Below, one piece after another: positions 1 through 64,000 of a stretch of 64,000 nt of DNA. Every line of letters begins with the position of its first letter. The stretch's first letter is position 1. The stretch covers positions 45,130 to 109,129 of the forward strand of contig CAVOLN010000003.1 in NCBI GenBank assembly GCA_963696825.1, written 5' to 3'. This DNA is from Terriglobia bacterium. Lineage in GTDB: Bacteria > Acidobacteriota > Terriglobia > Terriglobales > Acidobacteriaceae. The position numbers and the translations under genes were made by a program. The notes under the pieces are model-generated. The model did not search any database. It was given only the letters and a program-made list of their open reading frames with translations, and was not told where the DNA came from.

Positions 1-483
1 GGACTACTACGCGCGACGGACAACGCGTTTCGAAGCTGGCCTCCTACACCGGCCGCGGTTCGCTGGAAGGCTGGCTGCGGACCGTGATGGCGCAGGAATT
101 TGTGAACCGCTATCGCCGCCAGCGCCGGCTGGTGAGCCTGGAGGAAGAGAGCGAAGACGGCAAGGAGTTTGCCGCGAAGGACCCGGAGCCGGCCATCGCG
201 GTCGATCTCGCGAGTCGAGGCTGCAACCGATGAAGTCTTGTCCGCGCTGCCGGCAGAGGATCGATTCATTCTGGCATCTTATTATCTGGACAATCGCACA
301 CTGGCGGAGATCGCGCGCATGCTCGCGGTGCATGAGTCAACCATCAGCCGCAAGCTCGATAAACTGGTCAAGTCCCTGCGCAAGCAGATTGTGCTGCGGC
401 TGGAACGAAAGGGAATGAGCCGTCGTCAGGCGGAGGAAGCTTTGCAGGTGGATGTACGTGACTTGCGAGTTGAATATCCGTGA
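1..483 (+). CDS. ECF-type sigma-70 factor, 3' portion (5' end outside window); one apparent 1-nt frameshift near 215
   Basis: Frame 3 reads ...GSLEGWLRTVMAQEFVNRYRRQRR and stops at 231. Frame 1 continues LSALPAEDRFILASYYLDNRTLAEIARMLAVHESTISRKL (region 4 HTH) to the stop at 483. Confidence 0.8.
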
Positions 484-660
484 CCGCCTGGCGCAAGAAC
501 CGGTTCCGCCGGCGTTCTCTGATAAGAAGGGAGAAATTCGGGTGCCAGATGTCGGACCCCGGACGTCGGGCCTCGGACCTCCGGGCTGAGGAACGGGGAA
601 GGGCAGGGCTAATCGTGCCGCAAATCCGGCACGGCCGGCAAGAACAAGAACTAAAAGAGA

Positions 661-1986
661 ATGGAGCAACTTCCCAAAATCGTGCAACAGCGACTGCAGG
701 CAACTGCCAAGGCCGGAGTCCATCCCGATCCCGATCTGCTGACGGCCTTTGCCGAGAAGTCGTTGAACCAGCGCGAGCGTGCCCAGGTACTGCAACACCT
801 GGGGCAGTGCGCCGATTGCCGGAATGTCGTATCGCTGTCGATGCCGGAGGCCGACCTGGCGCCCTCCACAATCCCTGGGAGATCCCGGTGGTTGACGTGG
901 CCTGTGTTGCGCTGGGGTGCACTGGCGGCATGCGTCGTGGTGGTCAGCGCGGCGGTAACGCTCCACTATGAGCAACGGCCCGATCTGGCCCCGGCGGTCG
1001 CGGAAAAATCTTCCTCAGCCTCACCCGCACCCGCAGCACCCTCGAACCTCGCGGTAGAAAGCGACGCCTCCAATGCTCCGCGTGAAAAACTGGCGGCAAA
1101 AATCCCGCCGCCGTCGCCATTCCAGCCTGATCGCGACTTTGCCGGCAAGTTGGCCAAGCAACGTGAAGAAACGCCCACAAGGTCCGCCGCCGCCGCGTCT
1201 ACGTTTGACCAGCTGACATCGAACGAACAAGCCATCGGAGGTTTAAAAGCAAATTCGAACATCAACCACCAGGTGGCAAACAATCGGCAGGCAGATGCCA
1301 ACCTGTTCAAGAGCGCAAATAAGCCTTTCCAGGTCACGGGACAACTGGCCGACTCCGCACCCGCAGCTTCTCCAGCCCCAAAGACACCTGAAGCCAGCGT
1401 GCGCAACGACAACAATCTTGCTAACGGCGTTACCGAAACCGTGACCGTTCAGGCCGAGCCTCCGTCAATCGCGGCCCAAAGCGCTGAGCGAAAGGCAAAG
1501 GACGAATCGCCCAGAAACGAAACCAGCGCTGGAACGACGGCGGCAATGTCGTCGGGAGATCGCAAAGCGGACACGGCATCCGCCGAAATTACCGCGGGAG
1601 CATACGGCGGGCGGGTTCGGGCCAATGCGTTGCCGCCTAAAATTCCGGCCACGTCGCGCTGGACTTTGTCTCCCGCGGGCGCTGTGCAGCGCTCTCTGGA
1701 TTCCGGCAAGACCTGGCAGACAATTGCAGTGGCCAGCAACGTCGTCTTCCGCGCAATCGCGGCCAATGATTCTGACGTGTGGGCTGGCGGCTCGGCCGGC
1801 GCTCTCTATCACTCTGCCGACGCGGGCCAACACTGGACTCAGGTCAATGTATCCCTGGACGGCAAGCCCTTGACGGCGGACATCATCAGAGTCGAGTTCA
1901 GCGACTCTCAGCACGGCCGCCTGGTCACCAGCAACGATGAAACCTGGGTCACCAGCGACGGGGGAGCGAGCTGGCATAGCGAATAA
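661..1986 (+). CDS. Anti-sigma factor (zf-HC2) with one TM segment and a C-terminal BNR/Ycf48-like repeat domain
   Basis: Sits directly downstream of the ECF sigma gene. Has the HLGQCADCRN motif, a hydrophobic WPVLRWGALAACVVVVSAAV segment, and Asp-box-like SLDSGKTWQ, SADAGQHWTQ and TSDGGASW near the C-terminus. Confidence 0.7.
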   Translation: MEQLPKIVQQRLQATAKAGVHPDPDLLTAFAEKSLNQRERAQVLQHLGQCADCRNVVSLSMPEADLAPSTIPGRSRWLTWPVLRWGALAACVVVVSAAVTLHYEQRPDLAPAVAEKSSSASPAPAAPSNLAVESDASNAPREKLAAKIPPPSPFQPDRDFAGKLAKQREETPTRSAAAASTFDQLTSNEQAIGGLKANSNINHQVANNRQADANLFKSANKPFQVTGQLADSAPAASPAPKTPEASVRNDNNLANGVTETVTVQAEPPSIAAQSAERKAKDESPRNETSAGTTAAMSSGDRKADTASAEITAGAYGGRVRANALPPKIPATSRWTLSPAGAVQRSLDSGKTWQTIAVASNVVFRAIAANDSDVWAGGSAGALYHSADAGQHWTQVNVSLDGKPLTADIIRVEFSDSQHGRLVTSNDETWVTSDGGASWHSE

Positions 1987-2310
1987 TTGCCAGAACACGA
2001 CCCTGACCCGGGGCCCTTCCCGAAAAAGGACATTCCCGCAACCGAACTTCACCCCTTTCTGCGCGAGCGCCCCGCAGCCAGTGCTGCGTGGGACTATTGT
2101 CAGAAAGGGTTTCCCCATAACTATCAACGCTTTAGTTTGGATGTGAATCGTCAATCATCCAATCGATCACAATTACCTGATAATGACCCACGGCATTATT
2201 CCCATTGTGACCGCCAGAGATTCGTGTGTTACCAAAGTGACGTTTACAGCAGTGTGGGGCGGGCCTAGTATCCATTTCGTGGTTTGGCAGTTCTGGGGGA
2301 GGGCTGCCGG

Positions 2311-2345
2311 GCGTCCTGAGCTGAAAAGTTCAGGACGTTTTTTTT
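2311..2345 (+). terminator. Rho-independent terminator (orphan; no convincing CDS upstream)
   Basis: 10-bp stem cgtcctgagc/gttcaggacg (one G-U pair), 6-nt loop, followed by a run of 8 T (2338-2345). Confidence 0.6.
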
Positions 2346-2529
2346 GTGCTCGCAGGACGGGGACGAAAACTGGAAAGGCCGCAAGTTGCCTCGGAGCCAA
2401 CCCTATAGCTGCCTTTGCGACTTCTCCTGCTACGATGCATCCAATACGGTGTTACGATACAGCAGCCAGATTGGCTGATCGCGCGTCCCGAATCTGCATG
2501 TTCGCAGCGGGCGGCGCACCGGAGGAAAA

Positions 2530-2859
2530 ATGGCAGGTAACGGAATTCTGGAAGTGACCGACGCAAATTTTGACCAGGATGTTCTGAAATCAGATCAGCC
2601 GGTTTTGGTGGACTTCTGGGCATCGTGGTGCGGCCCTTGCCGCGCCCTCGCCCCGATCGTGGACGAACTGGCCAAGGACTATACCGGCAAAATCAAAGTC
2701 GGCAAAATGGATGTGGACAGCAACAGCGCCACGCCCATGCGTTACGGGGTCCGCGGCATCCCCACTCTGCTCGTGTTCAAGGGCGGACAGGTAAAAGAAC
2801 AGATCGTCGGCTACGTTCCCAAAGAGACGATTCAGAAGGCAATCGATAAGCACGTGTAG
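2530..2859 (+). CDS. trxA: Thioredoxin
   Basis: 109 aa with the WCGPC active site and a typical thioredoxin fold sequence (VLVDFWASWCGPCRALAP...GIPTLLVFKGG). Confidence 0.95.
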   Translation: MAGNGILEVTDANFDQDVLKSDQPVLVDFWASWCGPCRALAPIVDELAKDYTGKIKVGKMDVDSNSATPMRYGVRGIPTLLVFKGGQVKEQIVGYVPKETIQKAIDKHV

Positions 2860-2860
2860 G

Positions 2861-2886
2861 TCAGTCGTCGGTCTTCAGTCGTCGGC
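2861..2886. repeat. Heptamer-repeat arm, GTCGTCR dialect (A), single arm
   Basis: tcagtcgtcggtcttcagtcgtcggc lies immediately after the trxA stop. Confidence 0.7.
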
Positions 2887-2896
2887 CAAACTTCAA

Positions 2897-2922
2897 ACGC
2901 CCGGGTTGATTGCCCGGGCGTT
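2897..2922. terminator. GC-rich hairpin between convergent trxA and lexA (possible bidirectional terminator)
   Basis: cgcccggg / cccgggcg 8-bp stem with loop ttgattg. The T-tracts on both sides are weak. Confidence 0.45.
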
Positions 2923-2950
2923 ACTGTCTTTGCGGTAGTTTTGTTTCTGA

Positions 2951-2983
2951 CTGAGGGCTGATAGCCGAAAGCTGACGGCTGTC
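2951..2983. repeat. Heptamer-repeat arm, GCTGARR dialect (B)
   Basis: ctgagggctgatagccgaaagctgacggctgtc abuts the lexA stop (2984). Confidence 0.55.
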
Positions 2984-3604
2984 TCAGTACTTCCGCAACA
3001 CTCCAATCACTTTCCCCTGCACTTCGACCGACGCAGCCGGCACAATGATGGGCTTCATAGTTGCATTGGAAGGCTGCAGGCGAATGTTTTCGCCTTCGCG
3101 GTAGAAGCGCTTGAGCGTGGCGTCGGTGCCTTCAACCAGGGCCACTACGATGTCGCCGTTGTGCGCCGTCCTGCTCTTTTCTACCATCACGTAATCGCCG
3201 TTGAGGATGGCTTCATCCTGCATGGAGTCGCCGCGAACTTCCAGCACGAACACTTCTTTCGAGCGCACAAAATCTGCCAGGGAAATGGTTTCGTTGCTGG
3301 GCACAGCTTCGATGGGCTGGCCGGCGGCAATGCGCCCCATCAGCGGCAGCACCATCGTGGTGTTTACCGACATGGCCTGTTTGAGCCGGCCCTTGGGCGG
3401 CAGCAGGTCGATGGACCGGCTGCGGTTGTAGTCGCGCGTCAGCAGCCCTTTTTTCTCCAGGTTCGAGATGTGCTTATGCACGGTGGCCAGCGAACTGAGT
3501 TCCAGGCCTTCGCCGATCTCCTCGAACGAGGGAGAATAACCGTTCTTCTGCACGAACTCGGAGATGAAGTCGTACACCTGCCGTTGTCGTCGGGTGATTG
3601 CCAT
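2984..3604 (-). CDS. lexA: LexA repressor (S24 peptidase)
   Basis: 206 aa with an N-terminal winged HTH (SPSFEEIGEGLELSSLATVHKHISNLEKKGLL), an AAG cleavage site, a GDSM Ser motif and an LKRF Lys motif. Confidence 0.95.
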   Translation of the reverse strand: MAITRRQRQVYDFISEFVQKNGYSPSFEEIGEGLELSSLATVHKHISNLEKKGLLTRDYNRSRSIDLLPPKGRLKQAMSVNTTMVLPLMGRIAAGQPIEAVPSNETISLADFVRSKEVFVLEVRGDSMQDEAILNGDYVMVEKSRTAHNGDIVVALVEGTDATLKRFYREGENIRLQPSNATMKPIIVPAASVEVQGKVIGVLRKY

Positions 3605-3610
3605 GCGATT

Positions 3611-3638
3611 ATTTTAGGCGAAGATTAGGCGAAGTCAA
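3611..3638 (-). promoter_or_regulatory. Candidate sigma-70 promoter of lexA; geometry implies a leaderless or near-leaderless mRNA
   Basis: On the minus strand: TTGACT (3638-3633), 16-nt spacer, TAAAAT (3616-3611), then only 6 nt (aatcgc) before the ATG. There is no SD. The spacer and -10 carry a direct repeat TTCGCCTAA x2. Confidence 0.35.
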
Positions 3639-3785
3639 GAAGGAAAAGTGTTCTATCCTATCCCGAACGGGTGCGCCAGGATACCGTCTGTAATGGACGG
3701 CATTGCGGATTTGCGAGACCAGCCTCGCAGCAGGTTCCGTGATAAGTCCGAGCGATTGGTGCAAGATGGTGTAATATGAATCATT

Positions 3786-4043
3786 ATGCCGGCGTCGGAA
3801 AAACCCGTTCGCCAGAGCATCTCGATCCCCACCCGGCTTGCCCGTCGAGTCCGGGCTCTCGCCAAGCGTCAACGCACCAGCGCTAATCGCGTCTTGGTGG
3901 AGCTTATCGAGGCTGGACTGGAGTCAAAGGAAGCGGAAAAACAGAGGTTCTTTGAACTTGCTGATCGATTGACGCAATCTGACGATACGGCGGAAAGGCA
4001 TAAGCTCAAACAAGAACTCGCTCGCATGACCTTTGGAGAATAG
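3786..4043 (+). CDS. Ribbon-helix-helix (CopG/Arc-like) DNA-binding protein, antitoxin-like
   Basis: 85 aa. VRQSISIPTRLARRVRALAKRQRTSANRVLVELIEAGLE fits the RHH beta-strand plus two helices pattern. Confidence 0.6.
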   Translation: MPASEKPVRQSISIPTRLARRVRALAKRQRTSANRVLVELIEAGLESKEAEKQRFFELADRLTQSDDTAERHKLKQELARMTFGE

Positions 4044-4291
4044 ATGCCTAGATCCAGTGGAACTCGCTTCCACCGGCCCTTCGCGATCATCTGTTCGACC
4101 GCCTTCGCGAGCGGAAAATCACAATCGACGATCTCTATCAATTAAAGGTATGGCGCGAGTCAAATCCTGAAGCTCCCGACGGTCTTTAGTATAAGGATTT
4201 CGGTTCCTTCAAAATCTGTGGCGAGGGTAAGTATCCTAAGACGTTTCTGCTGCGAGGGCAGTCTGCAAAAGGGATAAAACTTGAGGACTAA
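4044..4291 (+). pseudogene. Degenerate ORF coupled to the RHH gene (TAGATG overlap); frame change plus in-frame TAG
   Basis: One frame reads ...RDHLFDRLREREITIDDLYQLKVWRESNPEAPDGL*YKDFGSFKICGEGKYPKTFLLRGQSAKGIKLED with the TAG at 4187-4189. The ATG at 4044 is in a different frame. I did not recognise a family. Confidence 0.25.
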
Positions 4292-4294
4292 TCA

Positions 4295-4894
4295 TTAACC
4301 CTGAAACTGGCGCCGTCCATACACCTTCCAAAACGCATTCACCACCTCCGTCGCCAGATCCTTCGGAATTGGGCTGAAAGATTTCTTGCCGACGAAGATG
4401 TGCCAGTACAGCATGGGGCCCAGCAATAGCGCCAAACCGGTCTCCAGATTAATTTTGCTCACCAACTGGCGGTGCTCGATACCGTGTTTGATCAGATTCT
4501 TCAGGCGGGCTTGCGGCCGCTCGATCGCCAGCATGCGCCATTGTTCTCCAAAGGTTCGATTGCGGGCGGCGTAAGCCATCACATGGGGCATCATGCGATT
4601 TTTCATCTCCAGGCGGTCCGGCGACGGCTGATAAGTGAGCGCATCGACCAGGTCCTGACGCAGGTTTCCGGAGTCGAACTTGGGAGGTTCTTCGTCCAAA
4701 CCCAGCATCAGTGACAGTGCTTCCAGCGCCAGAGCATCTTTGTCCTTCCAGTGCTTGTAGATGGTGGCTTTGCTGACCCCGGATTTTTCCGCGACTGCAT
4801 CCATGCTGGTGGCCTCGATGCCACGTTTCACGAATAGCGCGAGGGTTGCTTGCAAAACTTTTTCGTGGGCTTGCGGGCTTCTGGTTCTCGCCAT
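4295..4894 (-). CDS. TetR/AcrR family transcriptional regulator
   Basis: N-terminal HTH LFVKRGIEATSMDAVAEKSGVSKATIYKHWKDKDAL; 199 aa. Confidence 0.9.
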   Translation of the reverse strand: MARTRSPQAHEKVLQATLALFVKRGIEATSMDAVAEKSGVSKATIYKHWKDKDALALEALSLMLGLDEEPPKFDSGNLRQDLVDALTYQPSPDRLEMKNRMMPHVMAYAARNRTFGEQWRMLAIERPQARLKNLIKHGIEHRQLVSKINLETGLALLLGPMLYWHIFVGKKSFSPIPKDLATEVVNAFWKVYGRRQFQG

Positions 4895-4906
4895 CGGGTT
4901 TGCGGA

Positions 4907-5655
4907 CTACAACTGAATTCTGGAAAACAAATATCCTCCCAGCGACAGGAAAGCCACGGCGACGCCGCAGAGTAGGGAGACATCCAGAGCAATGCCAAAA
5001 TGCGACCCGTTGATGAGCACGCCGCGCAGCGCGTCTACGCCGTAGGTGAGGGGATCGAGACGGGTGATGATGGCCAGGGGCTTGGGAAGATTGGTCAGCG
5101 GAAACAAAGCTCCCGACAGGAAGAAAATCGGCAGGACCATGAAATTCATGATCAGCTGAAAACCCTGCATGTCCTGAAGGATCGAGCCAAATGCCGTGCC
5201 CAGCGCCGCGAAGACAATGGCGATCAGCGCCATGAAAACAAATGCCAGCGGAAGAAGCGACAGCTGCGCCGGCCGAAAGCCGGCAATCAGGCAGACCACC
5301 AGGATGAGCGTGCCTTGAAGGACGGCGACGGTGGCGCCGCCCGAAAGTTCGGCCAATCATGACTTCGATTCGCGGAACTGGCGCGACCAGTGTTTCCTTC
5401 AAGAAAGCCAAACTGGCGATCAAACAGCATGGCGATGCCGGAAAAAGTCGCGGTAAAAAGAATCGTCATGCTGATCACGCCCGGGGCCACAAATTGCAGA
5501 TAGCTTCCGTTGCCAGCTTTTTGAAAGACTGGCCCCAGCCCGAAGCCGAGCACCAGAAGATAGAGCAAAGGCTGGCCCAGCGAGGCCACAATTTGTGCCC
5601 GCGAGCGCACATATCGCTTTATTTCCCGCAGCCAGAGAATGTAAATAGCGCTCAT
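4907..5655 (-). CDS. ABC-2 type transporter permease; two apparent 1-nt frameshifts (~5400, ~5350)
   Basis: Three consecutive frames give MSAIYILWLREIKRYVRSRAQIV...FDRQFGF / LKETLVAPVPRIEVMIGRT / GGATVAVLQGTLILVV...YLFSRIQL. The start overlaps the ATPase stop (ATGA). Confidence 0.85.
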
Positions 5656-6442
5656 CGGCGTTGGCTCCACATCCTGGCGACTTGCCGCATCTGGTCGGCG
5701 GAGGTCGCGCTCTCGTCGCGAATCGAAGCGCCGGTCAAGGCAAGAAATGCCTGCTCCAGTGATTCGCTATTGGTTTGTTGCTTCAGTTGTTGCGACGTGC
5801 CCTGGGCGACAATGCCGCCGTGATCGATGATGGCGATTCGATGCGTTACACGGTCAGCTTCGTCCATGTAATGGGTGGTTAGGAAGACAGTGGTCTGCTG
5901 GGTTTCGTTTAATTTCTTGACGTGGGTCCAAAGTTGGTTGCGGGTCTGCGGATCAAGGCCGAGCGTGGGCTCGTCGAGAAAAAGGATTTTGGGGGTATGC
6001 AGAAATCCGCGGGCGATTTCCAGGCGGCGCTTCATGCCTCCGGAAAATGTCTTGACGTAGTCGTTTCGCCGTTCCCAGAGTTCGAACAAGGTCAGTAGTT
6101 GCTCGATACGCTCGGCCCGCACCTTGCGCGGAACTTTGTAAAGCACGGCGTGGAGTTCCATATTCTCGTAGGCAGTCTGCTCACTGTCCAGACTGGGATC
6201 CTGGAAGACGATTCCGAATTTTCTCCGGGCTTCATTTTTCTGGACGTAGGATCGAGTCCGTCGAGTTCGATCTTGCCGCTGGTCGGGGTGAGCAGCGTGG
6301 TCAGCATCTTGATGGTGGTGGTTTTGCCAGCGCCATTTGGCCCGAGGAAGGCGAAAATTTCGCCTGCCTCGACGGTAAACGAAATGTCTTTAACCGCGGT
6401 GAAGTCGCCGAATTTCTTGACCAGGTTTTGCGCTTTGATCAT
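5652..6442 (-). CDS. ABC transporter ATP-binding protein; one apparent frameshift (~6248)
   Basis: Walker A GPNGAGKTT, signature SGGMKRRLEIA, Walker B ILFLDEPT. The N-terminal part is in ORF 6092-6442 and the rest in 5652-6161. Confidence 0.9.
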
Positions 6443-6558
6443 GAATCAGCTCGTCGAAGGATTGCAATACTAAACGGTTTAGTTTAGTTATACAAGCCCC
6501 CGGAAAATGGGCAACGGGTTGCGTCATCCTGAGGGGATCCGCCAGTCAGAGCGACTCG

Positions 6559-7976
6559 CTACTGGGAGGTCAGGGCTTTCATGAACTGGTAATAAAAATC
6601 CACCGCGCGATAAAACGAATCTACCGGGATGCGCTCATCTTTGCCGTGGGCGCGGATATCATCGCGATCGATGGCCTCGCCGGAAATACAGTATGTCGGC
6701 AACCCTGCGGCGTTGGTGTAAACGCCGTCGGAGGCGCCGGTCGCCATGTCTGGAATCACCGGCAGCCCCGGCCACACGCTGGCCACGACTTTTTCCAGCG
6801 GCTGAAACACGTCCGGGCGCAGCGGCGGAGGCACAAATGACTTGCGGTTGGTTACGCCGCCAATCCCGCCCACCTCGCGCACCGAAATCTTGGGATCAGC
6901 GAAAACTTTTTCCAGCTCCTGCCTGATTTCCTCCGTCGAATGCCCCGGCACGATGCGGCAGTTCACGTTGGCCTTGCGCAGTTTGCGGAAGCGCATTGTT
7001 GGCGTGGCCGGCATTCAGTCGCGTGGCAACGCAGGTGGTGTGCATGATCGAGTTGTCAATCGAGTCCTGCGACAATCGCGCCACTGCCGCCATATCAGGA
7101 GGATTCTTCAGAATCGCCTGCATGTCGGCGGCGCGCTGTCCGGTCGCGACTTTCGACATGCGCTCGTAATAGGCGCGGGTGATATTGGTCAGCTCAAACT
7201 GAAACTGGTAGCGCTCCAGCCGGGCCAGTCCGTCGGCCAGATGGTAGATCGCGTTGTCCGGCTTGGGCAGCGAACTGTGTCCGCCGGGATTAGTGACCGT
7301 TAGTTCGTAGTCGGAGTAGAGTTTTTCCGATGCGTCCACTGACATGAACTGCGGTTTGCCGTGTTCCGAGAGAATCCCGCCGCCATCGTGGTTAATCACG
7401 AATTCGGCGTCGATAAGTTCGCGGTTGTTTCTCAGACAGCCAGTCCACACCGTTCGACGTGCCGCCTTCCTCGTCCGCGGTGAGCGCCAGAATGATGTCG
7501 CGGTCCGGCACGTAGCCTTCCTTCTTGAACCGGATCAGCGTCGTGACCATGATGGCGTCGCCGTCTTTCATGTCCTGGGTGCCGCGACCGTAGTAGTAGC
7601 CGTCTTTTTCGACGAACTGGAACGGATCGGTGGTCCAGTCTTCGCGCCGCGCTTCGACCACGTCGAGATGTCCGATGAGCAGCACCGGCTTGTGCTTCCC
7701 GCTGCCGTGGAAGCGGACCACGAGATTCTTCTTGCGGTCGTTTGGTCCGAGGATGTGAAGGTCGCTCTCGGAAAATCCGGCATCGCGGAAGCGCTGTGCC
7801 ATAGCCTCGGCGGCGGTGGAGACGTTGCCAACAGAGTCTGTGGTGTTGATTTCGATGAGCTGTTTGAAAATATCGTGCGAAAGCTGGCGGGTGGCATCGT
7901 CAATCTGAGCCTGCGAGTGCGAACAAAAAAGTGCAATAAAAAGGGCGAACGACAAAAACCATGTGCAGGTTCTCAA
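6559..7976 (-). CDS. Secreted M20/M25/M40 family metallopeptidase; two apparent frameshifts (~7435, ~7000)
   Basis: Signal peptide MRTCTWFLSFALFIALFCSHSQAQ. Also LLIGHLDVV, GRGTQDMKDG and LTADEEGG motifs. The gene is split over ORFs 7392-7976, 6896-7450 and 6559-7014. Confidence 0.8.
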
Positions 7977-8046
7977 CCGTGGTCTCCTGGGAAATCAGAC
8001 TGTTCTCGGGCCTCCAAATCTAGCAGCAGGATCCCTCACGTCGCAA

Positions 8047-8093
8047 GCTAGCCGTCAGCTATCGGCCGTCAGCTTTCAGTTATCAGCCGAGAG
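8047..8093. repeat. Heptamer-repeat tract, complement of GCTGARR dialect (B')
   Basis: gctagccgtcagctatcggccgtcagctttcagttatcagccgagag lies in a divergent intergenic region. Confidence 0.6.
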
Positions 8094-8174
8094 TTCAAGG
8101 AAATCGCGAAGCTCAGCAATATGCGCGATCGGGGTGTTGGCTGGCAGGAGGAGGCCTAGCTGTTATTCTGAGTC

Positions 8175-8432
8175 ATGGTCTCTCCTAACGGAACCTCGGA
8201 CATTCCGGCGCAGCCCGGTCTCTGCGGGGACTGCACTCACGCCCGCCGCATGGAGTCGGATCGCGGCTCGGTCTTCTATATGTGTCAGCTGGCTCTGACG
8301 GACAGCCGGTTCAAGAAGTATCCACGGTTGCCGGTGCTTTCGTGTGCCGGATACGAATCCAGTCGTCAGTCATCGGTCGGCAGTCGTCAGGGAAAGACTG
8401 ATGACCCGAAGCGCTTAAGGGCTGACGATTGA
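8175..8432 (+). CDS. Small Cys-rich hypothetical protein; C-terminal tail is encoded by a repeat arm
   Basis: CGDCTHARRMESDRGSVFYMCQLALTDSRFKKYPRLPVLSCAGYE, then SSRQSSVGSRQ read from cagtcgtc repeats. Confidence 0.5.
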   Translation: MVSPNGTSDIPAQPGLCGDCTHARRMESDRGSVFYMCQLALTDSRFKKYPRLPVLSCAGYESSRQSSVGSRQGKTDDPKRLRADD

Positions 8433-8467
8433 AGCGCTAAGGGCTGAGGACTGACGACGGACGACTG
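8359..8467. repeat. Inverted repeat (hairpin), GTCGTCR dialect (A/A')
   Basis: Left arm ccagtcgtcagtcatcggtcggcagtcgtcag; right arm gctgaggactgacgacggacgactg. The loop carries a direct repeat gcgct(t)aagggctga x2. Confidence 0.7.
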
Positions 8468-8505
8468 TCCCTTGAAACTTTTGTCAGTCCCATAACTCTA
8501 TATAA

Positions 8506-9213
8506 GTGGCTAGTGAACCGTCCTGCCCGGGTGCTTCTATGTTCAGATTTGCTGTTCCTATCTTCCTGTTGTTTCTGGCTTTGATTGTGGGCACGGTGGC
8601 ATACACTGCAGGGAACGCGTCCGCAGCCGCGGTTCCTGGCCCGGCAACCGATGCCTCGCTGGCGTCGAAGCCGGGCGAGCAGACTGCCGTGATTGCGGGG
8701 GGATGCTTTTGGGGCATCCAGGCTGTCTTTCAACATGTAAAGGGAGTGATAAGCGCGACCTCCGGGTACTCAGGCGGAGAAGCCAAGACCGCCGAATACG
8801 AGTTGGTCAGCACCGGCGAAACCGGGCATGCGGAATCGGTGAAGATTACCTATGACCCATCGCAGATCACGTATGGTGAACTGCTGCGGGTGTTCTTCTC
8901 AGTAGCCCACGATCCCACGCAGTTGAACCGGCAGGGGCCTGATAGCGGTACTCAGTACCGGTCGGTGATTTTCTACGGCACTGACGAGCAGAAAAAGGTC
9001 GCCGAAGCATATATCGCGCAGCTTGACCAGGCCAAAGTGTTTGCGCGTCCGATTGTGACCCGAGTGGTGCCGCTGAAGGCGTTCTATCCGGCTGAGGCCT
9101 ATCATCAGAACTATGCGACTTTGCATCCGGATCAGCCATACATTGTTTTTAACGATGCCCCGAAGGTGGCGCACCTGCGGCAGGACTTTCCGCAGCTTTA
9201 CACCGGCAAGTAG
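8506..9213 (+). CDS. msrA: Peptide-methionine (S)-S-oxide reductase with N-terminal signal/anchor
   Basis: GGCFWGIQAVFQHVKGVISATSGYSGG motif; hydrophobic N-terminus MFRFAVPIFLLFLALIVG. Confidence 0.9.
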   Translation: MASEPSCPGASMFRFAVPIFLLFLALIVGTVAYTAGNASAAAVPGPATDASLASKPGEQTAVIAGGCFWGIQAVFQHVKGVISATSGYSGGEAKTAEYELVSTGETGHAESVKITYDPSQITYGELLRVFFSVAHDPTQLNRQGPDSGTQYRSVIFYGTDEQKKVAEAYIAQLDQAKVFARPIVTRVVPLKAFYPAEAYHQNYATLHPDQPYIVFNDAPKVAHLRQDFPQLYTGK

Positions 9214-9307
9214 GGGAAAGCAGATTCCTCACCGCTAAAGCGGTTCGGAATGACCACGCTGGGATAGGACACGGTGAAGAGTTGGGAATAAGTAAGAAGG
9301 TATCAAG

Positions 9308-9919
9308 GTGCCTATGTTCGACTCAGAGTTAGATCGCGACCATTCTTCGGTGAATGTGAGGCGGCGCGCTTTTCTGGGAGTGTCTGTATCCGCGCTTGCC
9401 GGAGTGGCTTTGTGGTCGCTGCGCAAGCCAAGGCTGATCGAGGCGGCGATGCCGAAGGGCGATCCCGGAGAAGTCACGATTGTGCAATTTTCAGATTCCG
9501 GGCAGCGTTTGCAAAAAGTCCGGGTGCCGAAAGTGGTCAAGAGCGACGACGAGTGGCACAAGCAGCTCTCTCCCGGAGAATTTGATATCACGCGCCGTGC
9601 CGATACTGAAATTGCTTTTAGCGGAAAGTATTGGGATTTGCACGATAAGGGTCTCTACCGCTGCATATGCTGTGACAATGCGCTGTTCAGCTCGGCGACC
9701 AAATTCGATTCTGGCACCGGCTGGCCCAGTTTCTGGGAGCCGATCGCGCCGGAAAATGTGCGCACCATCCGGGACGCAAGTTACGGCATGGTCAGGAACG
9801 CGGTTGCCTGCACCCTGTGTGACGCCCACCTGGGGCACGTCTTCGACGACGGGCCGCAGCCGACGGGCTTGCGATATTGTATGAATTCGGCCTCTCTCAA
9901 ATTCATAAAGCAGGCTTGA
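9308..9919 (+). CDS. msrB: Peptide-methionine (R)-S-oxide reductase with Tat-like signal
   Basis: [15 protein letters not shown] twin-arginine motif, CxxC...CxxC zinc site ([25 protein letters not shown]), GTGWPSFW. Confidence 0.9.
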
Positions 9920-9947
9920 TATAGCGGTTACTCTGCCGGAGAAAGCC

Positions 9948-10397
9948 ATGAATTCATCCCTTCCGTCTTTTCGCGCGCCCAGCGCCGGCGAGCGTATTTT
10001 CAACCGGGTTTTCGGATTTGTGGTCGGGCTGGGATGGGGCTTTTCGTACAACTATCTGTTGCAAGTTCGCGGCCGCAAGAGCGGCCAGGTTTACTCGACC
10101 CCGATTGATCTGCTGGAACTGAGTGGAAAGCGCTTTCTGGTGGCTCCTCGTGGCCGGACGCAGTGGGTGCGTAACGCGGAGGCGGCAGGAGAAATTACCC
10201 TCAAGCGAGGAAAGCTGCAGCAGAAGTTCAAGCTGCGAGTCCTATCGGATCAGGAGAAGCCGGAAATACTGAAAGGTTATCTGGATCAGTTCAAACGGGA
10301 AGTACAAAGATACTTTCCTGTGCCTGCCGGGTCCCCGGTAGACGCATTTCGAGGTTTGCTCGATAGGTATCCGGCGTTTGAATTGATTCCTGCTTGA
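9948..10397 (+). CDS. Nitroreductase/deazaflavin-dependent oxidoreductase family (DUF385-like) protein
   Basis: 149 aa. The pattern RGRKSGQVYSTPIDLLELSGKRFLVAPRGRTQWVRNAEAAGEITL resembles the split beta-barrel DUF385 family, from my recollection of that family. Confidence 0.55.
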   Translation: MNSSLPSFRAPSAGERIFNRVFGFVVGLGWGFSYNYLLQVRGRKSGQVYSTPIDLLELSGKRFLVAPRGRTQWVRNAEAAGEITLKRGKLQQKFKLRVLSDQEKPEILKGYLDQFKREVQRYFPVPAGSPVDAFRGLLDRYPAFELIPA

Positions 10398-10452
10398 GGG
10401 ATGCAAGTGCCGCTTTTCGCGTGAGGTTCTCGACGGATACTCACCCAAATTA

Positions 10453-10614
10453 TTGTCATCCTGAGGAAGCAGAGCCCTTCGCTGCGCGAAGGGCTTCCGA
10501 CGAAGGACCTGTGCATTCGGACCACGGCGAGTTCTGCGAGCACGCGCAATACATGGGTCCTTTGCTTGCTTCCGCCCTGCTTCGCAGAGCGGAAGACTGC
10601 GCTCAGGATGACAA
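10453..10614. mobile_element. MITE-like palindromic element: two inverted GTCATCCTGAG-type units
   Basis: Terminal inverted repeats ttgtcatcctgag (10453-10465) / ctcaggatgacaa (10602-10614). The left unit has an internal hairpin agcccttcgctgcgcgaagggct followed by cgaaggacc. There is no coding capacity. Confidence 0.6.
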
Positions 10615-10652
10615 CGGTGTGTTGTTTCCGGACGCGCTCTCCAATCCAAAAA

Positions 10653-11423
10653 TTATTCCAGCACTTTGTCGTCCAGCTTTTTTCTTCCCCAGTCGGCCGC
10701 GGCCTGAACGAACGCCATGACCACTGGATGGGGTTTGCCGGGCTGGGAAGAAAGCTGGGGCTGGAACAGGGTTGCGACGTAAAAGCGGTGAGTGGGGGAT
10801 TCGATTGCGCGAACCTCTCCCAGCGGGCCGCGAGCGACCACGGGGAAGCCTGCTTCCATGGCAGCCCATTCGTATTCGGGATTGACTTCGAAGTTGCAGA
10901 AGAATTCTTCGGTGACGGTGTCCTGCCCGTAGAAGGACTGCAGGTACGATCCGGGGCGCAGCCGGATTTCGGGGATCGAACCGGAAAGCTTGGGCGCACC
11001 CTTGGCGCGAGTGGGGACGGCGCAAGCGACCGGATAGATGACGATATTTTTTGATCCGGAATTGTTCTCCGCGGTATCCGCGTCTTTGATCCCCAGCACG
11101 TTACGCACGCACTCGATCAGTGCGTACTGGAAGCCGCCACAGGTACCGAGGAAAGGCCAGTCGCGTGTCCGGGCGAATTCGATGCCTTTCAGCATGCCGT
11201 CCAGACTCTTGTAGGGACTGCCCGGCGCGGCCCAGAGCCCATCAAAACTTTCCAGTTTCTTCTCGGCGCCGGGCGCAAGCACGCTGGCGGTCGCGATCCA
11301 CTCCGCTTCGACCGGTGTGTTCAGTTGGGCGGAGACATGCTGCAATGACTTTTCGACAGCGGGAAGGGTCGGAGACTTCGGATCGTAGTCCCCGAGAATT
11401 CCTATGCGGACGGGATCGCTCAC
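10653..11423 (-). CDS. Stand-alone class-I glutamine amidotransferase, CTP-synthase C-terminal-domain-like
   Basis: 256 aa. GTCGGFQ nucleophile elbow and an FQPQ-type C-terminal region (ATLFQPQLSS) typical of the PyrG GATase domain. Confidence 0.7.
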   Translation of the reverse strand: MSDPVRIGILGDYDPKSPTLPAVEKSLQHVSAQLNTPVEAEWIATASVLAPGAEKKLESFDGLWAAPGSPYKSLDGMLKGIEFARTRDWPFLGTCGGFQYALIECVRNVLGIKDADTAENNSGSKNIVIYPVACAVPTRAKGAPKLSGSIPEIRLRPGSYLQSFYGQDTVTEEFFCNFEVNPEYEWAAMEAGFPVVARGPLGEVRAIESPTHRFYVATLFQPQLSSQPGKPHPVVMAFVQAAADWGRKKLDDKVLE

Positions 11424-11508
11424 TGGGCCATTTTATATGGAGAGTTCGGGAACCGCGGCAACGGGAGGTGAGAAGGCTGGTGCCGCTGGGGCCAGCAAGA
11501 ACCATTAA

Positions 11509-11577
11509 CTACCAAGGACACGAAGGATCACAAAGGAATCTGAAATCCTTCGTGAAACTTCGTGTCCCTGGTGGTTG
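11509..11577. repeat. Inverted repeat (hairpin), CACRRAGGA 9-mer dialect (J)
   Basis: accaaggacacgaaggatcacaaaggaat...tccttcgtgaaacttcgtgtccctggtgg, located between the kynU stop and the GATase start. Confidence 0.7.
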
Positions 11578-11600
11578 ATGCTTTTTCCTGCGTGGCACGC

Positions 11601-12770
11601 CTACACCTTTGATGCTACCGGGCGCACTCTCAGGATTTCATCGACCGCTGTGATCGCGGTCTTGAGCTCTTCATCTCTCGTGTAGAAATGCGGAGCCATG
11701 CGCACGCCGGCTTTGGGTCGATAGTCGACCAAAATGTCGCGCTTGAGGAGTTCGCGGCAGACCTGTTCGGCTTCCGGCATTTCGATGGAAACGGTTCCTC
11801 CGCGCTCCCCTGCTTTCCTGGGCGTATTTACGCGCCATCCGTGCTGTTCCGCCATGGCGATCAAGCGGGAAGTTTGCCGCTGCGATTTTTCTCGAATTCT
11901 CGCAATGCCTATTTCGGCGATGATCTTCAGTCCGGGGCGGGCCGCTTCCAGCGATGGAATGTGTGACGTGCCGTTCATGAAGCGGAATGGGGGCTCGGCG
12001 TAACGCGTCGGCCCCACCTCGAATCCGAACGCGTTCTGGTGCGCGAACCAGCCCGTGAATTTCGGCTGCAGCACCTTCCCGAGATCCGGACGAACATAGA
12101 GATAGGCCACCCCCGGGCCGCCGCACAGCCATTTCAAAACACCCCCACAGGCGAAATCGACGTTCAACGCTTGCACATTCACCGGCACCGTGCCTAAGGA
12201 TTGAAAGGTATCAAGCACCACATGGGCGCCTACTTTGTGGGCCTTTTCGATGATGGCTTTCGCATCCTGGATGTAGGAGCTGCGGAAGATTACGTGCGAG
12301 ACCGGAACCAGCAGGGTCTGTTCATCGATAGCGTCCAGCAACCTGTCGAGAGGAACGGTGATCCCGTCGTCCGTCTTTACCATGTGCACGCGAGCGCCGT
12401 AGGCCTGTTGCGCCTCCCAGAAATACATCACGGAAGGGAAATTCATGTCGCTGTATACGACTTTGTTGCGCTTGCCGGAGAAATCAAAACAGGAAGCCAC
12501 CACGGCTTGGCAGGTGGTGACATTCTGATGGGTCGAAACTGAACTTGCAGGCGCGTTCATCAGGGCGCCAATCTCGTCGCCGACCTGCGCGGCCAGCATC
12601 CACCAGCGTTCTTCCCAGGCACGCACGCCGCGCGTCGCCCAGGTGTCGGCATAGCCTTTCAGGGCGTCATAGACGCCTTTCGGCATCGCGCCCAGCGAAT
12701 TGCTGATGAGATAGGTGGTGCGCTCCAGAATGGGGAAGTTTGAACGATAGCGGAAAAGCTCATCGGCCAT
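11601..12770 (-). CDS. kynU: Kynureninase-family PLP-dependent enzyme (class V aminotransferase fold)
   Basis: Start chosen at MADELFRYRSNFPILERTTYLISNSLGAMP. Has the DFACGGVLKWLCGGPG lysine region and FYTRDEEL near the C-terminus. The ORF track extends to 13091 but that upstream part is not protein-like. Confidence 0.75.
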   Translation of the reverse strand: MADELFRYRSNFPILERTTYLISNSLGAMPKGVYDALKGYADTWATRGVRAWEERWWMLAAQVGDEIGALMNAPASSVSTHQNVTTCQAVVASCFDFSGKRNKVVYSDMNFPSVMYFWEAQQAYGARVHMVKTDDGITVPLDRLLDAIDEQTLLVPVSHVIFRSSYIQDAKAIIEKAHKVGAHVVLDTFQSLGTVPVNVQALNVDFACGGVLKWLCGGPGVAYLYVRPDLGKVLQPKFTGWFAHQNAFGFEVGPTRYAEPPFRFMNGTSHIPSLEAARPGLKIIAEIGIARIREKSQRQTSRLIAMAEQHGWRVNTPRKAGERGGTVSIEMPEAEQVCRELLKRDILVDYRPKAGVRMAPHFYTRDEELKTAITAVDEILRVRPVASKV

Positions 12771-12905
12771 ATGATGTATTGTACTGTGCGTCCGGGCTTG
12801 TATACTTCGGCAGGATGAGCAAATCAGTCCGACAACTCCGCGGCATCTCAGCGCATCCAAAGTTTGAATTTTAAGCGTGTCTTTGTATTTTTGGACAGGA
12901 GAGCA

Positions 12906-13025
12906 ATGATAGCCATGAAAGCAATCAGAAACATTCTGGGCACGGCGGGCCTGCTTTACGCGGGGTATGTGATCCTCATGAGCGTGAAAGATGTTCGCCG
13001 CTACATTCGAATCAGCACAATGTAA
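12906..13025 (+). CDS. Small membrane protein (39 aa), not in the ORF track
   Basis: AGGAGA at 12896-12901, then ATG. MIAMKAIRNILGTAGLLYAGYVILMSVKDVRRYIRISTM has one TM helix plus a basic ...RRYIRISTM tail. It resembles a short conserved family ending ...RYL(K/R)IRSM, from memory and unverified. Confidence 0.45.
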   Translation: MIAMKAIRNILGTAGLLYAGYVILMSVKDVRRYIRISTM

Positions 13026-13030
13026 TAGTG

Positions 13031-13117
13031 GCAGTTTGGGGTGGTGGACATACTGAAAGCGGTCTGCAGTCTTCAGTCGCAGGCAAATCAAACCACCGAC
13101 GAACGACGACTAAACTG
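13031..13117. repeat. Imperfect inverted repeat, GTCGTCR-like dialect
   Basis: cagtttggggtggtgg ... ctgcagtcttcagtcgcagg ... ccaccgacgaacgacgactaaactg, located between the convergent small ORF and the permease. Confidence 0.4.
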
Positions 13118-13136
13118 TCCGGCGCACAGATGAGAA

Positions 13137-14477
13137 TTACTTTTTCTTCAGCATGAAATAGGCTGCGGTCAGGACCACTATATAAAGAGCGCCGCTGATC
13201 AGCGTCAGATGAGACTGCCACACCAGCTCCAGCAGAGCCACAACGATCAGCACAAAACCCAGTGACGAGCCCCAGGCGCCGAACGGTGAGCGCATCGGCA
13301 GGGCCGCGAGCTCGACTGCTGAAGCCTTCCGCCGAAATTTGACGTGAGCGGCTAAAGATACCAGCCAGGCCAGAAGGATCCCCACCAGCGCCGCATTCAG
13401 GATAGAGACGAATGCGTCCTTCGGGGCCCATTTTTCAAGTAGCAGAGCGACCACAATCCCGTAGGACGAGGCCAGCAGCGCTAATCGCGGCGACCCGGCG
13501 CGGTTGAGACGGCCCAGAACTGCGGGCGCCCATCCGGTCCGCGCCAGCGAAAACAAAACTCGCGAAGCCGCATAGAGTGCGGCATTCGCTCCGGACAGCG
13601 CCGCACTGAGGATCACAAACGTCATGATGTGCGAAGCTGCAGGGATATGAGCGTCGCGGAACACGGTGACAAACGGGCTCTCAGTGACTCCCGCGCGATT
13701 CCAGGGCATAACGCCTACTAATACGACGATCGCTCCCAGGTAGACGCACGCTAGAATCGCGAAAGTCAGCTTTGTGGCGCGAGGAATCTGGTCGACCGAA
13801 CGTGATTCTCCGGTGGTGACGGCCACGAACTCAATCCCTGCGAAGGTATAAATCGCGAAACCGCTGGCCAATAAAGGCGCCAGCAGACCGTTTGGCAAAA
13901 ACCCGCCCTGCGTCGTGTACTGGGGCGCCACACGGCCGCCCAGTAACAGCGCCGCTCCGAGAGCAATGAAAGCCAGAATGGTCACCACCTTGATCATCGC
14001 GAACCAGTATTCGAAGCGCGCATAGTGTTCAACACTGCGCAGATTGATGAGCAAGAGCAGAGCCGAAAAAATCACCACCCAGAACAATGCCGGGACCGAG
14101 GGAAACCAAAAGGCAAGATAGGTGGCGGATGCCACCAGTTCCGCTCCGATTGAAATGGAAAGGCCTACCCAGTAGGCGGCACGAGCGATAAAACCTGCCC
14201 ACTGGTTGAGATAAGCATCGCCGTAAACTCCGAACGATCCAGCGCCGGGATGCATGCTGGAGAGTTCGCCCAGCGCCATGGTCATAGTCAAGGTGATAAA
14301 GGCGGCCAGAGCGAAACTGAGGATCACGCCCGGGCCGGCGATTTCGAGCGCCGCCGCCGAGCCCAGCATCAGGCCGGTGCCGATTGACCCGCCGACTGCG
14401 ACCATCGCCATCTGACCGGCGCTTAACTGGTGATGAAGCCCGTGTTCATGGTCCACTCTATCGGCCGCAGGCATCAC
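13137..14477 (-). CDS. Amino acid permease (APC superfamily)
   Basis: 446 aa with about 12 hydrophobic segments. N-terminal motif QLSAGQMAMVAVGGSIGTGLMLGS is typical of the AAT/APC family. Confidence 0.85.
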   Translation of the reverse strand: MMPAADRVDHEHGLHHQLSAGQMAMVAVGGSIGTGLMLGSAAALEIAGPGVILSFALAAFITLTMTMALGELSSMHPGAGSFGVYGDAYLNQWAGFIARAAYWVGLSISIGAELVASATYLAFWFPSVPALFWVVIFSALLLLINLRSVEHYARFEYWFAMIKVVTILAFIALGAALLLGGRVAPQYTTQGGFLPNGLLAPLLASGFAIYTFAGIEFVAVTTGESRSVDQIPRATKLTFAILACVYLGAIVVLVGVMPWNRAGVTESPFVTVFRDAHIPAASHIMTFVILSAALSGANAALYAASRVLFSLARTGWAPAVLGRLNRAGSPRLALLASSYGIVVALLLEKWAPKDAFVSILNAALVGILLAWLVSLAAHVKFRRKASAVELAALPMRSPFGAWGSSLGFVLIVVALLELVWQSHLTLISGALYIVVLTAAYFMLKKK

Positions 14478-14617
14478 GCACCTATACCAGAAAGTCTTTT
14501 CTCGCCAAAGGCATATTCTTTTTGTGACTTTGGTAATCCCGACGTGTGCCTACTTCGTTGCCGCCCCGGAAACCGGATTCTAAAATCGCAGTGGGTTACT
14601 CCGCACATTACCCTCTC

Positions 14618-17198
14618 ATGGCCGATCCGACCAAGCGCATGGACAGAACCGAGATTGCCCGACGCGTCGAACGCGCGGAAAAGCTTTTGCAGAAGGGCAA
14701 AACCGGCGATGCCTTGGACGAGTACATGGAAGTCCTTGCCGGGGATCCCCAGAACGACAATGTGCGCCAGATGGCGGCCGATCTTTGCCTGTCGCTGCAG
14801 CGCACCGCCGAAGCGGTTGCGTTGCTGGGCGACTTGTTCGAACGCCAGATCGAAGCTGGAGAAAATTCCCGCGCCAGCTTGACCTACAAGAAGTTAGCCC
14901 GGTACACCACTCCGACTAGCATGCAGCGAATCCGCTTCGGACAAATCCTTGAAACTTCGAACCGGAAGCTGGCTCTGGAGACCTACGAGAGCGCCCTCGA
15001 AGACCTGTCCAAGAATGGACGTCCACAGGATTGTCTGATTGTGCTGAAGCGGTTGGTGGCCTTGGAGCCGGGTCGAACAGAACCTGCTGCGCCTGGGCGA
15101 ACTTTCATCTCAGGCAGGCGACAAAGCGGGGGCGGCAGCCGCCTTCCTCAAGCTGGCGGCGATGACCGAAGCCTCCGGCGGCAATGCAGCGCAGTTGTAC
15201 GAGCGAGCCTATGCGGAAGATCCCGCCGACATCCAGATCGCCCTGGGATACGGAAAAAGTCTGATTGCGCAGGGCCAGGTCGGGGCGGCGATCTTTGTCC
15301 TGGAACCACTGGCCAAGGCCGAGGGCGCGACCCCGGAAACGCGCGAAAGCTACACCAAAGCTTTGCTATCCGCAAATCGCCTGAGCGACGCGGAGCCGCT
15401 GGTCTGGCAGTTGTTTCAGCAAAACCCGTCACGCCAGCAGGAGGTTGTCGATCTCATTGGTCTGTTCGTCGAGGCGCATCAGGATGCCGAGGCCGTAGCC
15501 CTGGCCCGCAAGCTGGAACAATCCCAGCGCAATCGCGGCGACCGACGTGCCTTTGTGGCGATGCTGCAGGACATCGCGGCCAAACACAGGAATTCACCCG
15601 AGCTGCTTGAGTTCATGAGCGAGCTGTTCAACGCCTCCAATCGGGAAGGGGACTATTGCCAGACTCTGCTCAAACTCTTCGATCTGCATTGCGGCATGGG
15701 AAATTTTGCCAAGGCTGCCGAATGTCTGGACCGGGCGGCGGACGTCGACGTCTACGAGCCCGGCCATCAGAAGCGCCTGGAAATGCTGCGCGGAAAAATC
15801 GATGAGAACCGGTTCCGGGTGATTGCTTCGCGCTTCACCAGCATGGCGAAACCTGCCGAGCCAGCTAAGACAGAAGGGCCCACCCTGGGCGCGGCGGCTC
15901 TGCAGGATCTGATGTTGCAGGCGGAAATCCTGGTGCAGTACGGCATGCGCTCCAAGGCGATTGAACGCTTGCAGCGCATTCAGGAGCTTTTCCCGCGCGA
16001 AGAGGAACGCAATCAGGATCTGCAGCAGTTGTATCTGGCGGCGGGAATGACCACGCAACGTCCTGACGTTCCGCCGCCCAGCTCCGATAGCGCGGCAAGG
16101 GGACGAAAGGCCAGTCGGCGGCAGCCTCCCGCTCCGGCGCGCACCACACAGGCTGACTCCGCTGACGTCAACAGTTTCACCAAAGTCGCGGAAATCACTC
16201 GCAAGCTCTACCGCCAGACCAATGCCGACTGCGGTGATGACGACGGCGGTCAACGAAATCGGAGCGCAGTGGAAGTTGAGCCGCTGCATACTTGCCATGC
16301 GCAAGCCGGGAATGGTGCCCAGTTCGGTCAAGGAATACAAGCCGCGAAGAAATAAAGAGCGGTGAAGCAAAAAGTCTAAGCCATCTGGTAACGGTGGTGC
16401 AGGACATCGTCGTCAGCCTGGGCACATTGACGATCGCGGATGCTTCGGCGCGCGCCCGAGTTGCAGGAGGTTCGCGAAGTCGTCGCCGAACTGGGCATCG
16501 CTTCGCTTCTGGCCCTGCCGCTTAACGATGGCGAAGATCAGATGGGAGTGCTCGTGCTTATTCAAAACACTCCGCGGGGCTGGCATTCCGGCGATATCGT
16601 GGTGCTCAAGACCATCACCGAGCAGATTGTGATTGCGCTGAACAATGCCGGTCTGCGCCGCTTGGTGAAGAGCCTCTCCGTCACCGACGAGCAGTCAGGA
16701 CTGCTCAAGCGTGCTTCCTACATCGATCTGTTGATGGCAGAGACCCGGCGCGCAGTGCAGCAGAGCACTCCGATGACGGTGGCGCTCCTGCAGTTCGGAA
16801 AGAGCTCGGCGATGTTGAAAGAGCACGGAGAAAAAGCCGTCGAAGCCGCCATGCAGAAGATCGGCCAGCTCTTCGCCGCCAACATCCGTCAGAACGATCT
16901 CGCCTTCCGTTACGAGATGACGACGATCGCGCTGGTTCTGGGAGAGACCTTGGAAAAAGAAGCGCTGATGGCGGTGGAAAAATTGCGCAAGCTGCTGGTG
17001 GAAGTGAAGCTGTCAGACGAGATTCTGCCCTTCAGCGCAGGCCTGGCCGAAGCCGTGGTGCGCCAGCAGTTCGATCCCGTCGACATCGTCACCGAGGTCA
17101 TCAATCGCGCCGACATGGCGCTGGAAGCAGCCGTCGCCCAGGGAATGGGACGGATCGTTTGCCAACCCCCGTCCATCGCCGCCGCCGCTGTAGCATAA
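14618..17198 (+). CDS. TPR-repeat / GAF / degenerate GGDEF-domain signalling protein; four apparent frameshifts (~15075, ~16215, ~16335, ~16445)
   Basis: TPR-like N-terminal half. GAF-like AVMTTAVNEIGAQWKLSRCILAM...GVLVLIQNTPRGW. GGDEF-fold C-terminus with RYEMTT in place of RxGGDEF. The pieces lie in successive frames. Confidence 0.7.
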
Positions 17199-17228
17199 AT
17201 GCCTTCAGAGTTTTCCTGGCACCCTTCG

Positions 17229-17262
17229 CGGGTCCTCTTTGCGCTCTTTGCGTCCTGTGCGG
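17229..17262. repeat. Short tandem 9-mer tract (TCTTTGCGY)
   Basis: gggtcctctttgcgctctttgcgtcctgtgcggtt, upstream of hbd. Confidence 0.4.
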
Positions 17263-17355
17263 TTAAGAGGTTTTGAAGAAGGCCGGCAAGGCAAACGATG
17301 CCAGGCCGGGCCCTGTGGCAGAGACCGCATTCCCGCTGATAAACTCACAACTCTT

Positions 17356-18234
17356 ATGGAAATCAGAAAAGTTGGAGTGCTGGGCTGCGGCCTCATGGGT
17401 GCCGGCATCGCGCAGGTTGCAGCCACGGCGGGCTTCGAGGTCGCGGTTCTAGAAGTGGACCAGAAATATCTCGACAAAGGTTTTGCCGTCATCGAAAAGT
17501 CGCTGGCCAGGTTCGCCGAAAAGGGCACCATCAAAGAAACGCCGCAAGCCATCCGCTCTCGCCTGAAGGGCACAACCAACCAGCAAGATCTGGCCGATTG
17601 CGACATCATCATCGAAGCCGTGATCGAAAACGTCGACGAAAAGAAAAAGATGTACACCGCGCTCGATGGCATTGTGAAGAAGGACGCGATTTTTGCCTCC
17701 AATACTTCATCGATTTCGATTACTGAACTTCTGACCTCGACCAAACGCCCGGAGCGTTTCATCGGGCTGCACTTCTTTAATCCCGTGCCGTTGATGAAGT
17801 TGGTTGAAGTCGTGCGCACCATCGCCACCGACGCCGATGTCTACGACACCGCGTACGAATTTGCCAGGAAGCTGGGCAAGGTTCCAGTCCGTACCAGCGA
17901 CAAGACAGGATTCATCGTGAACCGTCTGCTGGTGCCCTACCTTCTCGACGCGATCCGCGCCTACGAGGAAGGTGTAGGCTCCATCGACGACATCGACAAC
18001 GCGATGAAATTGGGCTGCGGCTATCCCATGGGACCGTTCACCTTACTGGATTTTGTCGGCTTGGACACCACTTACTACATTACGCAAGTGATGTATGACG
18101 AGTTCAAGGAACGCCGTTTCGCCTCGCCACCGTTGCTGAAGCGTCTGGTGATGGCTGGCTGGTACGGGCGGAAGTCGGGCAAGGGGTTTTACGATTATGC
18201 GGACCCGAATAACCCTAAACCGAACAAGCTGTAA
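17356..18234 (+). CDS. hbd: 3-hydroxyacyl-CoA / 3-hydroxybutyryl-CoA dehydrogenase
   Basis: MEIRKVGVLGCGLMGAGIAQV Rossmann motif; the FFNPVPLMKLVE and GFIVNRLLVPYL motifs are conserved. Confidence 0.9.
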   Translation: MEIRKVGVLGCGLMGAGIAQVAATAGFEVAVLEVDQKYLDKGFAVIEKSLARFAEKGTIKETPQAIRSRLKGTTNQQDLADCDIIIEAVIENVDEKKKMYTALDGIVKKDAIFASNTSSISITELLTSTKRPERFIGLHFFNPVPLMKLVEVVRTIATDADVYDTAYEFARKLGKVPVRTSDKTGFIVNRLLVPYLLDAIRAYEEGVGSIDDIDNAMKLGCGYPMGPFTLLDFVGLDTTYYITQVMYDEFKERRFASPPLLKRLVMAGWYGRKSGKGFYDYADPNNPKPNKL

Positions 18235-18240
18235 ACTTCT

Positions 18241-18272
18241 GGCCACGGATTTACGCGGATCAACACGGATCG
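18241..18272. repeat. Tandem ~10-mer tract (CACGGATNNN x3)
   Basis: ggccacggatttacgcggatcaacacggatcgg, directly after the hbd stop. Confidence 0.5.
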
Positions 18273-18318
18273 GTTCTTCCTGTGACAAGATTGCAGTATT
18301 GCTGTTCGGCATAAGACA

Positions 18319-18873
18319 TTGAAACTTTCGTCCAAACTAAGATCCAAGGTGCTCGAGGGCAAACTCAACGCGGGCGGGAAGGGCTACGCAATCGTTGTCT
18401 CCCGCTTCAATGCCTTTATCACTGATCGGCTGTTGCAAAGCGCACACGATGGGCTGATGCAATGCGGTGCCGAAGCCAACGACATCAAAATCGTTCGCGT
18501 CCCGGGCGCTTTTGAAATCCCGTCCGCCGCCCGCACGCTTGCCGAAACCAAAAAGTACGACGCCATCATCTGCCTGGGATGCCTGTTGCGCGGCGATACC
18601 GCGCATTACGACGTCATCGTCAACGAAGTCACGCGTGGCATTGGACAATCCGCGCAAGAGACGGGCGTGCCGCACGCTTTTGGCGTTCTCACTTGCGACA
18701 CCCTGGAACAAGCCATCGATCGCGCCGGCCTGAAGATGGGCAACAAGGGTTTCGAAGCTGCGCTGGCGGCGGTGGAGATGGCGAATCTGAAGTTAGTCGT
18801 CGGTCGTCAGTCGTCAGTCGTTGGCAAGATCTCCAAGCAGAAATCGAATTCCACGAAGACCAAGTCCCGATAG
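18319..18873 (+). CDS. ribH: 6,7-dimethyl-8-ribityllumazine synthase; 3' tail read through a repeat arm
   Basis: GKGYAIVVSRFNAFITDRLL...VPGAFEIP...HYDVIVNEVTRG...FGVLTCDT. TTG start. The tail VVGRQSSVVGKISKQ... is encoded by agtcgtcggtcgtcagtcgtcag. Confidence 0.9.
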   Translation: MKLSSKLRSKVLEGKLNAGGKGYAIVVSRFNAFITDRLLQSAHDGLMQCGAEANDIKIVRVPGAFEIPSAARTLAETKKYDAIICLGCLLRGDTAHYDVIVNEVTRGIGQSAQETGVPHAFGVLTCDTLEQAIDRAGLKMGNKGFEAALAAVEMANLKLVVGRQSSVVGKISKQKSNSTKTKSR

Positions 18874-18950
18874 AAGCGCCATCCTCTTTCCGAAATCCAC
18901 TCCTGCTGTAGACTGAATCCTGACGACTGAAGACCGACGACTGACGACTG
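18795..18950. repeat. Inverted repeat, GTCGTCR dialect (A/A'), bridging ribH 3' end to nusB start
   Basis: Left arm 18795-18824 agtcgtcggtcgtcagtcgtcagtcgttgg; right arm 18919-18950 cctgacgactgaagaccgacgactgacgactg. The nusB ATG is 4 nt later. Confidence 0.75.
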
Positions 18951-18954
18951 CTCC

Positions 18955-19371
18955 ATGGGAACCCGCCGCCAATCTCGTGAACTTGCCCTGCAGATGCTTT
19001 TTCAGGCTGATATGGGGAAGCAGGATCCCGGTCAGGTCCGGAAAACGTTTTGGCGTGAGCGCGAGGACGTTGGCGGCGACGTGCAGAGCTTTGCTGAAGA
19101 CCTGTTTCGAGTGGCTACCAGCCGGGCGACTGAAATCGACGGCCTGATCGAAGGTCATGCCGAGCATTGGCGCATGGAGCGCATGGCTGCGGTCGACCGC
19201 AACCTGCTGCGCGCCTCGGTTGCGGAACTGCTCGCCTTTCCTACCACTCCCCGCGCCGTAGTCATCAACGAAGCTTTGGAAATCGCGCGCAAATTTTCCA
19301 GCCCGGAGTCGGTGCAATTTATCAATGGTGTGCTGGACAGCGTAGGTAAGCAATTGGAAAGCAGTCGTTAG
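18955..19371 (+). CDS. nusB: Transcription antitermination factor NusB
   Basis: MGTRRQSRELALQMLFQADMG... and RMAAVDRNLLRASVAEL; conserved ribH-nusB gene pair. Confidence 0.9.
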   Translation: MGTRRQSRELALQMLFQADMGKQDPGQVRKTFWREREDVGGDVQSFAEDLFRVATSRATEIDGLIEGHAEHWRMERMAAVDRNLLRASVAELLAFPTTPRAVVINEALEIARKFSSPESVQFINGVLDSVGKQLESSR

Positions 19372-19508
19372 TCGCCAGTCGTCGGTCGTCAGCCCAGAAC
19401 CGACACCGCCAGGCAGCGTATATCCTTACATCGTCCGGGATGGCACGAACGAGGACGCTCGCGCCTACATTGCAGGGCCAACGGCCAAAGACCAACGACC
19501 AACGACTG
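19362..19508. repeat. Inverted repeat between convergent genes (A arm / GTCGTTG-complement arm)
   Basis: cagtcgttagtcgccagtcgtcggtcgtcag (overlaps the nusB stop) and ggccaacggccaaagaccaacgaccaacgactg. Confidence 0.65.
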
Positions 19509-19511
19509 CCC

Positions 19512-21700
19512 CTAAGGCTTAACCGCAATCAGATCCGGATTGCACGTGATCGTCGTTCCCACGCAAAGGCCGGCTTGAAACGTTGAAACATCCGTGGGAA
19601 AGGTAACCTGCTGGATGTCGTTGCCCCCCTCCGTATCCAGAACATGCATCTGCCCGTCGGCGGCCGCAATGTAGAGGCGGGTTCCGTCAGGTGTGAGCGA
19701 GGCCTGGACCGGAATGGCGTCGCCGGCTAGCGGGATGGCGGAAGAAGTCTGGTTGCCAATATTAAATACCAGCACGCTGCCCAGGTTGCTTGCAATGACG
19801 TAGGCCCGAGCGCCGTCTTGCGACATGATCAGCTGGGTTGGCACAAAGGTGCCTCGTCCTAGGTTGAACGAGGTCACCGTATTGCTTACCGGCGGGGAAC
19901 AGCCAACCGGGGTCGTGTTCACGTTGATGATGTCGATGCCGGGCGAGTCGACCGCCAGCACTTGCAGCCCGTTGGGCAAGGTCTTCAGGAAAGCAGGTGT
20001 CTGCGGCGTTGCTATCGTCGCCGCCAGCGCATTGGTGCAGGTGGTGTGCACCGTAACGCCCGATGGCGTTCCCCCCGCCAGGTAGGCAAAGGCGCCGCCA
20101 GCGAGAAACGAAACGTCGTTCGCCGCTGTGCCGAGCGGGACGGTCTGCAAGGCTTCGATCGTGGAGTAAACGTAAAGCGTGCTGCCCGCCAGGATGTATG
20201 CCTTCAGACTATCGGGAGAATAATCGGCCGCCGTGGCCCCAACGATCGGCAGCGTGGTTGTGGTGTTGTTGGAAGTGTTGAACACAAACACCTGATTTGG
20301 AGAAGACTTGGTGTCGGAGATGATTACGCCTTTTCCGTCGGGTGAAACGGCCAGCACTTTCCCGGTTACGGACTTGACCTCCGCCACGGTAGGGGGACTG
20401 GCGACGGTGACGACCATCAACCCTCGGCTCCCCAAAAAACTGAAATCCGTGCCCAGATACGCCTTCGCGCCCTGGCGGTCAAAGACCAGGGAGTTTGGAG
20501 TCGCAGGCAGGTTGACCGCGGTCCCCAAAGTATTTGCCGGGCCGGTTATCGGAACCAGGGTGCTGAAGCAACCGGTGGCAGTGGCGCAGTACTGGCAGCA
20601 GTGCCGGTGCTGGAGACATAGATGGTTTCGGCGGTGCCAGTCGTGGTGGTAGTCGAAGCGGTCGGAGCGACCACAACATCGATCACGTTCTCCGGATAAA
20701 TCGGCAGAAGAGGCTGAAAACCTATATTGCAGGTCGGCGGCGTGCAGGAGGCGATCACGCTTCCTCCTCCGGCTTTGCTCGTAGTCACCGCCCCTGCCGA
20801 GCTGACGCCGACCGTCCCAGCCTGCGAGGAACTCCAGGTCAAAGGAACATCAGTAATGGTATTTCCCAGGGAGTCGATCACCGTCGCGGTCACAGTCTTT
20901 CCCGCTCCCGCGGTGACGTTGATGGTGTTACTGCCGCTCCCAGTCACTGCCAGCGTGATCGATTCGACGGGACAGGTGGTGAAATCCAGGGTCTGGCTGG
21001 TGACGTTGCTAAGGCTGGCGAAGATCGCAGTGACGCCCGGGTTCGCCGCCGTTACCTGCAACTGTCCGGGGGCTAGTCCGCTCACCGGTTCGGCGTCAGT
21101 CGCGGTTTTGAGGGTCGCGACACCCGAGGTGATGGCCTGCCAGGTAAAAGGCCCAACGCTGTTAGTGATGTCCAGCCCCTGGCTGAAGGCATTGGCCTGA
21201 TAGTTGAATACCTGGCCCTTGGAAAAGCACGGACCTGCCGGGGGCGTCTGGTTGGGGATGGGGCTGGTTACGATTTTGTCGATGCGCTGATGAACATAAA
21301 CGGTAGTCGGAGGGCTGCTTACCCCGTGTGACGTGGCAGTCACTTGCGCCACTCCCACCGGACCGGGAGTGCAGATTTGAGGCGCGCTCAACGAATCCCA
21401 CGTGCCTGCACAGGCTGTGCCGTTATTGGCGATAGTCAAGACGGCGGTGTTGCTGGAAATGAAGCCTACCGGGGTGGTAATGGCGGTACCCTTATTGTTC
21501 TGTGGCGTCGCGGTAAAGGTCTGAGTGGCGCTGCCAACGTTCAGGGAGACCGGAGTGGCCGGGTTGAGAACAATCTTTCCCGGAACCGGGAAGGTCGTGT
21601 TTCTGGTAGGACTGCTACTGCTGCATCCGGCCAGAACGGCAATCAAACCTACGATTAAACACAGGGCCCCGCACCGGACTGAATCGAACGCACTACCCAT
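19512..21700 (-). CDS. Lipoprotein with Ig-like (Big_2-type) domains and a YVTN-type beta-propeller; one apparent frameshift (~20595)
   Basis: Lipobox LIAVLAGCSS. Repeated beta-rich VT/ATV segments. C-terminal half has repeated ...AYV/LY(V/I)A... propeller-like motifs. ORFs 20546-21700 and 19512-20528 join in adjacent frames. Confidence 0.6.
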
Positions 21701-21911
21701 GCACCCTCCCCGCCCAGTGTATGCACGGGGCGAGCTTGTCTGACACTATCTGGAAAACCCCAAGTGTAGAGGCTGAGAAGCCAGATTGTCGAATTTTCGG
21801 ATTTCAGGATTTAGCAATGCATGATTGCAATAAATTTCGTCAATTTTAACTTCCCGTCTCTTCGGAATTCCGAGGGAACCCGACATCTCCATCTGATGCA
21901 AGCAACTGCCA

Positions 21912-21941
21912 TTGACGATGTGTAGAGCGAGTTGCTATATT
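21912..21941 (+). promoter_or_regulatory. Candidate sigma-70 promoter upstream of rpsL
   Basis: TTGACG (21912-21917), 18-nt spacer, TATATT (21936-21941). It lies about 445 nt upstream of the rpsL ATG. Confidence 0.3.
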
Positions 21942-22387
21942 TGTAAGGTTCCGCGAGTAAAGTCTGGCTTACCTGTACGCGGTGGTTTCTGATCCGCCAC
22001 GCTTGCGTGTGTGTGGCAAGCCCCCGAAAATTGCAGCTGAGCTTTAGCAACAAACGTCTCCCGGGAAACAGAACGAACCACCGGAGGCGCCCTCGCTGAA
22101 ACGCCCTGCGCGCACCTTTCACCCGTTGAAAGGCTATGCGGGGCAGTGCTGACGAAACGGAGCAACTCCCGGCCAGAAAATGTCTGGGTCTGGTGCCACC
22201 GTCGGCGGCGTTAGTCTGAACGGGAAACCGAAATCTCTCGCCGTCGCTGTGCGCGGGAATCATGGTTGGCGAATCCGCCATCCAGCCCCTGAAATGCAGG
22301 GAAAAGCAGAAGCGGCGTCCTTTCGCGTTGATGCGCCTTTGTGGGCCTCGACTGCGAGGGAGCGGCTGAGGAGCAGCGGGAAAAGGC

Positions 22388-22762
22388 ATGCCTACTTTTA
22401 ATCAGTTGGTGCGAAGCGGCCGCAAGCGGCCACGGTACAAGACGGCTAGTCCCGCCTTGCAAGGGTGTCCGCAGAAGCGCGGTGTTTGCACCCGCGTCTA
22501 CACTCAGACTCCCAAGAAGCCGAACTCGGCTCTGCGCAAAGTCGCTCGCGTCCGGTTGACCAACGGAATTGAGGTTACGACCTACATTCCCGGAGTCGGC
22601 CACAACCTGCAGGAGCACTCGATTGTGCTGATTCGCGGCGGCAGAGTGAAGGATCTTCCTGGGGTGCGCTATCACGTGATTCGCGGCACATTGGACGCGG
22701 TAGGCGTCGCCGGCCGCAAGCAAAGCCGTTCGAAGTACGGAGCAAAAAGACCTAAGGCGTAG
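22388..22762 (+). CDS. rpsL: 30S ribosomal protein S12
   Basis: [14 protein letters not shown]...[16 protein letters not shown]. Confidence 0.97.
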
Positions 22763-22763
22763 A

Positions 22764-22786
22764 ACGTCGTTGGTCGTTGGCCAAAG
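22764..22786. repeat. Heptamer-repeat arm, GTCGTTG dialect (D)
   Basis: acgtcgttggtcgttggccaaag, directly after the rpsL stop. Confidence 0.65.
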
Positions 22787-22836
22787 CCACGAAGAATCGG
22801 TCGCGCAAGGGTTTGAAGGATGAAGTTAGGAACGTT

Positions 22837-23364
<528 letters not shown>

Positions 23365-23370
23365 AAACGC

Positions 23371-23433
23371 AGCTTCCAGCTGCTAGCTCCTGGCTTCTAG
23401 CAAAACGAGCCGGAGGCATTAGCTAGGAGCCAG
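23371..23433. repeat. GCTAGRA-complement arm (C') plus short partner in the fusA leader
   Basis: agcttccagctgctagctcctggcttctagc ... agctaggagccag. Positions 23383-23401 are the exact reverse complement of 22867-22885. Confidence 0.8.
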
Positions 23434-23445
23434 TCGCTAAATCAG

Positions 23446-25645
<2,200 letters not shown>

Positions 25646-25648
25646 GAA

Positions 25649-26836
<1,188 letters not shown>

Positions 26837-26922
26837 CAGACCCGTCCGGCAGAGCGCAGCTCCGCAGGTTTGTGCAGGTGAGCTGGCTACGCGCAGGCAG
26901 TGCGGTGGGAATTAGTTGAAAA

Positions 26923-26950
26923 GAGAACCAGTAATCAGTTACTGGTTCTC
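26923..26950 (+). terminator. Perfect 12-bp hairpin downstream of tuf (no T-tract; processing or pause site rather than a classical terminator)
   Basis: gagaaccagtaa-tcag-ttactggttctc. Confidence 0.4.
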
Positions 26951-26964
26951 AGTTCTCAGAGGTT

Positions 26965-26993
26965 GAGCTAGAAGCTAGCAGCTAGAAGCTGAT
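26965..26993. repeat. Heptamer-repeat arm, GCTAGRA dialect (C)
   Basis: gagctagaagctagcagctagaagctga. Confidence 0.75.
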
Positions 26994-27061
26994 TTCAGCG
27001 GCTTGCAGCATGCCGCCAGTTCTTTCCTCCCGGTGAGCCGGGAGAGACGAGAGAGTGAAAC

Positions 27062-27391
27062 ATGATTGGAAAAGAAAGAATTCGCATCCGGCTGAAGGCG
27101 TACGACTACCGCATCCTGGACCAGTCCACGGGTGAGATTGTCGACACGGCGCGGCGCACTGGCGCGCAAATCGCGGGCCCGATTCCATTGCCCACGATGA
27201 AGAACAAGTACTGCGTGCTGCGTTCTCCGCACGTGGACAAGAAATCGCGTGAGCAGTTCGAGATCCGCACCCACAAGCGTCTGCTCGATATTCTCGAGCC
27301 CACGCAGCAGACTGTGGACGCTTTGATGAAGCTCGACTTGCCCGCAGGCGTGGATGTCGAGATCAAGGCTTTCGGCAAGGAACACAAATAG
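27062..27391 (+). CDS. rpsJ: 30S ribosomal protein S10
   Basis: [16 protein letters not shown]...[15 protein letters not shown]. Confidence 0.97.
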
Positions 27392-27422
27392 CTTCAGCCG
27401 TCAGCTCTCAGCTGTCAGCTGG
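27391..27422. repeat. Heptamer-repeat arm, complement of GCTGARR (B'), overlaps rpsJ stop
   Basis: gcttcagccgtcagctctcagctgtcagctgg. Confidence 0.75.
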
Positions 27423-27474
27423 AGCGGAATAATTTGGCCTCGGGCGCGAGCCTTGGGCAAGGTGAGCGAAAGAA

Positions 27475-28204
27475 ATGGCAAAGGTAACCGGAATTCTTAG
27501 GCAAGAAAGTCGGAATGACGCAGCTCTTCGACGACAAGGGCGACGTGCATCCCGCAACCGTTCTGCAGGCGGGTCCGTGCGTGATTACGCAGCACAAGAC
27601 CCAGACTCGCGACGGATACGACGCGGCGCAGATCGGCCTGGTCGAGTTCATGAAGGAATCGCGCCTGACCCAGCCGATGAAGGGACATCTGGGAAAGCAC
27701 AATCTGCCGCCGGTGAAATTCCTGCGCGAAGTGCCGATTGAAGTCGAAAAGGCGGAAGAGGCAGCCGCGGTAAAGGCCGGCGACCGGGTGCTGGTGGACA
27801 TTTTTGAAGGCGAGAAGTTTGTGGACGTCGTCGGCGTCAGCAAGGGACGCGGGTTTGCCGGCGTGGTCCGGCGTCATCACTTCGCCGGCGGCCCCAAATC
27901 GCACGGTTCGATGTTTCAGATCCCGGGTTCGATCGGTTCTTCGGCATTTCCTTCACGCGTGTTCAAGGGCATGCGCATGTCGGGACACATGGGCGTCGAT
28001 CGCGTGACGCAGCGCAACCTGCGGGTGCTGGGCGTCGACAAAGACGAGAATCTGCTGGTGGTCGAAGGCAGCGTGCCCGGCCCGAACGGCGGGTATCTGG
28101 TGATTACCAAAGCCAAGAAGCCGCCCAGAGAGCGGCGCGGATTTGGCGGCGCGGCCACGGTGGATCCGTTGAAGGCAGCGAAGCGAGCGGCGAAGAAGGC
28201 TTAA
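27475..28204 (+). CDS. rplC: 50S ribosomal protein L3; one apparent 1-nt insertion (~27501)
   Basis: MAKVTGIL then, after ctt-A-ggc, GKKVGMTQLFDDKGDVHPATVLQAGPC... Removing one base restores the canonical L3 N-terminus. Confidence 0.93.
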
Positions 28205-28208
28205 GAAG

Positions 28209-28244
28209 CAGTCGTTGGTCGTTGGCTGTTGGTCGTTGGCCAAC
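28209..28244. repeat. Heptamer-repeat arm, GTCGTTG dialect (D)
   Basis: cagtcgttggtcgttggctgttggtcgttggccaac. Confidence 0.75.
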
Positions 28245-28263
28245 ACAACATACGGAAAGACAT

Positions 28264-29003
28264 ATGGCAACTATCGATATTCACAATCTGAGCGGGGAGA
28301 AGGTCGGAACGCTTGATCTCGCCGATGAAGTATTCGGCGCGGTCAACGAAGACCTGCTGTGGGAAGCGGTGAAGCATTACCGCGCCGCGCAGCGCGCCGG
28401 CACTCACGCCACCAAGAACAAGAAGCTGGTTTCGGGCGCCGGCAAGAAACTTTGGAAGCAGAAGGGTACGGGGCGCGCCCGCGTCGGCTCCATCCGTTCG
28501 CCGCTGTGGCGGCATGGCGGCACGGTGCATGGACCGCAACCGCGCTCTTACGACTACGCCTTTCCGCGCAAGAAGTTGCTGGGAGCGTTGCGTTCGGCGC
28601 TGGCTTCGAAATTTGCCGACGGCAAGCTGATCGTGGTCAACGCGTTCGACGTGAAAGAGCCGAAGACCAAGCTGTTTCGCGCAGGCTGCTGGACGCGCTG
28701 AAAGTCGAAAGCACGGCGTTGCTGGTGGAAGTGCCCCGGCACGGCAACCGCAACCTGACGCTGAGCTCGCGCAATCTCGATGGAGTGGAACTGGTGCATG
28801 GCAACGAGGTTCATCCCTATCATCTGCTGCGTTACGACCGCGCGATTTTTTCGCAGCCGGCGATTGAAGCGCTTGCAGCTTTCGCTGAAGAACTCGACGT
28901 TCGAAGCGGCAGCGCAAGAAGGAAGACAAAAGAAGGCGCGAAGAAGGCCACCGGCTCTCCGCGGCGGCGGGCGCGTCATGAAAAAGCGGCGGAGGTCGCC
29001 TGA
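28264..29003 (+). CDS. rplD: 50S ribosomal protein L4 with basic C-terminal extension; one apparent 1-nt deletion (~28683)
   Basis: MATIDIHNLSGEKVG...KQKGTGRARVGSIRSPLWRHGG...; the frame changes at ...KTKLFR / LLDALKV.... The stop overlaps the rplW start (TGATG). Confidence 0.9.
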
Positions 29004-29296
29004 TGAAATCCGCATATCAGATCATTCGCCGTCCGGTGATTACGGAAAAGGGTCTGGCCATCAAGGAAAACCAGAACACGCTGGTCTTCCAGGTGGCGAA
29101 GGCCGCGACCAAGACCGAGATCCGGGAAGCGGTGCAGTCGATTTTCAAGGTGAAGGTGCATTCGGTGCGCACCGCGCTCTATCCCGGAAAAGAACGCCGC
29201 CGGGGAAAGTTTGCCGGCTACCGTCCCGACTGGAAAAAAGCGTTCGTGCGGCTGAAGTCCGGCGAAAAGATGCCGGAGTACGCGCAGAACTTATAG
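29003..29296 (+). CDS. rplW: 50S ribosomal protein L23
   Basis: MKSAYQIIRRPVITEKG...; 97 aa. Confidence 0.95.
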   Translation: MKSAYQIIRRPVITEKGLAIKENQNTLVFQVAKAATKTEIREAVQSIFKVKVHSVRTALYPGKERRRGKFAGYRPDWKKAFVRLKSGEKMPEYAQNL

Positions 29297-29380
29297 TCGT
29301 CAGTCGTCGGTCTTCAGTCGTCAGGAAGGCCGGTGAGGCGCAAGGATTTTGTGAGCTGACGACCGACGACTGAGAGCTGA
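29295..29380. repeat. Intercistronic hairpin, GTCGTCR dialect (A/A'), rplW stop to rplB start
   Basis: 29300-29317 pairs with 29356-29373 (17 of 18 positions). The left arm overlaps the rplW TAG and the right arm ends 4 nt before the rplB ATG. Confidence 0.85.
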
Positions 29381-29384
29381 TTTT

Positions 29385-30212
29385 ATGCCAATCAAGACAT
29401 ACAGACCGACTACGCAGACGTTGCGCTACCGGACCACGCTGGTCAACGACGACATTACGACCCGGCATCCGCACAAGCCGCTGCTCGAGCCCAAGCAGCG
29501 CACCGGCGGACGCCGCAACAGCGGCGACACCACCATGTGGCATCGCGGCGGCGGCCACAAGCGCAAGCTGCGCCTGATCGACTTCAAGCGCGACAAGAGC
29601 GGCATTCCGGCGACGGTGGCTTCGATCGAATACGATCCCAACCGTTCGGCGCGCATCGCGCTGCTGAGCTACGCCGACGGCGAGAAGCGCTACATTCTGC
29701 AGCCCGACGGGCTGAAGGTCGGACAGAAAGTGGTCAGCGGTCCGGAAGCGGACATCCTGGTGGGCAATGCTTTGCCGCTGAAGAATATTCCGCCGGGCAC
29801 GACCATCCACAACATCGAGTTGAAGCCCGGCAAGGGCGCGCAGATGGTGCGTTCGGCGGGCGGTTCGGCGCAACTGGTGGCCAAGGAAGGCGAGTACGCG
29901 CTGGTCAAGCTGCCTTCCGGCGAGACCCGCAAAGTGTCGCAGGATTGCATGGCGACGATCGGCCAGGTGGGAAATCTGGATCACGAAAACGTCACCATCG
30001 GCAAAGCGGGACGCATGCGCTGGCTGGGACGGCGTCCGGTGAATCGCGGTGTCTCCATGAACCCGGTCGACCATCCGCATGGCGGCGGTGAAGGCAAGAC
30101 TTCGGGCGGCCGGCATCCGGTGACGCCGTGGGGACAGCCGACGCGCGGCTACAAGACGCGCAACAACAAGCGTACGGATGCGTTCATCGTGAACCGAAGA
30201 GGGAAGAAGTAG
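29385..30212 (+). CDS. rplB: 50S ribosomal protein L2
   Basis: 275 aa, intact. ...[15 protein letters not shown]...HPHGGGEGK.... Confidence 0.97.
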
Positions 30213-30217
30213 GAAGA

Positions 30218-30256
30218 TCAGTCGTCGGTCCGTCGGCAGACGTCAGATTCGTCACC
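30218..30256. repeat. Degenerate GTCGTCR-dialect arm
   Basis: tcagtcgtcggtccgtcggcagacgtcagattcgtcacc. Confidence 0.6.
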
Positions 30257-30294
30257 GCGCAAGACGGTTCGGAATCGACGAAGATTTTGAGAGG

Positions 30295-30334
30295 CTGTTA
30301 GCTGAGAGCTGACGGCTGAAAGCTGAGAGCTGAC
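30295..30334. repeat. Heptamer-repeat arm, GCTGARR dialect (B); ends 3 nt before rpsS ATG
   Basis: ctgttagctgagagctgacggctgaaagctgagagctgac then tttATG. Confidence 0.8.
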
Positions 30335-30337
30335 TTT

Positions 30338-30781
30338 ATGGCACGTTCAACCAAGAAGGGTCCGTTCGTGGATGGCTACCTGCAGGCGCGGGTGGACGGC
30401 ATGAACTCGCGCAATGAGAAGAAGGTGCTGCGCACCTGGTCGCGGCGCTCGACCATCATTCCGGAGATGGTGGGCCACACCATCGCGGTGCACAACGGCA
30501 AGAAATTTATTCCGGTGTACGTCACGGAAAACATGGTGGGCCACAAGCTGGGTGAATTCAGCTTTACCCGCCAGTTCAAGGGTCACTCGATGCGGGCGGC
30601 CACGGAAACTGCGGCCCGGCCGGCAGGCGTGCCCGGCGGTCCGGGAGCGATCACTCCGGCGGCGGGACCGGCTCCGGCCAGCGCCGGCGCCGAAGGCGTA
30701 AAGGAGAAGCATCAGACATGGAATTTCGAGCTCAAGTCCGCTTCACCCGGGTGTCGCCGCAGAAGGCGCGCCTGGTGCTGA
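30338..30781 (+). CDS. rpsS: 30S ribosomal protein S19 with atypical Ala/Pro/Gly-rich C-terminal extension overlapping rplV
   Basis: The canonical S19 core [12 protein letters not shown]...[16 protein letters not shown] ends near 30610. The ORF runs on to 30781. A stop in another frame at 30699-30701 precedes an AAGGAGA SD for rplV, so an indel is possible. Confidence 0.85.
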
Positions 30782-31203
30782 ATTTGATCAAGGGCCGCAA
30801 GGTGGAAGACGCGCTCAATACTCTGGTCTTCACCAAGAAGCGGGTGGCGGCCACGGTGGAAAAGCTGCTGCGTTCGGCGCTGGAGAATGCCAACTATCTG
30901 AGCAGCGAAAAGGGCATCGACGTCGATGTGGACAAGCTGTACGTGAAGGACGCGGTGGCCAACGACGGTCCGCGCATGAAGCGCATTCGTCCCGCGCCGA
31001 TGGGCCGGGCTTTCCGCTACGTGCGGCGCATCGCGCACATCGAGATCGTGCTGGCGGAGCGCGGCAAGAGCGGAGAATCGCTGGCGACGGTGGTCGGCGA
31101 AGAAAGCGCAGCCGCGCGAACCAAGACTCCGGCCCGAGCCAAAGGCAAGGCTATGCGTCCAAGCGCAAAGCGCCGGCGGCAAGAAGAAAGTAGGAGCCAG
31201 ATA

Positions 31204-31204
<1 letters not shown>
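30718..31204 (+). CDS. rplV: 50S ribosomal protein L22 with C-terminal extension; stop codon not in frame (ORF fuses to rpsC), indel inferred at ~31100-31190
   Basis: [33 protein letters not shown].... Candidate true stops are TAA 31202-31204 (TAATG overlap with rpsC) or TAG 31188-31190, both in other frames. Confidence 0.85.
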
Positions 31205-31867
<663 letters not shown>

Positions 31868-31878
31868 AGGATTTGGCC

Positions 31879-31903
31879 GAGAAGCTAGAAGCTAAGAGCT
31901 GAC
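31879..31903. repeat. Heptamer-repeat arm (C/B hybrid); ends 3 nt before rplP ATG
   Basis: gagaagctagaagctaagagctgac then tttATG. Confidence 0.75.
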
Positions 31904-31906
31904 TTT

Positions 31907-32323
<417 letters not shown>

Positions 32324-32330
32324 AAATCGC

Positions 32331-32363
32331 GAACGGAACTAGAACTGAGAAGCTGAGAACTGA
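32331..32363. repeat. Short-period repeat arm (GAACTRAG-like); ends 2 nt before rpmC ATG
   Basis: gaacggaactagaactgagaagctgagaactga. Confidence 0.65.
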
Positions 32364-32365
32364 TT

Positions 32366-32581
32366 ATGAAATCCGAAAAAGTACGCAATCTGACGGCTGA
32401 GGAACTTCGCCAGCAGGAGCACGAGCTCAGCGACCAGCTGTTCAAGCTGAAGTTCCAGCTCAACATGGGACAGACCGAGAGCCTGAAGAAGATTCGCGGC
32501 TTGCGCAAGGACATTGCGCGGGTCAAGACCATCGCTCGCGAGCGCGAGCTGGCCGCGGCCGGCGGAACGGAGAAAAAGTAG
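32366..32581 (+). CDS. rpmC: 50S ribosomal protein L29
   Basis: [31 protein letters not shown]. Confidence 0.93.
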
Positions 32582-32582
32582 T

Positions 32583-32945
32583 ATGGCTGAAACCAAGGCA
32601 CAACCCGGAGCAGCGGTACAGCAGGCGGCGGGACGGCGCAAGGAAGTGGTCGGCGAGGTGGTTTCCAGCCGCATGCACAAGACCATCGTGGTGCAGGTGG
32701 TGCGCAAGAAGGCGCATCCCTTCTACAAGCGCGTGGTCTCGAAAGCCAAGAAGTTCTATGCCCATGACGAAAAAAATGTAGCCCACGTCGGCGATGTGGT
32801 GCGCCTGGAAGAGACTCGTCCGCTGTCCAAGCTGAAGCGCTGGCGGCTGAAGGAAGTGGTCCGGCAGGCGGCGTTGTTGCCGGAAACCACGCGTCGCGGA
32901 AGCCAGTTAACCGGCCAGGCGAAGGGCGACAGGGAGATACAGATT
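32583..32945 (+). CDS. rpsQ: 30S ribosomal protein S17; no in-frame stop before rplN (reads into L14)
   Basis: MAETKAQ...[40 protein letters not shown]...[13 protein letters not shown]. The linker [27 protein letters not shown] then runs in frame into the L14 ATG. Confidence 0.85.
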
Positions 32946-33317
32946 ATGGCTGTGATGATGAGATCGATGCTCGAGGTCGCCGACAACTCCGGCGCCCGCA
33001 AGCTGCAGATGATTCTGCCGCTCGGCGGTTCGACCGGCTTGAACGCCGGACTGGGCGACGTCATTACCGCCAGCGTGAAAGAGGCGGCTCCGGAAGGCCA
33101 GGTGCAGAAGGGCAAAGTGGTGAAGGCGGTCATCGTGCGCACCCGCAAGGAACATCGGCGCCGCGACGGCACCTACATCCGCTTCGACCAGAATGCCGCG
33201 GTGCTGATCAACGATGCCGGCGAGCCGGTGGGGACCCGCGTCTTCGGTCCGGTAGCCCGCGAACTGCGCGAGAAGAAATTTCTGAAGATTGTGTCGCTGG
33301 CGCCGGAAGTTTTGTAA
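32946..33317 (+). CDS. rplN: 50S ribosomal protein L14
   Basis: [19 protein letters not shown]...; AGGGAGA SD 8 nt upstream. Confidence 0.95.
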
Positions 33318-33320
33318 GGC

Positions 33321-33354
33321 CATTGAGTAATTGGAATTGGTAATGTGAATTGAG
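33321..33354. repeat. Short-period repeat arm, TAATTGAG dialect (E), degenerate
   Basis: cattgagtaattggaattggtaatgtgaattgag. Confidence 0.55.
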
Positions 33355-33389
33355 ACGAAGCTTGAAGCAAGTCCGATCAGAAGGTTCTT

Positions 33390-33735
33390 ATGAAGACAGT
33401 AGCGAGAGAGCGACAAACGAGTTGACCTTCGCCGCAACGATACGGTGAAAGTGATCACCGGCCGCGATAAGGGAAAAGAAGGCCGCGTGCTGCGGGTTTT
33501 CCCGAACGATGCCAAGATCCTGGTCGAGCACGTGATGCTGGTGAAGAAGCACGTGCGTCCCAATCCGCAGCGCAACGTGAAGGGCGGAATCGCCGAGCAG
33601 GAGAGCCGGATCGCGATTTCCAACGTGGCCTTGATGTGCCCCAGCTGCAAGCGGCCGGTGCGCATCGGGCACGAGTTTCAGGGCGAGCGCAAGGTTCGGG
33701 TGTGCCGCAAGTGCGGCGCAACGCTGGATAAGTAG
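33390..33735 (+). CDS. rplX: 50S ribosomal protein L24 with C-terminal Cys4 zinc-ribbon-like motif; one apparent 1-nt insertion (~33402)
   Basis: ATG-AAG-ACA-GTA, then the frame shifts to RESDKRVDLRRNDTVKVITGRDKGKEGRVL.... The C-terminus is CPSCKRPVRIGHEFQGERKVRVCRKCG. Confidence 0.88.
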
Positions 33736-33741
33736 CTAAAG

Positions 33742-33830
33742 AGCTTCTAGCTGCTAGCTCCTGGCTGCTAGCTAGAGCACGAGGCATCCGGAGTTTGGAG
33801 CTAGAAGCTAGGAGCCAGTAGCTAGAAGCT
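33742..33830. repeat. Intercistronic hairpin, GCTAGRA dialect (C'/C): 32-bp stem
   Basis: 33742-33773 pairs with 33799-33830: 32 positions with 2 mismatches and 2 G-U pairs, checked base by base. The loop is 25 nt. Confidence 0.9.
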
Positions 33831-33852
33831 GAATTCCGAAGGAACGGAAGCA

Positions 33853-34476
33853 ATGGCAAAAGAAAAAAGAGACAAGCAGGGCGAAAAGCAGCAGCCGGAG
33901 GCGAAGCCGGCGCAGGCGCATCACAGCGCCAAGGAAACGCCGCGGCTCAAGAGCCGCTTCAAGGCTGAAGTTGCGCCTGCGCTGATGAAGGAATTCGAGC
34001 TGAAGAATCCCATGGCGGTGCCGCACCTGCACAAGATCGTGGTCAACATGGGCATGGGCGAAGCCACGCAGAATGCCAAGATTCTCGATCCCGCGGTCAA
34101 CGAACTGGGCCAGATCACCGGCCAGAAGCCGGTTACGACCAAGGCCAAGAAATCGATTGCGGCTTTCAAGGTGCGCGAAGGACAGGCCATCGGCGCCATG
34201 GTCACGCTGCGCGGCGACCGCATGTACGAGTTTCTCGACCGGCTGGTGAACGTGGTGCTGCCCCGGGTGCGCGACTTCAAGGGAGTTTCGACCAAGTCGT
34301 TTGACGGGCGCGGCAACTACACGCTGGGTTTGCACGACCAGCTGATTTTTCCCGAGATCGATTATTCCCGGGTGGACAAGACCAAGGGCATGAACGTCAC
34401 CATTGTGACCACGGCGGCGAACGACGACCAGGCGCGAGTGCTGCTGAAGCATCTGGGAATGCCGTTCCGGCCGTAG
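33853..34476 (+). CDS. rplE: 50S ribosomal protein L5 with Lys/Gln-rich N-terminal extension
   Basis: ...[42 protein letters not shown]... Confidence 0.95.
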
Positions 34477-34510
34477 ATCGAGTGCAGGAAGTCATTGAAT
34501 GAAGTCTTAA

Positions 34511-34560
34511 CTGAGAGCTGACGGCTGAAGCTGAGAGCTGCAGCCGGAAGCTAGGAGCTA
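34511..34560. repeat. Heptamer-repeat tract (B then C)
   Basis: ctgagagctgacggctgaagctgagagctgcagccggaagctaggagcta. Confidence 0.75.
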
Positions 34561-34568
34561 AAAGTAAA

Positions 34569-34790
34569 TTGACTACAGCAAAACGAGTGAAGGACGCAAA
34601 GATCGAGGCGAAGTTTGATAAGGCGCGCGGCAAGGAGCCGAAGCCGAAGTTTTCCTCGCGCCGGCATAACCGCTGCAAGCTGTGCGGACGCCCGCGCGCT
34701 TATCTGCGCAAGTTCGGGATTTGCCGGCTGTGTTTCCGCGGCCTGGCGTTGCGCGGAGAGATTCCTGGGGTTTCGAAGTCGTCCTGGTAG
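34569..34790 (+). CDS. rpsN: 30S ribosomal protein S14, zinc-binding (type Z-like)
   Basis: ...[39 protein letters not shown]; TTG start. Confidence 0.9.
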
Positions 34791-34807
34791 GAATTGGTAA
34801 TGAATCT

Positions 34808-34840
34808 CCCACCCTGGCGCAAAGAACGCGCCAGAGTGGG
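34808..34840 (+). promoter_or_regulatory. Stable hairpin in the rpsN-rpsH spacer
   Basis: cccaccctggcgc-aaagaac-gcgccagagtggg: 13 positions with 1 mismatch. It is not made of the repeat dialects. Confidence 0.4.
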
Positions 34841-34936
34841 GCACCCGCGTTTCTGGGTTGAAAGTGCGTCGTCGCGGGTTCTTCGGTGCAGGCGAAATCA
34901 GGCCGAAGCAAACGGGCGGCGGAGGAGAAGCAAACG

Positions 34937-35335
34937 ATGAGGTTGACCGATCCGGTCGCAGACATGCTGACGCGCATTCGCAATGCGATACGCGCCCGCC
35001 ATCAGAAAGTGGATGTTCCCGCTTCCAAGCTGAAGCTGGAGATTGCCCGCATCCTCAAAGAGGAAGGCTACATCTCCAATTTCAAGCCGGCGGAGGAGGA
35101 AGGCCACAAAGTCCTGCGCATCTATTTGAAGTACGGCAACAACAACGAAGCCGCGATCTCGAACGTCGAGCGCGTCTCCCGGCCGGGTTGCCGGGTCTAT
35201 GTGCGGCGCAGCGAGATCCCGCGCGTGCTGGGCGGTCTGGGCATCAACATTCTGACCACGCCCCGCGGAGTCATGACCGGACGCCAGGCGCGCAAGCAGG
35301 GCGTGGGCGGCGAAGTGTTGTGCGAGATTTGGTAG
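34937..35335 (+). CDS. rpsH: 30S ribosomal protein S8
   Basis: MRLTDPVADMLTRIRNA...; GGAGGAG SD at 34921-34927. Confidence 0.95.
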   Translation: MRLTDPVADMLTRIRNAIRARHQKVDVPASKLKLEIARILKEEGYISNFKPAEEEGHKVLRIYLKYGNNNEAAISNVERVSRPGCRVYVRRSEIPRVLGGLGINILTTPRGVMTGRQARKQGVGGEVLCEIW

Positions 35336-35337
35336 AT

Positions 35338-35455
35338 GGCAGCTGCTAGCTACTAGCTTCTGGCTACTAGCTAAGCAAAAGCGGTAAGTCAAAACAGAGC
35401 GTGGTGATCGTAGAAACGCGACTTGGCTAGAAGCCAGGAGCTAGAAGCTAGAAGC
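35338..35455. repeat. Intercistronic hairpin, GCTAGRA dialect (C'/C), rpsH stop to rplF start
   Basis: Left arm ggcagctgctagctactagcttctggctactagctaagc; right arm acttggctagaagccaggagctagaagctagaagcc. The rplF ATG is 2 nt later. Confidence 0.85.
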
Positions 35456-35457
35456 CT

Positions 35458-35997
35458 ATGTCAAGAATTGGACGAAAACCGATCCCGCTCCCCAAGGGAG
35501 TTGCGGTCAAGATTGAAGGCAACATGGTCAACGTGCAGGGGCCCAAGGGCAAGCTGGATACGCAGCTGCCGCGCGGCATCCGCATGGAGCAGCAGGACGG
35601 CAACCTGGTGGCGATCCGCGAGAACGATTCGCAGGCCGCGGTCCATGGACTGGCTCGCGCCCTGGTCAACAACGCGGTCGAAGGCGTCACCAAGGGCTGG
35701 ACTCGCGAACTGGAAATCGTCGGCATCGGATATCGCGCCGAGTTGAAGGGCAAGACCACGGTGGTCTTCAGCCTGGGATACTCGCACCCGATCGAGTATC
35801 CGCTGCCGGTGGGAATTGAAGCGACGGTCGATCCCAAGCAGACCAAGCTCAGCGTCACCGGCATCGACCGCCAGAAGGTTGGCCAGGTCGCCGCCGAAAT
35901 GCGCAGCCTGCGGCCGCCCGATCCGTACAAGAACAAGGGCGTGCGCTATGTCGGCGAGCGCTTGAAGAAGAAGGTTGGAAAGACGGGAGCGAAATAG
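35458..35997 (+). CDS. rplF: 50S ribosomal protein L6
   Basis: [33 protein letters not shown]. Confidence 0.96.
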
Positions 35998-35999
35998 CT

Positions 36000-36130
36000 G
36001 TCGTTGGTCGTTGGTCTTGGTCGTTGGCCAACCCCGAACGGCAGCGGACTGGGATCGCTCTGAGGAACATGCAAGAAGTCGTGCGTCGATCGGTCTTAGC
36101 CGAACGACCAACGACCGAACGACCAAGGAC
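36000..36130. repeat. Intercistronic hairpin, GTCGTTG dialect (D/D')
   Basis: Left arm gtcgttggtcgttggtcttggtcgttggc; right arm gccgaacgaccaacgaccgaacgaccaaggac. The rplR ATG is 7 nt later. Confidence 0.8.
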
Positions 36131-36137
36131 TGAAAAA

Positions 36138-36503
36138 ATGCTTACACAGACATCGAAGAACCAGAACCGGCGGCACGTTCACGAGCGCATCCGCAAGAAG
36201 ATTCTCGGCACGGCCGAGCGGCCGCGGCTGAATGTGTATCGCTCGTTGAATCACATTTACGTTCAGTTGATCGACGACCTGAAGGGCGCGACCCTGGTTT
36301 CCGCGAACTCCGCCGAAGGCAAAAAGGGCGAGCGGCGCACCGGCGGCAATCTGGCCGCGGCCAAGACTGTGGGCAAGAATATCGCCGAGCGCGCCAAGGC
36401 CAAGGGGATCACCAAAGTCGTGTTCGATCGCGGCGGCTACATTTATCACGGACGGGTCAAGGCCCTGGCCGATTCCGCCCGCGAAGCCGGATTGCAGTTT
36501 TGA
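36138..36503 (+). CDS. rplR: 50S ribosomal protein L18
   Basis: ...[37 protein letters not shown].... Confidence 0.95.
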
Positions 36504-36504
36504 A

Positions 36505-36614
36505 CAATTGAGTAATTGAGGTAATTGAGAAATTGAGTAATTGAAAGATCGAGTCATCGGTGATTGAGATCTTCAAATTACTCAATTGCTCAATTGCCCA
36601 ATTACCAAATATTG
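36505..36614. repeat. Intercistronic hairpin, TAATTGAG 8-mer dialect (E/E')
   Basis: Left arm caattgagtaattgaggtaattgagaaattgagtaattgaaagatc; right arm gatcttcaaattactcaattgctcaattgcccaattacc. Confidence 0.85.
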
Positions 36615-36628
36615 TGAAATGAGAATCA

Positions 36629-37138
36629 ATGCCAACTGTGATTAAGAAGCTTGATGCGAATTCGTACCAGCTGAAAGACCAGGTGGTCGCGATCAACCGC
36701 GTGACCAAGGTGGTCAAGGGCGGCAAGAACCTGTCCTTCGCGGCCCTGGTCGTGGTGGGAGATCCCAGCGCTGCGGTCGTCGGCTACGGTTCGGGGAAGG
36801 CGAAGGAAGTTCCCCAGGCCATCCGCAAGGGAATTGAGTCAGCCAAGAAGAACCTGATGCGGGTGAACCTGACTCAGACCAGCATTCCGCACCTGGTGCT
36901 GGGACGCTTCGGATCGGGCCGGGTGCTGCTGAAGCCGGCTCCGGAAGGTACTGGAGTGATTGCCGGCGGCGCGGTGCGCGCGGTCATGACTTCGGCGGGC
37001 ATTCAGAACGTGCTGACCAAATCGATTGGCACCACCAATCCGCACAACGTGATCAAGGCGACGTTCGACGCGCTGAAGCATTTGAAGAACCGGAGCGACG
37101 TTGCCGCCATGCGCGGCAAGACGGTCGAGGAACTGTAA
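36629..37138 (+). CDS. rpsE: 30S ribosomal protein S5
   Basis: ...[27 protein letters not shown]... Confidence 0.96.
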
Positions 37139-37140
37139 TC

Positions 37141-37360
37141 ATGCCCAACAAATTGGCCAAGAAATCGTAGTGCGGGCAGCGGCGCCAAAATCCATTTGAA
37201 ATGGGTGCGTTCCGCCATTTGCGCTCCGGTGCAACAGAAGCTGGTGGTCAAAGGTCTGGGCTTTACCCGGCTGAACCAGGTGATCGAGCGCCCGGACAAC
37301 CCGGCCATCCGCGGCATGGTGGCCAAGGTGCCGCATCTGGTGGAGATCGTTCAATCATAA
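37141..37360 (+). CDS. rpmD: 50S ribosomal protein L30 (absent from ORF track); one apparent 1-nt insertion (~37168)
   Basis: MPNKLAKKS then, in the next frame, SAGSGAKIHLKWVRSAICAPVQQKLVVKGLGFTRLNQVIERPDNPAIRGMVAKVPHLVEIVQS; hand-translated. Confidence 0.8.
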
Positions 37361-37429
37361 GCTGTCAGCTCATCAGCTCTCAGCAAAACCAGAGCTGAGC
37401 TGAGAGCTGACAGCTGACAGCTGAGAGCT
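37361..37429. repeat. Intercistronic hairpin, GCTGARR dialect (B'/B), rpmD stop to rplO start
   Basis: gctgtcagctcatcagctctc (37361-37381) pairs with gagagctgacagctgacagc (37402-37421), with 1 bulge and 1 mismatch. The rplO ATG is 5 nt after the tract. Confidence 0.85.
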
Positions 37430-37434
37430 TATTT

Positions 37435-37870
37435 ATGAATCTTTCAAACATTCGCGCACCAAAGAAGGCGACGGAAAACAAGAAGCGCGTCGGCCGCGGC
37501 ATGGGTTCGGGCATGGGCAAGACCTCGACCCGCGGACACAAGGGCCAGCGCTCGCGCAGCGGCTCGCGCATGATGCGCGGCTTTGAAGGCGGCCAGATGC
37601 CCTTGCATCGCCGCATGCCCAAGCGCGGCTTCACCAACATCTTCCGCCAGGAATTCAACATCGTGAACCTGGAGAAGCTGGCGGCTGCTGGGCGAGACCA
37701 CCATCACGCCCGACGTTTTGCGCAAGGCGGGCGTGATCAAGAGCAAGCATCCGGTGAAGGTGCTGGGCGACGGCGAGCTGACCGTCGCGCTCACCGTGCA
37801 TGCTCACAAGTTTTCCAAGTCGGCGCAGGAGAAGATCACCAAGGCCGGCGGCAAGTTCGAGGTGTTGTAG
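37435..37870 (+). CDS. rplO: 50S ribosomal protein L15; one apparent 1-nt insertion (~37685)
   Basis: ...[19 protein letters not shown]...NIVNLEKLA / [20 protein letters not shown]...[12 protein letters not shown]. Confidence 0.92.
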
Positions 37871-37873
37871 GCG

Positions 37874-39264
37874 ATGCTGGAGAAACTGGCCAACGTCTTT
37901 CGCATCCCGGACCTGCGCAAGCGCATTCTGTTTACGCTTGGGCTGCTGGCGGTGTATCGCCTGGGCGGACACATTCCCACGCCGGGTGTGAATGCGGACA
38001 AGCTGCAGCAGTTCTTCGAGCAGAACAAGGGCAGCCTGCTGGGCTTCGTCGATCTGTTTTCCGGCGGACAGCTTCGCCGCCTGACCATTTTTGCTCTGGG
38101 CATCATGCCCTACATCACCGCGTCCATCATTTTGCAGTTGCTGACCGTGGTCTATGAGCCGCTGGCCAAGCTGCAGAAAGAAGGCGAACTGGGACGCAAG
38201 AAAATCACCCAGTGGACGCGCTATCTGACCGTGATCCTGAGTTCGGTGCAGTCTTTCGGCATTGCCTGGCAGCTGCAGCGCGGCGGAGATTTCGTGGTTC
38301 ATCCCGGCCCGGCCTTCATCCTGATGACCATGCTGACCCTGACCACGGGCAGCGCCTTCATCATGTGGCTGGGCGAGCAGATTACCGAGCGCGGCGTCGG
38401 CAACGGCATGTCGCTGCTGATCTTTGCCGGCATCGTGGTCGGCTTGCCGCGCGGCGTCGATCGATCTGTTCGACAAAGTTCGCACCGATGCCTGGGGCGC
38501 ATTTACCGCGCCGGCGATGATCCTGCTGATTGGCGTGATGGTGCTGGTGGTGGCTTTCATCGTCTATGTGGAGCGCTGCGAGCGCCGCATTCCGGTGCAA
38601 TACGCCAAGCGCGTGGTCGGCCGCAAGGTGATGGGCGGGCAGTCGACCCACCTGCCGCTGCGGGTAAACTCCGGCGGCGTGATGCCGGTGATTTTCGCGT
38701 CGTCGATTCTGACCCTGCCGCAGACCGTGGGCTACAGCCTGCGCAACAACCGCTATTTTGGCGACTTGATCCGCAAGCTGGGATGGGGCGAGCCGCTGTA
38801 CACGATTCTGTATGCGGTCGGAATCATCTTCTTCGCCTACTTCTATGTGTCGATTGTCTTCAACCCCAACGAGGTTGCCGACAACATGCGGAAGTATGGC
38901 GGATTCATTCCCGGCATTCGTCCCGGCAAGCGAACCGCGGACCACATCAACGAGATCCTGACCCGCATCACGCTGGTGGGAGCGCTGTATCTGATCATCA
39001 TCTCGTTCATTCCGGAGTGGATGATCACCGGCATTCACCTGAACCACTTGTACGGGCCGATTGGTGCGTTTTTCGAGCGCCTGCCCACCTGGATGACCAA
39101 CGGGCTTGAACGTCAACTTTTATTTTGGCGGCACGTCGCTGCTGATCGTGGTGGGCGTAGCCATGGACACGGTGACCCAGATCGAAGCCCAGCTGGTCAT
39201 GCGTCACTACGACGGCTTTACGCCGCGCAGCGGACGCATTCGCGGCCGCCGGACCTGGTCTTAG
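37874..39264 (+). CDS. secY: Preprotein translocase subunit SecY; two apparent 1-nt insertions (~38455, ~39105)
   Basis: The three frames join: ...[13 protein letters not shown] / [16 protein letters not shown]...[10 protein letters not shown] / [36 protein letters not shown]. Confidence 0.93.
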
Positions 39265-39405
39265 ATGTAATGTGGGCGCGAGCGTCCCGCTCGTGCGGCG
39301 TAGTGGCAGAGCTGGTTTTTGAGGATAGTGTGAAGTTTGAGTCAGGCTCGCGGTCGTCGTGCTGGTGGAGTGAAATTGGAATCGGGAGGCGGGAGGACCA
39401 GTTCG

Positions 39406-40127
39406 ATGGCGGAGGCAACCTCGCGCGGCATCGGACCTGTCATCCTGCTCGGCTCGCCGGGTGCCGGCAAGGGTACGCAGGCCAAGCAGATCGTGGAGCG
39501 TTACCGCATCCCGCAGATTTCTACGGGAGACCTGCTGCGGGAGAACGTGCAGCGCGGCACTCCGCTGGGGGTCGCGGCCAAGGATGTGATGGCGCGGGGA
39601 GAGTTCGTTCCCGACGACCTGATGTACGACATGGTGGCGCAGCGCTTGCGGCAGGCGGACTGCGAGCGCGGTTTCATTCTGGATGGTTTTCCCCGCAATC
39701 CGGCCCAGGCCGGATGGCTGGATGCGTTTCTGGAGCACGAGTTCTTTGACAACGCGCAAGCGCGAGCAAGTGTCTGCCCATTGTGATCCGAATTAACGTG
39801 GATTATAATAAGTTGTTGCGTCGGATTACTGGACGCCGTTCTTGTCCCGTCTGTGGACGGATCTACAACGTCTACTCCCAGCCACCCCGTGTCGCTGATC
39901 GATGCGATGTTGATGGTTCTACGCTGGTGACCCGCGAAGATGACCGTGAAGAAGTCATCCGGGATCGACTGGCGGCCTACGAACTGCAGACCAAGCCCGT
40001 AGCCGAATATTACGCGCGCAAAGGGCGGCTGGTTTCGGTGAATGGCGACCTGCCGGTGAATCAGGTCACCGAGCAGATTTTCAAGGTGATCGAGAGCCAG
40101 CGCGGCGTGGCTGCCGGCAAAAGCTGA
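39406..40127 (+). CDS. adk: Adenylate kinase with zinc-lid (CPVC...C..D); one apparent 1-nt deletion (~39770)
   Basis: [16 protein letters not shown]-loop; [10 protein letters not shown]; [12 protein letters not shown] lid. Confidence 0.92.
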
Positions 40128-40146
40128 GCGGTCAAGCAGTTGAATC

Positions 40147-40899
40147 ATGGCGATTGTCTGCAAATCGGCGGCGGAGATTGAGAAGATGCGGCGCAGCGGC
40201 GGCATCGTGCGCGAGGTGCTGAACCACGTTCGCAGCCTGGTGGTGCCGGGCGCGACCACGATGGATCTGGAACGCGCGGCCGAGCAGAAGATCAAGGATC
40301 TGGGCGTGAAGCCCGCGTTCAAGGGATATTACGATTATCCCTGCGTGCTTTGCACTTCGATCAATGAAGAGATTGTGCACGGCATCCCTTCAGAGAAGAG
40401 AGTGATGAAGGCCGGCGACATTGTTTCGATCGATTGCGGCGTGGTGCTGGACGGCTATTACGGCGATGCCGCCATCACGGTTCCGGTGGATGGTTCGATC
40501 ACGCCGGAGTTGACCAAGCTGCTGGAAGTGACCGAGGCGTCGTTGTACCGGGGCATCGAGGCGGCGCGGATCGGCAACGCAGTCGGAGACGTTGGCGCTT
40601 CGGTGCAGGAATTTGTCGAAGCCAACGGCTTCAGCGTGGTCCGGGAATTTGTCGGACACGGCATCGGGACCCGCCTGCACGAGGAGCCGCAGGTGCCGAA
40701 CTACGGCACTCGCGGACACGGAGCGCGCTTGCGCGAAGGTATGGTGCTGGCGATCGAGCCCATGGTGAATTCCGGAAGTCCCGGAACCCGGGTGCTCGAC
40801 GACAAGTGGACCGCCGTAACTGCCGATGGCAGCTACAGCGCGCACTTTGAGCACTGCGTCGCGGTCACGAAAGATGGCCCGATGATTTTGACGCAGTAA
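40147..40899 (+). CDS. map: Methionine aminopeptidase type I
   Basis: 250 aa, intact. Metal ligands lie in DIVSIDCG...DGYYGD, FVGHGIG, LAIEP and EHCV contexts. Confidence 0.95.
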   Translation: MAIVCKSAAEIEKMRRSGGIVREVLNHVRSLVVPGATTMDLERAAEQKIKDLGVKPAFKGYYDYPCVLCTSINEEIVHGIPSEKRVMKAGDIVSIDCGVVLDGYYGDAAITVPVDGSITPELTKLLEVTEASLYRGIEAARIGNAVGDVGASVQEFVEANGFSVVREFVGHGIGTRLHEEPQVPNYGTRGHGARLREGMVLAIEPMVNSGSPGTRVLDDKWTAVTADGSYSAHFEHCVAVTKDGPMILTQ

Positions 40900-40900
40900 A

Positions 40901-40977
40901 GCAGCTTCTAGCCTGTCTAGCTGTCAGCTGCTCGAGCTGTGTTTAGCTGAGAGGCTAGTAGCTAAAAGCTGAAGCTG
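40901..40977. repeat. Intercistronic hairpin (C'/B' left arm, B/C right arm)
   Basis: gcagcttctagcctgtctagctgtcagctgctcgagc / tagctgagaggctagtagctaaaagctgaagctg. Confidence 0.75.
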
Positions 40978-40991
40978 TTTCTAAGGAGTCG

Positions 40992-41210
40992 ATGAGCAAA
41001 GAGGACGCGATTGAGGTGATGGCGACGGTCGTCGAACCGCTGCCCAATGCCATGTTCCGGGTGGAACTGGAGAACAAGCACCAGGTGCTGGCGCACGTCT
41101 CGGGAAAGATGCGCAAGAACTTCATTCGCATCCTGCCCGGCGACAAGGTCGCGGTCGAGCTTTCGCCCTACGACCTGAATCGCGGCCGCATCGTGTATCG
41201 CTACAAATGA
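40992..41210 (+). CDS. infA: Translation initiation factor IF-1
   Basis: [51 protein letters not shown]. Confidence 0.97.
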
Positions 41211-41238
41211 ACGCTGTCTCTTCGGCCTTCGAGGTTTT

Positions 41239-41271
41239 GCTGAAGGCTGAGAGCTGACGGCTGAAGGCTGG
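41239..41271. repeat. Heptamer-repeat arm, GCTGARR dialect (B); ends 3 nt before rpmJ ATG
   Basis: gctgaaggctgagagctgacggctgaaggctgg. Confidence 0.75.
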
Positions 41272-41274
41272 TTT

Positions 41275-41388
41275 ATGAAAGTACGAGCATCGGTAAAGAA
41301 AATTTGCGACAAGTGCAAGGTCATCCACCGCAAGGGTGTGGTGCGGGTGATCTGCGTCAACTCCAAGCACAAGCAGCGTCAGGGATAA
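41275..41388 (+). CDS. rpmJ: 50S ribosomal protein L36 (absent from ORF track)
   Basis: Hand translation gives [37 protein letters not shown], with the C-x2-C-x12-C-x4-H zinc motif. Confidence 0.93.
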
Positions 41389-41404
41389 GGACTAGAGGAG
41401 CACT

Positions 41405-41791
41405 ATGGCACGTATTGCAGGCGTCGATCTTCCGCGCAACAAGCGGGCGAACATCGCGCTGACCTACATCTACGGCATCGGCAACCCGCGCGCGGCGCGC
41501 ATTCTGGACGCGGCCAACGTGGATCCGATGAAAAAGGTCCAGGACCTGGGCGAGGACGAAGTCAATCGCATCCGCCAGGTGATCGAAGACGAAGGCATGG
41601 TGGAAGGCGATCTGCGCAAGGAAGTTTCGATGAACATCAAGCGGCTCATCGAAATCGGCTCCTATCGCGGCTATCGTCATCGCCGGAACCTGCCGGTCCG
41701 CGGACAACGCACCCACACCAACGCGCGCACCCGCAAAGGTCCGCGCAAAGGCACCGTCGCGCAGAAGAAGAAGGCGACGGCAAAAACTTAG
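41405..41791 (+). CDS. rpsM: 30S ribosomal protein S13
   Basis: [26 protein letters not shown]. Confidence 0.97.
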
Positions 41792-41804
41792 AAAGTCAGC
41801 TGTC

Positions 41805-41852
41805 TAGCTTCTAGCTCCTAGCTAGAAGCTAAAGGCTAGGAGCTAGAAGCTA
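41805..41852. repeat. Intercistronic hairpin, GCTAGRA dialect: perfect 18-bp stem enclosing an AGGAG
   Basis: tagcttctagctcctagc (41805-41822) is the exact complement of gctaggagctagaagcta (41835-41852). The loop is 12 nt and the rpsK ATG is 3 nt later. Confidence 0.92.
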
Positions 41853-41855
41853 ACT

Positions 41856-42299
41856 ATGGCAAAACCAGCAGCACCAGCGGCAGCGGGGACCGGAGCAGCG
41901 GCGCCGGATAAAAAGGGCAAGAAGAAAACGTTCAAGAAAAAAGAGCGGAAGCACGTTCCGCACGGCATTGCCCACATCCAGGCTTCGTTCAACAACACGA
42001 TTGTGACTATCGCCGATCAGGCCGGGAACGTTCTGGCCTGGAAGAGTTCGGGCTCGCTGGGCTTCCGCGGATCGCGCAAAGGAACGCCGTTTGCCGCCCA
42101 GCAGGCGGCGCAGAACGCCGCCAACATGGCGCGCGATCACGGCGTGCGCAGCGTTGAAGTGCGCGTGAGCGGTCCTGGTTCCGGACGCGAATCGGCGATT
42201 CGCGCTCTGGCTGCGGCCGGAATTGAAGTGCGCAACATTAAAGACGCTACGCCGATTCCGCACAACGGTTGCCGTCCGCCGAAGCGGAGAAGAGTCTAA
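41856..42299 (+). CDS. rpsK: 30S ribosomal protein S11 with Ala/Pro/Lys-rich N-terminal extension
   Basis: ...[30 protein letters not shown].... Confidence 0.96.
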
Positions 42300-42305
42300 G
42301 AACGA

Positions 42306-42372
42306 GTTTCCAGTTTCTTGGTTCCCAGTTCTCAGCTGATGGCTGGAACTGGAAACCGGAGACTAGAAACTG
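42306..42372. repeat. Intercistronic hairpin, GAAACYTW 8-mer dialect (F'/F), imperfect
   Basis: gtttccagtttcttggttcccagttctcagc / gctggaactggaaaccggagactagaaactg. The core ccagttc/gaactgg is perfect. Confidence 0.7.
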
Positions 42373-42437
42373 ATTTTCGTCCGGGACGAAGGGTGAAGCC
42401 AAACCTGTAAACCGGTCATCTAATAAGGAGAAACAAC

Positions 42438-43067
42438 TTGGCACGTTACACCGATCCCGTCTGTCGTCTCTGCCGCCGCGAGGGCATGAAGCTGTTCCTC
42501 AAAGGCACCAAGTGCTTCAGCGATAAATGTCCCATCGAGAAGCGCAACTTTGCTCCTGGCCAGCATGGCAAGGACCGCAAAGCCAAGATCGTCGGCTACG
42601 GTCTGCAGCTGCGCGAAAAGCAGAAAGCCAAGCGCATCTACTTCACCCAGGAAGGCCAGTTCCGCAACTACTTCGAGAAGGCGGCGCGCACCCGGGGCGT
42701 CACCGGCGAAATGCTGCTGCAACAGCTGGAGCGCCGTCTGGACAACGTGGTCTACCGCCTCGGCTTCGGCATGTCCCGCCGCCAGGCGCGCCAGTTGGTG
42801 CGTCACGGCCACATCCAGGTGAATGGACGCAAGGTCAACATTCCTTCGTACCAGGTGAGCGTGGGCGAGGAGATTGCGATCCGCGAAAGCAGCAAGAAGC
42901 TGCCCATCCTGGAGCCGGCGAAGGAATTTGCCAGCCACCAGAATGCGCCCAACTGGCTGGAGATCGATCGCGATAACTACAAAGGCAAGGTTCTGGCCTT
43001 GCCCAAGCGCGAAGACATCAACCTGCCGGTCAACGAGCAGTTGATTGTGGAGTTGTACAGCAAGTAG
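42438..43067 (+). CDS. rpsD: 30S ribosomal protein S4 (zinc-ribbon N-terminus)
   Basis: TTG start. [36 protein letters not shown]. Confidence 0.96.
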
Positions 43068-43151
43068 TCGTCGAGTCGTTCCGGTCTTCAGTCGGTCATC
43101 GAGAACCATGCATTGACTTGGACGACCAGAAGACTGACGACTGACGACTGG
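43066..43151. repeat. Hairpin, GTCGTCR dialect (A/A'), overlaps rpsD stop
   Basis: agtcgtcgagtcgttccggtcttcagtcggtc / gacgaccagaagactgacgactgacgactgg. Confidence 0.75.
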
Positions 43152-43261
43152 TCCAACAATTCGAGCCAGATCAGCCTGTCTCTGACGCTTGACCTGAAAT
43201 GAAACGCGGACCAGTTCAGGGATGTCAGGACTGAGCCAAACGGCCGAAGGAGAACAACGTA

Positions 43262-44296
43262 ATGCTTTGGAAGGGATTTCAAAAACCCAAACGTCTCGCC
43301 GTCGATACTTCAACCCTAACCGACAAGTACGGCATCTTCTGGGCCCAGCCGTTTGAACGCGGCTTCGGCACCACCATCGGCAACGCTCTGCGCCGCGTCA
43401 TGCTTTCTTCGATCGAAGGAGCGGCGGTCACCGCGGTGAAGATCGAAGGCGTGCTGCACGAGTTCCAGTCGATTCCCGGCGTGGTCGAAGACGCGACCGA
43501 CATCATCCTCAACCTGAAGCAGATTCCGTTCAAGTTGAGCGGCGATGCTCCCAAGGCGATCTATCTGCGCGCCGACCAGCCGGGCGTTGTCACCTCCGGC
43601 ATGATCGAAGCCGATGCCGACGTCGAAGTGCTCGACAAGGACGTCTACATCGCGACCGTCAGCGAAGGCGGCAAGCTCGACATGGAAATGCGCCTCAAGC
43701 GCGGCCGCGGCTACGTTTCGGCGGACAAGAACTTCGACGAAGATCTGGGCATCGGTTTCATTCCCATCGACTCCGTGCACTCTCCGGTGCGCAAGTGCAA
43801 CTACACCGTGGAAGCGGCGCGTCTGGGACAGATCACCGACTACGACAAGCTGACTCTCGAAGTGTGGACCAACGGCTCCATCACTCCGGCCGATTCGATC
43901 GGCCTGGCGGCGAAGCTGCTGAAGGACCACATGAACATCTTCATCAACTTCGAAGAGGACATCGAGACTTCCACTTCGACCGACGACCGCAAGCCGGAGA
44001 TCAAGAACGAGAACCTGAACCGGTCGGTCGAGGAGTTGGAGCTTTCGGTGCGCAGCTACAACTGCCTGAAGAATGCCAACATCCAGACCATCGGCGAACT
44101 GGTCCAGAAGACCGAAGCCGAAATGCTGAAGACCAAGAACTTCGGCCGCAAGTCGCTGAACGAGATCAAGGAAATTCTGTCGTCGATGGGCTTGAGCCTG
44201 GGCATGAAGATCGACGAGCACGGCAATGCCGTGCCCGGCCCGACTTCGAACCAGGTGCTGCCGGCATCGGCGTACGGTCCGGACAACGATCTATAG
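43262..44296 (+). CDS. rpoA: DNA-directed RNA polymerase subunit alpha
   Basis: 344 aa, intact. ...[26 protein letters not shown]... and C-terminal [23 protein letters not shown]. Confidence 0.97.
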
Positions 44297-44307
44297 AAAT
44301 CAGGTTT

Positions 44308-44340
44308 CGGGTGGCGCTTGCGCCACCCGGTTTCGCGTTT
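44308..44340 (+). terminator. Intrinsic terminator/attenuator-like hairpin between rpoA and rplQ
   Basis: cgggtggcg-cttg-cgccacccg (perfect 9 bp) followed by gtttcgcgttt. Confidence 0.5.
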
Positions 44341-44375
44341 CCAGTTGCCGAGATCGATTTGCGGCGCTTGAAGCG

Positions 44376-44412
44376 AACTGAAACCTTGAAACTAGAAACC
44401 TTGAAACTTGGA
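44376..44412. repeat. 8-mer repeat arm, GAAACYTW dialect (F)
   Basis: aactgaaaccttgaaactagaaaccttgaaacttgg. GGAGG follows, then the rplQ ATG. Confidence 0.7.
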
Positions 44413-44422
44413 GGTTTGCACG

Positions 44423-44939
44423 ATGCGTCACAAAGTAGCAGGATGGAAACTGGGACGTAACACCAGCCACCGCCGCTCGTTGCTGCGGAACCTGGTGACT
44501 TCGCTCATCCTCGAAGAGCGAATCGAGACCACCGTGCCCAAGGCCAAGGCCCTGCGTCCGCTGGTCGAGAAGATGATCACGCTGGGCAAGCGCGGCGATC
44601 TTTCCGCGCGCCGCCAGGCCGGCGCCTACCTGATGACCAGCGCCGCGGTGGACAAGCTTTTCGACACCATCGGCTCCTCGTTTCGGCGACCGCGAAGGCG
44701 GATACCTGCGCATTGTTCGCGCCGGATGGCGCAAAGGCGATGGCGCCGACACCGCATTCGTCGAACTGCTGGGCAGCGAGAAGCTGCAGGAAGAAAAGCG
44801 CGAGAAGCGTGCCGAAGCCCGTTCCAAGCGCGCCGAAGAAGCCAAGCGCGCGATGGAAGAAGCCGAGGCGCAGCAAGGTGTCGAGCATCCCGCTGACCAC
44901 GCCGAAGGCGCCGACAAGGTCAAAGAAGAAAAAGAGTAA
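44423..44939 (+). CDS. rplQ: 50S ribosomal protein L17 with charged C-terminal extension; one apparent 1-nt insertion (~44680)
   Basis: [24 protein letters not shown]...KLFDTIG / [22 protein letters not shown]...KVKEEKE. Confidence 0.92.
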
Positions 44940-44960
44940 GACTCTAAACGGCAGTCGAAT

Positions 44961-44994
44961 GGGACGGGCTCTATGGCTCGTCCCTTTCTCTGTT
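44961..44994 (+). terminator. Rho-independent terminator of the alpha operon
   Basis: gggacgggc-tctatg-gctcgtccc (one G-U pair) followed by tttctctgtt. Confidence 0.6.
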
Positions 44995-45082
44995 CCGTCC
45001 TGCGTTTCCCACCCAGTCGTACATGTCCCCCGGCGTCTATCCGCCGTAATCTTGTCCTCGCCTGACCTCACGCTAGACTGGT

Positions 45083-45584
45083 GTGAGGCCCATGGAGTTT
45101 TCACGCAATCAAATCGGCATCGCGGCAGGAGCCGGCGCGCTTCTGCTGATCATTTTTTTTGGCTATCTCATTCACTTGAACGGCCAGGGTCCGGTGCTCG
45201 GACCGCTCGGAAGACCGCGATCCACTCTCCGGAATACCCAATTCCATCTCGCTGAATCCTCTGCGTGACCGCACTTCCGAGCGGGAGGCGGCCAAGTTCA
45301 TCCGCAGCATGCGCGACGGAAACTGCAAGGAAGAACTCGCCGATTGGGAAAAGGATTATCGCAAGAAGTACGCCGCCTTCATCTGCGACTCCGAGGCCCA
45401 GCATCCTCTGGTCTCCTGGGAGGTCGCGGACTGGGAAGACACGCCGCCTTTGCGCATCCTGCACTATCGCGGCAAGCGCCGCAACGCTCCCGATCAGAAG
45501 GGCACGTACAAGGAGTTGTTCTCGGTGACGCTGGAGAGAAAAGGCGGCGAGTGGGTTGTGACCAAGTACGACTCCATGTATTAG
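45083..45584 (+). CDS. Membrane-anchored hypothetical protein; one apparent frameshift (~45200)
   Basis: MEFSRNQIGIAAGAGALLLIIFFGYLI anchor, then in the next frame ...LNPLRDRTSEREAAKFIRSMRDGNCKEELADWEKDYRKKYAAFICDSE...EWVVTKYDSMY. Confidence 0.5.
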
Positions 45585-45587
45585 AAG

Positions 45588-45634
45588 CAGTCGCCAGTCG
45601 TCAGTCTTCGGTCTTCAGCCGTTCTTCCAGCCTT

Positions 45635-45640
<6 letters not shown>
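45588..45640. repeat. Heptamer-repeat tract (A then B') between convergent genes
   Basis: gcagtcgccagtcgtcagtcttcggtcttcagccgttcttccagcctttcagct. Confidence 0.65.
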
Positions 45641-47674
<2,034 letters not shown>

Positions 47675-47852
47675 AAGTTTTCTCGGACGTGGAGGATAAT
47701 TTTCCATTCTAGAGACGGTTGGGAGTTCAGGCAAATCAGTTCAGGCAAATATCGGAGCGAAGTGGCAAGGCCGTCGCTACCGCGATTTCTGTCATCGGCT
47801 AGTTGATCCCATTCAGCCCGCCATCTCATTCACGGGCGTCGTACGATCACCG

Positions 47853-47898
47853 GCGTCATCCTGAGAGACTTCAGTCTCGAAGGATCTCGCGTGCATTG
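47853..47898. repeat. GTCATCCTGAG-family unit (short form)
   Basis: gcgtcatcctgagagacttcagtctcgaaggatctcgcgtgcattg. It is about 80% identical to 60214-60258. Confidence 0.65.
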
Positions 47899-47991
47899 TC
47901 GGTAATGTCGAGGCAACGGCTGGCCCGCTTGATGGCAGACGTTCGTCCAAGAATGCGAGACCTGCTGACCCTCCACGAGCTCCCAGCTGGT

Positions 47992-48020
47992 TTGTTTTTT
48001 GGCACTGCGCGGCGTATATT
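47992..48020 (+). promoter_or_regulatory. Candidate sigma-70 promoter of the rimP-nusA-infB leader
   Basis: TTGTTT (47992-47997), 17-nt spacer, TATATT (48015-48020). Confidence 0.4.
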
Positions 48021-48067
48021 GATATCTGGAACTGTTGTGTAGTTACCAGCACGTGGCGAGACACACC

Positions 48068-48089
48068 AGTGGGCGCAAGCCCACTTTTT
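48068..48089 (+). terminator. Intrinsic terminator in the rimP leader (attenuator or sRNA 3' end)
   Basis: agtgggc-gcaa-gcccact followed by tttt, ending 51 nt upstream of the rimP ATG. A second hairpin ctggaact...agttaccag lies at 48026-48049. Confidence 0.6.
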
Positions 48090-48140
48090 AGTTTAGCCCG
48101 TTTTGAGAGTCGGCTAGATCGGCTGTAAGTTATTGATTTC

Positions 48141-48634
48141 ATGGCACTTGAGATCGACAAGGTGCGCGAAATTGCGGAGCGGGTGGCGGCCTCCAGCGGG
48201 CTGGAGGTGGTGGAAGTGGAGTTGCGCGGCGGCGGCAAAGCTCGCATGCTCCGCATCGTGATCGACAAGCCTGCCGGCGTCACGCACGAGGACTGCGCCA
48301 ATCTCAGCCGGGAAGTCGGGCACGATCCTCGATGTCGAGGACGCGATTCCCGGTTCGTACACGCTGGAAGTTTCTTCGCCGGGGCTGGATCGCAAGTTAA
48401 TTCGTCCAGCGGATTACGAGCGCTTCACCGGAAGCCGGGTGAAGTTGACGACGCAGCAACCGGTGAACGGCAACCGTCACTTTGAAGGCCGGCTGGAGAG
48501 TTTTCAGCACGGTCGTCTGACGCTGGACCTGAGCGCGGCCAGAAAGAAGCGCCGTCCGGAAGAAGGCGCCGCAGCAAAAGCTGGAAATCGATCTGGCGAA
48601 CGTCGAGAAGGCGAATCTGGTGCCGGAGATTTAG
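48141..48634 (+). CDS. rimP: Ribosome maturation factor RimP; two apparent 1-nt insertions (~48320, ~48575)
   Basis: ...LEVVEVELRGGGKARMLRIVIDKPAGVTHEDCANLSREVG / ILDVEDAIPGSYTLEVSSPGLDRKL...RLTLDL / QKLEIDLANVEKANLVPEI. Confidence 0.88.
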
Positions 48635-48638
48635 GAAT

Positions 48639-48740
48639 GGGCATTGAGTAGTTGGGAAATTGCGCAATTTAGTAATTTTCGAACCTGGAGTCCCAGGCTT
48701 CAAATTACAAAATTACCCAATTACAAAATTACTCAGTTGC
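48639..48740. repeat. Intercistronic hairpin, TAATTGAG-like dialect (E/E') with central cctgg-agtc-ccagg
   Basis: gggcattgagtagttgggaaattgcgcaatttagtaattt / caaattacaaaattacccaattacaaaattactcagttgc. Confidence 0.75.
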
Positions 48741-48772
48741 AGAGTTCCCGTTGGTTCTGACTGGAATTATCT

Positions 48773-50313
48773 ATGGCAAGTGAGCTCTATAACACGATCG
48801 ACGCGTTGAGCCGGGAAAAGGGCATTGATCCGCAAATTGTGGTGAGCGCGGTGGAAGATGCCATCGTGGTCGCCACGCGCAAGTATTACAAGACGCAGGA
48901 AAACCTGCGCGCCGAACTGGACAAGGAAACCGGCAAGATCCGCGCCTTTGCGGTCAAGACGATCGTCGAGACTCCGGAGCAGGTGGAAGATCCCGTCCTG
49001 CAGGTCACGCTGGATGATGCTCGCAAGATCAATCCCAACGTCGAGTTGGGGGCGAGCTGCAGATCAACAAGCAGACCGAAGGAATTCTGGGACGCATCGC
49101 GGCGCAACTGGCCAAGCAGGTCATCTTTCAGAAGGTGCGCGAAGCGGAACGCGACACTGTTTACAACGAGTACATCGGCCGCGTCGGCGAGATCGTAAAC
49201 GCCACGGTGAAGCGCATCGAAGGTCCGGATGTGATCTTCGATATCGGCAAAGCCGAAGCGCGCATGCCGCGCAAGGAGCAGTCGCGGCTGGAGTCGTTCG
49301 CCATGGGCGAGCGCGTTCGGGTGGTGATCGCCCGGGTGGAACGGGCCTCGAAAGGGCCGGCAGTCGTGGTTTCCCGCGCCGCGCCGGAGCTGGTGCAGCA
49401 CCTGTTCCAGACTGAAGTTCCCGAAATCTACGACGGAACGGTCGTGATCCGCGCGATCGCGCGCGAAGCCGGCGAGCGCACCAAGATCGCGGTCATGTCG
49501 AAGGACAAGGACGTGGACGCGGTGGGCGCCTGCGTCGGCATGAAGGGCATGCGGGTGCAGTCCATCATCCGCGAACTGCGCGGCGAGAAGATCGACATCA
49601 TCGAGTATCACGAAGATCCGGTGACCTTCGCGGAAAAGGCGTTGCAGCCGGCCAAGGTGAGCCGCGTGACCGTGGTCGATGCCGGCGACAAGCATCTGGA
49701 AGTGGTGGTGGACGACAGCCAGCTTTCGCTTGCCATCGGCAAGAAGGGACAGAACGTCCGCCTGGCGGCGAAGCTGCTGGGCTGGAAGATCGACATCAAG
49801 AGCGAGGAAGAGAAGCGGCAGGAAGTGGAGCAGCAGATGTCCGCGCTGGTGGGCTCCGCCTCCACTCCGCTGGAGAGCGTGCCCGGCCTGGGCGAAGGGC
49901 TGATCGAGAAGCTGAGCGCTGCCGGCATGACCACGGTCGAAGCCCTGGCCGACATGACGCCCGAGCAACTGGAAGCCATCGAAGGAATTGGCCCCAAGAC
50001 GGTGGAAAAAATCAGCCTGGCGGTGAATAATTATTTCTGCCAGCCTGGAGTCGGGCGAAGCCGGTGAGCAGTCGCCGCGCCGCTTGAAGGCGACGAGCTC
50101 CCTGCGGAAGACGTGGCTGAGGAATCGGCTGCGAGCGCGGAAGCTGCGAGCGAAACCGAAGAAGCTGCGGTCGAGACCGAAGAAGCCGCGGCCGAGGCGG
50201 CCCCGGAGGAAGTAGCTGCTGTCGACGAAAGCGCCGGGCAGACTGAATTGCCGGAAGCTTCGGAATCGTCGGAAACCTCGGAGGAGCCTGGTCCTTCTGA
50301 GGAAAAGCAGTAA
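48773..50313 (+). CDS. nusA: Transcription termination/antitermination factor NusA with acidic C-terminal tail; about three frame breaks (~49055, ~50033, ~50082)
   Basis: S1 and KH domains (...GRVGEIVNATVKR..., ...VGACVGMKGMRVQSIIRELRGEKIDII..., ...LAIGKKGQNVRLAAKLLGWKIDIK...). The tail is ...EESAASAEAASETEEAAVETEE.... Confidence 0.92.
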
Positions 50314-50421
50314 GATGCGATTCTCTCGCGCGAGCGCAAGCGGCTGCGCGCGATCTCAAAGCTGACACCGTGAGGTTGATATGAAGACTTAGCGGGACAG
50401 TCCGGAGGACGGAAAGGGCGG

Positions 50422-53320
50422 ATGAGTAAGATTCGAATCAACGATCTGGCAAGGGAGCTGGAAGTTAAAAGCAAATCGATTCTCGATGTACTTCCGGAGG
50501 TTGGAGTCACCGAGAAGAAGAGCCATTCCAGTTCTCTCGAAGACCATGAAGCGGACAAGGTGCGCGCGCAGTTCCGCGCTGCCAGCCAGGCGCAGACTTC
50601 GAGCCGGTCCTCGCGCCCGGGCCGCGCCGAAGCGGACGAAATCAAGACCAAGATCGATCTTTCCCACATTTCCAAGCCTGGCGACGCGCTGAAAGCCATC
50701 ATCAGCAAGCAACAAGGACCCGCGGCCGCAGCCGCCCCGCCGTCGGCTACAGCGCCGCCGGTCGAAACCAAGCCCGTGGCCGCGCCCGCCCCGCCCGCGG
50801 CGAAACCTCCAGCTCCGAAGCCGCCGACTCCTCCGCCGCTGGCGGCGCCAAAATTTGTGGTTCCGACTGCAACTCCGCGACCGACATTTACGGCTCCCGC
50901 GGCTCCGGCTGCCGCCTCAGTCCGCGGCCCCGGTGGCTCCGGTTGCGCCGCGGCCTGCAGTGCCGCCGCCGCGGCGCCAGCCGCACACGCCGTCCACAAC
51001 ACCAGCTGCCGCGCCACCGCGACCCGCCGCGCCTCCGGCAGCCGCCGTTCACGGCGGGCCGGCCAGTCGAGCCGAGCGGCGCCGGCGGCTCCGCAAGCGC
51101 CTCCGCCACGAATGATCGTTCCGCAGACCGGGCCGCGTCCGGTGTACAAGGCGCCTTTGCGACCAGCGCCGCCTGCAGGTTTATCGACCGCGCCTGCGGG
51201 TGCGCGTCCCGCTCCAGGACGTCCGGTGCCAGGCCAGCCGATTTTCCAGCGCCCGCGCCCGGGCGCCCCAACCAATCGTCCGCCATTGCGCCCGGGCGAG
51301 CGCCGGCCCATGCATCCGACGCGCCAGTCGCCCACCGGCACGCGCCCACTGGGCGTTGGGCCGGGAGCTGTGCCTCCGGGCCCGGCGGCACGGCCCGGCA
51401 GCCGGCCGGGTGCGCCATCGCGCCGGCCGGGACAGCGCTATGTTCCGCGTGGCGTGAAGGAAGGCCCGATGAAGGGCTACACGCCGCCGCCGCGGCTGTC
51501 GCTCTCCAATGAGCCGCAGCCGATCACGCGCAGCATCACCATCACGGAAGGCATCAGCGTCAAAGATCTGGCGGAGAAGCTGGGGCTTCGCGCCAAGGAT
51601 TTGATCGCCCGCCTGCTGGCCCGCGGCGTGTTTGCCACCATCAACCAGACGCTCGACACCGAACTGGCCAGCGAGATGGCGCGTTTCTTCGGAGCCGACA
51701 CCAACGTGATCACCTTCGAAGAGCAGGCTGCCAAGGAAGTTTCCGAAGCTGCCGCGGGTGAAGAAGGCGACTCCCACGGAAGGCGTGCCGCGTCCGCCGG
51801 TGGTCACCATCATGGGCCACGTGGATCACGGCAAGACCACGCTGCTCGATTCCATCCGCCTGACCAACGTGGCCGGAGGCGAAGCCGGCGGCATCACGCA
51901 GCACATCGGCGCTTACAAGGTAACGATTCTGGACAAGGAGTCTCCCGCCTACGGCCGCCAGATCGTGTTTCTCGACACGCCCGGTCACGAAGCCTTTACC
52001 CGCATGCGTGCCCGCGGCGCCAAGGCCACCGACATCGTCGTGCTGGTCGTGGCCGCCGACGACGGCGTGATGCCGCAGACGCTCGAAGCCATCGATCACG
52101 CCCACGCCGCGGAAGTGCCGATCATTGTCGCGGTGAACAAGATCGACAAGCCGGATGCGTTGCCGGACCGAGTGAAGAAGCAGCTGGCCGATCGCGGTCT
52201 GATGCCGGAAGACTGGGGCGGAACCACGGTGTTCGTCGACGTCTCGGCCAAGCAGAAGACCAATCTGAACCTGCTGATGGAAATGATCTGCCTGGTGGCC
52301 GACCTGCAGGAATTGAAGGCTACGCCCGATCGTCCTGCAACCGGCGTGGTTCTCGAAGCCAAGCTGGATCGCGGTCGCGGACCCGTGGCCACCGTGCTGG
52401 TGCAGAACGGCACCTTGCGCACCGGCGACAACTTCGTCGTCGGCAACGTGTACGGCAAGGTGCGCGCCATGTTCGACGATCGCGGCGCGCAGCTGGAAAC
52501 CGCTCCTCCTTCCACTCCGGTCGAGATTCTGGGTATGGAAGGATTGCCGCAGGCCGGCGATCAGTTCGTGGTGGTCGCCGATCGCGACAAAGCGCGCGGC
52601 ATTTCCGAATACCGCGAACAGAAAGCTCGCGAAGCCACGCTGGCCAAGAGTTCCCGCGTTTCGCTGGAAGGCCTGGCGGAGCAGCTGAAGACTGCCGGCA
52701 CCAAGGAACTGAACATCATTCTGAAAGCCGACGTGGGCGGATCGGTGGAAGTGCTGAGCGATCTGCTGACCAAGCTTTCGAACGACAAGGTGCGGCTGAA
52801 GGTTCTGCGCTCCGGCGTAGGCGCCATCACCGAGTCCGACGTGCTGCTGGCTTCGGCTTCGAACGCCATCATCATCGGATTCAACGTGCGTCCGGAGCGC
52901 AAGGCGCAGGAGCTGGCGGAGCAGGAGAAGGTCGATATCCGGCTGCACTCGATCATTTACGAGTTGCAGGACGAGATCAAGCGCGCCATGACCGGCCTGC
53001 TCGAGCCGACCATCAAGGAAACCTACCAGGGCCGCGCCCAGGTGAAGGAGACCTTCCGCATCCCGAAGGTCGGCACGATTGCGGGATGCTCGGTCACCGA
53101 TGGCATCATCAAGCGCGACTCCGAAGTCCGCCTGCTGCGCGACAACAACGTCGTCTTCACGGGCAAGGTCGGCTCGCTGCGGCGCTTCAAGGACGATGCC
53201 AGCGAAGTGCGCAACGGCATGGAGTGCGGCATCTCGATCGCGAACTACGGCGACATCAAAGTCGGCGACGTGATCGAAGCCTTCGTGACCGAGAAGGTTG
53301 CCGCGGAAGCCATAGCTTGA
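50422..53320 (+). CDS. infB: Translation initiation factor IF-2; at least one (probably three) frame breaks (~50925?, ~51090?, ~51770)
   Basis: N-terminal [22 protein letters not shown], a Pro/Ala-rich linker, a GTPase domain with [25 protein letters not shown] and NKIDK, and an intact C-terminal domain. Confidence 0.93.
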
Positions 53321-53323
53321 AAA

Positions 53324-53394
53324 GCAGTCGTCAGTCGTCGGTCGTCAGTCGTCAGCAAATCGCTGACGACTGACGACCGAGGACTGACGACCGC
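53324..53394. repeat. Intercistronic hairpin, GTCGTCR dialect: 33-bp stem with 2 mismatches, 5-nt loop
   Basis: Base-by-base pairing of 53324-53356 with 53362-53394. It starts 4 nt after the infB stop and ends on the base before the DUF503 ATG (53395). Confidence 0.93.
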
Positions 53395-53682
53395 ATGATC
53401 GCTTTTCTCACCCTCGAACTGCACATCGAAGCGGCGCAGTCGCTCAAAGACAAGCGGCAGGTGGTCCGCAGCCTGAAAGACCGTCTGCGCGCGCACTTCA
53501 ACGTGGCGGTGGCGGAACTGGATCCCAGCGGGCTGTGGAACCGGGCTACCATCGGCGTGGTCGGCATTTCGGATTCGCGCGACTATCTCGACGGCCTGAT
53601 GAAGAATGTGGAGCGCCAGGCGACTCGCATCGCCAACAACGGCGGCGCGGATATTGCGGATTCATTCGTGGAATATCTGTAG
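53395..53682 (+). CDS. DUF503 (YlxP-like) protein
   Basis: 95 aa. MIAFLTLELHIEAAQSLKDKRQVVRSLKDRL...; conserved position between infB and rbfA. Confidence 0.8.
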   Translation: MIAFLTLELHIEAAQSLKDKRQVVRSLKDRLRAHFNVAVAELDPSGLWNRATIGVVGISDSRDYLDGLMKNVERQATRIANNGGADIADSFVEYL

Positions 53683-53803
53683 CGCCGGCGTCCCGCCGGG
53701 TGTCTGGAGGGCGTCCCGCCCGCCGCATTGGGCCGCTGCAATCCGCCGTCGGCCAATTTAAAATTGCTTGTGTCTACCTGAGGCGGCGAGACGCCGGCGC
53801 TAC
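53679..53803. repeat. GC-rich palindromic element with 14-bp perfect termini GTAGCGCCGGCGTC / GACGCCGGCGCTAC
   Basis: Termini at 53679-53692 and 53790-53803. ggcgtcccgcc occurs twice in the left half. The element overlaps the DUF503 stop. Confidence 0.7.
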
Positions 53804-53811
53804 TCAGGTCG

Positions 53812-53835
53812 TTCGTCCGCGCGGGCGACCTTTTT
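53812..53835 (+). terminator. Weak terminator-like hairpin upstream of rbfA
   Basis: tcgtcc-gcgc-gggcga (one G-U pair) followed by cctttttc. Confidence 0.3.
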
Positions 53836-53870
53836 CTGATATTCTCATTCGTTTTACTCAAGAGGTGGGT

Positions 53871-54235
53871 GTGGAGAAGCGCGGCGCGAAATATCATCGG
53901 GAGCGCCTGGGAGAGGCCCTGCGGGAGGAGATTGAAACCATCGTGGAAGGGCGAGCTGGGCGATCCCGCGCATCGGGCTGGTGAGCGTGACCAGCGTGGT
54001 GTTGGCGGAGGATTCGCGCTCGGCGCAAGTGTTCGTGACCCTGGACGGAGATGACGAAGAAGCCGAGCGTTCGCTGGAAGGCCTGACCGCGGCAGTCGGA
54101 TTTATCCGTCGCGAGGTGGCCGAGAATTTGCACCTGCGTCGTCCTCCGGAATTGTATTTTCACCTGGACCGCTCCGACCAATACGGCGCCAGAATCGACG
54201 AATTGCTAGGCCGCACGCGGAAGAAGAAAAAATAG
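53871..54235 (+). CDS. rbfA: Ribosome-binding factor A; two apparent 1-nt insertions (~53950, ~53968)
   Basis: GTG start. ...YHRERLGEALREEIETIVEG / ELGDP / RIGLVSVTSVVLAEDSRSAQVFV...LRRPPELYFHLD. Confidence 0.88.
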
Positions 54236-54287
54236 TCTCGGTCGGTCTTCATCAGACTCGGAAACGGCTGAAGACTGACGACTGCGA
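54234..54287. repeat. Imperfect hairpin, GTCGTCR-like dialect, rbfA stop to nrnA start
   Basis: agtctcggtcggtcttcatcag / gctgaagactgacgactgcga. Confidence 0.55.
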
Positions 54288-54296
54288 TTGTCTGGC

Positions 54297-55249
54297 ATGT
54301 TGAAGGAAGTTCTCAAGCACATCGAGCAGCGTCAACCGGTTTGTGCTGACCTCGCACGCCCGGCCGGATGGCGATGCCATCGGTTCGGCGCTGGCTTGCT
54401 GCCAGATCCTGCGCGCGATGGGCAAGCATGCCGACGTCGTTCTGCGCGATGGCGTGCCGCGCATTTACCAGCCGCTGCCTTTTGCGCGAGAAGTTGTCCA
54501 GGCGGAGCGCGTGAACGGCGACTACGAAGCCGCCATCATCCTGGAGTGCGACAGCATCCAGCGCACCCGGCTGCGAGGGACTGGAGAACCAGTTTCCTGA
54601 TCAGCATCGATCACCACCTGAGCGGACGACCGTTTGCCCAGGTGAACTGGATCGATCCCAAGGCCGTGGCCACTGCCGAAATGGTGTACCGGCTGGCGCG
54701 CGAGGCTGGCGTCACGATTTCCCCAGAGATTGCGACCTGCCTCTACACTGCCGTTCTCACGGATACCGGCTCGTTCATGTTCGAAGGGACGAACGAGCAC
54801 ACCTTCGCACTGGCTCGCGAGTTGGTGCTGGCCGGCGCCGACCCGGCGCACTGCGCGCGCAACATTTACTTCGGACATTCCACCGCGAAGATGCGACTGC
54901 TGGGCGCGGCGCTTTCCAACCTGCACCGCGAAGGCCCTCTGGCCTGGATCTCGGTGAGCCAGGAACAGATGCAGCGCTGCCACGCCAAGGAAGAAGACTG
55001 CGAAGGGCTGGTGAATTACGCGCTTTCCATGCAGGGTGTTGAAGTGGCGCTGTTCTTCCGCGAGCTTCCCGATGGCCGCTTCCGCGTGAGCCTGCGCAGC
55101 AAGGGCAAACTGAATGTCGCAGCGGTGGCCGAACGCTTTGGCGGCGGCGGACACCAATGCGCCAGCGGTTGCGCGCTCGATGGACCCCTTGCCGGTCGCG
55201 GCGGCGCGAATTCTCGACGGAACTGCGGCTTGGTCCCTCCGTACAATAA
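54297..55249 (+). CDS. nrnA: DHH/DHHA1 family phosphoesterase (NrnA-like); about four frame breaks (~54335, ~54590, ~55190, ~55217)
   Basis: ...LTSHARPDGDAIGSALA..., ...ISIDHHL..., ...TDTGSF..., ...GGGGHQCASGC.... The C-terminus is restored as ...ILDELRLGPSVQ by removing one G. Confidence 0.8.
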
Positions 55250-55370
55250 AATCCTCTTGGAGACTGCTGCTGGCGGACAGTTTCTTCAGCTTGCAGCGAA
55301 CATTCGATCCAATCCTGATTCAGACTGCAGATTTCGAATATGAGCTCGAGCCCCGCGAGCCCGACATCGA

Positions 55371-57010
55371 ATGCTGCAGCGTCGCATGGTGCCGCGGCCG
55401 CTTACGGATGGCTGCTGCTCGCCGGCTTTCTGCGGATTCCTGTTTTTCTTCGGTCTCGCATACTTTGGCCTGCTCGGAGCGGACGAGCCGCGCTACGCGC
55501 AGGTGGCGCGGGAAATGCTCGCGCGTCACGACTGGATCACGCCCACACTGGGTGGCAAGCCCTGGCTTGAGAAGCCGGCTCTCTACTACTGGCAGACCAT
55601 GCTCGCCTACAGCATTTTCGGCGTCAGCGACTGGGCTGCACGTCTGCCTTCCGCGGTGGATGCCACGCTGATGGTGGTTGCCGTCTATCTTTTCCTGCGG
55701 CGCTTTCGCTCCACCTCGGGCTGTTCAGATTCTCGATGGCGCGCTGATGACAGCCTCCGCCAGCGGCGTGATTGGCTTCGCGCGCGCCGCGTCGACGGAC
55801 ATGCCGCTCGCTGCCATGTTCACCATCGCCATGCTGGCCTGGTATGCGTGGTACGAGAGCGCCAGCAAGCGTTACCTGGCGCTGTTCTACATCTTCCTGG
55901 GACTGGCCACACTCGCCAAAGGACCGGTGGCACCCTTTCTCGCGGCGGTCATCGTCGTACTTTTTGCCGCGGCGAAGGGCGACTACCGGCTCATGGCGCG
56001 CACCTGTTGGCTTCCTGGCATCGCATTGTTCGGTGTGGTCGCGCTTCCCTGGTACATCGCGGTCCAGCTGAGGAATCCGGAATTCTTTCGGGTATTCATT
56101 CTTCGAGCACAATCTGGCACGCTTTGGTAGGGATCTCTATCACCACACGCAGCCGTTCTGGTATTACCTGCCGGTCGTTCTGCTTGCACTTGTGCCGTGG
56201 ACGATGTTTGTGATCGCGGCCTTGGTCGAGAGCGTTCGCGTCATGGTGGACGGAAAAGAAGAGAGATGTTCCAGTCAGAAGATGCTTTGCCTGCATTTCT
56301 TATGATCTGGCTCATCGTTCCGATCGTATTCTTTTCATTTTCGGCATCGAAGCTGCCCGGCTACATTCTGCCCGCCTTGCCTGCCGGAACGTTGCTGCTG
56401 GCGGAATATGTGCGACGCCATGTGGCCGATTGACGACAGCGCCCGAGCCTTGCTCTGATTGTGATGCATTCAATCGTCGCGGCACTGCCGGTTGTTGCGG
56501 CGCTGATGATGCAATACATCGTTTTTCAGCACACGCTGCCGTGGGGACGGGCGACTGCGATCTCATCCGGATTTGCTGCCGTGCTGGCGATCGGGATCGT
56601 AGCTGACTTTGCGCCGCCAGCTCGGTCTTCGCGTGCTCCGCTTCGTCACCCTGGTTCCAGTGGTGCTGGCGGTGGGTGCAGTACTGCGACTGGGCGCTCC
56701 TGCTCTCGATGCCACACTCTCCGCGCGCCCGCTGTCTCAGGAAATCAGCCGCGTGGACAACCGATCTCTTCCGCTTGCGATTCTGCGACTGCCGCGGGAG
56801 ACCGAATATGGTCTCGCACTTCTATCGCAATCAGAAGATTGCGCGTTACGAACTGGGACGAATTCCGACGGCGAGCATCTGTTGGTCACTCGCGAAGGAT
56901 GGCAGAAAAATATCGCCAAGTGGACGACAGGCCGGCGAGTCACATATCTGGGAAGTTTCGCGCCGCAGGGCGTGGACTATTACTGGGTGGCGGGGAAGAG
57001 CAGCAATTAG
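55371..57010 (+). CDS. ArnT/PMT-like (GT39/GT83-type) membrane glycosyltransferase; about eight frame breaks
   Basis: ...GADEPRYAQVAREMLARHDWITPTLGGKPWLEKPALYYW... then hydrophobic segments alternating among all three frames (ORFs 55371-, 55678-, 56197-, 56461-, 56609-). Confidence 0.7.
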
Positions 57011-57076
57011 CAATTGGCATTTGGCAAGTAGCTTCGGCAGTGGTGCTTGTCAGACCAAGTGCCAATTGCTAATTGC
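57003..57076. repeat. Hairpin with perfect 17-bp stem (AATTGC-type dialect) overlapping the glycosyltransferase stop
   Basis: gcaattagcaattggca (57003-57019) is the exact complement of tgccaattgctaattgc (57060-57076). Confidence 0.85.
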
Positions 57077-57206
57077 ATCAAGCGTGCTGAGTCGCCGATT
57101 GCTAAGCTGATAGCGCTAGGAGCTCAGCTCGTCCCTGTTACTCACTCTTATCCCCCCGTTTGCCTCCTGCCGGACGAAGCACTACACTCGCTGTTCGCAG
57201 CCCGCC

Positions 57207-58195
57207 ATGAGCGCGCTTAGCAAGCCGGAACCCTCCAGGAGCCTCCAGGTGGAGATTCTCGACCTCAGACACTTTTCCTCCGTCGATCTGCGTCCCCTGC
57301 TGGAGGACGAGGTCCGGGAATGGGCGCGCCTGCTTTCCTGGGACTACAGCGGCTCGGCGGAAATGATCCTGCGCTACGTGGATGCCAAAATCCTGCCCGG
57401 CTATGCCGCCGTCGATCGCGGACGAATCGTCGGCTACGCCTTTTTTGTCTACGAAGGCAGCAAGGGCGTGATTGGAGATCTCTTCGTCGCCAACGGCGGC
57501 CGCCTGCCCGATCCGCACGAGGTGGAGTCGCGGCTGCTGCTGCATGTGATCGAGACGTTGCAGCAGTCGCCGGGAATTCATCGCGTCGAAGCGCAATTGC
57601 TGGTGCACGAAGCCGGCGTGGTCGCGCGGCCATTTGTGGAGCAGGGATTTCAGCGGCATCCGCGGCTCTTCATGGTGCTGCCGCTGAGCGATGCGCTGAA
57701 GACCGCGCCGCCAATGGATCCCGAAATCGAGATCCGGCGCTGGGCGGAGCACGGATTACCAGCCGGCCGCCGCCGTGATCACCACCGCCTATCGCGGCCA
57801 CGTCGATTCCGAGATCAACGATCAATACCGCACTCTGAGCGGGTCGCTGCGTTTCCTGAACAACATCGTGCGCTTTCCGGGATGCGGCACATTCGATCCC
57901 GAGGGATCGTTCGTCGCGGTGCACAAGCGGGCGCGAAGCCTGGTCGGACTGATCCTGTGCTCGCGCGTGCGCCACGATGTTGGACACGTCACCCAGGTGT
58001 GCGTGCTGCCGGAATACCGCTCGCGCGGACTTGGGCGAGTTGTTGATCGCAGCCACCGCCGGGAACCTTCGCCAGCGAAATTTCTCGCTGCTGTCGCTCA
58101 CCGTGACCGAGGCGAACGCACGCGCCGTGACGCTCTATCAACGCCTGGGATTCGATACCAAGCGAGTGTTTGATGCATTCGTGTGGGAAGGGTAG
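57207..58195 (+). CDS. GNAT family N-acetyltransferase (two GNAT-like halves); two frame breaks (~57760, ~58035)
   Basis: ...VTQVCVLPEYRSRGLG / ELLIAATAGNLRQRNFSLLSLTVTEANARAVTLYQRLGF.... Confidence 0.75.
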
Positions 58196-58197
58196 AT

Positions 58198-58331
58198 GCA
58201 GCTGTCTAGCTCTAGCTTCAGCCATCAGCTCTCAGCCTTAGGCTGTAGCTTTGCGGCGTCAAAGAGATTGCCGATAGCGATTGCAGAGCTGAAAGCTAGG
58301 CGAAGGCTGAGAGCTGACAGCTAGAAGCTGC
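58198..58331. repeat. Inverted repeat (C'/B' left, B/C right)
   Basis: gcagctgtctagctctagcttcagccatcagctctcagcc / gcagagctgaaagctaggcgaaggctgagagctgacagctagaagctgc. Confidence 0.75.
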
Positions 58332-58333
58332 TT

Positions 58334-58517
58334 CTAGTGTCGCAGCAGCCACATCACCCATCCCGCCACGAACACTCCGCCGACAAACATGACGAAGCAG
58401 TACAGGCCGTAGCGGATCTGTTCGCGTGGCGGTGTTGCGCTGGGTGATGCCGAAAACCACCGACGCGAATACCGAGAACAGTACGGCGGCGCTGAAGTGG
58501 GAGAGTTCCAGGGTCAT
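58334..58517 (-). CDS. Small two-TM membrane protein; one frame break (~58420)
   Basis: MTLELSHFSAAVLFSVFASVVFGITQRNT... then REQIRYGLYCFVMFVGGVFVAGWVMWLLRH in the adjacent frame. Confidence 0.5.
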
Positions 58518-58530
58518 TCGGTTTTTCCGA

Positions 58531-58956
58531 TCACGGCTTCTTTCCGATGGCGATGTGGTAGGCGTCGGCCACGCTGATGAAATTCAGCAGTCCGGCGACG
58601 ATCAGGAACTTGGTGCCGTAGTCGGCGGTGGCGTGGGCAATTGCGCCGTGTCCCCAGTCCTGCACGCGGGTCACGATGTAAAGCCCGCCTGCGCCCACGT
58701 CGCCGACGAATCCGAGAATGTCCAGAATGTCGCCGCCATTGGGCTGGTAGACGCGTCCCTGCATCAGCAGGCCGAGGACGAACATGGTGGTGATCGAGGC
58801 CATGAGCAGCAGGCCGCGAATCCAGCGCTTCTGGATCAGATGGCCCGCGCCCGGAATGAGCCAGCCGACCGCCGGCGCGATGACCGACATGCTGGGGGAC
58901 GCCGGCGCAGCGTGGCTTTGCGTTTCTGCAGGAGTGGCTTTGGCTGAATTTGCCAT
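58531..58956 (-). CDS. Membrane protein of unknown function (GWLIPGAGH motif)
   Basis: 141 aa, intact, three to four hydrophobic segments. Confidence 0.55.
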   Translation of the reverse strand: MANSAKATPAETQSHAAPASPSMSVIAPAVGWLIPGAGHLIQKRWIRGLLLMASITTMFVLGLLMQGRVYQPNGGDILDILGFVGDVGAGGLYIVTRVQDWGHGAIAHATADYGTKFLIVAGLLNFISVADAYHIAIGKKP

Positions 58957-60127
58957 TCAGATGATTACGATTTCACTTTGAATTTTACCTGTTACTTCCG
59001 CCGCCTTGGGCCTGACCAGCATGTTTACTTCGCTGCGCACTCCGAATTCCGGCAGATAAATGCCGGGCTCGATGGAAAAACAGTGAGTTGGGCAGGATGC
59101 GGCGCTCGTCGTGAATTTCCAGGTCGTCCATGTTGGCGCCGTTGGCGTGAACCTCGGTGCCGATGGAATGCCCGGTGCGATGAATGAAATACTGCTCGAA
59201 GCCGGCGTTCTTGATGTAATCCCGCACCGCGCGGTCCACTTCCCATCCCGCGATCGGCCTTGCCGGCGCTCACGCCTTCGATGCACCGTTTTCACTCCGA
59301 CGTCGCGCGCCTGGCGAACGATCTCGAAGACTTCCCGCATGCGATCGGAGGGAGACTTTCCCACAAAACCCGTCCAGGTGATGTCGTAGTATACGGCCCC
59401 CGGCGTGTTCTTCTTGGCCCAGACATCGAGCAGCACGAAATCGCCTTCGCGAATCGGTTTTGAAGTTTCCGGGATGCGGCTCGTAGTGCGGATTGCCGCT
59501 GTTGGCGTTGACCGCGACCACCGGCGGATCATCGGTGACCAGATTCTCGCGGCGGAAGGCTTCCAGAACCACTGCTGCATTTCGTATTCGTGGGTTCCGC
59601 CGTTGCGCACGCGCCGGCCAATCTCCTGGAAAGCGGCGGCGGTGATGGCGTCAATCGCATCGCGCGCCGCGAAGTGAGTCTTGATCTGCTCGTCCGTCAA
59701 GGTGGCTTCAAACTGCGCCACCAGGTCGCAGGAGCTGACCACGTTCTTGCCCAGGCCGCGAATCAGATCGATGGTGCCGCCATCCACCAGCGAAATCGTG
59801 AAGACCAGATTGTTGGGCGAATACTGCATGGCGATGTCGCGATGATTGGCGAGCATCGCTTTCATCTGGTCGAACAATTCCTGCCAGCCGGAATACTTGC
59901 GCTTGCTGCCCGGGAAGCGAGTCGAGATGGCCGGGTTCGATCTTGTGAACCAGTTTTACCGGTTCGCCGCTGGCCGGAATCAGGTAGAACCAGCGCCGCG
60001 TGACCATCTGACCCGCGGGCAAGCCCAGCACGCGGTAGGCAATGGGATCGCGATGATGATGATCGTAAAAGAGCCAGGCGTCGATGTTGCGCTCGCGGAG
60101 CGCGGCTTGTATGGCGGAAAGATCCAT
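58957..60127 (-). CDS. M24 family metallopeptidase (Xaa-Pro aminopeptidase-like); about seven frame breaks
   Basis: Fragments in all frames: ...IDAWLFYDHHHRDP..., ...REGDFVLLDVWAK..., ...YFIHRTGHSIGTEVHA..., ...CFSIEPGIYLPEFGVRSEVN.... Confidence 0.75.
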
Positions 60128-60213
60128 GGGCAAACAACTATTCTAAACAAGGGCAGGGTTTTGAGCGAATCGGGAGAGAACGGAGTGGCCCAGTTTGGGG
60201 CAAATCAGGCGCT

Positions 60214-60533
60214 GACGTCACCCGAAGACTTCAGTCCCGAAGGGTCTAGCGTGCACACCGTGTAAATTGCTGGAGTCGAACCTCCGCGATGAGTCATCCT
60301 GAGCGATTCTGCTCCTTCGCTTGCGAAGGAGCGAGTGAGCCGAAGGCCCTATGGTGCCGTGTCGGCTGAACTATTGCGAGGCCAATTCGATGCGGCGCAG
60401 AATGCTTGCCGCACTCTGGTGCGCCCATAGAGTAGGGGTCCTTCGACTGCGTGGCTGCTTCGCGAAGCGAAGCTGCACTTCGCTCGGTGACAGACCTTGC
60501 CTTCGGATACAGAGCTTGCGCTCACGATGACAC
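60214..60533. mobile_element. Cluster of four GTCATCCTGAG-family units (two direct, two inverted), MITE-like
   Basis: Units at 60214-60258, 60292-60349, 60435-60493 (inverted) and 60492-60533 (inverted; overlaps the POT gene stop). Each has a GTCA(T/C)C..GAG head, an internal hairpin and a CGAAGG tail. Confidence 0.6.
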
Positions 60534-61831
60534 GGCGGGCCTTATGCTCTTGTCGTAAATCCAAAGAAGCGCGGCAGTGGCAACACCCACTGCGGTCACG
60601 GCCCACCAGATGCGTCCTGGCTGGTGCGTGACTTCGCCGAAATGATGAATCAACTTTCCGCCGAACCAGCCTCCAATCAGCGACCCGATTCCGATCGGCA
60701 GAAAAGCGAAGCCCATGTAGGTGCCCTGCTGGCCGGCTGGCGCGAGCCGCGAAATGTATTCGTAGTAGCGCGGCGACTGGGTGATCTCGCCGAGCGAGAC
60801 CGCAAACAGCGTGAGCACAGCCATGAGAACCGTGGGATGCGCGATCAGAATAAGCCAGGCCAGACCGGAGATCAGTGTGCCCAGAGTGATGGCGCGGAAG
60901 GCCGGCATGCGTCTGGGTCAGAAAGCTGACCAGCAACTGCAGCGCAATGACCGTCAGCGGCCCAGTCACGAGCATCAGTTCGGTGTTCGCCTTGGGGTCG
61001 ATGTAGTCGTGAATGTAGAGCGGCAGAATGATGAATTCCTGCCAGTACACGACCCAGTATCCGGAAAAGATCAGCAGAAAAAGCATGAAGCGCGGGTTCG
61101 TAGATGACGGTCGAGAAAGTTCTTCGCCGACTGCGCCAGGCTCGCGGTTTGCTCATCGCCGGAGCGGCGCGGCTCTTTGAACAGCAGCAGCACCGCGAAG
61201 AACATGGCAAACACGCTCAGCGCCGCGACGCGAAAGACATTCTCCACCCGCATGTGCTGGTGCACCCAGGAAGCAACGTAAGGCCCGGCGGCCCCGCCGA
61301 TGTTCACCAGCGTGTAGTAAATCGAATAGCCGATGGAGCGAACATTTTCTTTGGAAGCGCGCGCCGTGGTGCCGACTACGCAGGGCTTGACCAGCGCGAC
61401 GCCCAAGCGCGGGAAGCATCAGGACGAACGTCACCAGCACGCCCAGCGGCATGGCGTTGCGCACCGGCGCCAGCCACGGGGCGCCGATCGATCCCAGCAG
61501 AAAGTAGGAGCAACTCAGGATCAGGTAGGCCAGCGAAAGAGAGCGGCGAAATCCCAGGCGATCGGCGACCGTGCCGCCGAAGACGGCCAGAAACCAGACC
61601 AGGCCTCCGAATAGTCCGGTCAGGCTGCTGGCCTGTTCCACGCGAAAATTCAAAGTCTCGTGCAGATAGCGCGCCAGCGACGCGAACGCCGCGTAGTAGG
61701 AAAGCCGTTCAAAGAGTTCGCTGATGTTGGCGACCCAGAAGGGCCGCTCGAAGCCGGTGCGAATTTCGTGCAGGCGTTCGGAAAAGGTCAGAAGCGGCTC
61801 CTATGGGCGTATCGCCGCAAGTGAGGTTCAT
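60522..61831 (-). CDS. POT/PTR2 family peptide:proton symporter (MFS); about four frame breaks
   Basis: ELFERLSYYA (ExxERFxYY-type motif), ...GGTVADRLGFRRS.... The fragments 61153-61653, 61071-61406, 60349-61086 and 60522-60908 join. Confidence 0.75.
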
Positions 61832-61835
61832 CGAT

Positions 61836-62119
61836 TCAAGCGCTCGGCGTACCTCCGCCGCCGACAGTCCCGCGATGCGAATCAACTTTCTTTCGGCTGC
61901 TCTGGCCGGACGCTATGGTAACGGAGGAACGCGGCAACCTTCAAAAGATTCGGCGAGGAATTCGATGCAGGCCTCGTTGGCTCGGCCTTCCACGGGCGGG
62001 GCGGTCAGGGACAGTTTCAGAGCATCTCCGAGTTCACCGGTGATGGCGTTCTTTCTGGCGCGAGGATGGACCTTGACCGCGAACGTTGCGCCCGCCGGAG
62101 TGTCGTGAATCGAAATCAT
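61836..62119 (-). CDS. DUF167 (YggU-like) protein; C-terminal part frame-broken, stop uncertain
   Basis: MISIHDTPAGATFAVKVHPRARKNAITGELGDALKLSLTAPPVEGRANEACIEFLAE..., then ...VTIASGQSSRKK / LIRIAGLSAAEVRRAL in other frames. Confidence 0.55.
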
Positions 62120-62128
62120 CAAACCGAT

Positions 62129-62907
62129 TTACCACGGAGGACACAGAGGACACGGAGGCAACCCGCGGCCTCCTCTGAACCCGGTGTCTACCATGGTTAG
62201 TCTTTGCTTCCTTTCGCCAAAGATTGCCGTTCCCACCCGCACGCAGGTCGAGCCTTCTTCAATCGCAACTTCGAAGTCGTGCGACATGCCCATGGAAAGC
62301 ACGTCCATGCGTTACTCGCCGGCAGATTCCGAGCCAGCGATTCTGGTCACGCAGTTCGCGCAGCTTGCGAAAGTAAGGCCGCGCCTTCTGCGGATCTTCG
62401 GTGAACGGCGGAATGGTCATCAAGCCGCGAAATTCCAGGTGTTCCAACCGCGGCGCGGCCCGCAGCAAGTTCTTCCAGTTCAGCGGATTCTGAAGACAGG
62501 CCGCTCTTGGCTGATTCCCCACCGACATTGATTTCGATCAAGGCGCGAGTTTCCTGCCAAGCTTGGCGGGCGGAGGCATTCAGTTTTTCCGCCAGCCGCA
62601 GCGAATCGACCGAATCGATCGCGTAAAAAGCTCAACTGCCCTGGCGGCCTTGTTGGTTTGCAGATGGCCGATCATGTGCCATTCGACATCTTTCAAGTCG
62701 GCAAGGGTTCCGGCTTTGCCGGCAAATTCCTGGACGCGGTTTTCGCCGAAGACCCGAAGCCCGGCTGCGTACGCTTCGCGGATACGCTCCGGCGGGAAAG
62801 TCTTGCTCACCGCCATGAGCGTGATTTCTTCGGGATTTCGTCCAGCCCGGCGTGCAGCAGTCGGCAATCTGCGCGCGCACCCAGGCGATATTTTCTGCGA
62901 TGGACAT
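62129..62907 (-). CDS. yggS: YggS family pyridoxal-phosphate homeostasis protein; about five frame breaks; 3' tail read through a repeat
   Basis: [14 protein letters not shown]..., ...[33 protein letters not shown]..., ...[11 protein letters not shown]..., ...[30 protein letters not shown].... Confidence 0.8.
62131..62173. repeat. 9-mer repeat tract, CACRGAGGA dialect (J), with terminal ggaggc/gcctcc hairpin
   Basis: accacggaggacacagaggacacggaggcaacccgcggcctcc. Confidence 0.7.
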
Positions 62908-62919
62908 GCAAAACAGTAA

Positions 62920-62952
62920 ACCACGAAGGACACTAAGGATCACGAAGGAAAG
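62920..62952. repeat. 9-mer repeat tract, CACGAAGGA dialect (J)
   Basis: accacgaaggacactaaggatcacgaaggaaag, between the OPT stop and the yggS start. Confidence 0.7.
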
Positions 62953-62984
62953 CCGGCGAGCGCCCGACGCCTGCCACCGACGGT

Positions 62985-64000
62985 CTACATCATTGCTGTC
63001 GGCGGCGCTGGCTCGTTCGGATCGCCAGCGCTCGAGAGCGGCAGGCAGATCATCAAGGCCGCGAGCCCGATCATCACGGCGAGGCCGACAAGATATGACG
63101 GGTGGTTGAAAATCTGTGGTCTGGCCCATGCCGGAGCAAACTGCAATCCAGCCCAAACCAGTCCCAGTACGGCTTCTCCGGCGATCAGTCCGGAAGCGGT
63201 GAGGACGCCGGCATTCTCCACCCGCGCCTTTTGCGCCTCGTTGAAGCCGCGCCGCTCCGCCACCCAGTCTGCCGACTGAGCGGAAAACTCCGCCCAGGAA
63301 AATCGCAAACGTTGTTTCGAACGGCAGATACATGCCCACCGCCACCAGCATGGGACTGCGTGACCTGCATCATGATCATCGCGATGCCAAACAGAATGCC
63401 GACCACCACCAGCGGCCACGGCATATCTCCGCCGACGATTCCTTGGCCAGCGTCGCCATCAGTCCGGCTTGCGGCGCGGAAAGTTGACGGTCGCCAAATC
63501 CGATTCCGCCGGCCTTGATGTTGCCTTCGTGCAGCAGCATCAGCGGAAAGTACATCACCAGGCTGGCCACCACCACCGCGATCAGCTCCGCGATCTGAAT
63601 GTTGCGCGGCGTGCCGCCCAGGATGTAGCCAACTTTGAAGTCCTGCAGCAGTTCGCCGGCGACCGACGAGGAAACGCATACCACCGCCGCCACACCCAGC
63701 ACCGCTGCCACGCCGGAGTTCCCGGACACGCCAAGCGACACCATCAGCAGCGCCGCGATGATCAAGCGTCGAAAGGGTCAAACCGGAAACCGGATTGTTG
63801 GATGATCCGATCATTCCGACCAGGTTGCCCGAGACCGTGGCGAAGAAGAAGCCGACGATCAGCATGACCACGGCCGCGAGAACCGCGGGCCAGACCAGTC
63901 CTGAAATGTGGATATAAAGAAAGCACATCAGCACGAACATCAGCGCGATCAGACCGAAGACCGTCTTCGAAGCTCATGTAGCGCTCGGTGCGCGACAAGC
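62985..64000 (-). CDS. OPT superfamily oligopeptide transporter, 3' portion (5' end outside window); at least four frame breaks
   Basis: ...FATVSGNLVGMIGSSNNPVSGLTLSTL / IIAALLMVSLGV...DFKVGYILGGTPRNIQIAELI... / GIVGGDMPWPLVVVGILFGIAM / MLVAVGMYLPFETTFAIFLGG / ...ENAGVLTASGLIAGEAVLG.... Confidence 0.75.

Follow-up and report, generated by a model that had tools for sequence, protein, structure and literature searches.

Many genes in this 64,000-nucleotide stretch of Terriglobia DNA (the window), including essential genes of the translation apparatus, appear split between adjacent reading frames by a single letter, which raises the question of whether these breaks belong to the organism or to its assembled sequence.

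Frame breaks in protein-coding genes

Collinear regions of three same-genus genomes (G003, G012 and G006) were aligned to the window. Greedy longest-ORF calling was abandoned because within the ribosomal operon it selected ORFs on the antisense strand, and we relied instead on third-position substitution bias, by which 75 ORFs of G003 were chosen for frameshift-aware protein-to-DNA alignment. Using G003 as a clean same-genus reference, we kept for the count the genes with an amino acid identity of at least 0.7 (n = 59). Of these 59 comparable genes, 30 contain frame events, 74 in all (1.65 per kb), of which 61 are insertions and 13 deletions of one base. The figure leaves out 4 events common to G012 and a further 31 from genes whose identity falls below 0.7. 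Thirteen of the 74 events lie within 6 residues of a G006 event, and the remaining 61 (51 insertions, 10 deletions) are distributed in 26 genes. The G006 genome is itself rich in indels. The identical procedure applied to G012 returned 10 insertions and 4 deletions in 71 genes.

At the DNA level, comparison of the window with G003 and G012 jointly yielded 409 gap events. The 125 that lie in well-aligned context include 75 insertions and 21 deletions of one base, 6 and 3 of two bases, and 1 and 8 of three bases. In a four-way control, the private one-base events in good context (insertions/deletions) numbered 80/26 for the window, 10/16 for G003, 7/8 for G012 and 47/20 for G006. Single-letter breaks of reading frames are truly present in the window, at some 75 places or more. 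A sequence-only reading of the window had put the number at about 70 and the ratio of insertions to deletions at 29:6, both in good agreement with the 74 events (61:13) counted at the protein level. Every gene that it named is broken (once in fusA, rplC, rpsC, rplX, rpmD, rplO and rplQ, twice in secY, guaB, rimP and rbfA, three times in nusA, four times in infB and five times in rplD), and alignment to G003 bears out its observation that the protein continues seamlessly in the neighbouring frame, at every break. The features concerned are as follows.

6562..7955, minus strand, M20-peptidase-family gene: two +1 insertions, at 7436 and 6973/4
8533..14591, no strand, cold stretch of about 6 kb free of frame events: five genes, 0.75-0.88 amino acid identity
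14558..17195, plus strand, TPR-repeat protein gene: six frame events, 14592-16451
23446..25597, plus strand, fusA (EF-G): one +1 insertion near 25094-25096
27475..28201, plus strand, rplC (L3): one +1 insertion near 27496-27497, outside a homopolymer
28264..29000, plus strand, rplD (L4): five +1 events, at 28681/2, 28688, 28872/3, 28899/900 and 28922
31204..31864, plus strand, rpsC (S3): one +1 insertion near 31488-31489
33390..33732, plus strand, rplX (L24): net +1 near 33408-33412
36500..36620, no strand, intergenic one-base insertions at 36519 and 36611; likewise at 43073, 43197, 50315 and 50411
37141..37360, plus strand, presumably rpmD (L30), a name taken from the look of the translation: +1 near 37170, start and body in different frames
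37435..37867, plus strand, rplO (L15): one +1 insertion near 37686-37687
37874..39261, plus strand, secY: two +1 insertions, at 38458/9 and 39102-39106
39370..40133, plus strand, adk: two +1 insertions 10 nt apart, at 39758/60 and 39768/70
44423..44936, plus strand, rplQ (L17): one +1 insertion near 44672
46170..47674, minus strand, guaB (IMP dehydrogenase): two +1 insertions, at 46687/8 and 46428-46431
48141..48631, plus strand, rimP: two +1 insertions, at 48317/8 and 48573/4
48773..50310, plus strand, nusA: deletion in a G-run at 49047-49050, insertion at 50038/9, deletion at about 50070
50422..53317, plus strand, infB (IF-2): four +1 insertions, at 50915/7, 51041, 51078 and 51769/70
53865..54232, plus strand, rbfA: two +1 insertions, at 53947/9 and 53964/5
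55239..57007, plus strand, membrane glycosyltransferase-like gene: eight frame events
57207..58192, plus strand, gene without family assignment: two +1 insertions, at 57753 and 58029/30
58960..60133, minus strand, peptidase-like gene: six frame events, at 59914, 59564, 59473, 59283, 59255 and 59083
62201..62997, minus strand, gene without family assignment: eight frame events

Family models align to the pieces of such genes: the fusA fragment 23446-25095 matches positions 2-528 of 691 of TIGR00484, the rpsC fragment positions 1-95 of 212 of TIGR01009, and the secY pieces, in two frames, positions 1-179 and 204-383 of 414 of TIGR00967, while a family search with the wrong-frame ORF of rpmD gave no hit. 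All four insertions of infB fall within its less conserved N-terminal half, and three of the five rplD events are near G006 events. Among the individual sites singled out earlier, the rplC insertion does lie outside a homopolymer (about 27497) and nusA does lack a G in a G-run (about 49050). The extra letter of fusA had been taken for a G in GGG; this triplet is also found in the relatives, and the additional base is the T just 5′ of it (about 25094).

Privacy, genome-wide spread and uneven density

The indels are absent from G003 and G012, and G010, the closest relative at 92.8% identity, mostly lacks them too; they are also missing from short-read soil contigs where these cover them. Between 25.7 and 42.9 kb, with no context filter, 31 of the 45 one-base events of the window are not common to G010, and the 14 common ones are mostly intergenic, as judged from coordinates. 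Short-read soil metagenome contigs cover 23 of the 48 events located between 48 and 64 kb, and the state of the window is absent from all covering contigs in 13 of these, from most in 18 and from none in 1. The rbfA insertions are absent from four of four covering soil contigs, those of the gene at 57207..58192 from five of five, and the extra letter of rplQ (place 44671) from one. Among 12 of the 151 rows of a comparison with soil and plant runs, rows 44671, 47687, 49047/49050, 53952 and 53964 agree with the events, with letters put in at 49047/49050. The four soil or plant runs contained relatives at about 90-95% identity rather than the organism itself, and we make no habitat or strain claim from them; likewise, the best match in a scan of metagenome contigs reached 92% amino acid identity, and contigs were used only as further relatives.

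The breaks extend far beyond the window. The assembly comprises 4.79 Mb in 7 contigs, with an estimated completeness of 53%, vs 95-100% for the relatives, and contamination of 2.58%. The window lies on contig C3; on C1, C2, C6 and C7, 32 of 33 orthologues with a length of 250 amino acids or more are broken (117 insertions vs 13 deletions, 2.9-3.4 per kb). Public sequencing runs were screened for sampled words, and the best run contained only 0.14 of them; because no reads of the source sample were found, consensus errors are something we infer rather than see.

Events are unevenly distributed (dispersion chi-square 114, df 58, p = 1.6e-5). Clean stretches are found at 8.5-14.5 kb, in the rRNA operon, in rpoA and in the C-terminal half of infB. 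The event rate is lower where genes are more conserved (rho −0.37 against amino acid identity) and where look-alike contigs of four soil or plant metagenomes have a greater summed depth (rho −0.71), with 12 events in 15 high-depth bins vs 34 in 15 low-depth bins. Private one-base insertions number one or two in the 23S gene (3.6 kb), none in one 16S copy and one in the other, against 11-20 expected in those 6.6 kb of rRNA at protein-gene rates; in a small tRNA comparison, all six kinds were identical. As a guess, reads of related organisms might have added depth at conserved stretches and rRNA genes during consensus building or polishing, leaving fewer errors there. Selection could be an alternative cause of the gradient with conservation, and part of it may come from biased detection where the DNA is less conserved.

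Probable consensus error and competing explanations

We consider it very probable, from the sequence comparisons, that the organism itself lacks these breaks, which would be residual consensus errors of a noisy single-molecule long-read assembly of modest depth, inadequately polished. Most of them would be spurious extra letters left in the consensus as single-base errors, and the source assembly is most likely a metagenome bin. This interpretation, already advanced from the letters of the window, is supported by the privacy of the indels, their genome-wide spread, their presence in essential genes, their randomness, the conservation of frame across breaks and the near absence of nonsense substitutions. 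The indels are also blind to function, but fewer of them fall in rRNA genes and conserved stretches. Their randomness is apparent from the spacing of the insertions (coefficient of variation 0.99) and from their surroundings, as 44 of 75 adjoin no identical base (0.59, vs 0.535 for simulated random insertions).

PacBio raw reads are known to be insertion-biased. The random, homopolymer-independent and insertion-biased profile of the window seems to resemble PacBio continuous long reads more than nanopore; the platform remains a guess, because nanopore consensus errors are typically homopolymer-linked and the indels of the window are not. Nanopore consensus errors also cause frameshifts in draft genomes and metagenome bins, as is observed here. 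PMC4719071 describes PacBio RS errors as random, unbiased by homopolymer length and GC, and with indels about 15 times commoner than substitutions, features that the window shares, although that profile concerns raw reads and the window is a consensus. The same source reports about twice as many deletions as insertions in early nanopore reads, and PMC12007338 describes nanopore consensus errors as typically homopolymer-linked, whereas insertions predominate here by about 5-9:1 and the majority touch no identical base. According to PMC12007338, long-read assembly errors pseudogenise genes through frameshifts, with the same adjacent-frame splitting, pseudogene inflation, lowered completeness and detection via relatives. 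In its example, errors concern less than 0.05% of the genome, with 23% pseudogenes; here they are far denser, at about 1.7-3 per kb, and hit nearly every long gene.

The artefact could have arisen otherwise than by simple low-depth error, through a consensus across mixed strains or species in one bin or through an uneven hybrid polish, an origin that we regard as improbable. It would fit the two 16S copies of the bin (on C2 and C7), which show 17 differences and have their nearest matches in different species, the strong unevenness of indel density, lowest where the DNA of relatives is most alike, and the many relatives that co-occur in soil metagenomes. Yet strain mixtures yield substitutions and real intergenic indels rather than random letters within codons of conserved genes, and the contamination estimate is just 2.58%. 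This explanation overlaps with residual long-read error, and the biology is unchanged either way.

Very unlikely, in our estimation, is that the indels are real and recent and reflect wholesale decay (massive pseudogenisation) of the genome of a newly host-restricted or dying lineage. In host-restricted genomes such as those of Mycobacterium leprae and Sodalis, decay leaves the translation apparatus intact, nonsense mutations and deletions are abundant and dead genes drift. The window resembles them in its many frameshifted genes, present as such in the deposited sequence, and its nearly clean rRNA genes, the few comparable tRNA genes (fully clean) and the less affected conserved stretches are what selection might leave; the other traits of such decay are not seen. 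EF-G, IF-2, SecY, NusA, L3, L4, S3, L15, L17, L24, RimP, RbfA, Adk and IMPDH are all split, so that the indispensable genes hit include fusA, infB, secY, nusA and at least eight ribosomal protein genes, and with 32 of 33 random long genes also broken no cell would be viable. An early frameshift in infB or rplC would kill the cell even at a weakly conserved spot. Relaxed constraint is not apparent either: compared with G003, unbroken genes reach an amino acid identity of 0.924, and broken ones 0.918 before the first break and still 0.889 after it. Only 7 in-frame stops were found. Two doubtful ORFs of antisense type account for five of these, another stands at residue 9 and the last is common to G006; none of them is credible in a sound gene, vs 74 frameshifts. 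Bacterial mutation is biased towards deletions, and insertions prevail here both in the window (61:13) and on the other contigs (117:13).

It is hardly conceivable that the indels are real and corrected in expression on a genome scale, by programmed +1 frameshifting, four-base decoding, transcriptional slippage or nucleotide-deleting RNA editing. The continuation of the protein in the next frame at every break and the sparing of most RNA genes would be expected, but the sites bear no common signal: a search for a motif or four-letter word at 50 coding insertions found none (40-45 different 4-mers), and across 17 positions the highest position-wise chi-square was 9.6 (3 df). The inserted letters comprise all four bases (A21, C13, G27, T14), alongside 13 deletions, and slippery tracts are lacking, with 1 of 75 insertions in a run of 4 or more. 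Moreover, the sites are conserved in no relative and are not confined to coding DNA, intergenic indels being at least as dense (insertion rates of 1.61 per kb coding vs 3.51 per kb non-coding). Scarcely any credence can be given to a living cell with clean rRNA and tRNA genes that really carries the extra letters and restores nearly all protein-gene frames post-transcriptionally by a signal-less, nucleotide-removing or frame-tolerant mechanism.

Consequences for use of the genome

The frame breaks are very probably an artefact and constitute no biological novelty. This assembly represents a species in a reference set, and about half of the genes of the window are unreadable by ordinary gene callers, as are nearly all the long genes sampled on other contigs. 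Any truncation, fusion, short novel ORF, overlapping gene, missing marker or low completeness reported from it should be presumed an error until shown otherwise, a presumption that extends to the same-genus genomes G006 and G010, and probably to G009 and G011. Since rRNA genes and conserved stretches are cleaner, error density is non-uniform in such bins, so that little about the remainder of the bin can be read from a clean marker gene. Use of the genome first requires frameshift-aware translation or re-polishing.

Frame breaks in the window and across the genome

Seventy-five ORFs of G003, the clean same-genus reference (3 contigs, 100% complete), were selected by third-position substitution bias and each was aligned to the window using a purpose-written, frameshift-aware protein-to-DNA aligner. 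With the gene count restricted to an amino acid identity of at least 0.7 (59 genes), 30 genes proved to be broken by 61 one-base insertions and 13 deletions, that is 74 events in 44,826 coding bases (1.65 per kb); this total excludes 4 events common to the comparison genome G012 (95% complete) and 31 in genes that fall short of the identity threshold. The sequence-only reading, which had counted about 70 breaks by eye and a 29:6 ratio of insertions to deletions, was accurate on both points. The same procedure gave 10 + 4 events, mostly N-terminal, in 71 genes of the G012 control. For 13 of the 74 events, G006, a same-genus genome (89% complete), has an event of its own no more than six residues away; the remaining 61 events fall in 26 genes.

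The list of broken genes in that reading was confirmed. Split pieces have NCBIfam matches to EF-G, L3, L4, S3, L24, L15, SecY, L17, IMP dehydrogenase, RimP, NusA, IF-2 and RbfA, and also to adenylate kinase. Profiles are covered only partially by any one piece (SecY occurs as two pieces, covering positions 1-179 and 204-383 of 414). In rpmD the start and the rest of the gene are in different frames. The break proposed in fusA is present, but the extra letter is not in the GGG, which relatives also have; it is a T preceding it.

The window, G000:C3:45130-109129, is collinear with the corresponding regions of G003, G012 and G006, at a DNA identity of 70-89%. In a four-way alignment, it carries 80 insertions and 26 deletions that are private, one base long and in well-aligned context, compared to 10/16 for G003, 7/8 for G012 and 47/20 for G006. 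Against G003 and G012 jointly we observed 409 gap events, 125 of them in good context, including one-base (75 insertions, 21 deletions), two-base (6 and 3) and three-base (1 and 8) events. A few one-base differences from G003/G012, at w28682, w32892-32896 and w33841-33851, are common to G006 and/or G010, a further same-genus genome, and so probably reflect true divergence between lineages or reference peculiarities, not assembly errors.

The indel load is not confined to the window. Eight other 20-kb stretches of G003 provided 91 ORFs of at least 250 amino acids, 33 of which have a clear orthologue in the genome under study. These 33 lie on contigs C1, C2, C6 and C7, and 32 of them are broken at least once (in all 117 insertions, 13 deletions; 2.9-3.4 per kb). 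This genome (4,787,814 bases, 7 contigs, 58.7% G+C, zero N) has an estimated completeness of 53.14% and contamination of 2.58%, while same-genus genomes of similar size are 94-100% complete.

Gene decay and sequencing error

Real gene death is expected to bring nonsense mutations and drift, and deletions are commoner than insertions in bacterial mutation. Unbroken genes have an amino acid identity to G003 of 0.924 (5006/5417); the value is 0.918 upstream of the first break (2838/3091) and still 0.889 downstream in shifted frames (5476/6158). Only 7 in-frame stops were found: 5 fall in two doubtful antisense-type ORFs, another, at residue 9, belongs to an ORF that is probably over-extended, and G006 shares the remaining one. 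Gene death is thus very unlikely, given that identity is maintained downstream of the breaks, stops are nearly absent and insertions far outnumber deletions.

An identical neighbour is absent at 44 of 75 insertions, the others lying in runs of two (27), three (3) or four (1); simulated random insertions gave 0.535, 0.291, 0.129 and 0.037 for the same classes. Inserted bases (A21, C13, G27, T14) are near window composition, spacing over 21.9-60.2 kb resembles a random process (coefficient of variation 0.99), and the event rate is 1.61 per kb in coding and 3.51 per kb in non-coding DNA. Around 50 coding insertions, no base preference relative to background was detected at 17 positions (top chi-square 9.6, 3 df), and these sites comprise 40-45 distinct four-letter words. 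Given the lack of position bias, the diversity of words and the few runs, run-length, motif and four-letter-word tests reveal no slippery site, fixed quadruplet or homopolymer tract at the insertion sites.

PacBio reads are biased towards insertions. Frameshift-producing indel errors are well documented in long-read assemblies (PMC12007338). PacBio RS errors are described as indel-dominated, random and independent of homopolymers and early nanopore reads as deletion-biased (PMC4719071), with nanopore consensus errors tied to homopolymers (PMC12007338). Judged against these descriptions, the profile of the window looks more PacBio-like than nanopore-like because it is likewise random, homopolymer-independent and indel-dominated, whereas its insertion bias and lack of homopolymer linkage differ from nanopore data. 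The frame breaks are very probably an assembly artefact and not a real biological feature; data from the unpublished genomes G007 and G017 play no part in this conclusion or in the others. This supports the consensus error proposed from sequence alone, given the genome-wide load, the randomness of the indels, the absence of decay and the lack of most events in relatives.

Relatives and metagenome data

The closest relative, G010, is 92.8% identical across 17 kb and has 14 of the 45 unfiltered one-base events of the window in 25.7-42.9 kb, most of them intergenic as judged from coordinates. Two other same-genus species representatives are indel-rich, namely G006:C21 (66 insertions and 15 deletions in 71 genes by the same procedure) and G010:C28 (56 one-base events of its own in these 17 kb). 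G009-G011 are 58-69% complete yet have only 20-40 contigs; several genomes of the genus therefore probably carry the same artefact.

None of the public sequencing runs searched contains the stretch (best share 0.14), and four soil/plant metagenome runs contain relatives only. A metagenome scan yielded no same-species contig (best match 92% amino acid identity). Among the 12 of 151 matches listed, metagenome contigs omit the extra letters of the window at w44671, w47687, w53952 and w53964, and insert letters at w49047/49050. Short-read metagenome contigs cover 23 of the 48 events in 48-64 kb; the state of the window is missing from all covering contigs at 13 of the 23, from most at 18 and from none at 1.

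Uneven density and rRNA genes

Events are unevenly distributed (chi-square 114, df 58, p 1.6e-5). One single-copy region of about 6 kb has zero frame events versus about 10 expected at the window mean rate:

w8533-14591, five genes: MsrB-type reductase, CTP-synthase-C-terminal-related protein, aminotransferase class V, amino-acid permease and one more

Private one-base insertions number 1-2 in the 23S gene (3.6 kb) and 0 and 1 in the two 16S copies, versus 11-20 expected in these 6.6 kb of rRNA at protein-gene rates. Event counts are lower with higher amino acid identity (rho -0.37) and with greater summed depth of look-alike contigs in four metagenomes (rho -0.71, p 1e-5; the 15 deeper bins have 12 events and the 15 shallower ones 34). 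We infer that the conservation trend reflects depth-dependent consensus quality: relatives abundant in the community would lend extra reads to conserved DNA, where the consensus would improve. Detection bias in less conserved DNA may account for part of the trend. Selection, which could also spare conserved DNA, explains the trend poorly: in L3 a shift of frame at residue 7, or in IF-2 one at residue 163, would be just as lethal as a break in a conserved core.

Two distinct 16S genes lie at contig ends outside the window:

G000:C2:1080-2595 (-), 16S rRNA
G000:C7:158-1674 (+), 16S rRNA

They are 98.9% identical (17 differing sites and one gap); the nearest sequence to one is from G001 (99.4%), and to the other from G002 (99.8%) and G012 (99.7%). 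Possible explanations are a bin that combines two species, or an rRNA consensus built in part from reads of relatives. The 23S rRNA of five same-genus genomes (G000:C7:2829-6427 and four other loci) ranges from 2966 to 3599 nt, the longest being that of the genome under study, for a model of 2925 positions, which suggests intervening sequences or insertions. ARAGORN predicts 47 tRNA genes in this genome, with one tRNA-SeC and none for Phe or Asn. The gene at w10656-11423 (-) matches NF004836, CTP synthase C-terminal region-related (seleno)protein, with 256.1 bits, just below the cut-off of 260.

Follow-up and report, generated by a model that had tools for sequence, protein, structure and literature searches.

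Bacteria have been known since 1990 to carry dispersed heptamer repeats. Among described systems, the hairpin-forming short tandemly repeated repetitive (STRR) sequences of cyanobacteria are the closest to the sequences analyzed here; they consist of 7-bp repeats, and the hairpin copies located between hupS and hupL have been proposed to act in transcript stability or translational coupling (PMC2670836). The TAACTGA repeats of marine Beggiatoaceae, Cyanobacteria, and Bacteroidetes also form arrays, which end 1 nt before start codons devoid of a Shine–Dalgarno (SD) sequence, in ribosomal-protein (r-protein) operons among others, and they display an ACTGA core and stop codons in the forward orientation (MacGregor 2015; PMC4679880). 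The GGGAATC repeats of Xanthomonas are intergenic heptamer arrays as well, some of which form inverted pairs and could fold into stem-loops, and occupy the same intergenic site in related species with variation in both length and sequence (PMC4692102). REP, BIME, and REPIN elements of Proteobacteria are short, high-copy extragenic palindromes, often found between cotranscribed or convergent genes and forming mRNA hairpins, for which roles in mRNA stabilization and termination have been proposed (PMC3733652; PMC3116915). A 2022 preprint still regards the role of heptamer repeats as unresolved. For Acidobacteria, our literature search for heptamer or heptanucleotide repeats returned no description of such hairpins, and a survey from 2014 rated the representation of 7-nt repeats as normal in the four genera available at the time.

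We analyzed a stretch of 64 kb from a soil bacterium of the Acidobacteriaceae with 59% G+C (hereafter, the window), whose genes were identified from the translations of open reading frames (ORFs) and confirmed with Pfam. It contains the str/S10/spc/alpha r-protein cluster (22388–44939) and, ahead of infB, the genes for RimP and NusA. The infB gene (51758–53320, plus strand; IF-2, GTP_EFTU, and EF-G_D2 domains) is followed on the same strand by a DUF503 gene (53395–53682; PF04456, E-value 2.5e−26), by the C-terminal part of RbfA (53981–54235) and, after rbfA, by a DHH/DHHA1 (nrnA-like) gene. The best relatives of its IF2 belong to Acidobacteriaceae metagenome-assembled genomes (73–93% identity). 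No Rfam family matched anywhere in the window at the gathering threshold, and no tRNA or tmRNA gene was found in it.

The 74-nt spacer between the infB stop codon (TGA, 53318–53320) and the DUF503 ATG (53395) is filled by a stable, GC-rich stem. A previous sequence-only reading had described it as a near-perfect 33-bp duplex with two mismatches and a 5-nt loop, which proved accurate: a repeat finder recovered two 33-nt arms (53324–53356 and 53362–53394, plus strand) lying 5 nt apart and paired at 31 of their 33 positions (94% complementary), the mismatches being A53326/C53392 and G53337/G53381 and the apical loop AAATC (53357–53361). An AAA linker (53321–53323) separates the stop codon from the foot of the stem by 3 nt, and the last stem base (53394) directly precedes the ATG, a distance of 0 nt; the stem thus encloses the spacer up to the start, as had been stated. 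The minimum free energy (MFE) of the RNA from 53300 to 53420 is −71.6 kcal/mol, against a shuffle mean of −35.4 (z −11.7, with 0 of 200 shuffles as good), and the hairpin reaches −40.7 kcal/mol as single-stranded DNA (z −11.9). The stem contains 29–31 pairs in the MFE structure, distributed as 19 bp, a 1x1 mismatch, and 10 bp. Both arms are tandem arrays of period 7, a construction that had been overlooked; Tandem Repeats Finder gives about 4.4 copies of CAGTCGT for the left (5′) arm, which reads GCAGTCGT CAGTCGT CGGTCGT CAGTCGT CAGC, and about 4.1 copies of CTGACGA for the right (3′) arm.

In agreement with the double-stranded start context claimed earlier, the sole SD-like string of the spacer, GAGGA (53379–53383, 11 nt 5′ of the ATG), is buried in the right arm and the ribosome-binding site is not free. 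One of its residues, G53381, belongs to the G-G mismatch. We considered the possibility that selection had favored this mismatch because it creates an SD and rejected it, SD-like 4-mers being present in 6 of 63 orthologous spacers versus 3 of 63 when the mirrored left arm is taken; GAGGA is probably incidental. The right arm also carries TGA codons at 53364, 53371, and 53385, which lie in the two frames not used by infB. Stop codons as a general rule of the arrays were likewise rejected, as the abundant GTCGTTG/CAACGAC family is stop-less and the TGAs of this stem fall in two frames only.

The infB–DUF503 stem belongs to a class of dispersed heptamer-repeat palindromes, in each of which one arm is a short 7-nt tandem array and the other its inverted copy. 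A two-unit CAGTCGT probe gave 34 matches in the window for 0.46 expected, at about 12 loci besides infB–DUF503, and Tandem Repeats Finder detected dozens of further period-7 arrays, often as inverted pairs, with other units (AGCTGAC, AGCTAGA, GTCGTTG, TGAGAGC, GAACTGA, and AATTGAG-like); strict period-7 arrays number 22 in 64 kb. The 31 spacers that were folded form long hairpins made of heptamer arrays, such hairpins stand at about 30 other window spacers, and by our own count a heptamer array or hairpin is present in roughly 21 of the 33 r-protein intercistronic spacers. On the plus strand, a CAGTCGT hairpin between ribH and nusB (18794–18950) has an interior of about 100 nt and ends 4 nt short of the nusB ATG (18955), and one with the same unit separates rplW and rplB (29294–29373). 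Other units are used at rplX–rplE (33742–33830; AGCTTCT/AGCTAGA), at rpsH–rplF (35341–35456; AGCTACT/GCTAGAA), 1 nt short of the rplF ATG (35458), at rplF–rplR (36000–36134; GTCGTTG/CAACGAC), rplR–rpsE (36506–36605; AATTGAG-type), and rpmD–rplO (37360–37431; AGCTCTC/GAGCTGA), at rpsM–rpsK (41798–41852; TAGCTTC, with an 18/18-bp core), 3 nt short of the rpsK ATG (41856), at rimP–nusA (48652–48750; AATTAC-type), and between rbfA and the nrnA-like gene (54236–54286; CAGTCTT/AAGACTG). Two more hairpins lie in stop-to-stop spacers of convergent genes, one between trxA and lexA (2862–2985), with a nested GC hairpin and a T-run, and one between the nusB 3′ end and an ORF on the minus strand (19362–19508). 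The stem is thus not particular to the nusA–infB operon: the same build recurs in most r-protein spacers, in ribH–nusB, rimP–nusA, and rbfA–nrnA, and in convergent spacers, and filling of the whole spacer is the norm of the class rather than a peculiarity of infB–DUF503.

A scan of soil metagenomes for DUF503 provided 80 loci (82–99% protein identity), in 65 of which the infB stop codon could be placed through the conserved C-terminus TE[KR][VI]AAE[AV][IM]A-stop. Nearly all the orthologous spacers, which measure 60–125 nt, form a single long hairpin: the fold z-score is −4 or lower in 50 of 65, and most of the remaining ones have heptamer arms. Stems of the relatives comprise 24–38 pairs with few mismatches and, over 62 distinct orthologous spacers, the median distances are 3 nt from stop to stem and 1 nt from stem to start. 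Position and structure are kept while the sequence of the stems is not conserved, the units differing between lineages (CAGTCGT, GTCGTTG, CAGTGGC, CAGTTTC, CAGTTCTC, AGCTCTT, ATCAGCT, and CCCTGAT). When stems are aligned from their base, all units share one register, summarized by the template YRGTNNY/RNNACYR, the left arm having a nearly invariant G, and the right arm a nearly invariant C, at every seventh nucleotide. In sequences that are related by descent, and for a structure derived from those same sequences, 86.4% of the alignment cells are paired versus 69.2% in shuffles (0/500), and two-sided changes affect 19 of 22 pairs, slid controls pairing at 23–48%. Chimeric spacers, whose left and right halves were taken from different loci, fold less stably than native ones (−0.32 versus −0.51 kcal/mol per nt). 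Loops change faster than arms, and the loop of the window and of one relative (L100) is inverted relative to the nearest relatives (AAATC in the window, xTTTG in its closest relatives), which points to DNA-level recombination inside the palindrome. Some relatives have a nested GC hairpin with a T-run in the apical region. Outgroups without the hairpin possess short spacers, some of them with an SD.

These features allow a closer comparison with the systems cited above. As with STRR, tandem 7-nt units are dispersed over many intergenic sites, some of them forming hairpins between cotranscribed genes, and the CAGT/ACTG core is also found in the Nostoc units ttgtcag, ttgttag, and actgacy (PMC2408588). 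In L001, CAGTTGT arrays follow infB. Differences are that the host is a member of the Acidobacteriaceae and not a heterocystous cyanobacterium, that the two-arm palindrome spanning the spacer from stop to start is the rule, that most r-protein intercistronic spacers are occupied, and that conservation at an orthologous site with turnover of the unit is documented over more than 60 relatives. Because STRR were defined in (heterocystous) cyanobacteria and the host is acidobacterial, we call the repeats STRR-like and not members of STRR. The start-proximal position of TAACTGA arrays is found here too (right arm 0 nt from the ATG, median 1 nt in the 62 orthologues), but TAACTGA repeats are direct repeats without predicted structure, with one inverted set among 170 (PMC4679880), whereas the arrays described here have an inverted partner and form a long stem. 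The Xanthomonas arrays differ by being G-rich and prone to G-quadruplexes, and mostly direct, and no stop-to-start span is described for them (PMC4692102). REPs have a family-specific sequence, a GTAG or CGTC tag, a link with RAYT transposases, and no 7-nt periodicity, whereas here many unit families coexist without a common tag; we rejected an assignment to REP/REPIN because CGTC is present within the CAGTCGT unit only, the AGCTAGA, GTCGTTG, and AATTGAG families lacking the tag. No RAYT (IS200/IS605-like) transposase was noticed among the window ORFs examined. A MITE was also dismissed, since the flanks (TTGAAAA ... ATGATC) show no target-site duplication and the interior is a 5-nt loop only.

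The common register raises the question of whether the repeats are read by a protein. An array with a near-invariant G-C and U-A step per unit might be bound by a cold-shock-domain protein, one heptamer per monomer, which would melt the stem, by ribosomal protein S1, or by a DNA-binding or HUH-type enzyme. The near-invariance of one G (left arm) and one C (right arm) per 7 nt across unit families and the CAGT/ACTG core common to the Nostoc repeats and TAACTGA are consistent with such a reader, and Csp proteins do bind heptamers, one each (reviewed in PMC4679880). However, other Acidobacteriota use unrelated units and common ancestry could explain the conserved core, and we regard a protein-binding array, whichever of these candidates is considered, as the least probable of the explanations discussed here.

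The stem could alternatively mark a transcript end, either as a terminator or attenuator without U-tract ("I-shaped") or as a REP-like barrier to 3′-exonucleases, and would then set the ratio of infB to DUF503–rbfA. A stable GC-rich stem that begins right past a stop codon would suit such a role, as would the nested GC hairpins with T-runs of some relatives and of trxA/lexA, and transcript stabilization has been proposed in the STRR literature (PMC2670836). Nevertheless, there is no U-tract after the stem, where the bases are CAUGAUCGC/CATGATCGC, and a terminator scan omits the stem and finds a canonical terminator 410 nt downstream (53806–53831). Moreover, efficient termination at almost all r-protein spacers would be incompatible with expression of the operons. 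We consider a transcript-end element very unlikely.

Of 63 orthologous spacers, only 6 have GGAG, GAGG, or AGGA in the 22 nt that precede the DUF503 start, which is ATG or, in several orthologues, TTG, and 57 have no such motif. In the window, our own count of GGAG-type motifs at −7 to −16 gives 3 of 13 for genes abutted by a hairpin and 9 of 13 for genes without an abutting hairpin. Genes of the first group, mostly motif-less, include rplB, rpsS, rplP, rpmC, rplF, rpsE, rpmJ, rpsK, and nusB; examples of motif-bearing genes in the second are tuf, rplW, rplV, rpsH, infA, rpsM, and rpoA. When the hairpin ends at least 15 nt upstream of the start, an SD is back in the gap (rplE, infA, rpoA, and rplQ). 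One suggestion made from the sequence was that the stem blocks independent initiation. As a simple translational block this does not stand: rplB, rpsS, rplP, rplF, rpsE, and rpsK abut like stems with no well-placed SD and, because essential, highly expressed r-protein genes must be translated, the stems cannot be simple blocks.

The explanation that we prefer, tentatively and at somewhat less than even confidence, is that an STRR-like heptamer palindrome of DNA-level origin is looped out by folding of the mRNA, the downstream cistron being translated by coupling. At the DNA level, replication slippage would expand the 7-nt arrays, and templating or recombination within the palindrome would keep the arms complementary and could invert the loop; the unit would thus drift while the palindrome persists. 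On the polycistronic mRNA, a stem of about 30 bp would loop out the complete 74-nt spacer and, as the stem base lies 3 nt past the stop codon on one side and 0 nt from the start codon on the other, both codons would become adjacent in space. A free 30S subunit would be unable to load at the buried, SD-less DUF503 start region, whereas a ribosome terminating on infB could melt the stem base and reinitiate across it (termination–reinitiation, i.e., translational coupling). Since a looped-out insert would cancel its own length, it would be tolerated even between essential r-protein cistrons, and coupling across the stem would also explain why inserts between tightly coupled cistrons are tolerated solely when they fold on themselves. 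Side effects may include some cleavage by RNase III or a protected 3′ end of the upstream message. The coupling step itself, suggested by the geometry of the spacers and the absence of SDs, is put forward as a reasonable possibility. Against it, a terminating ribosome is expected from ribosome footprints to open just the lowest few base pairs, and we know of no citable bacterial precedent for reinitiation across a remaining stem of 20 or more bp.

A strong rival to coupling is that the repeats are neutral or selfish and merely tolerated. Slippage-prone replication and quasi-palindrome template switching would produce them without any function and they would persist wherever they do no damage, self-folding making them harmless, an account that we consider somewhat unlikely. 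On this account, translation of DUF503 and the r-protein genes would need neither an SD nor the stem. Heptamer hairpins reside in all types of spacers, including the stop-to-stop spacers of convergent genes, which speaks against coupling, as the filling of whole spacers may then merely mean that arrays grow until they reach coding sequence. Units and loops are replaced fast among close relatives, and the distribution is patchy, the close relatives L003–L005 having zero arrays in 9.5 kb. Heptamers are also the commonest class of long simple sequence repeats in bacteria, which has been ascribed to polymerase slippage (PMC4679880; PMC4692102). On the other hand, neutrality does not readily explain why the hairpin is kept at the infB–DUF503 site in more than 60 relatives despite unit turnover, nor the tight abutment of the start (median 1 nt) associated with SD loss, when hairpin-less outgroups have short spacers, some with an SD.

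The strand asymmetries of the hairpins are relevant to the same issue. A-C mismatches are common (44 in orthologous stems), almost as frequent as expected without RNA-level selection, which favors neutrality and fits maintenance at the DNA level. Yet, in samples that are phylogenetically nonindependent, biases toward sense-strand stability and T-rich loops argue against a purely neutral origin: G-U pairs number 196 sense versus 141 antisense over 63 orthologous spacers, the sense strand is the more stable in 39 of these 63 (Wilcoxon p 0.06) and in 24 of 32 heptamer hairpins between codirectional genes (p 0.007; flanks anchored on arrays, many without gene assignment), and T exceeds A in 24 hairpin loops versus 9 with the reverse (p 0.002). 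This sense-strand signal is modest, and the window stem itself is slightly more stable on the antisense strand (−65.0 versus −63.6). We conclude that upkeep of the palindromes is largely a DNA-level process, accompanied by a degree of selection or mutational bias linked to the direction of transcription.

RNase III, which needs double-stranded RNA of about 20 bp (about two helical turns), would offer another use for such structures. Intercistronic hairpins cut by this enzyme occur in phage T7 early mRNA and in E. coli rpsO–pnp and rplL–rpoB, and the stem might likewise be cleaved, as in T7 early mRNA, to separate infB from DUF503–rbfA and to cut r-protein polycistrons. The view that the stem is long enough for RNase III is borne out by its 29–31 pairs in the MFE structure, and stems of 24–38 pairs in the relatives also exceed the requirement; they are intercistronic, lie on the sense strand, and conserve structure without sequence, as would suit a structure-specific nuclease. 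Judged from its geometry, cleavage of the stem is therefore possible. The nusA–infB operon of E. coli had been invoked as a precedent, but its RNase III sites are known from the leader upstream of rimP/nusA and not from infB–rbfA, and the precedent is thus not transferable to the infB–DUF503 stem. A cleaved-off cistron would moreover need independent initiation, when 57 of 63 spacers have no SD-like motif, between convergent genes, where such stems also stand, no processing is required, and site-specific conservation of a processing signal was not observed among the orthologues. Nothing about the stem is operon specific, its type being generic over about 30 spacers, so that it is no RNase III site dedicated to the operon. 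The T7, rpsO–pnp, and rplL–rpoB stems resemble it in being long and intercistronic in polycistronic mRNAs of translation-related genes, but they are individually conserved, often have internal loops directing single cuts, and keep the downstream SD, whereas those described here are generic repeats without SD. Overall, RNase III processing appears improbable, the earlier interpretation being supported in part only.

Period-7 arrays are not restricted to the window. Their density per 10 kb is 3.4 in the window, 2.0 in the 80 metagenomic relatives, 1.1 (with a patchy distribution) in other Acidobacteriota loci, and 0.17 in other phyla, arrays of period 8 or 9 being nearly absent in the same comparison. 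In other classes of Acidobacteriota, near-perfect heptamer hairpins are located directly after infB and in neighboring spacers but are built from unrelated units (L014 and L015, Thermoanaerobaculia; L017, Pyrinomonadaceae). Units found elsewhere in the phylum include TTGATAA, GAAGGAT, AAAGGCA, and TAAATCG. Because several of the contigs with these hairpins come from short-read assemblies, the hairpins are not an artifact of long reads.

We regard the element as an STRR-like heptamer palindrome of Acidobacteriota. One broader proposal, which we consider doubtful, is that heptamer-repeat hairpins constitute a general SD-independent "stop–stem–start" cassette, a bacterial analogue of ribosome shunting, throughout the r-protein and nusA–infB operons of Acidobacteriota. 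If true, the cassette would also account for the start-proximal heptamer repeats (STRR and TAACTGA) of Cyanobacteria and Beggiatoaceae, and a mechanical or protein-reading constraint would underlie the 7-nt register and its single fixed G-C/U-A step in each unit. In practical terms, gene finders and models of ribosome-binding sites will mishandle genomes whose spacers are heptamer hairpins, and long palindromic spacers are hot spots of assembly and frameshift errors. The infB–DUF503 locus provides a clean comparative set, in which more than 60 related genomes keep a hairpin abutting both stop and start while its unit is replaced. The question of heptamer-repeat function thereby becomes one of testable alternatives, namely coupling across the stem, processing by RNase III, or neutral dynamics of the palindromes, and the unusually well conserved stop–stem–start geometry opens this function to experiment.

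In the hairpin of tandem heptamers and their inverted copy that fills the infB-DUF503 spacer (arms 53324-53356 and 53362-53394), the apical loop AAATC (53357-53361) was compared with the loops of six soil metagenome relatives (L081, L084, L087, L102, L105, and L100). Its sequence corresponds to the nearest relatives' xTTTG loop motif in reverse complement, and the L100 loop has the same flipped orientation as that of the window. Reverse complementation of the loop in both implies that the hairpin apex was inverted via recombination between the arms.

Farther downstream, between DUF503 and rbfA, lies a canonical terminator-like hairpin (53806-53831, + strand; 11 pairs), followed by TTTTCTGATA, which suggests that infB-DUF503 may be partly separated from rbfA in transcription. 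The heptamer hairpin at 2862-2985, located between the convergent trxA (2530-2859, +) and lexA (2984-3604, -), contains a GC-rich inner hairpin and a T-run; nested terminator-like apices resembling this one were found in relatives L119, L126, L144, and L156. The ribH ORF (18319-18873) stays open across the left arm of the hairpin between ribH and nusB (18794-18950), and the DMRL-synthase domain of its product stops near 18793; the final ~26 codons would therefore be encoded by heptamer repeats, unless the true stop is masked by an indel.

Several essential genes of the window appear broken across reading frames, namely infB (51768-51773), nusA (~49135-49198), fusA (~24905-25191), rpsC (~31358), adk (~39750-39786), rplQ (~44637-44896), and rbfA (~53869-54054). 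In infB, the window carries one additional base at this position relative to the three relatives compared (L081, L082, and L089). The most likely cause of these breaks is single-base indel error in a long-read assembly, not true frameshifting.

Almost identical strings at 29365-29387, 30318-30340, and 31887-31909, (A/G)AGCTGA(C/T)TTT followed by ATG, precede rplB, rpsS, and rplP, respectively, and comparable CTGAYTT-ATG contexts occur at rpmC, rpmJ, and rplO; these may represent a recurrent start context devoid of a Shine-Dalgarno motif. The longest inverted repeat of the window (11493-11537/11546-11590; 45-nt arms, 80% complementary, 8-nt gap) lies directly upstream of a minus-strand ORF (11601-13091).

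Near-perfect heptamer hairpins also occupy consecutive spacers of the same operon in other Acidobacteriota classes and in one MAG labelled "delta proteobacterium": in L014 (5545-5621 and 5981-6055), in the Thermoanaerobaculia locus L015 (after infB), in the Pyrinomonadaceae locus L017 (5538-5615, 7080-7173, 7768-7829, and 8865-8936), and in L021 (~950-1016). The unit changes from spacer to spacer (TTGATAA, AAGTGAC, AGAGGTT, AAAGGCA, TAAATCG, and others). Among the closest genome-collection relatives, 0.36-2 kb of additional sequence parts infB from DUF503 (L005, 5536-7619; L001, 5612-6352; L002, 5508-5872) in place of a short hairpin spacer, and L003-L005 (9.5 kb) contain no period-7 arrays. 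Repeat load therefore differs sharply among related lineages.
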